A DNA stretch of 64,000 nt. Origin: Plasmodiophora brassicae. Its lineage: Eukaryota. Position numbers and translations under genes: made by a program. The notes below the pieces were generated by a model, which worked only from the letters and a program-made list of their open reading frames with translations, made no database searches and was not told where the DNA came from. The stretch spans positions 620,001-684,000 of the forward strand of contig CP145415.1 in the NCBI GenBank assembly GCA_036867785.1, written 5' to 3'. Positions 1-64,000 of the stretch are shown one piece after another; positions within the stretch are counted from its first letter, which is position 1; each line of letters begins with the position of its first letter.

Positions 1-2
1 CA

Positions 3-284
3 GTTCCGCAGCGTGGGTTCAACTTTCGTTCGAGCGGGGATCGTATCGCGAAAGAACTCGGCCAGCTACGCACGGGCCCCGGTGACGTCCCCCGTTGGCG
101 CGCACCCAATCCCCATCTGCCTACCATGGATCGGGCGCGGGGCGGCGACCTCGACGGCGACGGGTGCCGTCGTGCCGGTGACGACGACATCGGCGTCCCG
201 ATCGAATTGTCATCGTGGTCGGTGCGCGCGTCCATCGGCGCGCGCCGCCCGTCGTCCGCGCCGCTGGATCGGGCTCCGCCGTAG
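3..284 (+). CDS. Possible 3' end of a hypothetical gene entering from the left edge
   Basis: Frame 3 is open from the window edge to TAG at 282-284 (..DRIAKELGQLRTGPGDVPRW..). No homology recognised. Confidence 0.3.
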   Translation, partial: VPQRGFNFRSSGDRIAKELGQLRTGPGDVPRWRAPNPHLPTMDRARGGDLDGDGCRRAGDDDIGVPIELSSWSVRASIGARRPSSAPLDRAPP

Positions 285-416
285 CCGTTCCGCGACGACA
301 TGCGCCGCCCACAACAAGGCGACTCACAGGGTCCAGACCGCGCCGGCGCACGCCTTCGACACACGATGCGGCTGTACTACTACCTTGTCGGTGGGGGTCG
401 GTGCCTGGCGAACCCG

Positions 417-2387
417 TTATTGGTGCGCGGGCGCCAGACTCGATATGTCCTGCTGGACGGCGCTGGCTCGGTCGGTTTGTCCACACGCCAGCAGGACCTG
501 GTAGTACTGCATCAGGATGGGTCGCAGCAGCGTCGTGGGCGTCTTGTTGTGCGCCCTGACGACGGGGACGCCCTCCGCGAAGGCGTCGCAGGCGCGGTCG
601 AGTTGGCCGGCGGAGGTCAGCGCGGCGCCCAGCAGGCACCGGGCCCAGGCGGTCTGGTAGCTCTGGCTGCCCAGCTGGTTGCGGTAGATCTCGACGGCTT
701 CCTCGTGCAGCATGACGCTGTCCGCCTTGTGCCCAGATCGCTGCTTCATGGCGGCCAGGTTCTGCATGTCGACAGCAAGCTGCGTCGTGTCCGGCATGCA
801 GACGCGCTTGATGTTGACCGCCTTCGTGATCATCTTCTCAGCTTGCTCCCGATCGCCCGTCTTCTCGTGGGCCTCACCCAGGTGCCCATAGATGATGGCA
901 AGCCGCTGGTCGTTCTCTGGATCGAGCAGTTCCTGAGCCCGGTCTAGGTACGGGATGGCTTCCGCAGGCTTGTTCAGGCCTAAAGCAGCAACGCCCAGCG
1001 TGTGGTAGACGGGGCCAAGCGCATGATCGTGGTCACCAAGGGCGCCCTGGATGTCCTGGAGAGCAGTGGTCGCCGCTGCCATCCCCTCCTCGTAACGCTT
1101 GAGCGCGTTCAGCAGCGTGGCGTAATGCGAGTATGCGTGTCCTCGGTGCACGTTTTCGATTGCCAGCTGGCCGAAGATATCGATCGACGCTGTGCACAGC
1201 TCCAGGCAGAAGTCAACGTATTCCATCGACATCCCGGAAATCAATTCCGACAGTTTGGCCAGCATCACGGCCGCCTCGCCGTGCGTCTTTGGGGCGTTCT
1301 GCAGAATCTTCTTCGCTGTGTTCACCTGTCCATCGGCAAAGTAAACGGCTCGAACAACGCGACCCCGGGGGTTGCACTGACCACTTCATGGGCATTGTCC
1401 CTCTTGTGGTGAATAGCCACCAGCGAGAACAGCATCCTATGGACCGTAATATCGTGGACGCCCTTCATCTTGGCAATCTCGTCAGATGCTGCGCAGAGGT
1501 AACGTCAGCGCCGGAGATGCAACAGAACTAGATACGGCAAACATGTCGATAGAAGCAGGGCGCAGTCGTCGAACTTCTCTTGAACAAACGCCAGGTGGCA
1601 CCTAACGCGCAGATTCAACAAGAGGACAGGCGGCGCGGGTCACAGATCCCCTACAATTTCTGATGAATGGCGCAGCATGTCTCCACAATCAGCTTATGTG
1701 CGAGCGAATCCGGCTCCACAGATGCCAGCAGTTCCTGCGCCTGTAGCAAGGCACTCCTCAACTTCGCTTCAGCCTGGGGACTCTTGCCCGTGCCAAAGTA
1801 CAGGACAGCACGGCAGTGGTCTGCATGAGTTCAATGAATAAACAGCGACAAGCAATCGCGGCCATGGACGCCGCTGACGTACCGGCCTCCAGAGCGCGCC
1901 ATTTCCGTAGGTCATCGGGCATGACGACGTCATCGTCACCCAGCTTGCTGTCGATCAGCTCCTGAGCGACGTCGACACGGCCGAAGCTGCCGTAAGCCAG
2001 GACAAGATGGGAAACGAACGTGACGATGTCGGGATCGGTGACGGCCCCGGTCAAGAACGGGGCAAACCGCTGGTGAATGGCCTCAACGTCATCGACTCCG
2101 ATACCAGCGGCATCCTCCGAATGTATCATCGGGATCATCATCTGTTTCGTCAGCAGCCTCGCCAGCAGCACTGGGTCATTCTGCAACGCACTGGCCGGGA
2201 ACCTCGACAGGACCCGCTGAGCTTCCATCGGGCGCAAACGTCGCAGTTGCTCCTCGGCCATCGCCATGTGCTCGTCGAAATCCTTCCGGTGGTCTATGCA
2301 TTCCACATCGCTTCCGTACCACGCTGGCGACACCGGACGCCAGGGCGCGGCGCGACGCCGACCAACGCCCAATAACCGACGCAGCAT
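417..2387 (-). CDS. TPR-repeat protein (kinesin light chain-like TPR_12), spliced, probable mitochondrial transit peptide
   Basis: ORF 417..1325 has TPR helices (YHTLGVAALGLNKPAEAIPYLDRA; YGHLGEAHEKTGDREQAEKM). Upstream exon starts MLRRLLGVGRRRAAPW at 2387. Joining of the two parts through short introns is inferred. Confidence 0.7.
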
Positions 2388-3051
2388 CCCCGACACAATT
2401 TGCCGTCTGCACCGCGCGCACTGTAACCGCCGCCCATGCAGCTCGCGCTCGACAAACGGCGCCGCGGCTCTGACTGGACCTGGGCTCTGCGATGCAGCTC
2501 GCGTTCGGCTCTGATATGCAGCTCTCACCGGACATGGAGGTGCAGCTCGCACTGGACACTGATCACGTGCAGCTCTGGCGGGGCACACTGAGAACCAGCG
2601 CTGACTGGATAATGAAACGCGACACGCACCGGACATTGGCGTGCAGTTTCTCGCTGGGCCCGGTGGAACGTGTCGCATTCCACGTCAGGGCGGTGTCGTT
2701 GGCGGTTGTGCACGTGCGCAGCTGCAATACACGCGAGCGCCGCGGTGGCGAGATTCGAAAAACAGTATACAATGAGTACACAGGTCAGCGTACGTACGGG
2801 ACGGGCGGATTGTGGGGAGCACGATCCGACGAAATCTCACTGCCTATCTATCAACGTCGATCGCATCTGTACGCCCGATCGTTCTCCACAACATAGACAT
2901 TGCATCGGGGATGGCGGCGATGCTCTAGGCTAGTGTAGTGACGCATCCGTAGACCATCGCGTCCATGGTCAATCCGAAGACGCATTCGTCCTGGGCGTTC
3001 CCGATAACGCGGTCGGGATTGCATGTCGGAAGCCCTTTGCCGGGATTCTGA

Positions 3052-4679
3052 ATGGGAGGGATCCTTAGGCCTAGAACGCCCTTGACCATGGTCAAGCGCT
3101 TGCAGGTTCTTCCTCGTTTACGGGTCACCCGAAAGCAGAAGCATGAAGCGCTCGAGACGGAACGGAAGGCCCACCTTGGCGAACAGAAACCCTCAACGTT
3201 GCGCTCGGAAGCTGTGAAACTCCCAAGCACAGCCCGACCTAGCGACCACCACCACCACCACCACCACCATTACAAAGCGAGCGCACCCGCTCCGCCACCC
3301 ATCGTGATCTCGTCCAAGCGCCCAGCGCACCGTGCCGCACAGCAAAGGGCGGCCGCCACCATCCTCACCAAGACCGAACCCATGACAGTTGCAGGTAGGT
3401 TGGGCTATTGGCGACACCCGCCGGTTTATAACTCTTGTCAACAGCTGCTATGAAGCACCACCAGGCTGAGCTGTCGGCGTACGAGCAGTCTGAGATTCTC
3501 GGGTACGATGAAATATATTTCGTGGGAAGGACGTCGAAGAAGATTCGAGGCCTGCCGCAAACGTCCAGGAATGGGGGTAACTGTCAAACGCTGCGATAAT
3601 GGAGCTGAAGGATGTGTCTTACCGGGTGGTTGTCAGGATACGATGACGAACGTGGGGATTATCGTATTGTCCTTTACGATCACATCGCGTACCGGTATGA
3701 GGTGCTGGAAGTGCTCGGCAAGGGGTCTTTCGGCCAGGTGGTCAAAGTGTTCGACCACAAGACCGGGACGCTGAAAGCCCTGAAGATCATCCGGAACAAG
3801 AAACGGTTCCACCACCAGGCGCTGATCGAGGTGCGAATCCTCGACTTCTGCACGAAGAACGCCCAGGCGCACGACAGCACCATCGTCCACATGTTCGAGT
3901 CGATGACGTTCCGCAACCATCTGTGCATCACCTTCGAACTGCTCAGCATGAACCTGTACGAGCTGATCAAGAGCTCGAACTTCCGGGGCTTAACGCTCAG
4001 TCTGATCCGCCGATTCGCCGTCCAGCTCCTGGGCAGCCTGCGCTTCCTGAAACAGAACGCCATCATCCATTCGGATCTGAAACCGGAGAACATCCTGCTC
4101 AGGTCGACCGACAAGTCCACGATCAGCCTGATCGACTTCGGGAGCAGCTGCTTCGAGACCGAGCGGATCTACACGTACATCCAGAGTCGGTTCTACCGGT
4201 CGCCCGAAGTCATCCTCGGCAACCCGTATAGCACCGAGATCGACATCTGGAGCTTCGGGTGCATCCTGGCGGAGCTATACACCGGGTACCCGTTGTTCCA
4301 GGGCGAAAACGAGAATGAGCAGCTGGCGTGCATCATGGAGATCATGGGGATCCCGCCGCTGTCTATCTACGAATCGTCGCCACGTCGCAAGGTGTTCTTT
4401 GACTCGAACATGCGCCCGCGCCCGACGAAGAACGGCCAAGGACGTATGCTGCAACCGGGCAGCAAGGACCTCGCCACCGTCCTGCGATGCTCAGATCGAA
4501 AGTTTGTCGATTTCGTGGCGCGATGCCTGGAATGGGAGCCACGAATGCGAATCACGCCGGACGAAGCCATGCGGCATCCGTTCGTTACGCAGTCAGGACG
4601 GCGGCGCGTCCCAACAGGCGCCAGCAGGAAATCGGGCGATTACTTCCCCGTCATCGTGGGCCCTGGCGTGCAACAGTAG
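3052..4679 (+). CDS. DYRK2: Class 2 DYRK kinase (DYRK2/3/4-like), spliced
   Basis: DH box YDDERGDY, GKGSFGQV, HSDLKPEN, DFG, activation loop YTYIQSRFYRSPE. The start codon is uncertain. Confidence 0.93.
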
Positions 4680-4752
4680 GGCGGTCAGGCCCACCATCCG
4701 TCGGTCTTCCAATAATAAAACTTTGGGGACGGCGGTTTATACCAAATACCGG

Positions 4753-5371
4753 CTACTGACCCGCTTCTCCTTCCGCATGCGAAGCACCTTCCGCGCCGCG
4801 ATCGAACTCTATCGAATCGATCTTCACGATCGTAACGTCAGACCGGTGCCCATGGGTCCGACGGTACCCCTGAACGACGGCGTAAGCGGTGACAGGTTCG
4901 CCAGATAACCACAATACACTGATTAGGCACCTTTCGACGTTTCTTCTTGAATACAATAACCTTGTTCGTCTGGGTTTGTTCCTGAACGGACGCATGGACG
5001 GTGGCGTTTTCGACGTGAGGGCGCCCAATGACAGAGAAATCGCGACCGCACACCAGCATGACGCTCTGGAACGCAAGCCTGTTCCCAATGTCGACTCCGT
5101 CCATATAGGGCGCCATAATCAGGTCGCCAGGCGTGACTTTGTACTGCTTCCCGGTGATGTTGACGACAGCGAACAATCGTCCGTCATCGCGTGTCGCCGA
5201 TGCGCCCATAGGGTGCTCGACGCGCACCGACGGCTGCGCCACACGTCGCCCGGTCGTGAACGTGCCGGGGTCCGACCCCGCAACTAACCGGTCGACATGC
5301 ACGACACGCGCGGCGACCTGAGCGGCCGGCTCGGTCGAGAACCGGAGACGGCGTAGCGTCAAACGGAACAT
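4753..5371 (-). CDS. MRPL21: Mitochondrial ribosomal protein bL21, one intron
   Basis: FAVVNITGKQYKVTPGD, KVIVFKKKRRK|GYRRTHGHR, Arg-rich transit peptide MFRLTLRRLRF. Confidence 0.93.
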
Positions 5372-5476
5372 GTCGTCGCCCCGCAAAGGTGACTGACGAC
5401 AGTAGGGTACCCCCTACCTTCACGGACTCCGTGGCGCACTGCGCTAAGAGGATCACTGTTCACTAGAAGACGTGCC

Positions 5477-6097
5477 ATGGTCAGCTTCTCCTGCGACGGG
5501 TGCAACGAGACGCTGAAGAAGCAGAAAGTCGCCAAGCATTTCTGCGGGTCCAGATCCGTGTCCTGCATCGACTGCAGCAAGACGTTCTACGATGACGAAT
5601 ACGCGGCGCACACGTCGTGCATCTCCGAGGCGGCCAAATACGAGAAGTCGCTGTACCGCGGACCGCGAGCCAAGCAGAACACGGCACAGAAGAAACCCAC
5701 GCCGGCTGAGTATGCGTCTGCAGAGCCCAAACAGGAAGCCGTGAAACCTGCCTCACCTGTAACATCTGAGTCTGATGTGAAACCGGGAGAAAAGAAACGC
5801 AAGCGCGAGCCGGAACCTGCAAAGGAGACGGCGCAAGTCGACCGATCTGCTGTGATATCTGAAGCTGTCGATTCTGTTTTGAACGAGGTACGACCTAGCT
5901 ATGCCGAACGGCTAATGGGGGGCGCTGACGACCGATCTGTGCAGAATCCCGGCGAGGCTTTCCTCCTGAAACGTCTCCGAAGACTGGTCAAGAACAAGCT
6001 GCGCTCCCAGCAGGTCGATGTCGCGACGCTCGACGAGATAGCCATGGCGATATGCAGGAATCCCAACGTCACCGTTTCGCGTCGTAGTTCCCAGTAA
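5477..6097 (+). CDS. LYAR: LYAR-type C2HC zinc-finger nucleolar protein
   Basis: MVSFSCDGCNETLKK..H..C...VSCIDCSKTF...AHTSCISEAAKY. Probable 57-nt intron at 5888-5944. Confidence 0.9.
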   Translation: MVSFSCDGCNETLKKQKVAKHFCGSRSVSCIDCSKTFYDDEYAAHTSCISEAAKYEKSLYRGPRAKQNTAQKKPTPAEYASAEPKQEAVKPASPVTSESDVKPGEKKRKREPEPAKETAQVDRSAVISEAVDSVLNEVRPSYAERLMGGADDRSVQNPGEAFLLKRLRRLVKNKLRSQQVDVATLDEIAMAICRNPNVTVSRRSSQ

Positions 6098-6276
6098 ACT
6101 GCGCATCGGTATTGTGAGCACATGACGTCACTAGCGCGCATCCCCCCTGCCCAGTACCGAGGGTCGCACGTTGAGACGAATCGGCGCCGAGGTAGGTTAA
6201 GCAATAGGTGTAGCCCTGGCGCGATGGGAGCGGGACCCTGTTGCGGACTTCGACACGACAGCGGGTGCAGTTGCAG

Positions 6277-7678
6277 ATGTTACCGGTGGCAGCAGGGTTT
6301 GGTGGGCGCACCTCCTGGCGCCGATGGGCGGCACTGTCGAGGGCCAGGGCCGGCTGTCGAGCATACGTGAGCGGGGAGGCGGCGCTGTACAGGGCGCACG
6401 GCGAACCTGAGAAGGTGATCAGCGTGGAGCATGTCCAGATGGAGCAGCCGGGCCCTCATGACCTCATCATCAAGTTCCTGGCGTCGCCGATTAACCCCGC
6501 CGATATCAACATGGTTGCGTGCCGGTTTCCGTCTAGCAATGTCGCGTTGACGGCTTGTGTGCAGATCGAGGGCGTGTACCCAGTCAAACCTGCAACACCC
6601 GCGGTAGGCGGGAACGAAGGCGTCGCTGTGGTCGAACACAAGGGTCGTGCGGTTAAGTCCTTCAATCGCGGCGACTGGGTAATTCCCGCTCGACCTGGAC
6701 TTGGTTGGATTCCGTACCATGTTTCATCCCTTATAAACGTCTGTTGTGCTGACTCGACCGGCTTCGTTAGGAACCTGGAGAACGCGGGCGGTGGTACCTG
6801 AATGGGACCTGGCGCATGTCCCGAACGATATTCCTTTGGATGCGGCGGCCATGCTCGCAGTCAACCCTGCGTCCGCGTACCGCATGCTGCAGGACTTCGT
6901 TACGCTGCTGCCTGGCGACTACATCATCCAGAATGCGGCAAACAGCACCGTGGGCAAGTGTGTCATCCAGCTGGCGAAGCACATGGGCGTCAAGACGATC
7001 AATGTCGTTCGCGACCGTGAAGATCTGGACTCTGTCAAGGAGGACCTAGACGACCTGGGCGCCGATTTTGTCGTCACCGAGTCCCTCCTTGCGGGCAAGG
7101 ACTATGCTAGAGAATTTGCCAAGGTTCCAAAGCCCGTTCTCGCCTTGAACGCAGTTGGTGGGCCCAGTGCAACCAATGTAAGCCAGTATCGGTGGTTCTG
7201 CCGTTCTCTGCTGAATGCGGCTGTCCACAGATTGCTCGGGCACTTGCACCAAATGGTACCTTGGTAACGTACGGTGGAATGTCCAAGAAGCCTGGTGAGT
7301 GCACCAGCTGTGTCCCACTCCTTTAGAAAGCTTATGCGGCTGATCTGTTCAGTGACGCTCCCTACCGGTCTGTTGATTTTTCAGAACATCGTGTCACGCG
7401 GCTTCTGGCTGAGTCGCTGGACTGAGAACACGGCGCCCATTGACCGGGACACAATGATTATGCACCTTGCGGTAGGCTGTTCGCTGCGTGTCGCTCGAAG
7501 CTGGGTCTGACGCTGTGCTGTGCAGAGTCTGATTCGTGAGGGGCGGCTGAAGGTTGGACCTAGCAAGCGTATCTCGTTCACCGATTTGCCAGCTACGCTT
7601 GCGGATCGGTCGCGCGGCAAAGTCCTGATCGAATTCGACGACGATCGTTTCGCAGCCACCAAAGCATACATATCATAG
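6277..7678 (+). CDS. MECR: Mitochondrial trans-2-enoyl-[ACP/CoA] reductase, spliced
   Basis: [66 protein letters not shown]. Confidence 0.93.
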
Positions 7679-7775
7679 GTTGCTTCACTGTATTTCCGTA
7701 TGGAACGGGTAATCAAACGGGCCGCGAACAAACGATCCGTTAGAGGGTGCTACAGCGAGGGACGACGACACGCGC

Positions 7776-9356
7776 TCAGGCAGCGTCGCGCATCGACGAT
7801 CCTAGAGACGCTTCTTCTTGCGACGCGGGAAGGACAATCATGGCCGAGTACATGTACGTCGTCTCGACCTCCTCGTTCGGGCTGAACTCGTAGGTTTCGA
7901 TATCCGCTCGTCTCATGAATGGTATTGTGCCCCGGTACTCCACTAGGTCGTCGTGCGACGGCGCGTCAGCGGCACCTTCCATGTACTCGATGTCTTCCCG
8001 TGTGAACGAGTACACACGCACGTCCTTGCAGGCGTCGTCCTCGTACGGCAACCTCACCGTGACAGGGACGAGAATGACGCGAAAGTTGGCGGCCGTCAGC
8101 GCGTCGAACACACGTCGATCAAGGCCCTTCAGCGTCAATGGGGCAGCATTCAGCGCAGACAACGTGTACGTGTACCACGTGAAGAGGCCTAGAACAGGGC
8201 ACCCGGCCGACAGCATCTCGCCGACCTGGGCAACAAGCGTGTCGATCTTATCGGTCGGCGCCACGGGAATCGTCGACGACCCGGCTGGGATCTGCTTGTA
8301 CACGTACTGCCGTTTCGCGCCCTGGTCAGGGCGCTCTGCAACACAGGCGTCGTAGAAGACAAGCAGCTGGTGCCCGCTCTTGATCTTCTTGATCTCGTAT
8401 TCGCAATCAGAGTAGAACGCTGCCCATTGCACCGAGTCGCGGGAGTTGGCCCGCTCGTTGAACTTGAAGACGCGACGGTTCTTGCAGTGCGAGATGACGA
8501 GCTGCCCGCCAGTGTGCATGCTAGGGAGGCAGACGATCACAGTGGCGATCGTGTGCTTCGGAATACGGGGCGACCCAATCGACAGTTTCGAGTACCCGCC
8601 CTTGGAGTACACGCGCAGGTAGCGACGTCGCAGCGTCACCGACGGGACGTTGAACACCTCAGCGCACCGCGCCCGGATCTGCTCCAGGAATGTGATGTCG
8701 TCGGGTTCCTCGCACGACAGACCCGTGTGCGTCCCCAGGCGGAAGTCAGTGGCCAGTTCCACGCCGATGTGGTCGCCTTTCTCGTGCGATGGGTTCGGCG
8801 CGACCGCCCTCGAGTTCGACCTAATCAGCTCCGGGATCGACATGTTCAGGATGTTGCCAAAGTCCCTCAGGTCCGCTCCTGGGCCGTTATCGAACCGCAG
8901 ACGCGCCATGCGATCCGCGTCGTTCAGGACGAACCGCCCACCGCACGAGAACGCGTCGTCCTTCTCGAACGCGGCGATGCTGTCCTGAAGGTTGAAGAAC
9001 TTCGAGTGCGGCGGGCGGTCGTTTGCGGAGGCGGCGGGCGAATCGCCGCCGGACGTGGCGGCGGCGTCACCACTGGACGAGATCGCGGCCGTGTCGACGT
9101 TGCCGTCTTCGGCGACGACAACGCCGGGGACGGTCGGCGACGACGGCGCTGCTGGCGTTTCGACATGCACCTCCAGCGGGGCGGCTTCGCCGCCGTTGTC
9201 GATACGGGGGCGCTTCGTGTCCGGTTCCTCGCTGTCGACAATCTCGGCGAGGACGGCGGCCGGCGGCGGCACGCAGTACCCGAGCTGGAATCCGGTCGCG
9301 TCGATAGTGGCAATGGCCGTCTCCAGACGCGACAAACGCGGCACGGTCACCGACAT
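7776..9356 (-). CDS. 2OG-Fe(II) oxygenase-fold protein (P4H-like) with degenerate metal ligands, intronless
   Basis: VYSKGG..., ATVIVCLPSMHTGGQLVISH and QWAAFYSDCEYEIKKIKSG match the family pattern. The ORF could start as far up as 9569. Confidence 0.75.
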   Translation of the reverse strand: MSVTVPRLSRLETAIATIDATGFQLGYCVPPPAAVLAEIVDSEEPDTKRPRIDNGGEAAPLEVHVETPAAPSSPTVPGVVVAEDGNVDTAAISSSGDAAATSGGDSPAASANDRPPHSKFFNLQDSIAAFEKDDAFSCGGRFVLNDADRMARLRFDNGPGADLRDFGNILNMSIPELIRSNSRAVAPNPSHEKGDHIGVELATDFRLGTHTGLSCEEPDDITFLEQIRARCAEVFNVPSVTLRRRYLRVYSKGGYSKLSIGSPRIPKHTIATVIVCLPSMHTGGQLVISHCKNRRVFKFNERANSRDSVQWAAFYSDCEYEIKKIKSGHQLLVFYDACVAERPDQGAKRQYVYKQIPAGSSTIPVAPTDKIDTLVAQVGEMLSAGCPVLGLFTWYTYTLSALNAAPLTLKGLDRRVFDALTAANFRVILVPVTVRLPYEDDACKDVRVYSFTREDIEYMEGAADAPSHDDLVEYRGTIPFMRRADIETYEFSPNEEVETTYMYSAMIVLPASQEEASLGSSMRDAA

Positions 9357-9920
9357 GGCGATGATGGCGGGATCCGGGCAATCGTCACGTTCCAACGAAC
9401 CACGACGCAATTGCGGGGAACCGCCCACGACTGCACCGACGCAAATGGGACCTCGGTTCGACTCTTGAGCCGTGAGGTGCAGCCACGGACTTTTCACAGT
9501 CGGGCGGGCGGTCTGCTCTCGGCGCCCCGCTCCTGGGCTCGTGGCACACGTGCCGTCATCATCGTCCATCCGAGGAATTGCGCTATCTCCATGGGTTCGA
9601 CCGATTTCGCACTCGTGCTGCTGACAGACTGGTTGCGGTTTGTCATCATCGTCACGCAGGTCTGCATACGAGTTCGTGTCGGATAGGGCGCAGTCCGTCG
9701 GAAGAACGGCGCTATGTAGTTACTCGGCACCTGTGGCTCGTCAACTGCTTTCAGCCAGGGTCCAGAGGGGTCCAGGCCTCTCCAGGGGTGTCTTAAGCGA
9801 TACTTCAGGTACTTATATTCCGAGTTCTGAACTGTTCAGCGTCGCCTCGCTGGTTGGGCGCTGGAGCGTGGCGGGGACATCTGGCCGGCGGGCGAGCATC
9901 GCGAAGGCGACGATGAGCGA

Positions 9921-10389
9921 CGACGACATCGGTGGGAACGCGAGGCACGTCCCAGTTTGCAAGAGATATCAGAGTGAAGCGTGTACATGCGGAAGGAATC
10001 CAGCTGCGGTTACGAGTTCGGCCGAACGTTCAGGGATCGTTCCGGCCGAGGGATTGCCCGACCCAGGATGACGACGGAGGCGTTTCGACGCGCACCAGGG
10101 CCAGACGACTCCAGATGAACCCCCTGCTCGACGGACGCTGTACTGCTCTTTGCAGCAAGGGAGTCATGGTTTGGTGCTGCCTGCTCAAGTTCCTGATAAT
10201 ACGCGGCCGTTCCCGAATCGCGTCGTCGACCTGTATGTACCCTGGCCTGGGGACCTAGGTATGTGTTCCAGCCCCCAACCGCAGCTGGATTCCTCGCGAA
10301 CGTACACGCTTCACTTTGATGTCCCTTGCGAACTGAGACGTGCCTCGCGTTCGTGGTCGCCGGCCGTTACGTTCCCATCGATGTCGTCG
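9921..10389. repeat. Imperfect long inverted repeat (arms ~9921-10011 and ~10277-10389)
   Basis: Both strands encode nearly the same peptide (RGTSQFARDIRVKRVHAEGIQLRL vs RGTSQFARDIKVKRVRSRGIQLRL). The DNA arms are reverse complements with an indel. Confidence 0.85.
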
Positions 10390-10775
10390 CTGCCACAAGC
10401 TGGGGCACATGACACCCGCTGCAACCGAACTGCGACGCCAAATGTTGTAGGTATCTCTGACACCAAGGATATAGCGCTTCACGTTTCCCAATGTATCCCA
10501 GCCGGTGTGCAATAACTCTACTTGAGGTTGAGCAAGCCAGGTTCGCCTGTGCAAGGCGATGGCCCGCAACAGGGTACAGGGGGCACCCGTGCCCGACCAG
10601 TGTACATACAACAGAGCATACCTATGTTGATCGACGACGTTTACAGCGCGTTGTCCAGGCCCATTCATATACGGCGTCTGTGCCAACTGCCAAGTGACCA
10701 CGAATGAGGCCATCGTTTGTTTTGTCCATTGCTAACGGCTGCTGCTGACCATTAAATATTAGCAGCGCATTTATG

Positions 10776-12611
10776 TTAAACTCTATGAATCAGAATAGGT
10801 CTATCGTCGATGTCGTCGTCATTTCGCGGTAGAGACGGTTTAGGTCGTCGTTCAGGCGAATATCGCCGGCCGACCGCCATCGTGTGATGCAGCGCCACGG
10901 GGACGGCGAGGAATGAGACGACAGTGACAGCGAGAATGTGGAGGTAGACTTCGCGGCTTAACAGCGACAGCTGATAAGCTCGTGCGGCCAAGATCATGCT
11001 GAATTCCGCAACGGTTGAAACGCTGACCCCGATAGTGATCGCAGTCCGCTTCGTGTGGCCGGACAAACTGGCCGCAGAGAACCCGGATACGAACTTGGAC
11101 GCCAACACCAATGACAGCATCAACAAGATGGAGAACATGTGCGTTAGCAGGAACCTCGGGGATATGAGCATGCCAATGCTGGCGAACAGAATGCCTGGTG
11201 ATCAGAGGTCAAACGGCGAACATGCTGGTGCAGCGTACAGAGCGTACTGGAGAAGATTTCAGTGAGCGGTCGCAGCTTTCTCAGTGCTTCTCTGCCGACT
11301 TCTGAGTCGGAAATTGTAATTCCTGAAAGCACACCCTCAGGGCGGGTCACGTAACCTTACAGCGGGCACGTACCGGCAATAATAGCGCCGAATTCAATAG
11401 ACAGCCCAGTTAGTGTGGATATGCAGCTGAATACGACACAGAATGACAACAGAGCCAATAGAAACAACTTGGACGATGATCTATCCAGCAGGGGTCGACT
11501 GATCCGGGGAAACACGTTGCGAGCGAACCAGGCCGACGCGAAGGAGAGACATCCGCCGTAGATCAGTTGCTTCATGACGAGGAACACGCCTAGGGCGCCG
11601 TAATGGAAGGCTTCCTATGGAAGAAAGTGATCGGCCCCAGGTAGGTAGGCAGTAACAGCGAATGATGAAGCATATTCTTACGGGAAGGCAGAGGAATAGC
11701 CCCATGATCAAATCCTGACCGGCAAGAATCGTGGCCGCCGTCCGAAACGCATTCTGGTCAATGCCAGCGTACAGTTCGCCGCGAAGCTCGCCCATGGTGC
11801 TGGACGAACTCAGCGACATGCACAGGGTGAACAGAAGCGTAGATCGGATCCCGCTTTCGCCGAACGAAATGACACGCGAAAGAACGACCTCCACCAGCAA
11901 TATTGTCGTGAACGCCTGCAAGAAGAACGTCGTCGCCGCCGTCCGGTACGACCGCTGTATACTGGGCCGATCGAATGATATGCCGCTCTCAAACAGGAGC
12001 AGCGATACGCCAGCCTGCGCCAAGCTATCAATGAACTTGATGTTCGACGGGTGAATCAGCGACAGTCCACTAGGGCCAACAATCATTCCACCAATGATGA
12101 AACCTTCGAATGATTAGCAGGGGGCGATTCGAACGACCCAGGCAGACGTACCCAGAAACGCCGGCAGACGATAATATTCGGCAACCGCAGCAACGAGGGT
12201 GGCAACAATGAGCAGGACGACAAGGTCGGCAATGAACGCCGGGCTCTCGTGCAACATCGCCGGGTCGTGCATCTCGCGTTTCTTCACATCCATGCGCACC
12301 GACTCGTTCGACAACGTATGTTCCCCATCGACGCGAACCATGCCCGTATCGTAATCGACGGCGACGTCCGACACGTCGTTATCGACATGCTTCCGCAGAT
12401 GATCCAGCTCGACCGCGATCTTCGCGTTCTTCTCGATCTCAACCTCCACCTGCCGCCGCGTCTCATTCAGCTCCCGCATCAGGGTGTCCTCGACGCGTGC
12501 TGCCGCCCCGGTCGCATTCGTCGCCGTCGTCGTCGTCGTCGTTGCCGCCGCCGCCGCCACGCCACCGCTGACAACGAGGACGACGACCGCGACGGGCCAC
12601 GTCGGCGGCAT
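10776..12611 (-). CDS. CPA2 family K+/H+ antiporter (KEA4-6/TMCO3-like), spliced
   Basis: Signal peptide, coiled coil, then TM segments with GGMIVGPSGL, LAQAGVSLLLF, LSSS, QD, FGAIIAG, FASIGMLISP and AEFSMILA. Confidence 0.88.
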
Positions 12612-12648
12612 CGTCGACAGTGTCAGACCGACTCCGTGGCTGACTGTG

Positions 12649-15630
12649 ATGGAGGTGCAGCCCCAACAGCGCCCGCTGCGGGTGCGCTGGGTGGGCGCCC
12701 ACCGGACGTGTTACGCGGCGCTGCCGGGCAAATGGCTGTCACAGCTGCTGGTTCGGCGCGGCGTCGAGGGCGGCGCCGGCGGGTCGATCCCGGTCCGCGT
12801 GTCCGTCGGCGACGCGGCCGTCTTCGTCGGCGCGTCGACGCTGCGCGGGGTCGCTGATGGCGACGTGATGGAGGTGGGGGCGGCGTTCGGGCGCGCCGCC
12901 CGGATCCCGGATGGGGCGACCGTGATGGTCGAGTTCCGCCGGGAGTATGCCCTGCAGGCGCCGGCGGCCATGGTGGCCATGCAGCCGATGACGGCCGATG
13001 ACTGGGAGATTATATCGGCGACCGCGGACGCGTTCGAGGCAACCGTGCTGGAGCAGGCCGATGTGGTCACAATTGGTGCCGTGATCCCGTTCTGGGTGCA
13101 TCAGAAAACGCTCGTTCATCTTCGCGTTGTGTCGTGCGACGGTGGGATGCCGTTTGCGCGCCTGTCTGCCAATTCGCGTATCGCGATTGCCCCCGTCGTA
13201 CGCGTACAGGCGCCTGCACCAGTTCGACCATCTCCTCGTCCCTGTGTTCGCCTCCGGATTGAACGGGCTGTCGATACGGTCCCTCAGCGGTGTGTTGCGG
13301 TTCGGAATGAGACACTCGAGCAGCTTGGAGTTCGGAGTGGCGGGTTCGTTGACATTGCATCATGCGCAGGAGGGCAACCGCCGCGAACCGTTCAAGCCAT
13401 TCAATGGCAGGCCTGCGCTCATGGACACGTCCATGTTCACTCACTGCTGCTTCACGAGCTTGGCTTAGAAAGGTTTCAGAGCGTCATTGTTACGCCTTCG
13501 GACCCACCGAAACCGATTCAACCCTCCGATCCTGAGTCGACGTTCGCTGTGACCGTTCGTCCCGTTCAGTTCGGAAACGCGGACGGTAACGACTGTCGCA
13601 AAGATGGGCCTGGTCACCTACGTTTGGACCAGGAAATGCTCGTTTTATGCCCGGGCGCTCTGATCAGCACCGCTAACGGCCATTGCGTGTGGTCCGTTCA
13701 AGATCGCGAGACTAGTATTGTCTTGGGACCGTCTGGTCAAATCGACATTGTTGCCCATGTGTCTGGTGACGGGCCGCTGCGTTATCCCCTGAGCAATGTG
13801 GCAACGAGACCGACCGTCTCTGCAGCTGCTCCTGACATTGTCAGCACTCTTGTCCATCGTCTCAGAGCCTGCTTGCTGCCCATCAAGTCGCCGACGGCAG
13901 GAATGCTTGCCCACTTGAGAAACTTCAGCGGCGTTTGCCTCAGTGGCGTATCTGGGATCGGCAAGACACATGTCATGCGCGCTGTCGCAGACGCCCTTGC
14001 CGATGATGCCAATGTTCTGGCCGCATTACGCTGGATCGACTGCGCGTCCATGGCAAGCGATAAGGCTGATGACATTAAGGGCGCGTTTCGTCGCGAAATT
14101 GCCGAAGCCGTAAACCGGTCCCCAGCTATCATTGCCTTCGACGATTTGGACCAGCTCTTGCCTGTGGCGAAGGAACACGACAACAGTGGGAATACCCTTC
14201 GCGCCAGCCGCCTGGCGGAGCATTTATCCGATTTACTGCTGGCATTGCGCGCCCAGCTTTCTCAGGTTCCTGTTGTATGGATGTGCACTGCGAGGTCGTT
14301 CAGCGTTGTACACGGTGCGCTTCGTTTGCCTGGTGTATTCACGAATGAGGTGGCCATATCCGCTCCTGATGCACCTAGGCGTGCCGCGATTCTCCACGAC
14401 ATGCTATCTTCAATCCCTGTCGACGTCTCAAACGTTTCATTTGAGTCGTTCGGTGCCGACAGCGAGGGATACGTTGCCCAGGACATCAAAGTGGTTGCGC
14501 AGCGAGCAGTTCATCGGGCTCTCAGTCCCGAGCACAGTGACGTCGCTCACTTAGCAAGGTTCGGTTAGACTGATTCGCTGCTAGTCGCATCAATTATCTG
14601 ATTCGCCTTTCAGTGACCACCTGCGTCAAGCAATGGGCACTTACGTCCCGCTTGCCCTTCGCGACGTTGATCTCCGGTCGTCGGATACGCGCTGGGAAGA
14701 CATTGGTGGTCTTGAAGAGGTGCGATCGACACTTCGGGAAACGCTGGAACTGCCTACTAGGTTTGCGCCCATGTTTGCTGCACTTCCCTTGAAGTTGCGT
14801 TCAGGCTTGTTACTCTATGGCCCACCTGGATGTGGCAAGTCCGTCCTTCGCCTCATAATTGCCTTTGCGAGAACTGATCGCAAACTCTGTCGTCTAGGAC
14901 TATGCTGGCATCTGCTGTGGCTCGTGAGTGCGGCCTGAACTTCATATCCGTCAAGGGGCCGGAGTTGCTGAACAAGTACATTGGCGCCTCGGAACAGGCG
15001 GTTCGCGACCTTTTCGCTCGTGCGGCCGCAGCAGCGCCTTCGATCCTATTCTTTGACGAGTTCGATGCTATTGCACCGAGACGTGGTGCCGATAGCACAG
15101 GTGTCACTGACCGTGTGGTGAACCAGATGCTGTGTCATCTGGATGGCGTTGAGCATCGCGATGGCGTTTACGTCCTTGGTGCAACCAGCCGACCCGACCT
15201 GGTCGATCCAGCACTTCTTCGGCCGGGACGACTTGACAAGTGCTTGTACTGTGGTATCCCTGATTACGCGGCCCGGCTCAGCATCTTGCACGCACTGTCA
15301 CGAAACATGCACCTTCACGCCGATGTCGACCTCGATCTGATTGCTGAGCGCACCGAGAATTTCACGGGCGCCGACCTTCAAGGCGTTCTCAACACTGCTC
15401 ATTTGTCTGCTGTCCACGAGGCGCTCGATCGGGACGAAACGGACGCGGCGTCCGTTGTAGTTCGCCAAGAGCATATCACATTGGCTCTATCCAACACAAG
15501 GCTGTCGGTATCGGCTTCGGATCGGAACCGCTTTCAGTCGATCTACGCTGCGTTCGTAGGCTCGCGGTCGTCCGATTTCTCGCTGCAGTTCCGAGAAGGG
15601 CGCGTCCGCCTGCGAACAGCTCTGGCATAA
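12649..15630 (+). CDS. PEX1: Peroxisome biogenesis AAA ATPase PEX1, spliced
   Basis: N-domain [19 protein letters not shown]1 [14 protein letters not shown]2 [52 protein letters not shown]. Confidence 0.95.
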
Positions 15631-15807
15631 ACGGCAAGTGCCTGTTATGTTACTTTATTCGATCGCATGTGGATGAACAGATGGCCCCCGTTTCTTCATT
15701 GGTTTTGTCAAGTTCGCACGATTTCCTCGGTCGGTCAGGCTCGGCCGCCTTGACGTGCGGCCGGTAACGTCATGCGTTTTGTGCCGTCGAGAAGACGCAT
15801 TTGCCTA

Positions 15808-17667
15808 ATGGTATCGTTACGAGACGTTTCGATGCTTGCGCTGCTGGCCTGCGCGGTCAGCAACGCGCAGCCGATCCCTACGCTTCCACCATCACCGGGT
15901 ACGAGGTTCGCTCTTCTGCTCGTTGTCAATCTGACGCACCGTTTCCTTGATAGGATCCAATTCGTCAAACACCACCGGACCGCCATATCCCGTGTTCACG
16001 TACCCTCCATTGCTGACGCCCGCGCCTTCGCTGGCGCCAGCATCTAACGCTACGCCGGCTCCTACATCTCCTGCTTCAACGACTACTCCACCAGCAACTA
16101 CAGGAGCTCCCACATCTGCTGCCCCAACCACTCCCGTTCCAACGACGGCGGCTCCAACGACTGCAGCTCCAACGACTGCAGCTCCCATGACTGCAGCTCC
16201 CATGACTGCAGCTCCCACGACTGCAGCACCGACGACTGCAGCTCCCACGACTGCAGCACCGACGACTGCAGCTCCCACGACTGCAGCGCCGACGACTGCA
16301 GCACCGACGTGTGCAGCTCCCACGACTGCAGCTCCCACGACTGCAGCTCCCACGACTGCAGCTCCCACGACTGCAGCACCGACGACTGCACCGCCAACGA
16401 CTGCAGCTCCAACGACTGCAGCTCCAACGACAGCACCGCCAACGACGCATTTGCCCCCGAGTACTACACCGCCGCCAACACGTCGTCGTCGTGGACGGGC
16501 AACGCCACCTCCTACGACCCCGTTCCCGATCACGCCGATACCCGCGACCATCGTTCCAGGCACGCCAGTGCCGACGTCTGTCGCTCCTGAGACAGTCCGG
16601 CCGCAGGCAGTTCCAACTCCAGCGCCGACGGGTCCATGTAGGTCGCCGCATTAGGTCAACAACTAAGAACGGCCAGGTACTGACGTGCTGTTGAGTGGAA
16701 CCGGGACAGCTGGGTGACAACCGTCACCTGGAGATCTACGTGGTCAACGATGTGCCGGTGACGTTGCGGCCGCTGCGCTGCCCGTGTCTAACCATGAACG
16801 ATGCTGCTGGAAACAGCAGCTCTGTCGGGACAGTCGGCGGGCCGTTCGCCACAGGACAACCGGACCCGGAGGCGCCCAACCTGCAGATCGACGCGCTCAA
16901 CCTGACCTGCGTCAGCAACCTGCAGGCGATCCCGCCGCCCCAGACGCAACCGGGCGCCAAGACCTACAAGATGACCTTCAATTTCACATCCGCCCTCACG
17001 AAGTCGTTTTCACCCATCGTCTGTGCGACGCATCGCAGCAACGGCGCCGCGTTCGCTGTGGGGTCTCTCGCCAGCCCAGGTGCGCTGTCCCGCCACGACC
17101 ACCGCGGCCGTTTGCTGACGTTCGCCGGTGGCAGGTCTGGAAGTCCTCGCAGAGTACGCCGTCGACACGTACCTGATCAAGGAGCTGAATAACCTCGCCG
17201 TCATGCACCAGGTCGGGGACATTGCCATCTCGGGACCGTACATGGTCCCTTCGCCGTCGCTCGCGGAACTGAACATCACCGTCTCGGAGCTATACCCATT
17301 TGTGAGCGGATGCTGTTTCTGCGCGCGGCGCTGGGGTCATTTGACGCATGCCCCCAGATCTCGTGCGTCAGCGCGTTGCGCCCGAGTCCCGATTTCTTCA
17401 CAGGGTTCGCTGATCTCGACATGCGCAACGCCACCGGCGACTTTTACAGGAACGTCGGCCTGCTTCTGCCAGGACTGGATGCCGGCACCGACGGCGGCCA
17501 GACGTAATGCTACTTCCCTATACGCCCTTTGCTGATTGGCAACGTCCCTGCTGACGAGAATGGCATTCAGGTTCAACGGGTCCAAGGTGCCGATCTTCCC
17601 GAAACCGGTAACGTTCGTCCAACCGACGCTTATCGGTATCGGTAGCGTGCTGGTGGCCGAACAGTAA
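15808..17667 (+). CDS. Secreted mucin-like (TTAAP repeat) protein with C-terminal Spondin_N domain, spliced
   Basis: Signal peptide MLALLACAVSNAQ, Thr/Pro repeats, FSPIVCATH, GSLASPG, VLAE, PSPDFFTG, LDAGTDGG. Confidence 0.8.
16142..16446 (+). repeat. Coding minisatellite, 15-bp unit (acgactgcagctccc; TTAAP), about 20 copies
   Basis: Directly visible tandem array. Confidence 0.95.
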
Positions 17668-17849
17668 GACGGCCAACGTGGCCTGAAACACATGGTATGC
17701 ACTTTACAGCCTACTACTCAATACAGCATCTAAGTGGGCTTTCGGGACATACTATATTACACGATAATCGCCTGGAAGCCTGGCGCCCACATGCAATGTC
17801 AACAAGCGCATACCCCGCTGACGTGCTGACGCGAACGTAGGTACCTGCA

Positions 17850-18562
17850 TCACGACTTGGCAGATCGGGCAGCTTCCTTCGCCTCCTGTTCCTGTCGAAG
17901 TCTCCGCTTCTGTCGGATAGCCTCGATCCGCTTCATTCGTGCATCCTCATCGACCAGTTCGCGAGACACGTCGGCCGGCTCTTCGGATGTCGTTGGCAGA
18001 ACGACTCTCCTGTCGGCCGTGTAGTCCCAGATTCGGCGGCGACGAGTGTCGTAATCTTCGTCCGTCTCGTTGACGCCTTCCTCGCCCGCTTTCAGCGACG
18101 TTTTTGGCCGGCGGTACTGGGCAACATGATCGACGCATATGACACGCCCAGCAACCTGAGGTGGAACGGTTAATGCGGGCCCTATGTAGTGAGGATGAAC
18201 GTGCCCGGGTGGTACCTTTGCGCCATTGAAGTTATCAACCGCAAGGACCGTGCTGCGCTGATCCTCGTACGCAATGAAGGCAAATCCTCGCGATTTGCCC
18301 GTGTCTTTGTCGCGTATGAGGTTCAGGTCGACGATCTCGCCGCACTGTGAGAAGACGACGAGGAGATCGCCCTCGGACAGGCGGTAGTCCAGACCGGACG
18401 CGATCACGTACCTGACAACCGATTGTCAGCACCCACCCACATGGACCATGCACAGCAGCCCTACGCGCTGGACTTGTACTGAGCGTGCCAGGATCCGGCG
18501 TCCGAGACGCCCGCCTCCACCTCGACCTTGTTGATCCGCTCAATCTCCTTGATCCGATTCAT
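17850..18562 (-). CDS. RBMX2: RES-complex RRM protein RBMX2/Snu17/Ist3, spliced
   Basis: MNRIKEIERINKVE..SWHAQYKSSA|..GLDYRLSEGDLLVVFSQCGE..RDKDTGKSRGFAFIAYEDQRSTVLAVDNFNG..VDHV. Confidence 0.95.
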
Positions 18563-18729
18563 GACGACTCCGAGCTGGACCTCCACGCAGTCCGCGGCGG
18601 CTGCCTTCGTCCAGATCGTCGTCCCCGGTCCCATCCAGCCCATCGTCTTGGAAGATGGGCATAACATAGCAACACCAGACTATATTATATGCGTCACGAG
18701 AGCTATTACAGTGTGGCCAGGATGGCGTC

Positions 18730-20760
18730 CTATTCGTCGTCGTCGTCATAGTAGTCACCCAAATCTTCGTCATAACGGTCGGCGTCACCGCCGACCAGCT
18801 GCTGGCGAAGTGTTCTGGATTCCTCGTGGTCTTCGACCTCGTCTGGGACGTCATCCCCGTCTTCAACGATGTCGTCTTCGTCAACAGCAGCGCCGTCTCG
18901 TTCAGCAGCGGTATTAGGGTGCGCAGCAGACGACAAGAGCGTCGACGAATCGAATAGGTCTTTCAGCACGTCGTAGTTGATCTTGGACGACTGACGCGTG
19001 GATGCAAGCGCATTCATAGTGGCTTCCGCCGGCGTCTCTGCCGACACCTGCATCGCAATGTGTCAGTCGGACACCATACGACAAAAGCACAGCAGGGCTG
19101 ACCTCACGCCTCTTACGCTTTCTCCGCCTGGTCGAATCTGGCTCAATGCCCATGGCCAGCTGCTCTTGTTCCCATTTCAATTTCGCTTCCTGACGTAAAC
19201 ATACGAGGTGAATAATCGACCAATGCAGGTGGGACTAACGAGGGCCAACCTGTTGCTGAAGATACTCCTTGTTGATTTCAAGCCAGACCTTCTCTTTTGA
19301 TGCTTGCTCATCGACAGAGAGCAGCATCTGGTCGATTTCCTCGTCGTCGCTACCTGAAGGAAGCTCCTCCTCAACAGCGGTTTGACCATCATCACCCGAA
19401 TTCGTTCCACCGTCTACGTCTCCAGTTCCCTTGTTCGCAAACACGGCTGCGGTAGGGGACTCAGCACTCGCAGCAGCATTTTCGCTGGCCGCAGGTTCGC
19501 CTCCGGTAGTCTGCAAACACAGAAGCGATCAGAGGCTTTCATCAGCATCGAAATTCGGTCCTACCGAAGGCACGGGCGGCGTCTGGCTGACGTCTGCAGC
19601 CAGTTCTCGTGACAATTCGTTCATCTCGTTCGAGTTCAGAACTTTCTGCATCTCGGACTGCAATTCGTCCTCGTCGATGTCTTCTGCGCCAGCATCCTCG
19701 CTGTCGTCACTGCTCACGTTCTTCACCTCGTGTCGTTGGACAAAGCGATGCGCAGCACGAAACGATGGAGGATCCATTTCGGCAGCAAAGTCGTCAGGCG
19801 TCGCATTGAACTCCGACACCGTCTGGTAGGCGGACGGCGTCTCAATGAACTCCAGGATCCGCTTACGAAGTGTGGCTTCACAGATCTTGACGATGCGCCC
19901 GACCTCTTTCTGGGATCTTCGGAACCCGTGCAGGCGCGCTGCAATGATCAGGGAGGCTCCACAGATTCCTGCGGGACGACGACCTATCGTGATGCCGTCA
20001 GCAACGCAATTAGGCGCGAAGCAGCAACAGGCCATCGTACCAACGGCCATCCAATCGCGACGCATTCGCGAAACAAGTCTCAGCGCAGTCATCGCCACCA
20101 AATGCGTCTTGTCGTCAAACTCGAGCCGTGCCGCGAACCGGTGTACGAACAACGACGGGTCGATAATGGGCATCGAAATGTTCAGCAAGCGTACGAACTT
20201 CATGAACGTTTTCCCTGTTGAGAAGTGCCGTCAGCCACCCCCTACCGTAACACGGGACCGACACGGTGAACCTAACCAAGAATGAACACGTTGGTTTGCA
20301 GAGCGTCGCTGAAATCGATCAGCAAGTGCTGCGTCTTCTCACGTCTGCAAACAATATAGAGACAAGCGGCGACGACGTGGTCGGTCTTCCGTCCCTGGAT
20401 AAAATTGTGTTGAATCGCAAGCATGAAGAGACGATTGGCGGCTTCGCAATGGTGCCTCGTCATTTGTAGAAGCATGGCGACGTGCTGAATTCTGGCCCGC
20501 CCCCTGGCAATCGTCACCTCCCGCGACTCTGTGGTATATAACTTGCCGCCACGCTGCTGGCGTGCGCCGGCGCCGAGTGGCACGGGACCGGAGGCCGGCA
20601 CGAACTGCCCGACCATCGACGACGACCCGGCCGCATCCTGGACGAAGCTCAGGTCGGTGACGATCTGGTTTTCGGACAGGACGGCCCCGCAGGACATGCA
20701 TGTCGCATCACCGCGCGACTGGTTGTACTCGATGTCGGTGCCACCGCAGTGGCACGGCAT
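18730..20760 (-). CDS. BRF1: TFIIIB subunit BRF1, spliced
   Basis: Zn ribbon CHCG..CMSCG, SREVT, FIQGRK..VVAACLYIVCRREK..LLIDFSD, IDPSLFVHRF, GRRPAGICGA, DPPSF, SSKINYDVL. Confidence 0.95.
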
Positions 20761-21044
20761 CGTTCGACGCGACGATCCGCTGCACTCTTTCAGGGCGGCG
20801 TTCCCCGTCCAGTCCAGCCACTGACGCACTTTTTGGAAATGCAGCGTTGCGCAGCTGTCGACTGCGCCGTAAGTCCGTAACCCACAGCAGCTTCACATCG
20901 TCAATACGTTACCGCTGACACGGCTAACTTTTAGCCTCCTGTGGTTCTCGAGGAGACTAAAAGTCCCAGAAGAAGAGAATGGAATTAAAGTCGTAGGAAC
21001 TGTACGAATCGTCAGCATTGTTGAACGCAGAGATGCCCTATGTT

Positions 21045-22121
21045 CAGGCCTCTTTAAAGTAGGACGTTGCCCTATTCGTACTATTCTAGCTTAAATAGTA
21101 CACCTTGGGACGCTTAGAATAGTACATCTAGTACATCTACAGAATTCTGTCCAATAGACGCCCTAGAATCGATCTAAGCTTAGTGTTTATCAATGCAGCA
21201 GGCCCTAGAAACGATTTGCCACATCCTGGAGTGCGCGGTATTGCTTGGCATACATGAATATTCCTTCCAGAACGAAATCTGTCATGGCGGCGCAATAGGC
21301 ATTCCGGCGATAGGACATTAAGGAGAAGTCACCCTCGACCCGACTAGTGGTTGGCATCACGGGATACAGTTGTTGAGCCGTCATCCTCTGTTGCACAGTC
21401 GGGTTCAAATACATCCAAGTGGACCAAGCCCGTGTCACCGGCAGGTTCTTCGCTTTCCGAATCGTCCTGCCAGCTGGACGGAGCAACACAGCGCGAACGA
21501 CCACGCCGACAATAATCTTATCGATTGTGATGATTCGTTTGCGGCCAACAACAGTGCTGTGTTTCTCAAAGAACACCTCAACGGCAGTCTGATTGAAGAA
21601 ATTCCTGAGAACTTCAGGTGTCGAGGCGTCAAGGTTACGGAGATTGGAATATTCCATGAGTCCATACCTTCGTAGGGTGCTGCTCAATCATATTCTTGCG
21701 AATATATCCTTCCAATGTTTGCGATTCACCGTTTTCTTTCGTTTCCGACCATCAGCAACTTCGTCATCTGCATCCTCGCGCCCCCAGCACTCACAAAAGC
21801 GGCACACAACAGCCTCAACAGAGCCACTGCTTTCGTTCCGTGACGTCACTCGCAATCCGAACTCAAGTTCGAACTTATCCAGGTAGGGATATAATCGTTT
21901 CGGATGTTTACGTGGAGGACCCGACATCGCGGCAGCTATCACGGGTCAGTGGGGGTGGTGGCCGTTAGGCTGCTCCGGAACAGTACAAACAGACTCGGGG
22001 AAGTCCGTGGGCACTTGGTAAGTCCGCCACGCACTATTGTATTTAAAATAGTACAGACAGGTGCCCTTATATTAGTACATTGTACTATTCTAACGCGATT
22101 GTACTACTTTATAGAGGCCTG
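21045..22121 (-). mobile_element. Non-autonomous (internally deleted) hAT DNA transposon, 1077 bp
   Basis: TIRs caggcctctttaaagtaggac / rc caggcctctataaagtagtac (19/21). Perfect 8-bp TSD cctatgtt at 21037-21044 and 22122-22129. Subterminal gtacta/tagtac motifs. Transposase fragments inside. Confidence 0.93.
21205..21942 (-). pseudogene. Deleted hAT-like transposase (N-terminal Cys region joined to C-terminal dimerisation-like region)
   Basis: VVCRFCECWGRE..RKRK, stop at 21688, then PTTSRVEGDFS..MTDFVLEGI. The catalytic core is missing. Confidence 0.8.
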
Positions 22122-22192
22122 CCTATGTTCTTCGAGTGACAAAGCTTGTTTTGGCGCCCGCAGTCATTGTTGCGCATTTTTGGAGACTGGGG

Positions 22193-23561
22193 TCGGCGCG
22201 GTTTGGTTTGGTTTGAACCGGTTTTTTGAGGGAGCGAACCAAACCAAACCAAACCAAACGGCCCTCAGGCCTGCTAAACTGAACCGAACTAAACCGTGGA
22301 CCTGGGAACCGAACTAAACCGAAACCGAACCAAACAAACCGCGGTTTATGAGTCGCAGAAAATGGTAATCTACGAGCCTTTGTCATAATCCAGCTCGTCG
22401 ATGAGAAGCTTGACGACCGAGTCGCTGCTTGCCAGCTCACGCAGCTCAGCAGAACTTATCGTACTTTGCAAATGTCGAAAGGCCTGTTTGACGTCGTCAG
22501 GAATTGTAACATCGAGTCGATGGAAGAGACCCATCCAAGAGGAAACACAGATTTCCGCTTTGAACATGGCGTTCGACAGCGTTTCACGATCACCAAAAAT
22601 CCGCCTAGCTGTGCTGTTAGCACGCTCGGATGGAATCGAGGTAGCTGGGGCTGCCAGGTAATCCACCGCCATGGGATACAACCTTCTGAACTTGTTACAA
22701 TGATCTTGCCACCAGCGGACTATATCTGTAGCTGCACGTTCTCGTCGACCGCAGCAATGTAAGACGATAGCTCTTTGTCGATGCCGTCCAGGGATAACCG
22801 AAGATAGATTATGTCAAAACGCAGCAATGGTTCCAAGCATACCCTATTCGTACGTGTCAGCACTGTGTCCGCTGTCACAGGTCGTCGTATGTAGCAGGAT
22901 GAGGCACATCGTGAGGGAATTCCGCGTCCGACGACGCGTTATAGCTCATAAGATGAACTTCGACGATCAACCGCCTGCACTTAACTAGGTCCACACCTTC
23001 AGGCTTCGCGTTCCTTGGGTCAAGAAACATGGGAATCAAGGCTACATCGGAATTCAGGTATTGGTCATACTTTGATGATACTCAAGTGCAGAAGGTATCG
23101 CTTCTCGCAGCATGCTGCCACGATCACACGACGCCAGCATATCCCGGCAGTGGCTCATCATTTGGGCAAGACCGTGAAGCATTAAGCTCGACAACGGCGC
23201 CACTATCCGAAGAAACCGACGAGCCGCTTCGACCGGGCGACGCAGCAGAGCGAGGAGCTGGCATGGTGCCTGGCAGGTGCTTCGTTTCACGTTGCAGGAA
23301 CAAGCGCGGGGGGCGCGGGCGGAGTGATACGCCCGACGCCGGAGCCCGGACACCGTGGCGGACTGCCTATGTACATAGGTAGCCCAGTGACCAGTTAAAC
23401 CACGGTTTAAACCGGTTTCAAATTTGCAAACCGGTTCAAACCGGTTTGCGATAACCACCAAACTAAACCGAGCTGAACCAAACCGTATACGGAAAGGCCA
23501 AACCAAACGGCCCAGTTCGGTTTGGTTTTGCCGGTTTTGGTTCGAAACCAAACCGCGCCGA
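22193..23561 (-). mobile_element. Second hAT relic with (A)AACC/GGTT subterminal arrays
   Basis: 17-bp terminal inverted match tcggcgcggtttggttt / aaaccaaaccgcgccga. aaaccg/aaacca arrays at 22193-22347 and ~23396-23561. hATC dimerisation motif inside. No TSD seen. Confidence 0.85.
22370..22790 (-). pseudogene. hAT transposase C-terminal dimerisation domain fragment
   Basis: ..RWWQDH..LYPMAVDYLAAPATSIPSERANSTARRIF.., disrupted upstream. Confidence 0.85.
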
Positions 23562-23717
23562 TACACACCAACATTTGCGCGCGTGGAGTGCGCCGGCAGT
23601 CCGGCACCACCTAACTACCCACGTTCTTGAAAATACGCCATGTTCGACTTCTTAAAAATACTTGAGAATCTCAGTGTATTGAGGTACAATGTGAACATCA
23701 TACTCTTCAACACATCA

Positions 23718-25079
23718 TCAAGAACACGAGGATCGCGATGACCTGTTGAGGAAAGAGTTCAGAGATTGAGCTGTCGTTCTGTTCGTCCGAGCCGTTACCA
23801 ATGTAGTGGTCATACTGCTCGCAATCGCAGCGGTCGAGGCCTTAGACGATAATGGAACACCCTCATACGGTTTCGAAGATGAGGTTGGGGTCGTTGAGAT
23901 CTTTATCGGCTTCGAGGTCACGATTCGTGGCGACGATACTGTCGACGAAGGATTTGAGGTCGGATCGGAGCGTTGTGGAACTGAAGTCGGTATTGGATCA
24001 GATGTCGATAGTGTTGGAGCTGGCTTCGATATCGTTCCAATCGGCATTGGTCTCGGGGTTGGACCAGACGTCGATGGTGTTGGAGCTGGCTTCGATATCG
24101 TTCCAGTCGGCGTTGATTTCGAGGTTGCAGGAGTCGACGACGGTGACGACGGCCTGAACTTGATCGGTACCGATATCTGATAGATGGACGTCGGTGAATT
24201 AGCATTCGGATTCGTCGATGTCTCAAAGGCTATGGATGATCCATCGGGAGACCAGCTCGCTGCCCCATCATATCCAGCACTATTCGTGATAAAGACCGGG
24301 TTCGTTGAGCCCGATATCGACACGATGGCGATACGAGCGCCAACGGTCGTGCTGTCGGCACCTGAGAAGACGATGAATTGTCCATCAGGAGAGAACGCTG
24401 CATCGGTCGACGACCATGTCGTTGGCGTCACTCGGGTTATACTGCTTCCATCAGTGTTCATCGTGTAAATCGCCCAGTCGTTTGTGAACCTTTGGAACAG
24501 AATCTTATCGCCTTTTGGGGACCAATTCGGCTGACGATCTTGGGAACCTGAAGTCAGTCTTTTCAGACCGGTTCCGTCCGAATTAACCATCCAGATTTCT
24601 GCCGATGTAGAAGAGATCGACGACTCGAACACGATCCGATTGGCGTCGGACGAAAAGCTCGGTTCGATATAGCTCGCTCCGTTGTGATTGGTCACCTGAT
24701 GATAACCAGAACCGTCCGAATTCACGACTGATACCTCATCAGTCGTAGCGCCATCGGCAGCGAGCGTGATGGTCCCGTGAGCGCTCCAGCACGACCCAGG
24801 CAGATTCACAAACGCACGGGAGTTGTCATTGACAATGGTCTTCAATGGACCGCTGCTCGTGATCGACATGGAGTAGACGCCTGCAGAACCAAGATTATAA
24901 CCTCCATGCCAAAGAGTCAGAGCCAGATTTGTGCCATCGTAACTATAGCAGGGATTCTGGGCTGAATCTTTCCCCGTTGGAACGTAAATGGCGCAAGCAC
25001 CATCGGCACGACATGATAGCGCAGCGGCCGATAGAATTTGAAGACCAGCGATTGCGATAACGACGATGACAGAACCCAT
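23718..25079 (-). CDS. Secreted TolB-like/PD40 beta-propeller protein with Ser/Thr/Pro tail, intronless
   Basis: Signal peptide. PD40 repeats EPSFSSDANRIVF, QPNWSPKGDKILF, AAFSPDGQFIVF, ASWSPDGSSIAF, and IWMVNSDGTGLKRLT. Confidence 0.9.
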   Translation of the reverse strand: MGSVIVVIAIAGLQILSAAALSCRADGACAIYVPTGKDSAQNPCYSYDGTNLALTLWHGGYNLGSAGVYSMSITSSGPLKTIVNDNSRAFVNLPGSCWSAHGTITLAADGATTDEVSVVNSDGSGYHQVTNHNGASYIEPSFSSDANRIVFESSISSTSAEIWMVNSDGTGLKRLTSGSQDRQPNWSPKGDKILFQRFTNDWAIYTMNTDGSSITRVTPTTWSSTDAAFSPDGQFIVFSGADSTTVGARIAIVSISGSTNPVFITNSAGYDGAASWSPDGSSIAFETSTNPNANSPTSIYQISVPIKFRPSSPSSTPATSKSTPTGTISKPAPTPSTSGPTPRPMPIGTISKPAPTLSTSDPIPTSVPQRSDPTSNPSSTVSSPRIVTSKPIKISTTPTSSSKPYEGVPLSSKASTAAIASSMTTTLVTARTNRTTAQSLNSFLNRSSRSSCS

Positions 25080-25090
25080 GAGATGACTGA

Positions 25091-25248
25091 TGATATGATG
25101 TTTAGCTACTCGGATATTATCAACGGCACGCGAATTGGATCTTCTAGGAATGGATTGCGGTTGCCCTGATACCTATCGTATTGGTGATATGATGTTTAGC
25201 TAGTCTGATATTATGAACGGCACGCGAATTGGATCTTCTAGGAATGGA
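25091..25248. repeat. Two-copy direct repeat (~64 bp, 94-bp period)
   Basis: tgatatgatgtttagcta..gatattat.aacggcacgcgaattggatcttctaggaatgga at 25091 and 25185. Confidence 0.9.
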
Positions 25249-25259
25249 AATGCCCGATC

Positions 25260-25713
25260 TTGTAGTGCCCGGGCATATGATTCGCACGTTGGTCCGGAGA
25301 ACGTGCTGAAGCATCAGCGCTTCTGTTAGCGCAATGCCGGCGTCCAGAGATCCGAACTTCTTCAGAACGCGGTGGTTGCTTTCACAGCAATTGGTTCCCC
25401 TTGAGCATCGGTACAGCGTCAGCCCGCTGGAACCGACGCCAATTCTCCTGATAGAAGACGTAGTCGTCTCCGTCAGGATCGCTACAACAACCTTTGTCAA
25501 TGTGCTCAAGCAGGTTCTGAAGATCTCTGTGTGCCCGATCGTTGAACAACGGCACTCCTGGAAAACATCCAACAGGTCAGAAGACGTAGGATAGAAAGTC
25601 CAGTTCGATACCATGTCGTGAGTCATCCCCAAATGCAGGTTCGGCCAGGTCGTGTCGGAAGATTGATCCACGACCGGTGCGTCAGATTGGCTTCTAGCGT
25701 GTACTACGCACAA
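25260..25713 (-). pseudogene. Degenerate DNA-transposase fragment (superfamily uncertain)
   Basis: GLTLYRCSRGTNCCESNHRVL resembles the GLxLYRCxRGTNxxExxH motif around the catalytic Glu of protist/fungal DDE transposases. Confidence 0.55.
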
Positions 25714-25715
25714 CG

Positions 25716-26525
25716 ATGAACAGGGCGCTGCCGGTGGTACTGGGTTCAGTCTGGGTTGCTGCGCTGGTAGGCGTTATCGGTCTGACGGCGTACTACGTTC
25801 ACAAGGACAGTGATCAGCTGTCGTGGGCGACTCGCCTAGACAGTCGGCTTGACCTGATCTGGCAACGTCTCTGCAACGGCGAACTGGACAGCAACGAGGC
25901 CGCCCAAGCGCACGAGGGCATCAATGTGAAACGAATTACAGACGCGCTCAAGACTATCCGGAAAGATCAAAACATTCCGCACCCGGATATGGTCGACAGT
26001 GGTGATCAGAATCGGCTCGCAACGATACTCCTGTCGGTCTCCGGTAAGTCCGAGTATCTGGGCATCATCATCAGTGCTGCGCGATACCGCAAGGCCCTCA
26101 ACGAATACATGGTCAAGATGGTCTCTGCCGGCTCCCTGCACGCACTGTGGAAGTCGTTCGAGGAACCTGACCGCGACAATCGCCGGATGGTGTCAAACAG
26201 CCACATCGGTAAACTCGAGGAGACGGTGCGCGAGCTCACGATGATGCACTATCTCGCAAACAGCTGGGGTTCCAGTGATGCTCTGACCAAGCGCTATTTG
26301 AGCTGGTTGTTCCGCGTTGGAGAGGACAGGATCACTCCCGATATGGTCAACGACCTCAAGGCCAAAGTGAAGCAGCTCGAAGACCCTAGGGACATCGACG
26401 AGTGGCTCAACAAGTTGGCAATGATGCGGGCCGAAGTCAACGAGGCATTGGAGAACAAACGGGTGATGGCCGCGAAGGCACTGGAGAACGAACGGGCTGG
26501 AAACCAGGACACGAGTCCTCTTTGA
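25716..26525 (+). CDS. Hypothetical protein with N-terminal signal/TM anchor, intronless
   Basis: 269-aa ORF with ATG, hydrophobic N-terminus and coding-like codon bias. Confidence 0.7.
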   Translation: MNRALPVVLGSVWVAALVGVIGLTAYYVHKDSDQLSWATRLDSRLDLIWQRLCNGELDSNEAAQAHEGINVKRITDALKTIRKDQNIPHPDMVDSGDQNRLATILLSVSGKSEYLGIIISAARYRKALNEYMVKMVSAGSLHALWKSFEEPDRDNRRMVSNSHIGKLEETVRELTMMHYLANSWGSSDALTKRYLSWLFRVGEDRITPDMVNDLKAKVKQLEDPRDIDEWLNKLAMMRAEVNEALENKRVMAAKALENERAGNQDTSPL

Positions 26526-26661
26526 CGGAATACACTCGTCAGATGGACGGCACTGGTTCGGACGCACTTAGCCGTCCTGTGAAATGTAGACCACGCTTCG
26601 GAGCAGATGCGAATGCTGCAGAATTATCAATCCTGAGCTGACATGCATCGGCGTAGCATGG

Positions 26662-27711
26662 TTGTCCGACCTTCAGGCCGAACATGTCGACTCACCAAAG
26701 GCCCGACGAGATCTGGCATGCACGGCGGCAAGTGACCGAGGGTGTCCAGCGACACGCGTTCGATGGAAGCAGCAGGTGTTGCTAGCCGGCACAGACCGGC
26801 GCGTCATGGAGCATGGCTGTCGGCTGTTTTCGTCCGGTGAATTCCACCGAGCGCTGGACGCGTTCTCCAGCGAACGGCGACAAGCGATCCGGCCGGCACG
26901 TGACCTCAACCTTGGGTTGACGTTGATCGCCATCGGGGACTTCAGGCGAGGCCTGCAGCACGTGGAAAGGTCGCTCGCTCGACAACCCTCAGCAGATGGG
27001 AATGTCGCACGCGGCGTCGCGCTTGCTGGATTAGGCCGATACCACGACGCCATGTGTGCGTTCATCGAAGCGGCGACGTGCGCCTCTGCGTCAACGTCGT
27101 CGCGATGCGCGGCCATTGCCAATCTGGCAGCGCTCTGCGCCGAGCTGGGCGACCGGCAGACCGCCCATCGCCAGCTCCAGTTCTGCCTGACCGACGTCGT
27201 CCCGGGCGACCGCAAATGGCACGCCCTGCGCGCCGACTTGCTCAGGATGCGGGCACGGTTGCACGAGCGCGCCGGCTGCCGGTCCTGGGCGCTGAAAGAC
27301 CTGGACGCTGCCCAGCATCTGGACCCCGCTTCCGCCAACGAATCCGCAGCGTTAGCTGATCGAAGCCGCATTCTGGATGCGCTTGGGCGATCGGGTGACG
27401 CGTTTCGCGTTGCGAAGCAGGCGGCACTGGAGCGCCCGGATCTGTCCAGGAGCCACGTTTGCTTCGGGGTCCAGCTTGCCAAGCACGACCGGATAGACCA
27501 GGCGCTGGCGCAGCTTACGATCGCGTTGGAGATCGCTCCGCACGACTCGACGATCCGGGCGGCACGCGCCCAGGTGCTCACCCGCGTCGGCAGGTTGGCA
27601 GACGCACGACGCGACTGGAACGTACTGGCAGAGACGGCCATCGCCCCAGCAATGAGGATGTACGCCCGGAGCCAGCTTCAACGAATTCGATCCAACGGCG
27701 TGGAGCACTGA
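26662..27711 (+). CDS. TPR-repeat protein
   Basis: NLGLTLIAIGDFRRGL, ARGVALAGLGRYHDA, FGVQLAKHDRIDQALAQL, ARAQVLTRVGRLADARRD. Start uncertain. Confidence 0.75.
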   Translation: MSDLQAEHVDSPKARRDLACTAASDRGCPATRVRWKQQVLLAGTDRRVMEHGCRLFSSGEFHRALDAFSSERRQAIRPARDLNLGLTLIAIGDFRRGLQHVERSLARQPSADGNVARGVALAGLGRYHDAMCAFIEAATCASASTSSRCAAIANLAALCAELGDRQTAHRQLQFCLTDVVPGDRKWHALRADLLRMRARLHERAGCRSWALKDLDAAQHLDPASANESAALADRSRILDALGRSGDAFRVAKQAALERPDLSRSHVCFGVQLAKHDRIDQALAQLTIALEIAPHDSTIRAARAQVLTRVGRLADARRDWNVLAETAIAPAMRMYARSQLQRIRSNGVEH

Positions 27712-27874
27712 CGCAGGACACAGGATCGATAAACGGATACAAACTGGATCCCAGGGGGACTGCTGCGAGATATCGCTCCAGTGACGAGGCGTGTGCCTAC
27801 GTGTTGGCTGTGATATTAATCGGTGGGGCTCTTGCTGCCTGACGACGCGTTGAGCATTAGCGGCGCCGCTCGCG

Positions 27875-30800
27875 ATGTTCAGCATCGGGAAGCGAAGCGC
27901 CTCGCCGGCGCCGCCCGATCCCAATAAGGAGATCCAGAAGCTGAGGACGGAGCTCGAGGCCGCCCTCGCTATGTCCAGCCAGCTGAGCTCGATGCTCGAA
28001 ACCAACGCTCTCGAATACGAACGGAAACTGGCCGCTGCACGTAATGTCACCAACCGGTCGCCAGCGTCCTTGCAGGTTCGATCGATTGTCGCCACCCAGT
28101 GCGGTCTAGTGACTTTGTGATGGCGACAGGATAACGGCGATAACGCTGGTACGCAGGAGAAGACGTTGACGGAGACCGGGTCGGCAAGGAACGAAATCCA
28201 GGCGGAGCTCGCCGTGGAACGTGCCCAACACACCGAGCTGAAGGCGAAAACGGACCAGCTGATGAGAGAGCTCGATGTCGCGAAATTGGACAATGGAGAC
28301 CTGCGATCCCAGGTCGACAAGCTCGTCAAAGAGCTGCGGAAGCGTTCCGAGAAGGAGACGGCGCTGACGAGCCACCTGGACGCCATGACGAAGCGCAGCA
28401 ATGAGCTCCAGACGGAGAAGGAGACGCTGGAGGCGCGCCTGACAGCAACGGATCAGTCCATGCTTGGCAGAGTCGAATCGCAGGCGAAGGCGGAGAACGA
28501 GCGCCTGCGACAGCGAATCGGCGACCTCGAAAGTGAACTTAACGGCGCCATGAAAGTCATCGCTGAAGGGCGCGCCCTTCGCGCGGCCCACACCAAGCAC
28601 CACCAGGACCTGACAAGTGAGCTCCAACTTCTACAGAGCGATGCGCCCCTTTCGCCAAACGTTCAACCGAAGGTAACGGCTCTGGGCGCGCGCTGCTGCC
28701 ATGCTCTTGCCTGACACGCCCTGCTTAGGATCCCGGAAGCGAACCTGAGTCGCCAGGCGGCGGCGATTCTGGAAAGGACGTTACCAAGCGGCTAGCCGAT
28801 GCCGAACGCGACAAAGCCGACCTGGCGTTACGATGTGAACGATTCGGCCGCGAGCTCGAGGAGGCGCGCGGCACAGTCAGCAAGCAGAGCGAGCGCATCA
28901 CGAAACTGGAAGGCGCCCTCGCGGACGCTGAGCGGGGGCATCGTGAGCTGACGCAGTGCCAAGAGGCGCTCGACAACGAGAGGAGCCGGGTCGCTGAACT
29001 CCAGTCGAGGATGGACGATGCCGTCGCTCGCCTAGACGCCGCTGAGTGCGCCAGGGCCGACGTGATCTCACAGCGGGAACGAGACTGCCGTGAACGTGAC
29101 GAAACACGCTCCACTGTGAGCAGACTGACCGCTCGCGTCGCCGAACTGGAAGGCGCTCTGTCGACGATATCTGTTGCGGGCCATAGCGAGCTGGCGGAAC
29201 ACCAGGAGGCCCTGCATCAGGAGAAGAGACGCATTGGCGAGCTCCAAACGGGGATGGACGACGCCATTGCCCGCCTAGCGGCTGCCGACAGTGCAAACGC
29301 AGACCTGACGTTGCACCGCGAACGGGTCGACCGGGACCTCGAAGTGGCGCGCTCAACGTTGACGAGGCAGAGCGAACGCGTTGCCGAACTGGAAGCCATC
29401 CTGGCGAGCACGAATACGGACGCGTCGCGCTACGACCGTGAACTGACGCGACGCCAGGAGGCCCTAGACAAGGAGAAGAGCCGCGTCGCCGAACTGGAGA
29501 CGAAGGTGAACGAGATCACCTCTCGATTAGCCGTTGCCATACAAGACAAGACGGACATGACGTTACGATGCGAGAGCGCCGAGCGCCACCTTGAAGACGC
29601 GACAGGCAAGCAGGGCGAACGCATTGCACAACTGGAAGGCTCCCTGGCGAACGCGTCCCTAGTTGCAGAGCGGGCCGAACGCGAACTGGCACAATGCAAG
29701 GAGGCTCTCGACAAGGAGAAGAGCCGGGCGGCGGCGTTCCAGACAACGATGGATGGGGTTACCGCCCGCCTTGCCGCTGCCGAGTGCGACAAGGTCGACC
29801 TGGCGGGGCATTGCGAGCGCGTCGAACACGAACTCGAGGCGGCGCGTTCCACGATGAAGCACGTTTCGGAGCTGGAAGTCGCCCTGGCGAGTGCCTCGGC
29901 CGACACCGAGCGCGCCGGTCGCGAACTGGCACAATTGCAGGAGGCGCTTGACAGCAAGAAGAGCCGCGTTGCCGAACTCCAGTCGCGAATGGACGACGTC
30001 ATTGCCCGCCTGGCCGAGGTCGAGCACGAGAACGCCGGGCTGACGCTACGCTGCGAGCGACTCGTCCACGACCTGGAAGACGCGCGCTCCTCAACGAGTA
30101 CGCAGAAGCAACGACTAGCCGAGCTGGAAGGTGCACTGGCCAGTGCAGCAGCTGGCACCGAACGTGCCCAGCGAGAGTTGGCGCAATGCCATGAAGAGAT
30201 CAACGGCGAGAAGAACCGCACTGCCGAGCTCCGGGAGCAATTCGACGACGTTTCAGCCCGCTTGACCGATGCCGAGCGTGAGAAGGCGGAAAGCGTCCGG
30301 CGATGCGAACGAGCCGAACACGATCTAGAGGACGCACAAGCCGCATTGAGCAAGCAGAGTGAACGCGTCACCGAACTGGAAGGCGCTCTGGCAAGTGCAT
30401 GCGCAAAGGCCGGACGCGCTGAAGAAGAGCTCGCCCAATGCCAGGAGGCGCTCCACGCTGCGAGGAGCCTCGTCTCGGATCTACAATCAAGGATGGGCGA
30501 AGAGACCGCCCGCCTAGCACATGCCGAGCGTGAGAAAGCCGACGCGATCGTACGATGGGAAGCAGTCGGCCATGATCTTGAAGGCGCGCGTTCCGACCTG
30601 AAGCAGCAGACTGAACGCGTTGCAGAGCTGGAAAGCGCCCTGGCGAAGGCAACCGGCAACGCCGACCGTGCCGAACGTGATCTCGTACAGTGCGAGGAGG
30701 AGCTCAGTAACGAGAAGCACCGCGCCGACGACCTCCAGGCACGCCTGTGCGATACCGAGCGTGACAAGATCGAGATGGCGTTGAGATGTGAGCGCGCCGA

Positions 30801-31764
30801 CCGCGACGTTGAAGAGGCACGTGCTGCGGCAAGCGTGCAGAGCGAACGCGTTGGTGCACTGGAGGGCTCACTGGCGAACGCGTCAGCTGACGCCGAGCGC
30901 GCTGCTCGAGACCTGGAACAGTGCAAGGCGGCTCTCGACACTGAGAGGAGCCGCGTTGCCGATCTCCAGACACGAATGGACGATGCTGTGGCTCGCCAGG
31001 CTGCTGCTGAGCTCGAAAAGGCTGATATGACGTCGCAGCGGGAGCGACTCGCCCGTCACCTCGAGGAGTCGCGCTCCCTAACGGAACAGAAGAACGGGCG
31101 AATTACCGAACTGGAAAGCGCTCTGGCGAACGCATCGACGGCCGCTGACCGCGCTGACCGCGAACTTCTGGAACGGCAGAAGGCGCTCGACAGTGCGAAC
31201 GGCCGCGTTGAAGAACTCCAGTCAAGAATGGATGACGTTGCAAGCCGATTAGCCGCAATCGATCGTGAAAGGGCGGAAATGGTATCGGAGCGCGAGCGAA
31301 TCGGCCGGGAACTTCAAGACACGCGTTCCGAATTGGGGAAGCGGAACGAACGTGTCATCGAGCTGGAGAGCGCGATCGCTAACGGATCAGCTGAGACGGC
31401 ACGTGCGCATGATGATGCCTTGCAACAGATTCACGATCTGAAGGCACGAATTACGGCCATGCAAACAGAACTGACAGCCATTCGCTCGACGTTGACCGAC
31501 CAGCAGTATAAGGCGAAACAGGAGCTGACGACGGTGCAAGACGCGTTGACGGCGGAATCCGGGCACGTGAAGGAACTCAAGGCGGCGCTGGCGTCGACTC
31601 AAAGCGCGTTGCAGAACGCGGAGCGCGCCCTGGCGGACGCCCGCCAGGCCAGGGAGGTCGAAATGGCAGACCGCGCCGCCACTGAGAACAGCCGTCTGAT
31701 CGACGATGACGACCCGCCCAAAGCGTCGCCCCGTCTCGCCAGACTATTTGCATGGTGCCGCTAG
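27875..31764 (+). CDS. Large coiled-coil protein with ~11 internal repeats of ~75-80 aa, spliced
   Basis: Exons at 27875, 28130 and 28729 onward. Recurrent unit RLA.AE.DK.D...RCER....LE.AR.....Q.ERV.ELE.ALA.A......ELAQC.EAL..E.SRVA.LQ.RMD. Confidence 0.85.
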
Positions 31765-31850
31765 GAGCGAAACAGCTGCAGTGTGCCATATACCAGGAAC
31801 ATTACGTAGCGATCGTGGCTGGCAGTAGCTCGGTGGAGTCCTCGTGCACG

Positions 31851-32905
31851 ATGGGCTGGCAGTGTTGTCTGCAGCCCGCACTCCGTGGGCATTGCGAGCG
31901 GGACGTCATGGTGCCACGAGAAGCCTACAAAGTCCTGCTCTACTATTCGTACAGTGCACTGGACGACCCTGACGCGCATGCCCAGTGGCAAACGGGGCTG
32001 TGCGACCGCCTGGACCTGCGTGGCCGGATACGCGTTGCTCGCGAAGGCATCAATGGGACCGTGTCGGGTACAGCGGACGCCGTCCGGCAGTACATGGAGC
32101 AGGTGGACCAGCTCGGTCTGTTCCCTGGCATGCAATGGAAGGTGTCCCCCTCGGAGATCGGCCATGCGTTCCCATCCATGATTGTGTCGCTTAGAGATAC
32201 GGTCGGTTACCTGGCTCGCAGATAGGTCTGTGGTCTGACGGGGGTTCTGTGCAGATCGTTAACATGGGTGCCAAGCTTGCCCACAACCCAGGTGAATACC
32301 TGTCACCTGCTGAGTTCAATGAGGCTATGGCTGATGAAGATTCCGTCCTGGTCGATTGCCGGAACAGCTACGAATGGCAGATTGGCAGGTTCGAAGGCGC
32401 GCCATGCCCGTCCGGACGGCAATTCACAGACTGGCCCAAAGAAGCCAGCGCCTTGGCGGGTCGCCTGCAAGGCAAACGCGTCCTCATGTACTGCACCGGC
32501 GGGATCCGCTGCGAAATGGCTTCTTCGTACCTGAAGTCACTCGGCGTCGATCGCGTCGCTCAACTACACGGCGGCATTCATGTAAGTCAGGCTTGTACGA
32601 AGCAGGAACGACCGCCATCTGACGATGGGACGACGCAGGAATACTTGAAGGCGTATCCTGATGGGGGGCGCTTTCGTGGCAAGAACTTTGTGTTCGATGA
32701 GCGGATCGCCATACCGTCGAACGACGCCACGGTCGTCGGCAGGTGCCGCGTCTGCTCGCGATCATTCGACGACTATTCGCAGAAGCGACGTTGCGTGCAC
32801 TGCCGTATCCTGGTGGTCTGCTGTGATACCTGCCACGACGCTGGCGTCCCTCTGGTATGCGGCACCTGCAAGCACAGCCAACGCGACTTAGGAGTAAACG
32901 TCTAG
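31851..32905 (+). CDS. TrhO/UPF0176 (TSTD2-like) rhodanese-domain protein, spliced
   Basis: VLLYY, LRGRIRVAREGINGTV, DCRNSYEWQIGRF, MYCTGGIRCE, QLHGGI, FRGKNFVFDER, C-terminal Cys cluster. Confidence 0.93.
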
Positions 32906-33002
32906 CCATGTGATTCCAAATCGCCACGATGATAGTCCGCCCGAGAACGACGACTGGTGTAATTGTCAACGGGTGTCTGTGTTCCTGTCCCGAGGTGGGT
33001 AT

Positions 33003-33026
33003 GGGGGGGGGGGGGGGGGGGGGGGG
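33003..33026 (+). repeat. G24 homopolymer
   Basis: Directly visible. Confidence 0.9.
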
Positions 33027-33169
33027 CGGACTCGGAACAGCGGGGCCGCCGCCCCATGCGACAACAACCCGCGCGCACGGGCGGGGGAGAGAGAAGTCGC
33101 CAATCCGGTTCGATTTTCGGACGTTGAAGGCGTCGTCGTCCGGCGGCCGCTGTTGGCGCGTTGACAGTC

Positions 33170-34049
33170 ATGACAGCAGTGCGCCTGTACGAGGAGCGCG
33201 TGCCGATTCCCCTGCGTTGCCGTGTCGGGTGACGCCGTGCAACAGGTTCTCCTACTGGCGTAGCTCGTGCTCGTACCGCGTTCGTATCGCACTCGCGCTG
33301 AAATCGATCCCATACGGTAGGTCGAACGGTTCCGGTGTCGGGACAGATGTTGACCCCGGACAGAGTACGTCGCTGTGAACCTGGTCCAGGGATGCCAGAA
33401 CGATGAAACCGTTATGGACTCCCCCATGCACCAAGTCCCGGTCCTCCAGTACGTCGAATTCGAGGCAATTCGCTTGTCTCTCATCGCTGCCTGCAGGATT
33501 GATGACCGTAACTTGCATGAGTCCCTGGCCATCGTGGAATACCTGGAAGAGACCAGGCCGGCCCATCCACTACTGCCTACTGACCCTTGTACGACCCTAA
33601 TCTGTGCCAATGTCAGGCCATAGGTCTGACACCGTTTCAGACCTTCGATCCGTTGCACGTCGCCAGGCGCTGATGATTGTCGCCGATATCCAGCCGATTC
33701 AGAACTTGCGTGTGCTGAGAAAGCAAACCGGGGACGCGAAGGAATGGGCAACGTTCTGGATTGAAAACGGATTCCAAGGTACTGATTCACGTACCCATGT
33801 CGGGCGCTAATATTTGTGCCATGCCCAGCGCTGGAGAAGGAGGTGTCCAAGACAGCGGGCAAATACTGCATTGGGGATAACGTGACGATTGCTGATGTCT
33901 GTCTGATACCGCAAGTCTACAACGCTCGCCGTTTCTCGATCGATATGTCCAAGTACCCGACGTTACTTCGAGTTGCCACCGCCCTGGAAGGTCTTCCAGC
34001 GTTCGTGAAAGCGCACCCCGACAACCAACCCGATGCTATCAAAGAGTAA
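33170..34049 (+). CDS. GSTZ1: Glutathione S-transferase zeta / maleylacetoacetate isomerase, spliced
   Basis: SYWRSSCSYRVRIAL, PMHQVPVL, ESLAIVEYLEE, DIQPIQNLRVL, ADVCLIPQVYNARRF, AHPDNQPDA. Confidence 0.95.
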
Positions 34050-34095
34050 CCGACGCCTATGCAATGAATGTGGAGTTTTGTTCGTCGAATTGTTG

Positions 34096-37039
34096 CTAAG
34101 CGTTGAGATTGAAGCCACCGCCGACGAATCGGTTCTGCTGCTGGATGAACTGATGCTGCTGCCGCAGGAGCGGTTCGTTCGGCTCGAGATGCTCACCGCG
34201 CTGTGCCTCCTTGTCCAGCTGCAGGAACTTCTTCTGCTCGAGGTACTTCCGCTTGACGTCCTGGAGCTCACCAGTTATCCTGTCTATCTCGTAGCGGTAC
34301 TCGTTCGTCTGCGCCTGCAACATGTTCAGCTCGGCGGCCAGCGCCTTCATCTGCTTCGTCTTATTCTGGGGAGCACCCAGGCTCAATCGTCGTCCATCAT
34401 CTTATCCACAGCCGGATCTAACCTTTAGGGACTGCTGATAGGCACAAAGCTGTTCGGCGATCTCAGGTCCAGGCTGTCGGGCTAATATGTTCTTGAGCTC
34501 CATGTACAGCTTCTGGCTTTCTTCAATCATCAGGTCCTTCTCCACGACCTGCTCGGTCTTCACGATCAGGCGGCGCTGCAACGTCTGGATCTTCTGCAGC
34601 ATCTCGAAGGCCTTCGGGTCGCTGCCTTCGAGCTTCCGCCACCGGTGCACGTTCATCGGCGTCTCCAGCTCCTCAGACAGCGCAGCGACCTTCGTTCTCT
34701 CAGACAGGATCTCAATCTGCAAATGGTGGAGTTCGCTCTTCAGCGCCTCCGTATTGGCCAACTGGTTGCTCTTCAACGCCAGCTGGCGCTCCATGTCGGC
34801 CAGGTCTCGTTTCATCAGCTTGATGTCGTTCAAACGCTCATGGTACTGTATCTCGCCCTTGGCCAGTATGGATTCCTGGATCTTGACCTTCTCGTACAGC
34901 AACGCCAGCTCATCGTTGCGACGGATAAGTTGCGACCCGAGGACGTCCTGGTGGCCCCTCGTAAGTATCATACCAACCGAATGGACGCACGGTCATACCC
35001 TTTCAGCAACGACGTCATCGTAGACCTTCTTCTGCTGCCTTTGGGCTTGTTCCGCCTCCATCAGCGCGAACCGCAAGTTCTTAATCTCAATGTCCTGGCT
35101 CGCCAGGAGCTGATCCGAGCTCTCCATCAGCGCGTCCTTCTTCGCTTCCGTCTTCTTCTGCGTCTTCATTTCCTCCTTCAACCCTTTCACCTGGAAGTGC
35201 TGCTGGATCACGGCCTGGACATCCATTGTCGCCTCGTTACACCCATGGTATTATGGCTAACCTCCCGTCCATTACCTGTTCCTTTTGGCGGATCTCTTCC
35301 TTGAGCTGGTCGATCTGGTGCGTCATTATCTTGAACTTTCGTTTCATCTCGGAAACCTCATCCTGCAACTCGATCGACTGCTGCGAGAACTGGTTCCGGT
35401 CGGCACGGACCGCCTCGTACATGGCCTGCTGCGTCTTCAGTTTCGCCTTCTCCTCATTGATCTTCTTCTGCAGCTCCGTGTTCTCCATCTCCTTCTCCTT
35501 GATCATTTCTTGCGCCTGTGTATTGCTTTGTCACTACACGAAACTCTCCCGCGATACCTATCGACAATGGAGTGACCTGTTCGAATTTCTGCTGCCAGGT
35601 CAACGTTGCAATCGATGCCTTCTCTTGGCTCATCTCGAGCAGACTATTTTGCTTGCGTAGTTTCTCTTCGACGAGCTTGTGAGCCTTGATGTCTTGTTCC
35701 AGGTTCCTGTTTTCATGTCAGCGTGGAACGCTCCGCGGAACGATGACGATCAGACTACCGTTTCGTCTCCTTGAACGCCTTCGAAATCTCGACCGACGCC
35801 TTGTTCTTCTCCTTGGACTGCTGGAACCCAACGTTCAGTCGCTTAAAGGAAACCTGCAGTTCCTTGATCAGCTTTTCATCGGCGTCGGCGTGCCTCCGGA
35901 ACGTGTCCATCTCCTTCGACAGGTTCAGGAGCTCGCTCTTCAGCATGTCTCGCTGCGTGTCGCCCTCCTGGCATTCCAGCTGTTACTACACGCCCCTTGC
36001 ACCAAGACACACACATGCAGATGCGTACCGTTTTCTTCTCCATCAACTGGTCAAAGTCCTTCGCACCTTTGGCGAGTTTCTTCCGCAGCTGTTCGATCTC
36101 CTCCGACTTCTTGCGGATCAATTCCGACTTCGATTTGCTGTCGTCGGCCATGCCGTCCATCTCCTCCGTCGTCCTCTGCTGTTGCTTGATGTACCCTTCT
36201 ATACGCCGTTCGTACTCGTCGTTCTTCAAACGTAAGTCGTCGCCGGCTCGTCGGAAACGCTCCAGGTTGATCGTGTTGTCCTTGATCAACAACCGGAGCT
36301 GATCCGATTCGCCCTTGCTTCGATCCAGCTCGAAGGCCAGCTGCTGGATCTCCAGCTCGCGTTTATCATTCTGCTCCTTGATGCCGATCATCTCGTCCTG
36401 CAAGCGCTGCGCTCGGCGACTCTCTCGTTCGGCTTCATTGAGCGCCTTGCGGAGGTTCTCCTGGACGGTTTCCAGGGTCCCGGTCAATCCGGTCTTCACA
36501 TTGTGGAAGTCATCGACCTCCTTCTTCAGGGAGTCGATCTGGACGGATTGCGATTTGATCTGGTCGTTGAGCGCGGTAACCTCCGCCTGGAATTTCTCCT
36601 TCTCGGCGAGAAGGTCGTTGACGGCGTTCTCCTGGCCAATGCTGAGGCCCGCACCTTGATCGACTAGGCGGCTGAGGTTAGCGATCTCGACCTTCAGCTG
36701 CGCGGTCGTCTTCTTCGCGTTCTTCTCCTTCTCGTGCGCGGCGTCCACCATCTTCCACGCCTTGTCGATCTCCTTCTTCAGGAGCTGGATCGAGTTCTGA
36801 TCCTCCTGGCTGAGGCGCAGGGCGGCATGCACCTTCGACGCGTTCTGCAGGATCTCGGCGTTCAACGACCGGCACTTGTTGATCAGCATCTTCTCGTTCT
36901 CATGCGACTTCTTCAGCGCACTGTGCAACTTCTCGTACTCGTTGCGGAACGTCTTCAGCGAGTCATCAGCGGACAACTGCTCGAACACCTTCTTGAAATC
37001 GCGTTCCATCGCCTCAAACGTGTTCGCCTGTGTCGACAT
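34096..37039 (-). CDS. CFAP58: Cilia- and flagella-associated protein 58 (CCDC147), spliced
   Basis: FRNEYEKLHSALKKSHENEK, LVDQGAGLSIGQE, YEAVRADRN, LGSQLIRRNDELALLYEK, PMNVHRWRKLEGSDP, LARQPGPE, RFVGGGF. Confidence 0.95.
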
Positions 37040-37616
37040 GGCGAGATCGGCATCATTGACTCCACCCGCATCTGTTGCCGTCGGCAGTGACTAAACCAGT
37101 ACACACTGTGAGCCGAATTACGTTATGCAAGATGGTGCACTTACGTCCGCCATTGCAGGTCCTGCAGGCGCCGACAGCGCCGACCGCGACTAATGGCGTT
37201 CGACGAATCGTGGTACTTGTGATCGATCCGATCATAGTAGCGTACGGCATGGCACGTCTGCACGAGCAACCTTGCTGTCACATCATAGTTGAAATGTCGC
37301 CTCCTTTGTGCCGCGTTCGAGGACCTTGACGACCACCTGGAACAGAAACAGACGAATCGAATGAGGCCGATGGACGGTGTTCACGAACGATCAGCTATAA
37401 AGGTATCCTTTTCGCCAGACTTGCTCGATGACATGTTTGACGCATGGACGGCATGGTGCACGCCGTGCTCTTGCTGGTTCTTTTGCAGATTGGTCGTTGG
37501 TACTGGTCGACGACACACACAGCATCGAGGGTGACCAGCAGCCGAAAGTGTGGATGGATGATATCGATCAGGCAGTCCAAAGTGTCCGGCAAATACTAGG
37601 GGTCACGCTTGCGCCT

Positions 37617-37904
37617 CTGGGGAGGTGGACGAATGGCCCGTAGCACAAGGTTGTGTCGCCAATGCTCGACGAGTGCCACAAGTACTCGATCGAATATCGA
37701 TACAGGTACAATGTGAACAAGTGCGTCCTGAGCGTGCCGAAGCACCACCCAGCGTCAGGGTCGGTAGCGGTGGCAGCGCCGGGTGCTTCGGCACGCTCAG
37801 GACGCACTTGTTCACATTGTACCTGTAGCGATATTCGATCGAGTACTTGTGGCACTCGTCGAGCACAAAACCTTGTGCTACGGGCCATTCGTCCACCTCC
37901 CCAG
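37617..37904. repeat. Near-perfect fold-back inverted repeat (arms 37617-37746 and 37782-37904, 35-nt loop)
   Basis: The arms are reverse complements apart from one substitution and one small indel/bulge region. Confidence 0.97.
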
Positions 37905-38206
37905 CTCAGGTCAAATGGCTGAGCGGTGGCTGAGCTGAGTGTATTTTTTCTAGTAGAAGAGATTGTCGCCCGCATTGTGGCGCATGGAAGCTCCCCTACG
38001 AGGGTCTGTGTTGCTGCAGACGTTACCAGCAAGTATCACTGCCCTTCAGTCGGGTCGACTCTCAGCCCAGTCGCCGCTCAGTTCGGCGCTCGGTGTTGCC
38101 CGCCAACCGCAGGAGCTATTTTTACACATGGTCAACGCAACCGCCAGTCGTCTGCTGCTAAATTTGGGCCACCGGCCACGTCGGCACGGCTGCCGTACTG
38201 GCGCGC

Positions 38207-39745
38207 GTGTCGATGCTGGCGTCGACGAACCGTTCAACTTCTGCTGCAGGCAACCTGCTGCTCTGCACTGGCCTACTGGCCCTGTTCAGCGGGTTTGTCC
38301 TCGGCTGTTTCTGGTTAGGTCAACCGCAATGGTTCCGCTCGGACCCACCTGGTCCGATCCCTCGACCTGCCCCGCTTCACGGACCTGTACAGGCGCCGAG
38401 ACGCGTCACAAGGCAGCGCTGGGCTACGCTTGCCAAATCTGCTGTCACAGGCGGTCTCGTTGCAGGCATCGTCCTCTCTCTTCCAAGGGCATTCGAGGTC
38501 AACTCTCGGCCGCCACCACGACCATTACTTGCAAATCCAGCCTTACGACTTGCAGCAGCTACTGCTAGTGCTATCGGGATCGGAGCATGCCTGCTTCGTC
38601 GCAGGGCAGATGCGATTCCGGCGATTCCGTCTTCCGCACGGCCGTCGCCGCTCTTCGATGAAAGGAATTCAACGGCGCCAGAACCGCAGGCTCTGCCTCC
38701 GGTCCCTTACACAGGTAATGTGAGCGACGGTGCCGGCAACTTCAGCAACGATACGTCGTCGGATCGCCCCGCGATTAGAGGGCGTGATAGTCCTTATTAT
38801 ATGTCGGCTCCTGCTGCGATGGCGCGGTCCATGTCGAAGCCAGACCTGCCATCGGTTTTCGACCGGGAGATCCGCGATCGGAGGTCATCCTCGCCGGCCG
38901 GCTCGCTGCACAGTCCAGACGAGTTTTCCACGCGACCTGCATCTCCAGGAAGGGCCGGGCGCAATGCCAACACCAAGAGGGCGGTGCCGTATGCCAGAAC
39001 CAAGCGGAGGGTAGCCGATGCCGGACCCATCTGGGCGGTACCCAATGCCGAAACCAACCCGTCGGCCGTGTCCCAATCCCCCAGTCCACCCGCGCATCGT
39101 GTCTTACGACGTCGGGATGCGTCGTTGTTGTATGCTCCTGTTGCGCGTCACTCGAAAGCTTCTGTTCGGCGGACAATCCAAAGTCTGCTTGAACAGAGCA
39201 CGGAAGAGTCGCCATCGGAGTGTCCTCTTGCGTTGGAAATAGAATCGCCTCCTGGGACGCCATCACCACTTGCTCTACCGCCGGCAGCATTGGACACCGG
39301 CGTCCACCCAGGGTCTCCCGCTGATCAATGCATTACGCCAACAGATTCACGCTGCATCGAAAGCCCACCCAGTCAAAGGTATCAGGTGACCCCAGCATCC
39401 CAGCTGCCCAGTCATAGCAAGGATCCGAGGCGGCGTCGGCAACCTTATGCGACGTCTTGTCCCAAACGCAAACGGGACCCTTCCACAGGGAATCGTCAGT
39501 CACTGTCACACGTACATGACCTGGGTCCGTCGGCACCATCCCGGCATTCGCCACCTGGCTCGTCGACGCCCGTGTCCCCTGCGACCCGCGTCCCACTCCC
39601 TCCAGGGGCGTCATCACCGTTTAGCACGCCGGCCGCGTTCTCACGTCGCCGATCGCCTGCTACGGGCACAGCAGAACGCGTGTATCACGCGTTCACCAAA
39701 CGTTACGACGCAATGCGGTTCTTGTCTGACTTCCTGCAGATGTGA
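38207..39745 (+). CDS. Hypothetical membrane-anchored Ser/Pro-rich protein, intronless
   Basis: 512-aa ORF with three N-terminal hydrophobic segments followed by a low-complexity tail. Confidence 0.65.
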   Translation: MSMLASTNRSTSAAGNLLLCTGLLALFSGFVLGCFWLGQPQWFRSDPPGPIPRPAPLHGPVQAPRRVTRQRWATLAKSAVTGGLVAGIVLSLPRAFEVNSRPPPRPLLANPALRLAAATASAIGIGACLLRRRADAIPAIPSSARPSPLFDERNSTAPEPQALPPVPYTGNVSDGAGNFSNDTSSDRPAIRGRDSPYYMSAPAAMARSMSKPDLPSVFDREIRDRRSSSPAGSLHSPDEFSTRPASPGRAGRNANTKRAVPYARTKRRVADAGPIWAVPNAETNPSAVSQSPSPPAHRVLRRRDASLLYAPVARHSKASVRRTIQSLLEQSTEESPSECPLALEIESPPGTPSPLALPPAALDTGVHPGSPADQCITPTDSRCIESPPSQRYQVTPASQLPSHSKDPRRRRQPYATSCPKRKRDPSTGNRQSLSHVHDLGPSAPSRHSPPGSSTPVSPATRVPLPPGASSPFSTPAAFSRRRSPATGTAERVYHAFTKRYDAMRFLSDFLQM

Positions 39746-40325
39746 ACACCTGCCTTGTGCAGTGCTCCCCATCCATGAGATCTGGCTGCACGCAAGAGAA
39801 TGGTGCCATGCAAGGAACGTACTGAGTGTTGCAAATAAATGTGTGAAATTATGGTTCATGCAATTGAGCTGCAGCAAACCCTGTGCCGAGGTCTGTAGTA
39901 CAGCGACGAGGTGCCCTGGGATGTTTGCCAGTGCACGAACTCCCACCCCATTTGAAATCGAGAGCAATTCAAAAGCTGCTCTGCAGCGCGCGCGCGTACA
40001 CGGGCGCCGGCGGGCCAGGTGTGCCGGGAAGGTGCCAACACGTACAGCATGGCACGGCTGTACGAATTGGAATAGCCTGTTGCAGGGGTTGTGTAACGAA
40101 CCCGGCGAACCCAAGAAACGATTGTACTGGTTCTGGTCAATCCTCTTCCATTGAACGAAGCTGCGCTCGCGTTGAAAACCAGTCTGCGCATAGTAGTCTG
40201 TCAAAGATCGCCGATATGTTCGACGGCCTGGCGAGTGGTGTGGATATAAGACGGCCGGTCAATGGCGAAGACCGGCAAACGTTGTGGCAAGCGCGCGTCG
40301 AGCAAGATATCGCTTGTTCATCTGA

Positions 40326-41095
40326 TGCAGCGAGCGCTTGGCGTTGCAATGGAAAAAGACCCGAACATCCGGGTATCAGACAAGCGGTTGATGAAGACCC
40401 TTACCTGCCGAGTTCGTACGGTACGCTCGCCGAGATGTTGCATGCGCGGCTCTGTATGACTACTTCATGCAGTTTAGAGAGTGCACCATTCCGATTGCGT
40501 CAGGGATCGTAATCTCCGGTTTACGCATCGATATCGTGATTGGATCGAACGGCAAGCGGCTTGCTTTCTAGCGGCCCTTCTGGAGCTGCGGGCGTCTGCG
40601 TAGACGATATTCCTTTTCCGGGCCTACGTCTAGGATTTCACATGGGCATCATTGGCATAGAAGCTCCTTCCTGTTGCCGTTCTTGCGCTTCGTCATGAGA
40701 GCCGGATGCTACCTTCGGTTGAAGGCAATCGCGAGGATGCCGTTTGGAAGAATATTTGGCACTTGCTTGACGTAATACTCGTCAGGAAGGCACTCGACAT
40801 TATTGACGTCTGTAAGCATGAATATCGTCTACGCGGACGCCCACAGCTCCAGATGGACCTGTAGAAAGCAAGCCGTTTGCCGTTCGATCCACTCACGATG
40901 TCAACGGGTAAACCGGAGATAACAATCTCTGGCGCTATTGGAATGATGCACTCGCTAGACCGCATGACATAATCATACAGAGCCACATGCGTGCGCGCGT
41001 ACCGTACGAACTCGGCAGACAAGCGTTTCTTCAACCACTTGTCTGATACCGGATGTTCGGGTCTTTTCCCAATGCAACGCCAAGAGCTCGCTGCA
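40326..41095. repeat. Diverged long inverted repeat (arms 40326-40612 and 40820-41095)
   Basis: For example aaaagacccgaacatcc.ggtatcagacaag / cttgtctgataccggatgttcgggtctttt and ggatcgaacggcaa.cggcttgctttcta / tagaaagcaagccg.ttgccgttcgatcc. Confidence 0.93.
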
Positions 41096-42138
41096 CGAAA
41101 CTCTGCACAGTTGAACTACTTACCGGCAGCGACGATGCAGGGCTCGACGCCTCAGAGATGACCTAACCGGTGGATCGCGTGTGCGGGCAATCGCTGCGGT
41201 AGTAAGCACAGTAGCGCCTTGTAAAAACGCGACATCGAATCCCCAAGCGCTAGCAAAGCGCTGTCGTTGCCCGGTGGGCCCGTAAGGTCGACAGCGATAC
41301 CGGCAGTGATGCTACATCTGGCCGAGAACTGGTCGGCACGGGCGATGGATTTACGTACGCCAGCACTGTCGTCGGCTGGTGTGACCGTGACCGGTTGCGA
41401 CGATGGCATGCAAGCAATGCGAGAGCTGGGGTATCATGGTCGTCAGATCAAGGACTGGAAGATACATATACCGCACCACGCTGTTGCTGATCCATCGCAT
41501 TGGGCCTTGGCACGTTCTCCAGAAAATTATGCATTGAAGTTTGCTGGCCGCCGATCGGCCCTGGCCACAGCGCCCTCGATCGGTTGCGCCCAGCGCCTAG
41601 ACGCGCTCCTACACAACGACACACCAGAATCAGCTCTGCGGACCAAGGTCAAGGCGTCGTCGCATGCAAACTTCATAAGACGCTTGTATCGAAAAATGGG
41701 CCTTTTGTCACGGAGTCCGAGTGTCCGAGTCAAAGCTCTGGCTGGGCGACCGGTCCACGGCTTCACACACACCGCGACGAGCGCGACTGCCGGCGCATCT
41801 CCGTGTCGGGTGACGTTGCTGTCCGAGCCCATGTCGGAGGACCTGTCGTCGGACTCGTAGGGCTGTCCCGGACTGCATTGCTGGTCGGTTGCTGACGTCT
41901 GCACGCAGAGAGGACGATGAACTCAATGGCGTTAGTTAGTGAGCTGCTGCTCGCAGATTCTGGGTCGTGACTCGATATTGTAGATTTCTATGGAGGCCGG
42001 GTCCGACGGCGATGACGTGGACGATGGTATTATTCGACAATCTGCTGTCTGATATGTCCAATAGTGATACTCTGTTTATAGTGGATGATCTCTGGTGTTC
42101 TGTGAGCTCGCGCAGGGTAATGCCACGTCACAGCCAGC

Positions 42139-43461
42139 GTGCCCACCATTTACGTTTCGGTGTCTATGCAGCCAATGCAGTCGATCCTCTCGTCAACATC
42201 GATGTCGTCCTCGATGCCATATTCGTTCAACCAGCGAACGTCCGAGCCCCCAAGTATCAACGGGTACCGGCAGCTGTCATATTGGACGATTCAACAGAAC
42301 GCAAGCGAAAGGCCTGGCGTTAGCGCGCATGTCCATAATCATGACCAATTTGTGCCATCGGCAACGTCGCCTTCTCCGTCTCGACAAGCAATTCTGGCGT
42401 CCCCGTTATACATTCCAACGGGGCCGTCCGGAACCACCATTACTGCCATGGCTTTGTCACCACCCAGGGATAAGAGGAAGCGTGATGAAGTGGAAGTGGC
42501 GCGTGCAAGCCCTGCTCTTATCGACGCTTATATCAAGGCTAGCGCCAAGATGAAGAAGCGGTATCTTACTCAACGCTACACGTACTACATCAACAAGAAA
42601 CGCGTCGGAGAAATGCTGAAGAAGCGGTTCGGGCGGCCGAGGCCGAAAGGAACTGGCGATCCGAACGCCGTCCAGTTCCTTATGACGATCGAGGCGGCGT
42701 ATGCTCTGAGGCAGTTGCTCAGGATTGAACGGTGCTATCAGGATGAGCTTCTGCAACCGCTGCCGAACCGTATCGCGCAAGTCGTCAAGATACGGTTGTT
42801 CAGCATGCGTCGTGCTTGGATGTTCCTCAACGAAGTCGCATTCCGCTGCCTGACCAACGACGAACACGCGTTCATGGTTCCTGTCGGGATCTGCGAGTTC
42901 GAATTCGACGGGACGAAAGCGGCAATTGAAAAGTTTACCTGCGGCAAGTACTCGAGACTTCCTGGTCCACACCAGCCAAGCTGGAGTGATCCCGAGGTAC
43001 AACGGCGTGTTCCTAGGAAGTGCTGTTCTGATTGGACATGTCCTCCAGCCGAAGTTCTATTCCTTAAATGGCTCTGGACGATCCAGCGATGTCACGTTCA
43101 CTTTACGTAAAGGAGAGCAGGTATTCGTGCTCGAAGACCGTTATGAGCACTCCTTTTACGGGGTAGAAGATCACAAGTGAGTGCACATTGTCCCCGCCGA
43201 TATGCCATATTGTGATCTCACAATGCTCGTAGGATGTGCTATTGGTACTTGGTTTTCGTTGCTGATGATGAGCATCACGGTCTGCAGCTGCGTGTCGACG
43301 ACGATAGCTGGCTGCCGGTTCGGGCTCGTGTCGGGTGGGTGCCATCAAAGTGCATAGACGTCACCCACCCCGTCACGATGCAGTACTCGGTCAACACGCT
43401 TAAATTCAGGTTAGAATCTCCCAAGCTCAGAGTCAGTCAGAATGGCGCATGTGTCTACTAA
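42139..43461 (+). CDS. Hypothetical protein with probable SH3 domain, spliced
   Basis: FTLRKGEQVFVLED...VGWVPSKCID is SH3-like. LRQLLRIERCYQDEL resembles the first DH-domain helix. Exon structure is unresolved. Confidence 0.5.
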
Positions 43462-43616
43462 AGGCTACCTATAGAGAATAAGTGGCTCTTGGTTCAGTTT
43501 CCGCTGAGCGTTAGATCGTGAAGTGGCTGCGCTGTGATGGCGAGGCCGTCTTTCAGTGAAGGGCACGACGGACGTAGTCGTCGTCGATCTCTCATTCCGG
43601 TTGCCACGAACCGACC

Positions 43617-44632
43617 ATGCGCGACGTGCCGACACAGGTGTCGCGGGCGTTACGTTCCTACAAGCACCAGCTATCTGCTTACAAATACGCCATATGCGTT
43701 GTGTTCGTCCTGGCACTCGCCAACCTGGTCTCCTCATTGCTGTTTACTGGTGCAGCCCCGTTCTTGTCCTGCTATCAGGTCGAAACCCTGTCGCAATGCG
43801 AACTCACTGATGTCTGATAACTGTCTAGGCGAACCATGGCGACGTGCCTCGCAAAGCGGCCGTGCATTGCAGAACGCACTCGGCTTTGGAGAATATTCGC
43901 ATCGAATGCATCCAGCAGACCGTCGCAATGCTGGACGAGCTGGACGTGATGTACTTTTTTATTGGCGAGCTTCTCCGATCGACAATACTGTTCGGTAACC
44001 GATGCGTTGTGTCACGAGCGTCCGCAGTGATGAGAGCAACAACAGGCGGATTATCGTCCTTGGGAAATGAGGCACCAACGATCGGTATTCTTCCAAGAGG
44101 CTTGGATGTCTTGAGAAATACCCCATCCAGACTTCCGCCAAGGTAATCGTTTGGGTTTAACTCCCCGCTGATATGTTCAGAGTCGTGCTGCCTGCTGACA
44201 GGTACCACCTGGTGGTGGCCGGCAGCAAACTTCACGACAGCGGCAAGAGAGACACATCTGTGGTCGCCCGAGTAATCGATACGCACACTGATGTCTACGT
44301 CGACCTTGTCGAATTTGTACGCGTTACTCGCTATGAGTCCCTGTCATGCACGCGACCTGACCGTGGGGGGCCAGGTCCCCTTTGTGCTACCCGGCGACCT
44401 CGCCCAGACGGTCTACACAAGGGCAGTCTGGTCCATGGTCTGGCATCGATGTTATCGCTGCGAGCGACGGCGTCAAGACGCGCGCCGCCAGATGCTCGTC
44501 GCCTACGATTGGCTCCTGCCGACGTCCACCTGCGCCCTGGGCGACATCGCCGCCCGATGCCCGAACCAGACCGACCATGTCCTGGACTACACGCACGGCC
44601 CGTTCTACACGTTCTACATGCCCGAACTATAA
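43617..44632 (+). CDS. Type II membrane LicD/fukutin-like protein with degenerate catalytic motif, spliced
   Basis: TM AICVVFVLALANLVSSLL, intron 43779-43828, then AMLDELDVMYF, IGI, ARVIDTHTDVYVDLVEF and DWLLPTSTCALGDIAARCPNQTDHVLDYTHG. Confidence 0.65.
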
Positions 44633-44791
44633 ACCGCCCAATACCTGACGCACACGCCCGTGACGGGACATGGGTGGCCAGCGCTCGGTTGACCAGGGGG
44701 GTCGGCAGCAGCACGCAGGCCGGTCGTTCCGTCTAATTCGGGGGTTGTCTGAGCGGACAATTTTCCCGAGCGTCGCCGGCCGCGTGACCGA

Positions 44792-47700
44792 ATGTCGTCC
44801 CGTCTGCTGCGCGTTCGGGAGGACTCCATGACACGCGGCGTGAACCTGTCGACGTCGGAGCACGGCGGCGGTGAGGTGGCCCGGTTGATTGCCCGTCTCG
44901 ATGCGTCGTCGTCGGCGATGAAGAAGACGAAGGGCAATTCGGCGAAGGCGGCCATCAAGGATTTCGCCACGTACTACTTCGACAACCTGCCGGAGTTGGA
45001 CTCCGACACGGTCGGGAGGCTGGTGGAACGACTGGTTCAGGCCAGCGGCGCCGTCACCTGGAAGCAGATGCGGGAGTTGAAACTGTCGAGGTCAGCCGTT
45101 GGACACTGGACAGCGGCCTACTGATCCGTCTAATTCGTGACGTACTACCAGTGTCCACGCCCTCGAACTTCTCGCCAGACTCCTAGATCCGGAAACGAAC
45201 CAGTATGCTTCAGAGTACAGAAACGCACTCGGAACCATACCAATCAAGGTCACTTGTCCGGATGCTCGGACTCGGAACGCGTTAACTGACAACGACGTCG
45301 CAGAGCTTTCGCGACATGAAACTTGACAAGCATCTGACGTCCAGTAATGCGCAACCTGATGTCGCATGCTTGGTCGTCTCGATACTGCTCGAACTGCGCT
45401 CCGATGTAGCGCTGGAATCCATTTGTGACTCCACGTCGGCGCAGAGAACGTATCGCGCGTGGGAGGACGAGCAGAACAATGTCGAAGAGAATGTTGAAGA
45501 GGCTGTGAAAGACGACGGACGTTACTTCACAGTGAAGGTCGTCAAGGATCCCACCGCATGGTGTGATGTTAACATCGAAGACCTCCACAAACTGGTTGAG
45601 GAGTTCAACGACCCCAACGACGACTCGGAAGATCAGGTCAAGAAGAATCGGGAGGAGTTTGGCGATGCAGAGGAAGACACGGGGCAGCCGCGTGATCCCC
45701 TTGGTATCAAGACCATTGATTCGAAGACGCTTCAGAAGAGCAAACAAAAGTCCAAATTCTGGGCTAAACGACTTCGACTGACCACCAAGAAGCGCGATAG
45801 CGCCGGTGCAGACGGCGAAGTTTCAAAGACACCGGCAGAAGATGCTATGGCGGGTGCGGTTGACAGTGCTGCTGAGAATGACCTCTTGGACGAATCGCAC
45901 CTGGCTCTCGGATCCATCTCGCCGTATGATGAAGATTTTAACCCGGTACTATACTTGCTAGACGTACATCGTTCGACGCCCTTCCCGAAACTTCGACAAG
46001 GATTGGACAATTTGCGGAAGGTGTGTTCCGCCGGTGATACTATCCACTGCAGGCACTCCAACCGCTGTGTACAGGTGGTTAACAATCGGCAGAACCTAAT
46101 GCGGGAGCTTGTTCAAGATCACTTCGACCAGTTCGTGAGCTGCAAGGATGCGATCGACTCGATGTACGTCTCCGATGCAATTGCTGACTGTGTGTATATG
46201 TCTCATTTCGTCATTTTGCAGCCACGAGCTTCTTTCAACTGAAGTGGAGTTGAGCAAAGCCGGGCGCGTCAATCAAAGCAACACTGGTGCCGTGATCCCA
46301 CCCCTTAAGGCGATTCTGCAGAAGATCAACACCGTATACACCCCATTGTTCCAGCGGAAAGAAGAAGCCGACCGCATTCGCCATGCATTAACCGTCCTGA
46401 AACGACATCACCTGTTGTTTTCAATGCCTGGGCAGCTTACCCGGAATATAAAGGTCGGGCTATTTGGTCTACTTGTGGCTGCTCTAACGGGAACGTCAAC
46501 GCGCAGATGCGAAGATACGATGCTGCTGTGCGAGACTATCGACGTGTTACGACGTTTCGCGGCATCAATGTCGACCTTTTAGAGCAAGTCGTTTCCGAGA
46601 TCCATAGAATCGTTGACCGGTTTAGGGATGGGCTGCTCACACAACTGTACAATCAAGAAACCAGCTACGACGACCAGCTGCGTCTGATTGGGTACGCAAG
46701 CTTCGAGTCATGGTGAAATTCGCGTTTGCCGTCACCTGAACCTGTGACAGGTATCTTGTCGATTTGGACTGCAAGGAGGATCCCGCTTGGCATCTGCTCG
46801 GTCATTTCCAGGACTGGCTGTGCGCTGATATTGATCGATATGGGCAGCAGGCGGAATCGGATGGACTCATCGGGGGTGACGGCGAATCTGAGGACGTGGA
46901 CCGTGCCCAAGGACCGACAGTTGCCTACTTATCACGTGAACACTCTATTTCCCAAGTCCTAACCGGCGTCATCACAGCATCCAGGTAATTCCATTAGTGC
47001 TGAAGGGTCTTCTGCCCAACTCATGGCTATCTGCAGGAATCGTTTACCTATGATACGGGACCTTGCCAGTCTGATTGTGGCAGGATCTATTGGAATCGTA
47101 AACTCTGTGGCAAGCAGCGCGCTTCTGTTTTCTGACCCTACCATCAGGCGAAATCCGGGAATGAATTGTCCAAGTGCCGTGACGAGTGAGCAGAACTATG
47201 TTGTCGAGAAACGTCATCTTACCGTATCCGGTAGTGTGAATAGGGTTTTCTCAAATATCTGCTCGAAGTTCAGTCGCTTGGCTCGTTCGCTTGTCCTGGC
47301 GACTGGAGAGTTGCCCCATGTTACAGAGGCAACTCAGAAGAACATCTGTGCCATCTTGGCATTTCTGGAGTTTATGCATGAACTCCACGACATTCCCGAT
47401 GTTGGATAACGCATGCAGCTGATTATTTCAGTATCTAATCATAACGCTTTAGGAAGCCATTCGATGCTTGCGTGACCTATGTGAGCATTGTGCTAACGCA
47501 TTTGCAGAGGCAACACTGCAGAAGTGTCTCTTGAGTATAGTGGCAACTGTAAAGGGCGAAGATTGGGTTCGTCGCTCTGTTGTATTTTCTTTCAGACCCC
47601 CTGAACAATCCACATCTGCAGAGTTATGGTGACACTGACGGGTTAAAACCCACGAAAGCGCCCGCGCAGCTAAAGGATGCTATTTCATCCGCACTGCAAT

Positions 47701-48902
47701 CTATTGGCACGATTTATCAATCGTCGCCCCATAGCACTAACGAAGCGTGGCTGGCTATCACGGTCCCTCTCGTTCATTGTGTGAATAGCTTTCAAACTGA
47801 TCGTCTTGCAGGTTGGTCCACGTCTGCTCGAGATGCTCCGCGTGTTCTGCGACTGCGTCCACCAAGAGGTGACAGTCCTATCTTCGCACCCCGATACAGG
47901 CGATCCGTCTTCGGATGGAAACGCTCGCAAACAACATCCTGATGACGCGGTTGTACTTATTGCTTTTGTTGCCGCATCATCTGTGTTGTCGCCGTTCTGA
48001 CGAAGTTGGCAGGGACGTCGTCTGCTGCTTCTGCTGAATAACGTAATGTTTTGTCGGACGACTGTTGCGGGTGATATCTGGGATCAGTTCACCGACATGA
48101 TACCCGAGTTCTCGATGAAATCCCTGAACTCTGCTTTCAGCGTCTGTTCCCTCGCGAATCGACGTACGCTGCCGTCTTACAGTTTGCCGACAGGATTTAA
48201 TTGACGTCATCCTTGTCCTCGAGCGCGTCATTATCGATGCTTATGTCCGTCGGCAGGCGCTGGCCCTTGCAAAGCATGTTGAAAGAGGGACCATGCTTTG
48301 CGGGATATCGTGGGAGGACGCACCGTCTGCGAAAGGTATCCGAATCTGGTATCGGTTGCAAACCGTATGAATGTTCACCTATGGTCAGATGTTCGTGGAT
48401 ATATATTCGAGATTCTTATTCACCTGGTCCTCGTCCACGAACAGCTATACAGCCTCGGCGTCGATGAGGATATTGCATCGTCCATCCTGTCGCAGCTGGT
48501 GCTGCAAGTTGCCCTTGCGTTTGATTTCTTCATCAGCAAGATTGACAGGTGACGACGCGTCCCTGCTGTATGCGGAACGATTCCAATGAGGTTATGTTTC
48601 TGCAGGATGAATACCGTTGGCAGTGACCAGTTAACGCTCGAGATCGAGTTCTTTGAGTTCACTGTAGCAAATCTCATTGCGAAGCGGGCGGAAACCCATG
48701 GCGTGCTTCGTAGAGCAACAGGCCGTTTGAAATCCTGTATCGTTGGCGACAGTCCGTCGCACAGCAAGCACAGTAAGTTGCCTTGTGATGCACCATCCGG
48801 CGTTGCCGTTGATCGTGTGTTCCTGTAGGTTCGTCACGGAAGGAATTGCTAGATGCTGCGAAGGCGTCGAGTGCCGCCATGTTTGAATGCTTCTCTGTGT
48901 AG
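44792..48902 (+). CDS. SEC5: Exocyst component Sec5/EXOC2, multi-exon
   Basis: DPLG, FNPVLYLLDVHRSTPFPKLRQGL, LVQDHFDQFVSCKDAID, RIRHALTVLKR..LFSMP, YDAAVRDYRR, DPAW, QLTLEIEF, MFECF. Confidence 0.9.
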
Positions 48903-48927
48903 AATGAACGATCAATGCCTGTATTAA

Positions 48928-49288
48928 CCTCACCTCAGTCACACATCGAAATAGTCACAAACCCCACTTTGGTCACACGAAGCGAGTTCACGTCAGCTAA
49001 GAACGGGGGTGTGATTATCCCGCGATAGTCACATCCTGTGCAAGATAGGCGGCGAATGGGAACGGGACCATAAGGCATTACAGGCGGTTCTCAGGGTACC
49101 TCCCCGTCACCACGAGTTGTGAGTTATTCTTACAGATGAGCAGCCGGTGCTCGTTGAAAATGAGTTGTCTCTTTATCACGTTTATCAGATGACACGTAAC
49201 TCGCCAAGCTTAAACACCTGACGGTGGCTGGCCTCAGCAATCGTAGTTGACAACACCCCCGGTATAATTGTATGTGACAAAACTGAGG
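48928..49288. mobile_element. Putative piggyBac-like MITE, 361 bp
   Basis: TTAA on both flanks. Termini read CCTCA-N5-GTCACA on both strands. Non-coding and more AT-rich than the surrounding genes. Confidence 0.55.
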
Positions 49289-49336
49289 TTAAGCTCTGTA
49301 TCAGGAAGCCATACGCGCTGCTCCGCCTGAACTGGC

Positions 49337-51414
49337 CTAACGCGCTTGGCCGAGTAGCTCTCCCAGCATCCGCCTGGTTTTCTCACTAAGAAGAAGCTGC
49401 GACTGTTCGAACTTCAACGCCGCTAATCTGCCCAGAGATTCGACGAACTCGTCGTACGTCACCTCAACGTCCTTGTTCCCTTTCAGGAACGGGGCAGCCT
49501 TGGACACGCCGTGCACCTGGCGCAAGCAGTCCTTCAGTGGGAAGCCCGGGTCTCGAAACGATACCTGATGCACCTGAAGGACTCTCTTTGTAGGGACATT
49601 AGCAACGACGTGCCCAACAGCACTGAGAAACTGCCTGCCGTTCATAACCGGTTCGCCTTCGCCGTTTGCGGACGCATTGGCTTGGAACACAGTCTTCAGC
49701 GTCTTCGACCAACGGATCAGTTCGCCCTGCAGAACCCGTGTCAATCGCACACGCCCATCCTTCTGTAAGCAGCACCGTACCATGACGCTGGGGTCATGAA
49801 CCTTCGGTCCAAGGTCATCGCCGACTAGTTTGCCTGCCAGCTCCATGAGCCCTTTGGCAGACGCTGCGTACTTATCGCCCGGCTCCATTGTCGGATCATG
49901 ACCAGGCTCACGCAGCGACGCCCTCACGATGACTTCCATGAACTCTCCTGTCAACCACGATACTGAGCATATCGTGATCCTGCGCATAATCGCTCTTACC
50001 TCGACTCAACAGCCGATCGGGCGCCCTGTCGTCTCTGACAGGTTTGCTGGCATCCGCCTTTGCACCCGGCTTATCATCGACTTTGTCCTCCTCGATCGAC
50101 GCTCGGTCATACACCGCGTCGATCGTCAGCCGCCCGTGGTGCAGGCCCGCCTCACGGGCGAATCCCACCGCCTCCTCCAACTTCACGTATCCGATACGGT
50201 CGGCTCTCGTGCACGCCACGTATTTGAACAGGAACTGGAACGCCGCGTAATCCTGGAACACCCTCTGCAAGCACCGCCTTTGTCTCAGTGTTCGTGCAAG
50301 CAGACGCGTTCGTGCGTGCTGATACGATCTTCAGGTGGGTGCGCTGGTCGGTGCCTCCTTTGATGATGTCCGACAAGCGTACGTCCTTCCAGTCGTCATC
50401 GAACTGCTTCAGCTTCTCGTAGTTGTCCAGTTCGCTCTTCTCTCCTGGCTTCTGTCGCCGAGGCGTCCGCGGCGACCCAGTTAATCGTGGCGATATGATC
50501 GTTGCCCCGGTGGCCGCCGCCAGCGACAGCCTCGTCATCCCATGCTTCCCTCTGACAAACGGATCGCCGCGCCTTGGCCGAATCGCGTTGAACGACTCCC
50601 CTGCGCATTGCACAGGTCAGGTTGGCAAAGTACGATAACGCGCTCGGGCGGGGCTTGCCTTCGTTGTCGTGCACCTTCTGATACCGGTCGCTTAGGACGT
50701 CCTGATCGCCGACCACGAACCGGAATATGACGAGGGCCTCCGGTGGCACCTTGATCGTCGTCGCGAGGTCGTTGCCGTCGGCTTTCGTCATTTGCACCGG
50801 CGTTGCCCACCCGTTGAAATTCCCGATCAGGCGCACAGCACCATCTGGCGCTGCTTTACCTTGGGGGAGCGTGTAGACGATACGGACGCTGACGTATGTC
50901 GACGGGTCACAGTAGGCGAACAGTTCCCAGATGGACCTCTCCCTGGGCACCAGCTGGTCGTCTCGTTGGATACCGGGACCTGTGTTCCCGTTGTGAGAGG
51001 CCGATGACAACGTGAAGTGCGGTCGGTTTGTTACCGAGGACCTCCACGACGACGGTCTCTTTGTCGGTGCACCGTTCGACGATGGTCTGCCACGGGAACA
51101 ACGCCAGGCGCTCGCTGTTGACGATGTTGATCGGCAGGAACTGGGATTGGTGATGATGGAACATCCGACAGAACTGCTGGCAGGCCTGGACAAGCACCGA
51201 CCTGAGTGCCTGGACAGAGGTGCCGTCCCAGCTGTTGCCTGCATACGATGGTGCCCAGCCACTTCCAGGTCTGTTTGCCATCGCCACATGCGATTGTGAA
51301 CGCCAACGGCAGCTTGGCGATATCAGCGTTACGCGCCAGGTGCTGGGGTGCGAATGGTTCGTCCCGTCCAACGACGACGACCTTCGCGACAATACGCATG
51401 ACGCCAGGTGCCAT
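49337..51414 (-). CDS. Hypothetical protein with AMPK-beta/CBM48-type glycan-binding domain and EF-hand-like C-terminus, spliced
   Basis: VRLIGNFNGWATPVQM..FRFVVGD..VHDNEG, N-terminal CGDGKQTWKWL, EFMEVIVR, VTYDEFVESLGRLA. Confidence 0.7.
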
Positions 51415-51524
51415 CGTCGTTCCCCAATGTTCTTCGTCACAGAGTTGCACAGGGTCGTTTGGCACGGGCGGCACACGACGTGTAGAATAGGTGAGGCGCG
51501 CTCAATTGTATGTACAATCGGGTT

Positions 51525-53059
51525 CTATGACGTCGTCGGCCGTACGATGTTATGCTGGCTATGCAGATGCCAATCCAGATCGGCGCTGGTCGAGAACGAC
51601 TGCTGGCACAGCCGGCAGTTGAAGAACGACACGTCAATGGCCAGGTCGCTGCTGCTCGACGTGTGGGCGTCGTCGTCTTCGTCCGGATCAACGTCATCTA
51701 GACCGTATTCCTCATCGTTGCCTCCATCGAGATCGTCCTTGTTGTCGTCTATTCTCGGCGATGGCTCTGTGACGCTGCTGCTTGCCGAAGCCACGCCTGA
51801 TCGTTGCGATGCTTCCGGGTGCGCTGACGCCTACCGTGATACGGTCAGGAACGCGCCGGCATTACACACCACGTGGGTTACCAGATGACGATGAAGCCTG
51901 CCCGGCGTTGTGAACGACTTTGGGCAGAGCTGGCAGTCGGTGGGCCCCCGTTCCACCTGTTTCGGCGGGGCCGGGACGCCATGCTTCGCCTGCATGTGAT
52001 GGTTCAGCCTGCCGAACGTCGTGAACGTCTTCTGGCAGACGGGGCATTCTTCCGGTTGCCGCTCGTGGACCCTGTTCGCGTTTGACGGTTAGCATGAGCC
52101 CTGGTAAGGCGCTAGACGCTTCCAAAGGCATACTGTTGGTGGATCTTCAGCTTACTCCGGCAGATGAACGCCTTCGAGCAGATCTCGCACTTGAACGGCC
52201 TGGCGCCTGTATGTACCCTTTCGTGTGTTGTCAGCTGTTGCCATAGCAGCCGTGTTAGTTCCGAATCGCACAGCGCCATTGGCCTCGTTGGCGTCTACCG
52301 TGTGTTTCTGAGTGAACGACTTCAAGCAGATCGTACACTGAAATGGCTTCTGTCCTGTGTGCGTCAGCAGGTGCGACTTCAGGTTGCCTTTCGTCGACGA
52401 CGTCTTGCCTGGACGAAGAGGCGTCAAAAGGGTGATCCGACATGAGAGGCGAGCAATGCTGGACCGCAGATGGGGCAACTGTGTCCCGAGTTCTGGTCGT
52501 GGATACGCTCGTGAACGCGGACGGAACCTTTCTGGCTGAACTGTTTGCCACATATGGAGCAGGCGTACTCAGATGGGTTGCTGTGGCTGGCGATGTGGTT
52601 GGCCAGGTTCGCCTTGTGGATGAAACGCCGTCCGCAGATGGTGCACGCGTGGGGTTTCGAGTCCACCGCGTCGTCGCTCTTGTTCACGTCGCTTGCGGCA
52701 GTCTCTTTCGACAACGGTGCCTCCCGCTGCATAACAGCGGCGAAGTGGGCCAGCGTCATGATGCCGGACGCGGCATCACCACCGCCGTTCGCGGTTTCGC
52801 TCATGGGAACGAGGGCGGGCTGTACTTCCGCTCCACTATGTATGTATGTGCTGCCAACCACGCACGCAACCTCGGGTACGATCGACTCGCGATACGATGA
52901 TATCCCAAATGACCTGCCGGCCTGGTCGACATTGCCCACCTTCTGGACACTCATTCTCGATCGACACGTTCGCGGTAGGCGCGCCTCGTTCTCGAACAGG
53001 TCCCCATCGTACGAGACCTGCTCGTTTTCGCAGACTGGTGCAGGTACGACTTCCTGCAT
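51525..53059 (-). CDS. Multi-C2H2 zinc-finger transcription factor, spliced
   Basis: [33 protein letters not shown], linker [12 protein letters not shown], further fingers to 51560. Confidence 0.92.
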
Positions 53060-53319
53060 CGCACCCCGACTGCAGCCGCGCGAGCTGCGTGCTTGCTGCA
53101 GTGCTGCTCGAACCGGGAACCCCTCCCGCGTCCGGATAAAAATCACTGGCGCAGTCTCGCAGTTTTTATACCGCGGACTGGAGCCTCAGATTTTTGGTGC
53201 GGCGTCACTTTTTGGGCGGCGCGGGAGTCGCACATCCGGCGGCAGCCGTGGTGCGCCTGCCCTCGCAGCGTGCCGCACTCGCAGGTCATTCGTGTAATTT
53301 GCCAGCGGCAGCGGGCATC

Positions 53320-54937
53320 ATGGCGCTGAAGCAGACGATGTTGTCTGGGGCGACGAGGCCGGCGGCGTCGCCTGTCGCGCCGACCGACGATGTTGACGTC
53401 GACGACGACAGGCCCGCCAAGAAGGCGAAGGTCGTACGCGAGCAGATCGCGATCGCGTTCGACGAGATCGAAACGGTCGTGTCGGAGAATTTCTCGCAGT
53501 GCGCATGGGCGAAACCGGCGCTGGAGAAGCTGGCCGATGCGAAGCACAGACCGACTGGCTCCGCCCTCTCCAAAATCGTCAAGAGCGCACTGCTCGCTGC
53601 GAACACGGCGTTAACGCGCAAGGAGAAACAGTGCACGAAACTGCAGGAGAAGGTTCAGGCCCTCGAGTCCAGGTTGGTATCGTCGGTTTGCGACCGTATT
53701 CGTTGCAAACCTGACGTCATGCAATGTCCAGGCTGTCCAAGAAAGCTGCCGCGGCTGACGCGCCGTCTAAGTTGGCAACGGCGAAGCGTGCCGCGGAAAT
53801 TGCTTCCCACAGTATCAAGGACGAGAAGCCGATCGTTGTCATTGAGGACGTATCGTTCGTGAAGCCGTGGGGAAAATTCACAGTTACAGTATTTCCTTCC
53901 GCAATTCAGCTGTCGAACAAGAAGGGCGAGACGTACAGCGTCCTGGTGGGCAATATCGACAGCGTCATCCATGTTGCGATCCCGACAACTAAAGACGAGG
54001 TTGTTACCCTACCTCTGTCCCATGCTCTTACGGTTGGCAAAACGCAGCACGATACGCTGGTGATGAAATTCAAACCGGGTGACGAGCTTGGGGAATCGGT
54101 GTTGAAGTCGATTAAGGATCCGTTCAAGGAGTACACTGTCCAGGACTTGAAGGCGATGCTGACTGATTCGCCTGCGTCTGTGGCGACCGCATCGCTGGTA
54201 TCGGCCGTCACCGCGCGCGACACGATCGAGAGGTGCAATGAGAACCTGTTCAAGAGCAGTGGAGGTGGTGACCGGACATGCATAACTTGCCACTGCAAAG
54301 CGCAGCATGGCGTCCTTATCCCACTGCCTGGCGGGTTCCTGTTCGGTCTGAAGCCGCTCCTCTGGTTGCCAAAGTCTCAGATCCAGCGCGTTGAGTTCAT
54401 TCGCGCGTCTCGATACTTCGAGTTGATCGTCGTTATGAAAGGCACGGGCACATCGCACAGTTTCGAGATGATTGATATAGAGGAGGAGCCCGGCCTGGCA
54501 AGGTATTGTGCCCTGCAGAGGTTCGGCGAGGAAGAGCGGGGCGGCAAAGGTGAAGCCGCCGCTGGCTCGGATGATGTAAGCGTCGAATGTCGCTATTCGT
54601 TACGTCCGGTCTGATATGCTCTTGTTAGGAAACCGACGACGAAGGGCCCGTGCGTGCCCGCGATGAGGACGACTATGACGAGGATGACGATAGCGACTAC
54701 TGTGTGCACTCCGACTCGTCAGTACCGGAAGACTACGACAGCGATATTGAGGAAGACGAGGAGACAGATGACGAGGAGGAGGACGGCGACGTCGAAGTCG
54801 ATGAGGATAAAAGTGATGCATCAGGCGAGGACGCCGATGATGAGGACAAGGGGTCTTCCTCAGCGAGGGCATCATCAGGTCGCGGCCATGAGCTGTCAGG
54901 GTTTGCTGTTGTCGCTGACGAATCCGATACCGAATGA
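53320..54937 (+). CDS. Rtt106/SSRP1-like double-PH histone chaperone with acidic tail, spliced
   Basis: DVSFVKPWGKF, ITCHCKAQHGVLIPLPGGFLFGLKPLLWLP..I..VEF..SRYFEL..FEMID, long D/E tail. Confidence 0.82.
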
Positions 54938-55138
54938 ATGCGCATACTGTTCCCTATTGTAGAACGTTCCATGGCCATACGCATTGTGTTATGTCCTTTG
55001 TAAAGCGAGCGGATCGACCGGCAACGGTAACGTTTGAAACACGCGGTCGAAAAAAACGTCGCGGAAATTTGTGCGCAATTTTCTGGGCGGGTGGAGCGAA
55101 CGTGCCGAGACCGGCGGGTGTGGGCGAGCGGCGGCTCC

Positions 55139-56768
<1,630 letters not shown>

Positions 56769-57487
56769 CCCCATATTATTTTATTTGCCACCCGACTAGA
56801 ATATACATGTGATAGGTCATGGTCCAAGACGCAGGATCACATGCATGCCTGTTCAACCCGCAGGATGACGTTGCTGTCGCTACCTGTAGATATGGCGGAA
56901 GTAGGTACACGAGTGCTAACCTTTGGTACCGCGGCACATGGCGGGCGTTCCCATATCGAGGAACAACTTCTTGCAGTCGAAGTGTCGCGCGGCCAGCGTT
57001 CGCAGCAACAACGCCAACAGCGGCCAATCCTGGGAGGTGTCCACAATTCCTCATTTTCGACCGCAGCTGCTTGTTTGATGAACCGCTATTGCAATGTCGC
57101 GACCGTATATACGACGAGAGAGAATGTATCGAAATGCAAACGTCATCGCGCTCAGAACGATGTGCGACCGACAATCTGCTGGGCCGACTACGTCATGGTC
57201 CGTTGCAGGCAGACAGCGGCCCTCCTCCTCATCCTTGGGCCGCGCTTGGCGCTGGACAGTTCAACCGGGCGTACTTCTTGTCGTCCTGCGCGGTTGTACC
57301 TCGTGGCCCGTGTCAGATATGTTGGCCGGGCGGGATGCCGACAGCCAGTCTGTAACGTCAACGCTGAGCCAGGCGGTTCCGATTCAGCAGGTGCTGTATC
57401 CTCAGTGTCGCAGTCCCCACCGGCCAGGCCCTACACAGCTAGCTCCAGCGTAACCTCCTTCTGGGCTCGCAGTAAACCCGCTATCCT

Positions 57488-58273
57488 ATGCGAACCGTTA
57501 TCGGCGTCATCGTTGCCGTGCTGTACGCGGTCGCCTGCTCGGCAGCGCTATCACCGGCGACCGAATGCGACCAGCACTTCTCGTACATTCGGGCGCAAGC
57601 AACGTACCGCGAGGCGAGCCTGAACAGCACGTCCTGGACGACGCGTACGATGGCATACGTTTACCGGAACTGGTTCCTGACCTATCGCGCCTGGTGGTAC
57701 TTACATCTCGCGTGTGCTCGCCGAGTCCCTCGCCCGATCGTGGACGCCCTGAACCGAGTCGCAGAGAACGCCGCCATTCCAGGGGTTGATCACAACCTTC
57801 TTCACGGGTTCAAGTACGTCGACAGCCAGTTCGACGGCACCCTGACGAAGAACACGACGACCCGATTGGAAACGGCGTTGAAAGTGCTGGCGGTGTCCGA
57901 GCGCCTCGCGGAGCACCTCCCCATCCAGATCAGGGAGTCGCAGACCGGCGAGTCGTTGTTCCAGCTGTTCGGCATCATCGACCAGCTCGTCTACATCGAC
58001 AGGTCGATCGAGAACAGCATCCGGGCCGGGCACGTCACCTGCCTGGACAACGAGACGCTCGCCGAGATCCGCGAGCACTATCATCGCGCACAGCACTTCC
58101 ACGAAGCGCATGGCCCGGAGGCCTTTGGCCACCTGCTTCTATCCGTTTCCAAGGCCCTGGACGCCCCGTTGGCAACCGCGAACGCCACTCTCCAGGAAGC
58201 CTTCAACCTGATTCAGGCCACGATCGACGCCATAGAGTACACGCAGCAGCTGTTCTGCTTCAAGGCCTGGTAA
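57488..58273 (+). CDS. Secreted hypothetical protein (candidate effector), intronless
   Basis: Signal peptide MRTVIGVIVAVLYAVACSA, strong C/G third-position bias, 261 aa. Confidence 0.8.
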   Translation: MRTVIGVIVAVLYAVACSAALSPATECDQHFSYIRAQATYREASLNSTSWTTRTMAYVYRNWFLTYRAWWYLHLACARRVPRPIVDALNRVAENAAIPGVDHNLLHGFKYVDSQFDGTLTKNTTTRLETALKVLAVSERLAEHLPIQIRESQTGESLFQLFGIIDQLVYIDRSIENSIRAGHVTCLDNETLAEIREHYHRAQHFHEAHGPEAFGHLLLSVSKALDAPLATANATLQEAFNLIQATIDAIEYTQQLFCFKAW

Positions 58274-58555
58274 TCGGGCATATAAACTGAAACAGTCCGC
58301 GGCAGACGGGCGTGAGGCGACGACTGCTCCCATGGGCCCATCTCCGGTGCAGCTCCGCAGTCAGAGGCGCAGGATCGGTTCACCCCCCCGGACCGAAGCA
58401 GAGCAGCTCGTGGTCCGCGACTTGTCTGCCGACCGCAACTTGTTTCACAACCGGAACACCAGCAGCGTCACGGCCGGGGCCAAATTCCCGAAATAGGATT
58501 CGGGGCGTGGGCGAGTCGGCGACCCGCTGCGGGCACTCGCACAGGTTCGCGCCAG

Positions 58556-58816
58556 ATGGCGGACGAGGCGAAAGCGATCTCGCAGCGTCACCAGAAGTGG
58601 ATCGTGGACCTGCTTCGGGACAAGGGCGGGTCGTGCTCGTACGAGGACGTGGTCGTCGCCGGCGAAGCGCACCACTGCGACACGGTCGGCGCCATGCTGA
58701 AGATCCTGAAATCGCACAAGGTCATCGACTACAAGCAACCGTTCCTCATGTACCCGATGCACAAAGCCGACACGATCACGCTGCTGAACGCCTCGTTCAA
58801 CCCTCTGCAATCGTAA
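58556..58816 (+). CDS. Costars/ABRACL-like small winged-helix protein
   Basis: 86 aa. DTVGAMLKILKSHKVIDYKQPFLMYPMHKADTITLL fits the Costars pattern. Confidence 0.7.
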   Translation: MADEAKAISQRHQKWIVDLLRDKGGSCSYEDVVVAGEAHHCDTVGAMLKILKSHKVIDYKQPFLMYPMHKADTITLLNASFNPLQS

Positions 58817-58843
58817 ACCTCTACATACCGGATACGTTAATTA

Positions 58844-59909
58844 TTATTGTTCAGACGGGGCCCGCTGCCTAAGCGGCCGCTTCCGGCTGACCGGCGACGA
58901 CGTCGAGTCGTCGGATCGGTTCTGCTGCTGGACCTTACGGACGTGAACGTTCTTGATCGGCTCCCTGAATATCGACGGGTCCTGCTTCAGCAGGCTGTAC
59001 CATTTATGCTCCAGGCTCTTCGCCGTGCGACCCTTCCAGTCGTACTTCTCGCAGGCGTGTATGGGCACCCAGGCGCGCCCGAACGTCTCCACCGCCTCCA
59101 GCAGGTCCCGTGTCTCCTTCTCGGTCCACTTCAGGCTGCCTCCGCTTTGCCGTCCATCCTCCGACGCTCCGCTGCTGATTGCCCCCGGGCTCAACGTCCT
59201 CTGCCGCTTCCTGTCCCGACTCCTGTACGGGGACGGTGACGGCGACAACGGCAGCGAGAGTGGCATCGGCAGAACGGTCGGTGTAGGCCTGCGAGCGACG
59301 ACGACAGGTTCGGGAACGTGCGTGTCATCGGAGGAACCGTCATCACCTGGAGGACCGTTGTGCATCCGAAAGACGACGTAGGTGAAGTTCGGGACGCAGC
59401 AGGAGGCCTGCAGGCGCGCATAGGTGCCCGGGTCGTACGACGCGACGTCGACCTGGCACTGCCGGTCCAGAGACCGGACGGCGCACCACCCGGACAGCAT
59501 GCCCGGCGACCGGTCCAGCTCGCGGCACAGGCCCGTCGGGGTCGGCGCATCGCCCGACGATTCCACAACCCTGGCGATGACGCGCAGGAACGCGTCCAGG
59601 CCCGACTCGGTCATATCGTGGTCGACCAACGTCACCGTGAACGGCCCCGTTGACGTCCAGAGCTCGATGACGTTCCCGGCGCCGTCCATCGCGGGGAACG
59701 ATCTCGGGATCTCCCCGTCGGAGCGTTCCACTGTCCCGACCCCTGGGCCTAGTACTACAAAGGCACGGTGGTACCAGTGTACAGACACTGATCTGTCGCG
59801 TGTACGTACGGCTCCACGACGCGGCCGTGCTGGCCGGCCCCACTACTACTCGACACAGCGGGACGGGTTGCGCCGTCCTCCAACGGCAGTTCGCGCGCGC
59901 TTCCTTCAT
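58844..59909 (-). CDS. Myb/SANT (telobox-like) domain protein
   Basis: KWTEKETRDLLEAVETFGRAW..I......KGRTAKSLEHKWYSL. The 5' end is uncertain. Confidence 0.8.
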
Positions 59910-59961
59910 CGACCGCGTCCTGTATTCGGGGTTAGGAGGCGGGCGGCGGCGGGATGCGTTA

Positions 59962-61161
59962 TTAGACGGCCGGGTTCCGGTGCAGGTACGGGAGCATCGA
60001 GACGTGCGTGCCGACCTTTTCCTGCTGTGTGCGACCGATGGCCCCGGCGTCGATGTCCACTATCTGTGGCCTGGGCAGCTCCTCGTAGGTGATGTCCCGC
60101 GGTTCCGTCGTCGTCGTTACGAACGACGGCGACGTGTTCCCGCCTGCTTTGGACGATGCCGACTCCATGGCCTGCCGGAACGACGACTTGGAGTGCACGG
60201 TCCGGATCGACGGCACGTCGACGCGGGACTCGTTGATCAGCTTGCTGATCGCTTCGTCACTCGCCTCGTCGCCATCATCATCGACATCGCCACCATCAGG
60301 TTCGTTGTCGTTCTCCCTGTGCTGGATCAAGTGATCGATAGGCCCGATCGGACTCTGATCAGGTTGCCCGTCCTGAATCGCCTGCCGCCTCGACTTGGCC
60401 GCTTCAGTATCAGCAGAGAAATCGTGACCAGCCAGAAGGGTAACCCGGTCCTTGACGCTTCTCACTAAGTCCTGGATCTCGACGTCGGCCAGGTACTTTG
60501 AAATGTCGAGCGATGCCGCGAAATCGATGAGCTCCTGGATCTGCTGACGTTGGGCGGCCGCGCCTTCCTCCTCCGTCATCGACCAGGCGGGTTTACTGCT
60601 CTGCGACGACGCTCGCGCCTTCTCTTCGGCGTCCTTCCTGAGTTTCCACAGCGGCGCCGAGAACAGCATGCTCGCCTCGCGTTCTGTCAGTGCCGAGGCA
60701 CTGCCTTTGACCGCCTCACAGATCCGTCTGCGAACGAAAGCCGCCCTGATGCATGCAAGTCAGCAAAGGACGCGTTTCGTACAGGGATAGTCTGAGTGGT
60801 ACCGCTCTTTGAAGTTGCGCATGCGTTCGTCCTGCTGGGCTTGTTCAGCGAGCCTGTGTTCGGTGTATTGCTGCCGTTCGTTCTTCAAATCGTCTAGCCA
60901 CTTGCGATGCTTCTTGATGGCGGGCGGCGTCACCGTAATGCGTTTCTTGCGGAGGAAGGCACCCGGGCGTCGAACAGGCGGGTATCCAACCCGTTCCGAT
61001 AGATGCCCGCCAGAAACAAACGGCGGTTTACGACCCGGTTGCGCTGCCAGGCCTGTCGGCGGCCGCATCGACAGCATCACGCCCTTGTAAATGATGTGGC
61101 TATTGCTGGCCGCTGAAGGGACCCGCACAGGCGGGTCCGACAGCAGCGCTTCGTTCGACAT
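59962..61161 (-). CDS. Conserved hypothetical protist protein, spliced
   Basis: KKHRKWLDDL, KPAWSMTEEE, ELIDFAASLDISKYLADVE, C-terminal LPYLHRNPAV. Confidence 0.75.
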
Positions 61162-61316
61162 GCCGCCGCCTCTCAACTGGTACACTACGACGACCCACTC
61201 GAATATGATATCCTCGATCGCCTAACCCCGAGGCGAAGCAGGTCCGTTCTCATAGCAGACGAAACTCCAGCGTTTAGGGCAGCTGCAAGCGAATGCGACA
61301 CGATGTACCATCAGCA

Positions 61317-61490
61317 CACTAAGCACTATCAGGCGAAACTATTTGGCAAGATGATGCTTAGCGCACTGATGTACACCATGGCGTATTCTCTGACAAAGGT
61401 GACGTCCGTCAAGACTGGAATCTTTCAAAATGAGATCAAGCTCCGTCCTCATTGCCGACGAAGTTCCGCCTCGCCTGATAGTGCTTAGTG
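61317..61490. repeat. Inverted repeat, hairpin 1 (20-bp perfect core)
   Basis: cactaagcactatcaggcga (61317-61336) / tcgcctgatagtgcttagtg (61471-61490). Confidence 0.88.
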
Positions 61491-61516
61491 CACGTACAAT
61501 CGATGACGTTCACCTG

Positions 61517-61676
61517 GAGGAACAGGAATCCGTATGCGTTCATGTTCACTCCACCGTCTACTTGCACGGCGTCGTTGTACATATTACAAGCTGACCGAGT
61601 AGGGGCTAGTGTGTACATCGACGTGCTGCAAGTAGACCGTGACGCGAAAATGAACGCGTACGGGTTCCTGTTCCTC
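61517..61676. repeat. Inverted repeat, hairpin 2 (~65-bp imperfect stem)
   Basis: gaggaacaggaatccgtatgcgttcat / atgaacgcgtacgggttcctgttcctc and gtctacttgca / tgcaagtagac. Confidence 0.9.
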
Positions 61677-61729
61677 GCGGTTTCATCGGTGCTGCCGTCA
61701 TCAACGACCATCTCACACTCCGACAGCTC

Positions 61730-62024
61730 GTTACGTTCGCCAGCTGAACAGCGCAACCGGAGGAGAATTGGTCCAAACCAGTCATGGATGCCGTTGCGGT
61801 ATTCAGAGTACTAGCGCCTTTAGTATTCTCATCGACACCTTCGTTGCTGCGAGGAGCCTCTAGTACTGTCGATGAGGACCTCTACTACAAGCGCCTTTAT
61901 TGCCCAAATACATTCTCAAAGCGAGTTGCCGAGATAGTTCCGGGTGCGTTTATACCGCAACAGCATCCATGACTGGTTTGGACCAATTCTCCTCCGGTTG
62001 CGCTGTTCAGCTTGCGAACGTAAC
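61730..62024. repeat. Inverted repeat, hairpin 3 (73-bp arms, 2 mismatches)
   Basis: 61730-61802 is the reverse complement of 61952-62024. Confidence 0.95.
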
Positions 62025-62851
62025 AGCGTTCCGCCGTATACCGAGACTAGGACGTATATCCAACCATCCGGTTTTCATCACCACTATCGTCGCTTCAGCC
62101 TCCAGCACCAGCAGGCAGACCCCGTCGTTAGAAGCGCTGAGTACACCTGACTCGCCAACTGACTAGGTCTCGGAACATGCATTCGGGGATGAGAGGCGCA
62201 TAATGGAATGTCAAAAAGGAGAGCCGTTTGATCTCACTTGCCATGTCAGATAGGAGTTATCAAACAGATGAGTACAGGGAGCGCCCAGTGGCTGTCAAGA
62301 GGGGGCACAGCTTATGTATATAGTGATCGAATATCCAATCGATGCGCAACGCCCCGCTTTTGTCAAGCAGCAATAATGCAGGAGAAACCAGGGGACCCCA
62401 ACGTCTCCCAGGACACTTTGACCCGTTCCTGAATGCCAGCGTGTCACCTGCAGGGCGATCCTTCAACAAAATCGCTCTCCTGGCGACGTGCCGTCAACTA
62501 CTGCTCTTGGACAGACGCTGGTGTTGCGGAAGGCAGAAATGGGCTTGGGTAACGTCGCAATATCGCGATCAGGGGTTTAGGTATCGGAATTAATTCGACT
62601 GATCGACAAGCAGCAAACGGAACTCACCGGCACGCTGCTGGATGTCACCGCTGTCGTCGGAGACAACCTTCGATCGACGATCCGTGAGGGTCCCTGGAAG
62701 ATGTCGCATGGCGGCAGAGGAAGTTGCGGTAACGTGGCGGCGTCGAGAGGCCACTATACCGCGGACGCCGCAGAGCTGCACTGCACCTACCGTACTTGGC
62801 CCCGTGCCGTGGGGGGCCCCGTGGCACAGCTGGGCAGCCCGCAAGCGCGGC

Positions 62852-64000
62852 ATGATGATGCTGCTGGCACGGCGTCTGGCGGTGGTGTCGGCAAGGCGGA
62901 CCTGGGCCCCGCTGGCCAGGGCGGCACGCGTCCGCCTGCCGGGGACGCCGTCGTGGCTGTCGGGTTCGTCGGCGTCGTTCGCGTCGGTGCCGCGGTTCGA
63001 CGAGGAGGAAGAGGACGAGTTCGACGATGATGATGAGGAGGAAGAGGAGTTTTCATCTGTCGAATCTGACGATGATGACGATATCGATGAGGCCGACGAC
63101 GACGATACGGACGGGGACGATAACGACGACGATGTTGACGATGACTTTGATGGAGATCATGCTGCATCCGGCGATGAGGATGACTGGGCGATGATGTCCG
63201 ACGAAGATGCGGCGTCTTCTGTGGAATCGTTAGATGTCAACCAAGCATCTGCTGAAGCTGCCGAAGCTGGCGTGACAGGGATTGCCGGAAACGAGAAGAA
63301 GAAGGAGTTCGTGCTACGCAAGGCACCGAAAGGAATGCGGCTGAAAGCAAAGTTCTATGTGCCGGTACGTCAGAGCTTACATCGTGCCTGAACCGTCTGT
63401 AACCTTTACGAGCAGGGCAAGTCTGTCGGGTCGCAATGCTACGGATGCGGTGGTATCATCGCGAAAGGGTCCGACGCTAATCGGTCAGAGATCGTTGCCG
63501 TCAGCAAATCACAGTATAGAAAGGGCATAAAACGATACGCGCTGTGCAATCGCTGTCGGAAGCTCCACAAGGCTGAAGAAGATGGTGATCCGGAGGAGGC
63601 CCCGATTGCACCTAAGCGGATCGTCGACGTCGAGGTGTTTAAGAGAGAGGCTGCAAAGGTCTGAGTATCACGGAACACGTTAACAACATCGGCGTCCTCT
63701 TACTGACGTTACGTTTGACAGATTAAAAACTCTCCAGCGTGGGTGATCCACGTCGTTGACGGTACCGATATTGACGGGTCATTGATTCGAGGCGTCCGGA
63801 CGTTTGTGGGGAAGAATCCTATAGTGCTGGCCGTCACCAAGTGCGACCTTCTTCCTGAGGATATATCTGACGAAGCAACCCATTACCGCATCAAGAAATT
63901 CATCGAAGAGCGCGCTAAGCAAAAGCAGGTCAACGTTCACGAAATCTTCTTGATGTCGGCTCTGCGAAACAGTGGCGTTGCCCCGCTTGTCAACTATATC
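62852..64000 (+). CDS. NOA1: NOA1/YqeH/Gep3 circularly permuted GTPase, organellar, truncated by the window end
   Basis: Transit peptide, CYGCG..CNRC zinc motif, VIHVVDGTDIDGS, NPIVLAVTKCDLLP, LMSALRNSGV. Confidence 0.88.

Follow-up and report, generated by a model that had tools for sequence, protein, structure and literature searches.

Where does the double-stranded RNA that feeds RNA silencing in Plasmodiophora brassicae come from, and could the long inverted repeats in this stretch of its genome be part of the answer? As far as the published account is covered here, the organism has two AGO proteins and a single Drosha-like RNase III (PbDRL), long dsRNA being cut into 21-mers; dependence on PbDRL is described for Pb-miR002, as is the cutting of dsRNA into 21-nt products in vitro (PMC13547706). 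According to the same sections of this study, the only one on the RNAi pathway of the organism, its genome encodes neither a Dicer nor a homologue of RdRP, and the dsRNA source for the siRNAs is unknown. Given these two reported absences, genomic fold-backs could plausibly answer the dsRNA question. Clubroot is a major crop disease for which RNAi control is under development, so the origin of the pathogen's own silencing RNAs matters. Here we describe the fold-backs of one window (the whole 64,000-nt stretch that was analysed) and conclude, with a probability of roughly 0.75, that they are hairpin-RNA genes that were born by inverted duplication via template switching, then decayed, and are diced by PbDRL.

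Long inverted repeats in the window

Self-comparison of the whole 64-kb window recovered five local fold-backs at four loci, namely, A, B, C, D1 and D2, together with a sixth, D0, that has a 20-nt perfect stem:

9921..10389, minus strand: hairpin A, precursor of the published Pb-miR120
37617..37904, plus strand: hairpin B, a near-perfect 288-nt palindrome that coincides with the published PHAS21-410
40326..41095, plus strand: hairpin C, precursor of the published Pb-miR121, with PHAS21-411 on its left arm
61317..61490, no strand assigned: hairpin D0, arms 61317-61336 and 61471-61490, 20 perfect nt with 134 nt between
61512..61681, plus strand: hairpin D1, precursor of the published Pb-miR122
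61726..62027, no strand assigned: hairpin D2, arms 61726-61802 and 61952-62027, 77 nt, 96-97% identical, loop of 149 nt

All are long intramolecular inverted repeats able to form an extended RNA duplex. Minus-strand self-BLASTN across the window returned five significant inverted self-matches, all five of them local, with arms <800 nt apart, and the same scan found no fold-back in any of 30 block-wise dinucleotide shuffles. The sequence-only reading had counted at least six long inverted repeats at four loci and had proposed comparison with shuffled sequence; both the repeat search and the self-BLASTN recover the five fold-backs to which D0 is added as the sixth, and the shuffles of the window set it well apart from chance. 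The RNA-fold z-scores were -31.6 for B (MFE -270.5), -29.8 for C (MFE -499), -11.6 for the minus strand of A and -28.4 for D0, D1 and D2 taken together; a 300-nt sliding fold scan, which is blind to long-loop hairpins, gave strong signals for B and D.

The main arms of A (9936-10011 and 10277-10352) are 76 nt long and 88% identical, enclose a loop of 265 nt and are flanked by an outer 20-nt extension (9921-9940 and 10370-10389). The arms of C (40326-40612 and 40820-41095) are about 280 nt long and 84-87% identical, with a 207-nt loop (40613-40819), and those of D1 (61512-61586 and 61607-61681; 75 nt, 80%) are the most decayed. Arm divergence (K2P) is graded, from 0.016 in B through 0.027 in D2, 0.069 in D0, 0.142 in A and 0.149 in C to 0.234 in D1, such that the proposed gradient from near-perfect to decayed is real and spans 1.6% to 23%; D2, with arms of 96-97% identity, is a young fold-back. 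Among the transitions that separate the arms, G:U mismatches are not in excess of A:C mismatches (5:5 in A, 8:14 in C and 5:2 in D1), and hence there is no sign of selection on arm pairing, which leaves the earlier suggestion of retention under selection without support.

No sequence is shared between the fold-back loci, and no arm resembles any other locus of the window by self-BLASTN; neither was any flanking direct repeat >4 nt found at seven sets of boundaries, even when these were relaxed by 3 nt on either side. On both points, the lack of a common sequence or terminal motif and the lack of target-site duplications (TSDs), the initial description stands. Pfam gave no meaningful match for any of 46 open frames of A, C and D, and Rfam at gathering thresholds found no family in the window, which also holds no tRNAs; permissive Rfam matches on B were discarded as generic hairpin matches far below gathering scores. 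Among the coding frames of the window, a kinase ORF has its best named match, at 77%, in Spongospora subterranea, and a 512-aa ORF between B and C had no usable match in a protein atlas search.

Correspondence with published small-RNA loci

Pb-miR120, Pb-miR121 and Pb-miR122 are listed on one contig of isolate PbJS in the tables covered here (Zhang et al., Adv Sci, September 2026, PMC13547706). Each of their 21-mers has a single exact match in the window, located in an arm of A, C and D1, respectively, against 0 expected (in the case of Pb-miR120, from 100 shuffles of the window). Two of the sites lie on the minus strand:

9978..9998, minus strand: mature Pb-miR120 site, the 21-mer being the exact reverse complement of the window letters
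40550..40570, minus strand: Pb-miR121 site, an exact 21-mer match

The Pb-miR122 21-mer is exact at 61616-61636 on the plus strand. All three sites fall in the 3' arm of the folded hairpin and are paired at 18-21 of their 21 nt: 19/21 in A, 18/21 in D1, and 20/21 or 21/21 in C, for which the site is in the 3' arm on either strand. A mirror site with one base different is present in C at 40862-40882 on the plus strand. The published precursor lengths are compatible with the hairpins, namely, 482 nt for Pb-miR120 (Ctg_8:629441-629922; PMC13547706, Table S8) with A, 353 nt for Pb-miR121 with the inner part of C and 288 nt for Pb-miR122 with D1.

Moreover, the sites at 9978, 40550 and 61616 are collinear with PbJS Ctg_8, their spacings of 30,572 and 21,066 nt comparing with 30,623 and 20,976 nt between the precursor starts. 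These three anchors bound the window-to-Ctg_8 offset to 619,514-619,691. By this coordinate offset between two strains, which is not a sequence match, PHAS21-410 (Ctg_8:657305-657411) falls inside 37614-37897 of the window, on B, for every allowed value, and PHAS21-411 is assigned to the left arm of C, within 40,291-40,601. In the tables covered, seven published loci (three miRNA, three PHAS and one hc-siRNA) lie in the span of the window, and five of these seven are on the four fold-back loci, each of which carries at least one. The rows compared leave out PHAS21-1 to PHAS21-317 and Pb-miR201 onward, none of which, by table order, is on Ctg_8. Neither D2 nor D0 has an entry of its own among the Ctg_8 rows covered in Tables S6 and S8 of PMC13547706. 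No fold-back is present at PHAS21-409 (about 21.06-21.47 kb; fold z -0.97), which indicates that hairpins are not the sole source of small RNAs.

Taken together, the 21-mers in A, C and D1 and the PHAS loci on B and C identify the fold-backs as small-RNA hairpin genes, the arms of which yield products of the size made by RNase III. The anticipated resemblance to plant miRNA and hpRNA genes and the overlap with small-RNA clusters, which is present at all four loci, are both supported by the published data. In the matter of RNAi machinery, the expectation was met in part: AGO proteins exist, but neither Dicer nor RdRP is reported in the portion of PMC13547706 covered here; with arm-derived small RNAs in existence, the hairpin interpretation is not refuted.

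The remark that nothing of the kind had been described for this lineage is outdated, since the small-RNA output of these loci stands in supplementary tables of September 2026. The fold-backs are, as small-RNA loci, already published, being table rows in the part of PMC13547706 considered here, and the surprise is limited to that extent. As far as that paper is covered, it discusses neither how the hairpins originated nor how they are graded in age, nor the derivation of B from a retroelement. What is added here is the origin of B by inverted duplication, the position of C inside a spliced transcript, and the resemblance of PHAS pairs to hairpin arms. As regards the last of these, 23 of 113 pairs of neighbouring PHAS loci lie <300 nt apart in the published rows covered (118 of the 435 PHAS loci), against 0.6 expected, and the close pairs are often equal in length (385/385, 259/259); they look like the two arms of a hairpin. 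Additionally, an overlap with PHAS loci is seen for 14 of 74 miRNA precursors in those tables, and two PHAS loci separated by 126 nt fall within a single precursor of 848 nt.

Hairpin B is an inverted duplication that includes a reverse-transcriptase fragment

Hairpin B consists of outer arms of 40 nt (37617-37656 and 37865-37904; 98% identical) and inner arms of 84 nt (37663-37746 and 37782-37865; 99%), separated by a 35-nt loop (37747-37781) that is itself reverse-transcriptase (RT) sequence. Two segments of RT coding sequence account for its interior:

37743..37865, minus strand: reverse-transcriptase fragment, right arm and loop of B, the original copy
37660..37746, plus strand: inverted partial RT copy, left inner arm of B, 28/32 aa to residues 151-182

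The original copy corresponds to residues about 156-199 of PBRA_009663 of P. brassicae, just downstream of the FADD box, with 41/53 aa matching, and RVT_1 was found in it. A homologous-protein search with the correct frame of B, restricted to proteins of near-equal length, gave no matches; that to PBRA_009663 appeared when longer proteins were allowed. A 154-aa minus-strand ORF of B was rejected as being in the wrong frame, its two matches being tandem-repeat junk.

A 4-nt microhomology (37743-37746) marks the join between the inverted copy and the original fragment. Across 37743-37865, B is matched by paralogous contigs that continue beyond it into unlike sequence, and one paralogue contig matches 37660-37738; B and the paralogues part exactly at positions 37660, 37743 and 37865. 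RT likeness is absent from the outer 40-nt arms, so the repeat cannot be explained by two independent insertions of a transposable element. B is, therefore, an inverted duplication of a unique flank together with a reverse-transcriptase fragment, and the description of the fold-backs as lying in gaps free of transposable elements was wrong in its case. The anatomy of the junction is consistent with template switching, which had been suggested for the fold-backs at large; that suggestion gains from the junction of B, whereas for A, C and D it is presumed. In another strain, the right arm of B has 7 nt (ATTGGCG) that restore its symmetry with the left arm. The word depth of an RT-like paralogue contig was 342, against about 65-79, in DNA run X13, a poor measure of copy number that gives a hint only; similarly, word depths of 15,327 and 9,700 for retroelement contigs in the RNA-like run X18 are a poor measure of expression and no more than a hint.

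Transcripts over hairpin C and upstream of hairpin B

Three runs are presumed to be RNA: the label is guessed, and contig joints lacking introns show that they contain spliced RNA. Gaps in their coverage, which include hairpin C in X17 and X18 and most of B, are given no weight. Two GT..AG introns are relevant to the hairpins:

37108..37158, plus strand: spliced GT..AG intron in a transcript towards hairpin B, joints in X15, X17 and X18
40421..40472, plus strand: spliced GT..AG intron in the left arm of C, X15, one contig

An alternative 5' site at 37099 is used for the first of these in another strain. For B, the plus-strand spliced RNA ends upstream, and other contigs are broken at the repeat. 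Hairpin C lies inside a spliced plus-strand transcript, represented in one run by an intron-less contig spanning 39849-41489 with a GT..AG joint. Contigs of the three RNA-like runs stop at 39819-39837, where DNA continues, a weak hint of a transcript end. As the exact Pb-miR121 site is on the minus strand and the only spliced transcript over C is on the plus strand, either strand of C may be the one that is transcribed. In another strain, a DNA contig reaching from 37852 to 41332 crosses C at the same depth as its flanks, which argues that C is not a multi-copy element. Between strains, the C transcript region has 5 differences in 1588 positions and the adjacent transcript 39 in 1697; the low divergence could reflect constraint or, equally, the boundary of a haplotype block.

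Proposed birth, processing and decay of the fold-backs

We propose that Pol II would transcribe through both arms of such a locus, that the RNA would fold back into a long duplex, and that PbDRL would dice this stepwise into 21-nt duplexes, the products being loaded by AGO1 and AGO2. Stepwise dicing would give phased reads with neither an RdRP nor a miRNA trigger. The loci would be born singly, each when template switching during replication creates a local inverted duplication, and would then decay by point mutation; hence, the near-perfect, young B is expected to give phased siRNAs, and the old, mismatched A, C and D1 a few dominant species, which would be those labelled as miRNAs by software. 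In the case of B, an RT fragment of a LINE-like retroelement and about 47 nt of unique flank would have been copied backwards and joined at the 4-nt microhomology. As the right arm of B would be antisense to the retroelement mRNA in a plus-strand transcript, siRNAs from it could target the element in trans.

Fold-back chimeras occur in amplified or long-read libraries, and the hairpins might on that account be artefacts of assembly, or else chance matches. The probability of this is close to nil: the reading is refuted by the 30 shuffles devoid of any such match, by arms that are diverged and not identical, by independent contigs of other runs in which C and both outer boundaries of B are present, and by the small-RNA loci at matching positions in an independently assembled genome. 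An identity as non-autonomous transposons (MITEs or foldback elements), with terminal inverted repeats as arms, is also very improbable for the fold-backs. MITE-derived hairpins are a known source of plant miRNA-like loci in the part of PMC3237417 covered, the TE table of PMC13547706, as far as covered, has 600 Mutator and other TIR elements, and the window itself has the remnant of a hAT transposase at 22370-22813; however, no TSD >4 nt was found at the seven boundary sets, the loci share neither sequence nor terminal motif, and a single contig crosses C at flank depth in the other strain. Moreover, what is multi-copy in B is an internal piece of RT coding sequence and not a terminal repeat, and the inverted repeat runs 40 nt beyond this piece into unique sequence.

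A different kind of doubt concerns function only, the same anatomy and processing being accepted: the fold-backs may be neutral debris of replication errors, diced as any transcribed hairpin would be, with small RNAs that regulate nothing and 'miRNA' merely a software label. The unbiased G:U and A:C mismatches and the smoothly graded arm divergence of up to 23% favour this possibility, as do miRNA duplex regions that are paired no better than the remainder of the arm. Published details point the same way, in that the predicted targets of miR120-122 have weak miRanda scores in the part of Table S9 covered and ShortStack, set to a fold size of 1000 nt, was used to call the miRNAs (PMC13547706, as covered here). 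Against it, B is antisense to a retroelement with very high contig word depth in one RNA-like run, which makes an obvious target, and the few strain differences in the C transcript would speak for function if they reflect constraint and not a haplotype-block boundary. On balance, we consider an entirely functionless set of loci somewhat unlikely.

If the preferred reading of the fold-backs as decaying hairpin-RNA genes is correct, the window offers a concrete and testable source of dsRNA, with five of the seven published small-RNA loci in 64 kb (in the tables covered) on unique hairpins, one of which, B, is traceable to the backwards copy of a retroelement fragment. A bolder extension, which we advance as speculative, is that genomic fold-backs are the main dsRNA source for the whole siRNA/'miRNA' system of P. 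brassicae, with continual microhomology-mediated births followed by decay, captured fragments serving as heritable trans-silencers, and 'phasiRNA' and 'miRNA' loci being the same kind of locus at a young and an old stage, respectively. Were the pattern genome-wide, small-RNA genes would have a simple birth-and-decay history in the supergroup Rhizaria, for which there is next to no knowledge of them, and the two small-RNA classes described in the part of PMC13547706 covered would be stages of one process. The capture of a retroelement or gene fragment would then amount to an instant, genome-encoded memory of invaders that needs no amplification machinery.

Comparison with known systems

The closest counterparts are the PbJS loci Pb-miR120, Pb-miR121, Pb-miR122, PHAS21-410 and PHAS21-411, which, as far as PMC13547706 is covered, are the same loci as the fold-backs of the window. 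Other organisms provide partial parallels. Plant TAS and PHAS loci give 21-nt phased small RNAs, the phasing of which needs a miRNA trigger and RDR6. As no RdRP is reported in P. brassicae, phasing there must come from a duplex, for instance a hairpin, that already exists and is cut step by step. The window loci accordingly differ from plant-type phasiRNA loci, with their miRNA trigger and RdRP-made dsRNA: no RdRP is reported in the sections covered, and the fold-back itself supplies the duplex (PMC13547706).

The siRNAs of the parasitic protist Trypanosoma brucei likewise derive in part from large inverted repeats, its other sources being retroposons and convergent transcription units, all of them ways of making dsRNA that need no RdRP, as would hold for P. 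brassicae; this organism has two Dicer-like enzymes, and neither a miRNA-like class nor a birth-and-decay series is described for it in the part of the source covered (PMC3447711). In Drosophila, which is not known to have an RdRP, transcribed long inverted repeats (hpRNAs) are diced into 21-nt endo-siRNAs, and some of these target parent genes; processing is by Dicer-2 with Loquacious, in a lineage unrelated to P. brassicae. T. brucei, too, is not known to have an RdRP.

Judged against strict miRNA criteria, the window loci have stems of 160-770 nt, and at 482, 353 and 288 nt their published precursors are longer than is usual for miRNAs; the presence of a PHAS locus on C, in addition to Pb-miR121, argues for a heterogeneous siRNA population. 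A further parallel is to be found in young plant MIRNA genes, which, in the model of Allen et al. 2004, are reportedly born by inverted duplication. In the updated form of this model, as covered here, a unique inverted duplication that takes in part of a gene or TE yields a long hairpin (PMC3237417), as we see in B. The host is a member of the Rhizaria, unlike that of plant MIRNA genes, and a Drosha-like enzyme, not a Dicer-like one, is reported to do the processing. The likeness would extend to the succession that the model envisages, from perfect hairpins that yield siRNA populations when young to decayed ones with discrete miRNAs, and to its criterion of similarity to a parent sequence, which is seen for B: RT sequence is present on both arms, and the paralogue contigs continue into RT.

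Fold-backs of the window

The window has a G+C content of 51–64% and carries eukaryotic genes for PEX1, Sec5, an SSRP1-like protein, CFAP58, TFIIB and a DYRK-type kinase, with introns of ~51–60 nt; the best named relative of the kinase ORF (3612–4679) is found in Spongospora subterranea (77% identity). A repeat search and minus-strand self-BLASTN agree on five local fold-backs at four loci as the sole significant inverted self-matches in the 64 kb, to which a small sixth, D0, can be added.

Fold-backs (window positions) and K2P between their arms
A: arms 9936–10011 and 10277–10352, outward extension 9921–9940 and 10370–10389; K2P 0.142
B: 37617–37904; K2P 0.016
C: arms 40326–40612 and 40820–41095; K2P 0.149
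D0: 61317–61336 and 61471–61490, perfect 20-nt stem; K2P 0.069
D1: arms 61512–61586 and 61607–61681; K2P 0.234
D2: arms 61726–61802 and 61952–62027; K2P 0.027

The sequence-only reading had described these hairpins as unique and spread along an identity gradient, and had proposed a scan against shuffled sequence. Its description proves accurate: self-BLASTN within the window finds no sequence common to the loci, no fold-back locus is flanked by direct repeats of >4 nt, and the arms range in divergence from 0.016 (B) to 0.234 (D1). Comparable inverted matches were absent from 30 of 30 block-wise dinucleotide shuffles of the window, and the RNA folding z-scores against shuffles are −11.6 for A, −31.6 for B, −29.8 for C and −28.4 for D0, D1 and D2 together.

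Published small RNAs on the fold-backs

P. brassicae, the rhizarian clubroot pathogen, has been the subject of an RNAi study (PMC13547706, September 2026), according to which 90% of its small RNAs are 21 nt long and phased, with 2-nt overhangs, and the loci comprise 234 miRNAs, 435 phasiRNA-like and 49 hc-siRNA-like. The study further reports two AGOs, a single Drosha-like RNase III (PbDRL, which converts dsRNA to 21-mers) and the absence of both RdRP and Dicer. Consecutive rows of its Table S8 place the precursors of Pb-miR120, Pb-miR121 and Pb-miR122 at 629441–629922, 660064–660416 and 681040–681327 of Ctg_8, the contig matching the window. The 21-mer of each has one exact occurrence in the window (0 expected by chance), in the arm of a fold-back.

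Published miRNA 21-mers (window positions)
9978–9998, minus strand: Pb-miR120, exact reverse complement, left arm of A
40550–40570, minus strand: Pb-miR121, exact reverse complement, left arm of C
61616–61636, plus strand: Pb-miR122, exact match, right arm of D1

The sites are spaced by 30,572 and 21,066 nt, against 30,623 and 20,976 nt for the precursors. These matches identify the window as P. brassicae DNA. In the minimum-energy folds each site falls on the 3' arm, with 19, 20 (or 21) and 18 of its 21 nt paired, respectively; the mirror site of Pb-miR121 (40862–40882) differs by one base. Among the targets predicted for these miRNAs in Table S9, the only strong-looking one is gene Pb06524 for Pb-miR122; its miRanda scores sum to 1748, as if a repetitive gene offered many partial sites.

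Since each miRNA necessarily lies inside its own precursor, the Ctg_8-to-window offset must be within 619,514–619,691, and PHAS loci were positioned by this bounded offset. At any permitted value, PHAS21-410 (Ctg_8 657305–657411) falls within 37,614–37,897, that is, in hairpin B, and PHAS21-411 (Ctg_8 659982–660115) within 40,291–40,601, in the left arm of C. In the available tables, seven published loci lie in the span of the window (three miRNA, three PHAS and one hc-siRNA-like); five are on the four fold-back loci, each of which has at least one, and the tables as available hold no rows of their own for D2 and D0. The remaining two are PHAS21-409 and Repeat46. There is no fold-back at PHAS21-409 (~21.06–21.47 kb; folding z −0.97), and dsRNA must therefore arise there by another route. 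This locus adjoins a hAT-family transposase remnant (22370–22813, minus strand; C-terminal dimerisation domain, E 1.6e-11), itself inside a low-GC stretch (20.8–23.7 kb). The Repeat46 region (~53.25–53.99 kb; Ctg_8:672945–673501) has only 14-nt repeats of chance size; by the offset, this hc-siRNA-like locus begins upstream of the SSRP1/Pob3-like gene and reaches into its first part.

Beyond the window, the spacing of PHAS loci was assessed for those on Ctg_5 to Ctg_9 (118 of 435). Neighbours lie <300 nt apart in 23 of 113 pairs, against 0.6 expected under random placement, often with equal or similar lengths (385/385, 259/259, 509/525); such pairs could be hairpin arms separated by a loop with few reads, or one locus split by the caller. 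The miRNA precursors on these contigs (n = 74) have a median length of 186 nt, with 24 of ≥250 nt; 14 overlap a PHAS locus, and one, of 848 nt, holds two PHAS loci 126 nt apart.

Origin of hairpin B

Hairpin B comprises outer arms (37617–37656 and 37865–37904) and inner arms (37663–37746 and 37782–37865) around a loop (37747–37781). In a minus-strand frame, the right arm and loop match residues 149–201 of PBRA_009663 at 41 of 53 positions (near-perfect over about residues 156–199); in a plus-strand frame, the left arm matches residues 151–182 at 28 of 32. PBRA_009663 is a 654-residue P. brassicae protein with an RVT_1 domain, and the matching part directly follows the FADD box; the window holds no further sequence like it outside B. 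Among 46 stop-to-stop frames of A, C and D, none gave a meaningful Pfam match.

Paralogue contigs from all four sequencing runs (three RNA-like, one DNA) match B only from 37660 to 37738/37743 or from 37743 to 37865, and past those limits their ends translate as adjacent RT residues. By these break points the RT fragment occupies 37865–37743 on the minus strand, 35-nt loop included, and the left inner arm repeats its initial 84 nt backwards; the junction is four bases that fit both (GGTG, minus strand, 37743–37746), and the repeat extends 7 + 40 nt past the RT homology into sequence absent from the paralogues. This extension and the junction arrangement exclude two independent transposon insertions as the source of B. 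The arrangement can be explained by one local event, an inverted duplication that took in unique flank and RT fragment together and left a short spacer and a microhomology at the junction. Short spacers and junction microhomology are the expected signature of replication template switching, as in fold-back inversions. In a plus-strand transcript, the right arm of B is antisense to the retroelement mRNA; retroelement contigs reach a very high word depth in one of the RNA-like runs and ~5x flank depth in the DNA run, both poor measures. Upstream, the 42-nt segment 37406–37447, on both sides of which matching contigs diverge in four of four runs, is a second short dispersed repeat.

Transcription and presence in another strain

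Contigs of the four runs were aligned to 36500–42500; the RNA nature of the three RNA-like runs is a guess, and their intron-less joints show spliced RNA.

Introns at B and C
37108–37158, plus strand: directly upstream of B (letters checked)
40421–40472, plus strand: GT..AG, in the left arm of C

A 1588-nt contig corresponds to 39849–41489 with the latter intron removed, and the whole of hairpin C, intron included, therefore lies within one spliced transcript, in which we found no long open or coding-looking frame. The 512-aa ORF that separates B from C (38207–39745, plus strand) is transcribed; it lacks both a Pfam family and an Atlas look-alike (recognition 1189), its codon-usage score is low, only 5 of 24 listed differences from the other strain fall on third codon positions, and it may not encode a real protein. 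B, this ORF and C might form one long non-coding plus-strand transcription unit. Downstream lies a gene (41745–42500) with at least four very short introns (52–55 nt) in a stretch of 430 nt; contig depth in the three RNA-like runs peaks here.

In the other strain (DNA, ~1.5–2% diverged), C lies on a single contig (37852–41332) at a depth equal to its flanks, and the right arm of B carries 7 nt (ATTGGCG) absent from the window that mirror the left arm; hence the fold-backs predate the strain split and are not assembly artefacts. The C transcript (39849–41489) differs between strains at 5 of 1588 positions, versus 39 of 1697 for the adjacent transcript (38142–39837), which may reflect constraint or merely a haplotype-block boundary.

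Discussion

Artefact or chance as the source of the fold-backs is refuted by the second strain and the shuffles. MITEs or foldback transposons would also leave paired arms, yet the loci lack target-site duplications and any common sequence, and C is single-copy, making such an origin very improbable. A more serious contender, albeit still an unlikely one, concerns function alone: the fold-backs may be no more than neutral debris that happens to be diced. Were pairing maintained on the transcribed strand, inter-arm transitions should favour G:U over A:C; no such excess is found (A 5:5, C 8:14, D1 5:2), and the arms look as if they are decaying freely.

We envisage that Pol II transcripts of the fold-backs would form duplexes, which PbDRL would cut stepwise into phased 21-mers for loading onto AGO; new hairpins would be born by template-switch inverted duplication and then decay, and B might silence its LINE-like retroelement in trans. 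The fold-backs are proposed as the missing source of dsRNA in an organism without RdRP. Among the annotated hairpins, the youngest (B) is listed as a phased-siRNA locus, the older A, C and D1 are called as miRNAs, and C is called as both, albeit in a small sample. The plant inverted-duplication model predicts such an ordering, from young siRNA to old miRNA loci (PMC3237417), with which these five loci would be in line, if only anecdotally.

The sequence-only reading knew of no description of such a pattern for this lineage. As these very loci are in the 2026 tables, their small-RNA nature was already known; their origin as hairpins is not treated in the available portion of PMC13547706. A full-text search (inverted repeat with siRNA) returned no publication on endogenous hairpin loci of Plasmodiophora, judged by title and abstract. 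What we propose as new is the mode of birth read from B, the series of ages and the role of fold-backs as dsRNA source. Besides the same loci in the 2026 tables, the nearest known systems are young plant MIRNA/hpRNA genes, whose inverted-duplication model reportedly goes back to Allen et al. 2004, Drosophila hpRNAs, and the siRNA loci of Trypanosoma brucei from inverted repeats, retroposons and convergent transcripts (PMC3447711). None of this goes beyond types of system that are already known.

Follow-up and report, generated by a model that had tools for sequence, protein, structure and literature searches.

In a cluster of three long hairpins between two divergent genes of Plasmodiophora brassicae, the first two appear to be what is left of a broken Mutator-like element, whose transposase gene was folded back on itself, and the middle one would be cut into the 21-nt RNA Pb-miR122. 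We give this reading, in which the locus is an aged fold-back resembling a proto-miRNA, a probability of about two in three. Pb-miR122 itself has already been published (Zhang et al. 2026, PMC13547706); what would be new, judging from the sequence, is its origin in the catalytic core of a Mutator-like transposase. The window, i.e., the whole stretch of DNA analyzed (64,000 nucleotides, G000:C10:620001-684000), belongs to an assembly of 25.28 Mb in 20 contigs with ends of TTTTAGGG type. Small RNAs published for P. brassicae match this assembly exactly and in collinear order, which makes the species nearly certain.

Hairpin geometry, source family, and genomic setting

The three hairpins are located where the first-pass annotation had placed them, as both the inverted-repeat and the alignment results confirmed. 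Hairpin 1 has arms at 61317-61336 and 61471-61490 (20/20 paired), and those of hairpin 2 are found at 61512-61586 and 61607-61681 (75 nt, 80%; 61517-61676 by BLAST). In hairpin 3, a single-copy left arm (61730-61802) and a right arm (61952-62024), both of 73 nt and complementary at 71/73 positions (97%), enclose a spacer of 149 nt (61803-61951) in which a further, short inverted repeat lies near 61828-61876. The gaps of 26 and 53 nt between successive hairpins follow from these coordinates. Folding gave a z of -24.5 for the whole region, with 0 of 20 shuffles as good, and single-hairpin values of -5.2 for hairpin 1 and -14.9 for hairpin 2 (0/200 shuffles each). Hairpin 1 is the weakest, with a 20-bp core only and a rival inner pairing at 61288-61391. 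For hairpins 1 and 3, the minus strand gives a slightly more stable fold than the plus strand (-80.4 versus -71.4 kcal/mol and -196.2 versus -188.6 kcal/mol, respectively). A search of Rfam over 61000-62700 gave no match at E values up to 1.

The hairpins had also been described as unrelated in sequence and free of transposase, and here the first-pass annotation has to be corrected. A genome search with 61250-62080 recovered 17 matches at 75 to 80% identity, 13 of them on other contigs. We then aligned 15 consecutive pieces of the window to three elements, with 30 shuffles each, and seven pieces within 61234-61729 exceeded the null against the full element L012, on alternating strands. These remnants of a dead Mutator-like transposase fill the stretch, which comprises hairpins 1 and 2 plus the spacer ahead of hairpin 3. 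Piece 1 (61234-61337, plus strand, sense, L012 8064>7961) is 77% identical over 104 nt, with a score of 112 against a null maximum of 33, and includes the region of the CxxH motif (by protein alignment) and the left arm of hairpin 1. Piece 2 (61339-61388, minus strand, antisense, L012 7956>8007, 46 versus 34) folds back on piece 1 and gives rise to the competing inner hairpin, while piece 3 (61393-61466, plus strand, sense, L012 8108>8031, 49 versus 34) lies within the loop of hairpin 1, and piece 4 (61471-61492, minus strand, antisense, L012 7962>7983, 36 versus 28) is its right arm. The 5' arm of hairpin 2 corresponds to piece 5 (61497-61581, minus strand, antisense, L012 8212>8296, 79% over 85 nt, 98 versus 31), antisense to the part of the gene with the first catalytic aspartate, and the 3' arm to piece 6 (61610-61681, plus strand, sense, L012 8298>8227, 79% over 72 nt, 84 versus 38). 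Piece 7 (61682-61729, minus strand, antisense, L012 9135>9182, 75% over 48 nt, 48 versus 29), antisense to the first coding exon, makes up the spacer that separates hairpins 2 and 3. Three of the seven are weaker than the rest, their margin over the best of 30 shuffles being just 8 to 15 points. One transposase gene thus accounts for the arms and loop of hairpin 1, for the two arms of hairpin 2, and for the spacer, and hairpins 1 and 2 are related because their arms derive from it. No piece of the wreck maps to the element ends in the L012 alignment, and no target-site duplication is left around the wreck. Short copies in alternating direction are the usual trace of repeated template switching. 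Two further pieces narrowly exceeded the null (61803-61951 by 1 point and 62400-62640 by 4), and we treated them as noise.

The source of these pieces is a dispersed family; its young copies, on contigs C17, C7, and C1, are nearly identical (99.8 to 99.9%), and older ones are found on C7, C12, C16, and C20. L012, on C7, is flanked by a perfect 9-bp target-site duplication (9/9) and has a perfect inverted pair of 59 nt near its ends; in the C17 copy (L011), such a pair is 85% alike over 40 nt, and a target-site duplication was looked for and none was seen. A relative on C14 (L028/L039, G000:C14:1009693-1012821) resembles an intact element from a related family, with 124-nt inverted repeats (99%) around an intronless MULE-like ORF of 850 aa and a target-site duplication of 8/9 bp. 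The exons of the family itself gave no transposase match in Pfam; they match the 850-aa ORF (E value of 1.5e-15 in one search and 7e-21 in another), which on PF10551 scored 27.7 bits against a cut-off of 27.6 in one search and 23.2 in another. A CxxH motif was read in both the family and the C14 ORF. Cys/His patterns are visible by eye in the family proteins, with no zinc-finger match in Pfam, and a PDB search with the C14 transposase gave 0 matches. Some regions of the element protein presumably deserve the labels SWIM and Ulp1. Mutator-like elements are described as having target-site duplications of 8 to 10 bp, terminal inverted repeats typically longer than 100 bp, a DDE transposase with a (C/D)xxH motif, and a zinc finger (Liu and Wessler, PMC5499845). 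Because of the PF10551 score of the C14 relative, the CxxH motif, the 9-bp duplication, and these described traits, we regard the family as probably Mutator-like, the type of its transposase being assigned by proxy through the C14 relative. Some peculiarities of individual copies should also be mentioned. The young copy at the end of C1 (L013:1186-4640) is truncated directly by telomere repeat, the C7 copy contains an insertion (L012:3449-5055) with 208-nt perfect direct repeats at its bounds, and the ends of L012 combine two end types and contain palindromic sub-repeats.

The divergent arrangement of the flanking genes was borne out by introns on opposite strands in the public run X1 (taken as RNA by guess), with CT..AC on the forward strand at 60744-60802 in the left gene and GT..AG at 63363-63415 in the right one. 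The first coding stretch of the left gene (60760-61161, minus strand) is an ORF that X1 supports with a minus-strand intron and with a contig reaching 61085, and a Pfam search with it gave no match. The right gene (62787-64000, plus strand) is spliced, with a depth of 217 in X1, and has a weak match to the GTP-binding domain PF00009 (E value of 9e-4, under the curated cut-off). The likely ATG of the left gene is located ca. 70 bp from the transposon wreck, across 61161-61234, so that its promoter or 5' UTR may be transposon-derived, hairpin-forming sequence. Inside a minus-strand ORF, X1 skips 63 nt at 60294-60358, with GT..AG on the plus strand and at an 8-nt direct repeat, which may be an antisense intron, a template switch, or a deletion allele.

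Pb-miR122 and the small-RNA record

A hairpin miRNA is expected as a 20- to 24-nt RNA on one arm, in a duplex with no more than five unpaired bases and no large bulge; a star strand with 2-nt overhangs, precise processing in replicates, and a regulated target are further criteria. Hairpin 2 contains at 61616-61636, on the plus strand, the exact and single match, in the window and in the genome, of Pb-miR122 (21 nt, 5' cytidine; PMC13547706, Table S8). The RNA lies on the 3' arm, sense to the transposase, and the fold predicts its star, with 2-nt 3' overhangs, at 61559-61579 on the same strand. In the duplex, 3 of 21 bases are unpaired and there is no bulge. Table S8 lists 234 miRNAs with no star given, Pb-miR122 at Ctg_8:681040-681327, and the predicted star does not appear in it; Pb-miR122 is outside the three validated miRNAs and has 0 mentions in the main text of the paper. 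The calling was done with relaxed settings (strand cut-off of 0.5 and fold size of 1000). According to the same authors, P. brassicae has 21-nt small RNAs biased toward 5' C, two AGOs, and a Drosha-like RNase III giving 21-nt products; Dicer and RdRP are absent, and the dsRNA source of the siRNAs is described as unknown because of the missing RdRP (PMC13547706).

The offset between the published assembly and ours is 474 to 479, as set by Pb-miR123, located 4 kb further on, if its interval holds both arms. Translated in this way, the listed interval of Pb-miR122 corresponds to 61517-61804 on the plus strand, with edges uncertain by ca. 3 nt (start at 61514-61519 and end at 61801-61806), and begins at the base of hairpin 2 and stops where the left arm of hairpin 3 ends on its inner side. 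Hairpin 1 remains outside, though only 26 nt away. Since the interval of Pb-miR125 covers one arm only of a long repeat, the intervals of Table S8 seem to act as read clusters, and we infer that small-RNA reads fall on hairpins 2 and 3, with few on hairpin 1. At an offset of 477, the start at 61517 falls two 21-nt steps ahead of the predicted star, as would be expected if cutting were phased and began at the base; with six offsets possible, the agreement serves only as a consistency check. The first-pass suggestion of a small-RNA locus is therefore right as far as hairpin 2, with its published plus-strand RNA, and an interval reaching the left arm of hairpin 3 are concerned. The tables of the paper hold no other miRNA, phased, or hc-siRNA entry on the locus. 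A transposon fold-back origin of small-RNA loci was not found in the available text ("inverted" has 0 hits and "palindrom" 1), nor was such a link found in a literature search covering mostly papers outside subscription.

Contigs of 4 public runs (of 21) bear on transcription, although strand, ends, and level are not readable from them. Two of them start at the same position, 61976, inside the right arm of hairpin 3, and extend into the right flank (61976-62214), the X1 contig to 62160 (depth of 2.8) and that of X6 to 62214 (depth of 3.4). The common start is a weak hint of a transcript remnant, the alternatives being a cleavage end or a graph branch from an allele of the other arm. Contigs of X7 and X10 match 61362/61372-61628 with no listed difference, and by eye they stop at GCWGC sites, presumably the enzyme site of restriction fragments, so we took them as reduced-representation DNA and not as small RNA. 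A low-depth X7 contig matches 61615-61694 with 3 differences and continues with 167 unrelated letters; it is either a chimera or another allele.

From these data, the history of the locus could be reconstructed as follows. A Mutator-like copy, of a subfamily ca. 21% diverged from the young copies, would have been broken up between the two divergent genes and its transposase gene recopied in short alternating pieces, probably because the template was switched repeatedly while a break or gap was repaired. The recopying would have left hairpins 1 and 2, hairpin 3 being added or homogenized later. A noncoding plus-strand transcript, probably from the promoter of the left gene firing backwards, would run through hairpin 2 into hairpin 3. 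The Drosha-like RNase III, shown to act on other substrates (PMC13547706), would cut the stem into 21-nt pieces with no need for RdRP, and one of these pieces, the published Pb-miR122, dominates. When young, the hairpin would have given siRNAs against its parent family; since then it would have drifted into an aged transposon-derived hairpin or proto-miRNA.

Alternative readings of the locus

Among the alternatives, the one that survives best, although still improbable, is that Pb-miR122 has been domesticated, i.e., that it came from the transposase fold-back and is now under selection to regulate genes of the parasite or the host. The canonical-looking 21-nt duplex with a 5' C and a fully paired basal stem would agree with this, as would the presence of the locus in the published isolate and of 61362-61628 in two other runs, and Arabidopsis halleri has miRNAs that derive from MuDR and for which gene targets are predicted (10.1101/2024.07.25.605110). 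However, the decay of the stem argues against it. In a tree of seven family rows over 72 columns (two short matches of 46 and 29 nt were left out), the arms of hairpin 2 are sisters with a UFboot of 90. They share seven sites against the family majority, four of which are in 0/7 family rows, and differ from each other at 14 of the 72 columns (4 G:U on the plus strand, 2 A:C, and 8 transversions, read from the columns). Sister arms, shared sites, and 14 differences point to one ancestral copy that folded back and later decayed, and 10 of the 14 differences break plus-strand pairs. As the first-pass annotation remarked, the two mismatches in the basal stem are G:U on the plus strand, but the argument fails over the whole stem, where 4 of the 14 differences are of this kind. 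A strand bias of G:U as a sign of selection was considered and rejected (4 versus 2, P = 0.34 for 4/6). The basal 27 bp, with two G:U pairs only and no true mismatch, could reflect selection or gene conversion; overall, the arms appear to carry no sign of selection for pairing. As for targets, Pb-miR122 has 2 other genome sites with up to 3 mismatches versus 1 for the reversed control, and the 28 targets listed for it, all in the parasite, are predictions at a low miRanda threshold, none of them validated according to the available text (PMC13547706).

The idea of the first-pass annotation that the three hairpins form a polycistronic cluster, processed as a unit from one transcript, fares worse, and we consider it distinctly unlikely. 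In its favor, the listed interval joins hairpin 2 to the left arm of hairpin 3, and contigs of two runs lead from 61976 into the right flank. On the other hand, by coordinates and by eye, a listed miRNA falls on one hairpin of the three, the interval leaves out hairpin 1, and hairpins 1 and 3 are more stable when folded from the minus strand. Besides, it is common here for inverted repeats to have a neighbor, 13 of 26 others having one within 1 kb.

It is no more plausible that hairpin 3 is a nonautonomous, MITE-like element inserted into the wreck. Its long, near-perfect terminal inverted arms, its unique spacer, and its start exactly at the end of a transposase piece would suit such an element, but no second copy was recovered. 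The DNA search of the genome, which skips very common words, gave self matches only, and two reading frames gave self matches plus one at an E value of 0.14. None of eight reading frames matched Pfam, and no match was found to three elements or to eleven genomic loci. As the first-pass annotation had noted, there is no target-site duplication either, only repeats of 3 to 5 nt at unsymmetrical ends. With 71/73 positions paired, hairpin 3 should be younger than hairpin 2, or homogenized. A resemblance of its left arm to the start-codon region at the 5' end of the element was not significant (P = 0.07 to 0.09 for three copies and 0.49 for a fourth).

Much less probable still is a locus of the Mu killer kind at work now in silencing the young family copies on C1, C7, and C17. 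An inverted duplication of transposase sequence, young copies that are 99.8 to 99.9% alike, and a plus-strand 21-mer at 61471 with only 2 mismatches to them would be in line with such a function, but that 21-mer falls outside the listed interval. Pb-miR122 has 6 differences to the young copies and, being sense to the transposase, cannot guide against their mRNA, and the three in-phase antisense 21-mers have 5, 4, and 5 mismatches to the young element. Not one of 476 wreck 21-mers is found exactly in the young element, compared with 88 of 485 for a fold-back on C12 (L016:4252-5039, G000:C12:184252-185039; 505 nt, 93%), which would be a much better candidate for a Mu killer than the window locus and which overlaps PHAS21-49, if the offset of 122 to 161 from Pb-miR142 holds over 16 kb. 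The sense orientation of Pb-miR122, the 0 exact 21-mers, and the apparent lack of selection for pairing point to an aged fold-back and not to a working Mu killer. Finally, an assembly artefact, to which the lack of any contig bridging hairpin 3 among the four public runs and of any listed run with >24% of the words might be ascribed, is barely credible given arms that differ by 3 to 20%, the contigs of two runs matching 61362/61372-61628, and the same offset to the published assembly on either side of hairpin 3 (477 at hairpin 2 and 474 to 479 at Pb-miR123).

Fold-backs as a possible dsRNA source and comparison with known systems

The aged fold-back in the window is one case of a pattern that is frequent in P. 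brassicae and that may answer where the dsRNA comes from. Other decayed copies of the family with fold-backs in the transposase gene are found on C12 (the one described above and a second copy), C16, and C20. That on C20 (L035:5839-6302, G000:C20:105839-106302), from the older subfamily (L014 type), has 170-nt arms that are 98.8% alike, and there are three further inverted repeats within 4 kb of it. The C16 copy (L015:7227-8009, G000:C16:46227-47009) has two adjoining fold-backs, the second of which holds Pb-miR186, with a partial copy in L014. Elsewhere on C10 (L038:5557-5888, G000:C10:1244557-1244888), a fold-back lies over a distant MULE-like transposase match, and its two halves coincide with PHAS21-418 and PHAS21-419. 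The remaining large inverted repeats in the window are also associated with listed loci: 9936-10352 with Pb-miR120, 37617-37904 with PHAS21-410, and 40326-41095 with Pb-miR121 and PHAS21-411.

We compared inverted repeats and phased loci over 224 kb of C10, in regions selected to surround the 23 phased loci that Zhang et al. give for Ctg_8. The 29 distinct inverted repeats detected make up 2.8% of the bases. At an offset of 476, 11 of the 23 loci overlap an inverted-repeat arm; 64 other offsets (excluding 17 close to the peak) gave 0.94 such loci on average and never more than 3. The 11 are not independent, as they sit on 9 repeats. Locus and repeat often coincide edge to edge. Nine of the 12 loci with no detected repeat are on the left part, the offset having been calibrated for positions past 580 kb only; there, 9 of 12 loci overlap, compared with 2 of 11 on the left part. 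This overlap points to fold-backs as a candidate source of dsRNA in an organism with neither RdRP nor Dicer. A broader scheme, possible and still rather doubtful, is that fold-back wrecks of transposons are the main source: damaged elements would regularly be recopied as hairpins, which the Drosha-like enzyme would cut into phased siRNAs directed at the family of origin and which would shrink, as their arms decay, to single miRNA-like products. The window locus would then show two ages on one transcript (hairpin 2 being old and hairpin 3 young), with the C12 copy as the current silencer of the family. In any case, the locus gives a handle on the question left open by Zhang et al., the dsRNA source of siRNAs without RdRP, and with about half of the phased loci of the chromosome on long inverted repeats, this question is answerable from existing public reads. 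Some of the 234 listed "miRNAs" may represent the dominant reads from fold-backs of transposons.

Hairpin 2 is identical to the Pb-miR122 locus of Zhang et al. in sequence, coordinates, length (21 nt), and 5' C; the available text of that paper assigns no origin to Pb-miR122 and does not settle where siRNA precursors come from (PMC13547706). The locus resembles the Mu killer of maize in being an inverted duplication of a Mutator transposase gene from which a hairpin RNA is possible (PMC3440606). [quoted passage not shown] Similar to plant polycistronic precursors of nonhomologous miRNAs (PMC2812943), several hairpins are found close together; here there is one listed miRNA, two hairpins have a common origin, and a shared transcript is a candidate. 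The MuDR-derived Aha-miR13 family likewise turned rearranged Mutator sequence into a 21-nt hairpin miRNA (10.1101/2024.07.25.605110). Plant transposon-derived miRNAs are cut by Dicer-like enzymes and often born from MITEs (10.1101/2024.07.25.605110), while that of the window would come from the catalytic core, is single copy, and occurs in an organism without Dicer or RdRP. On balance, the window locus seems closer to a young miRNA derived from a transposon than to Mu killer.
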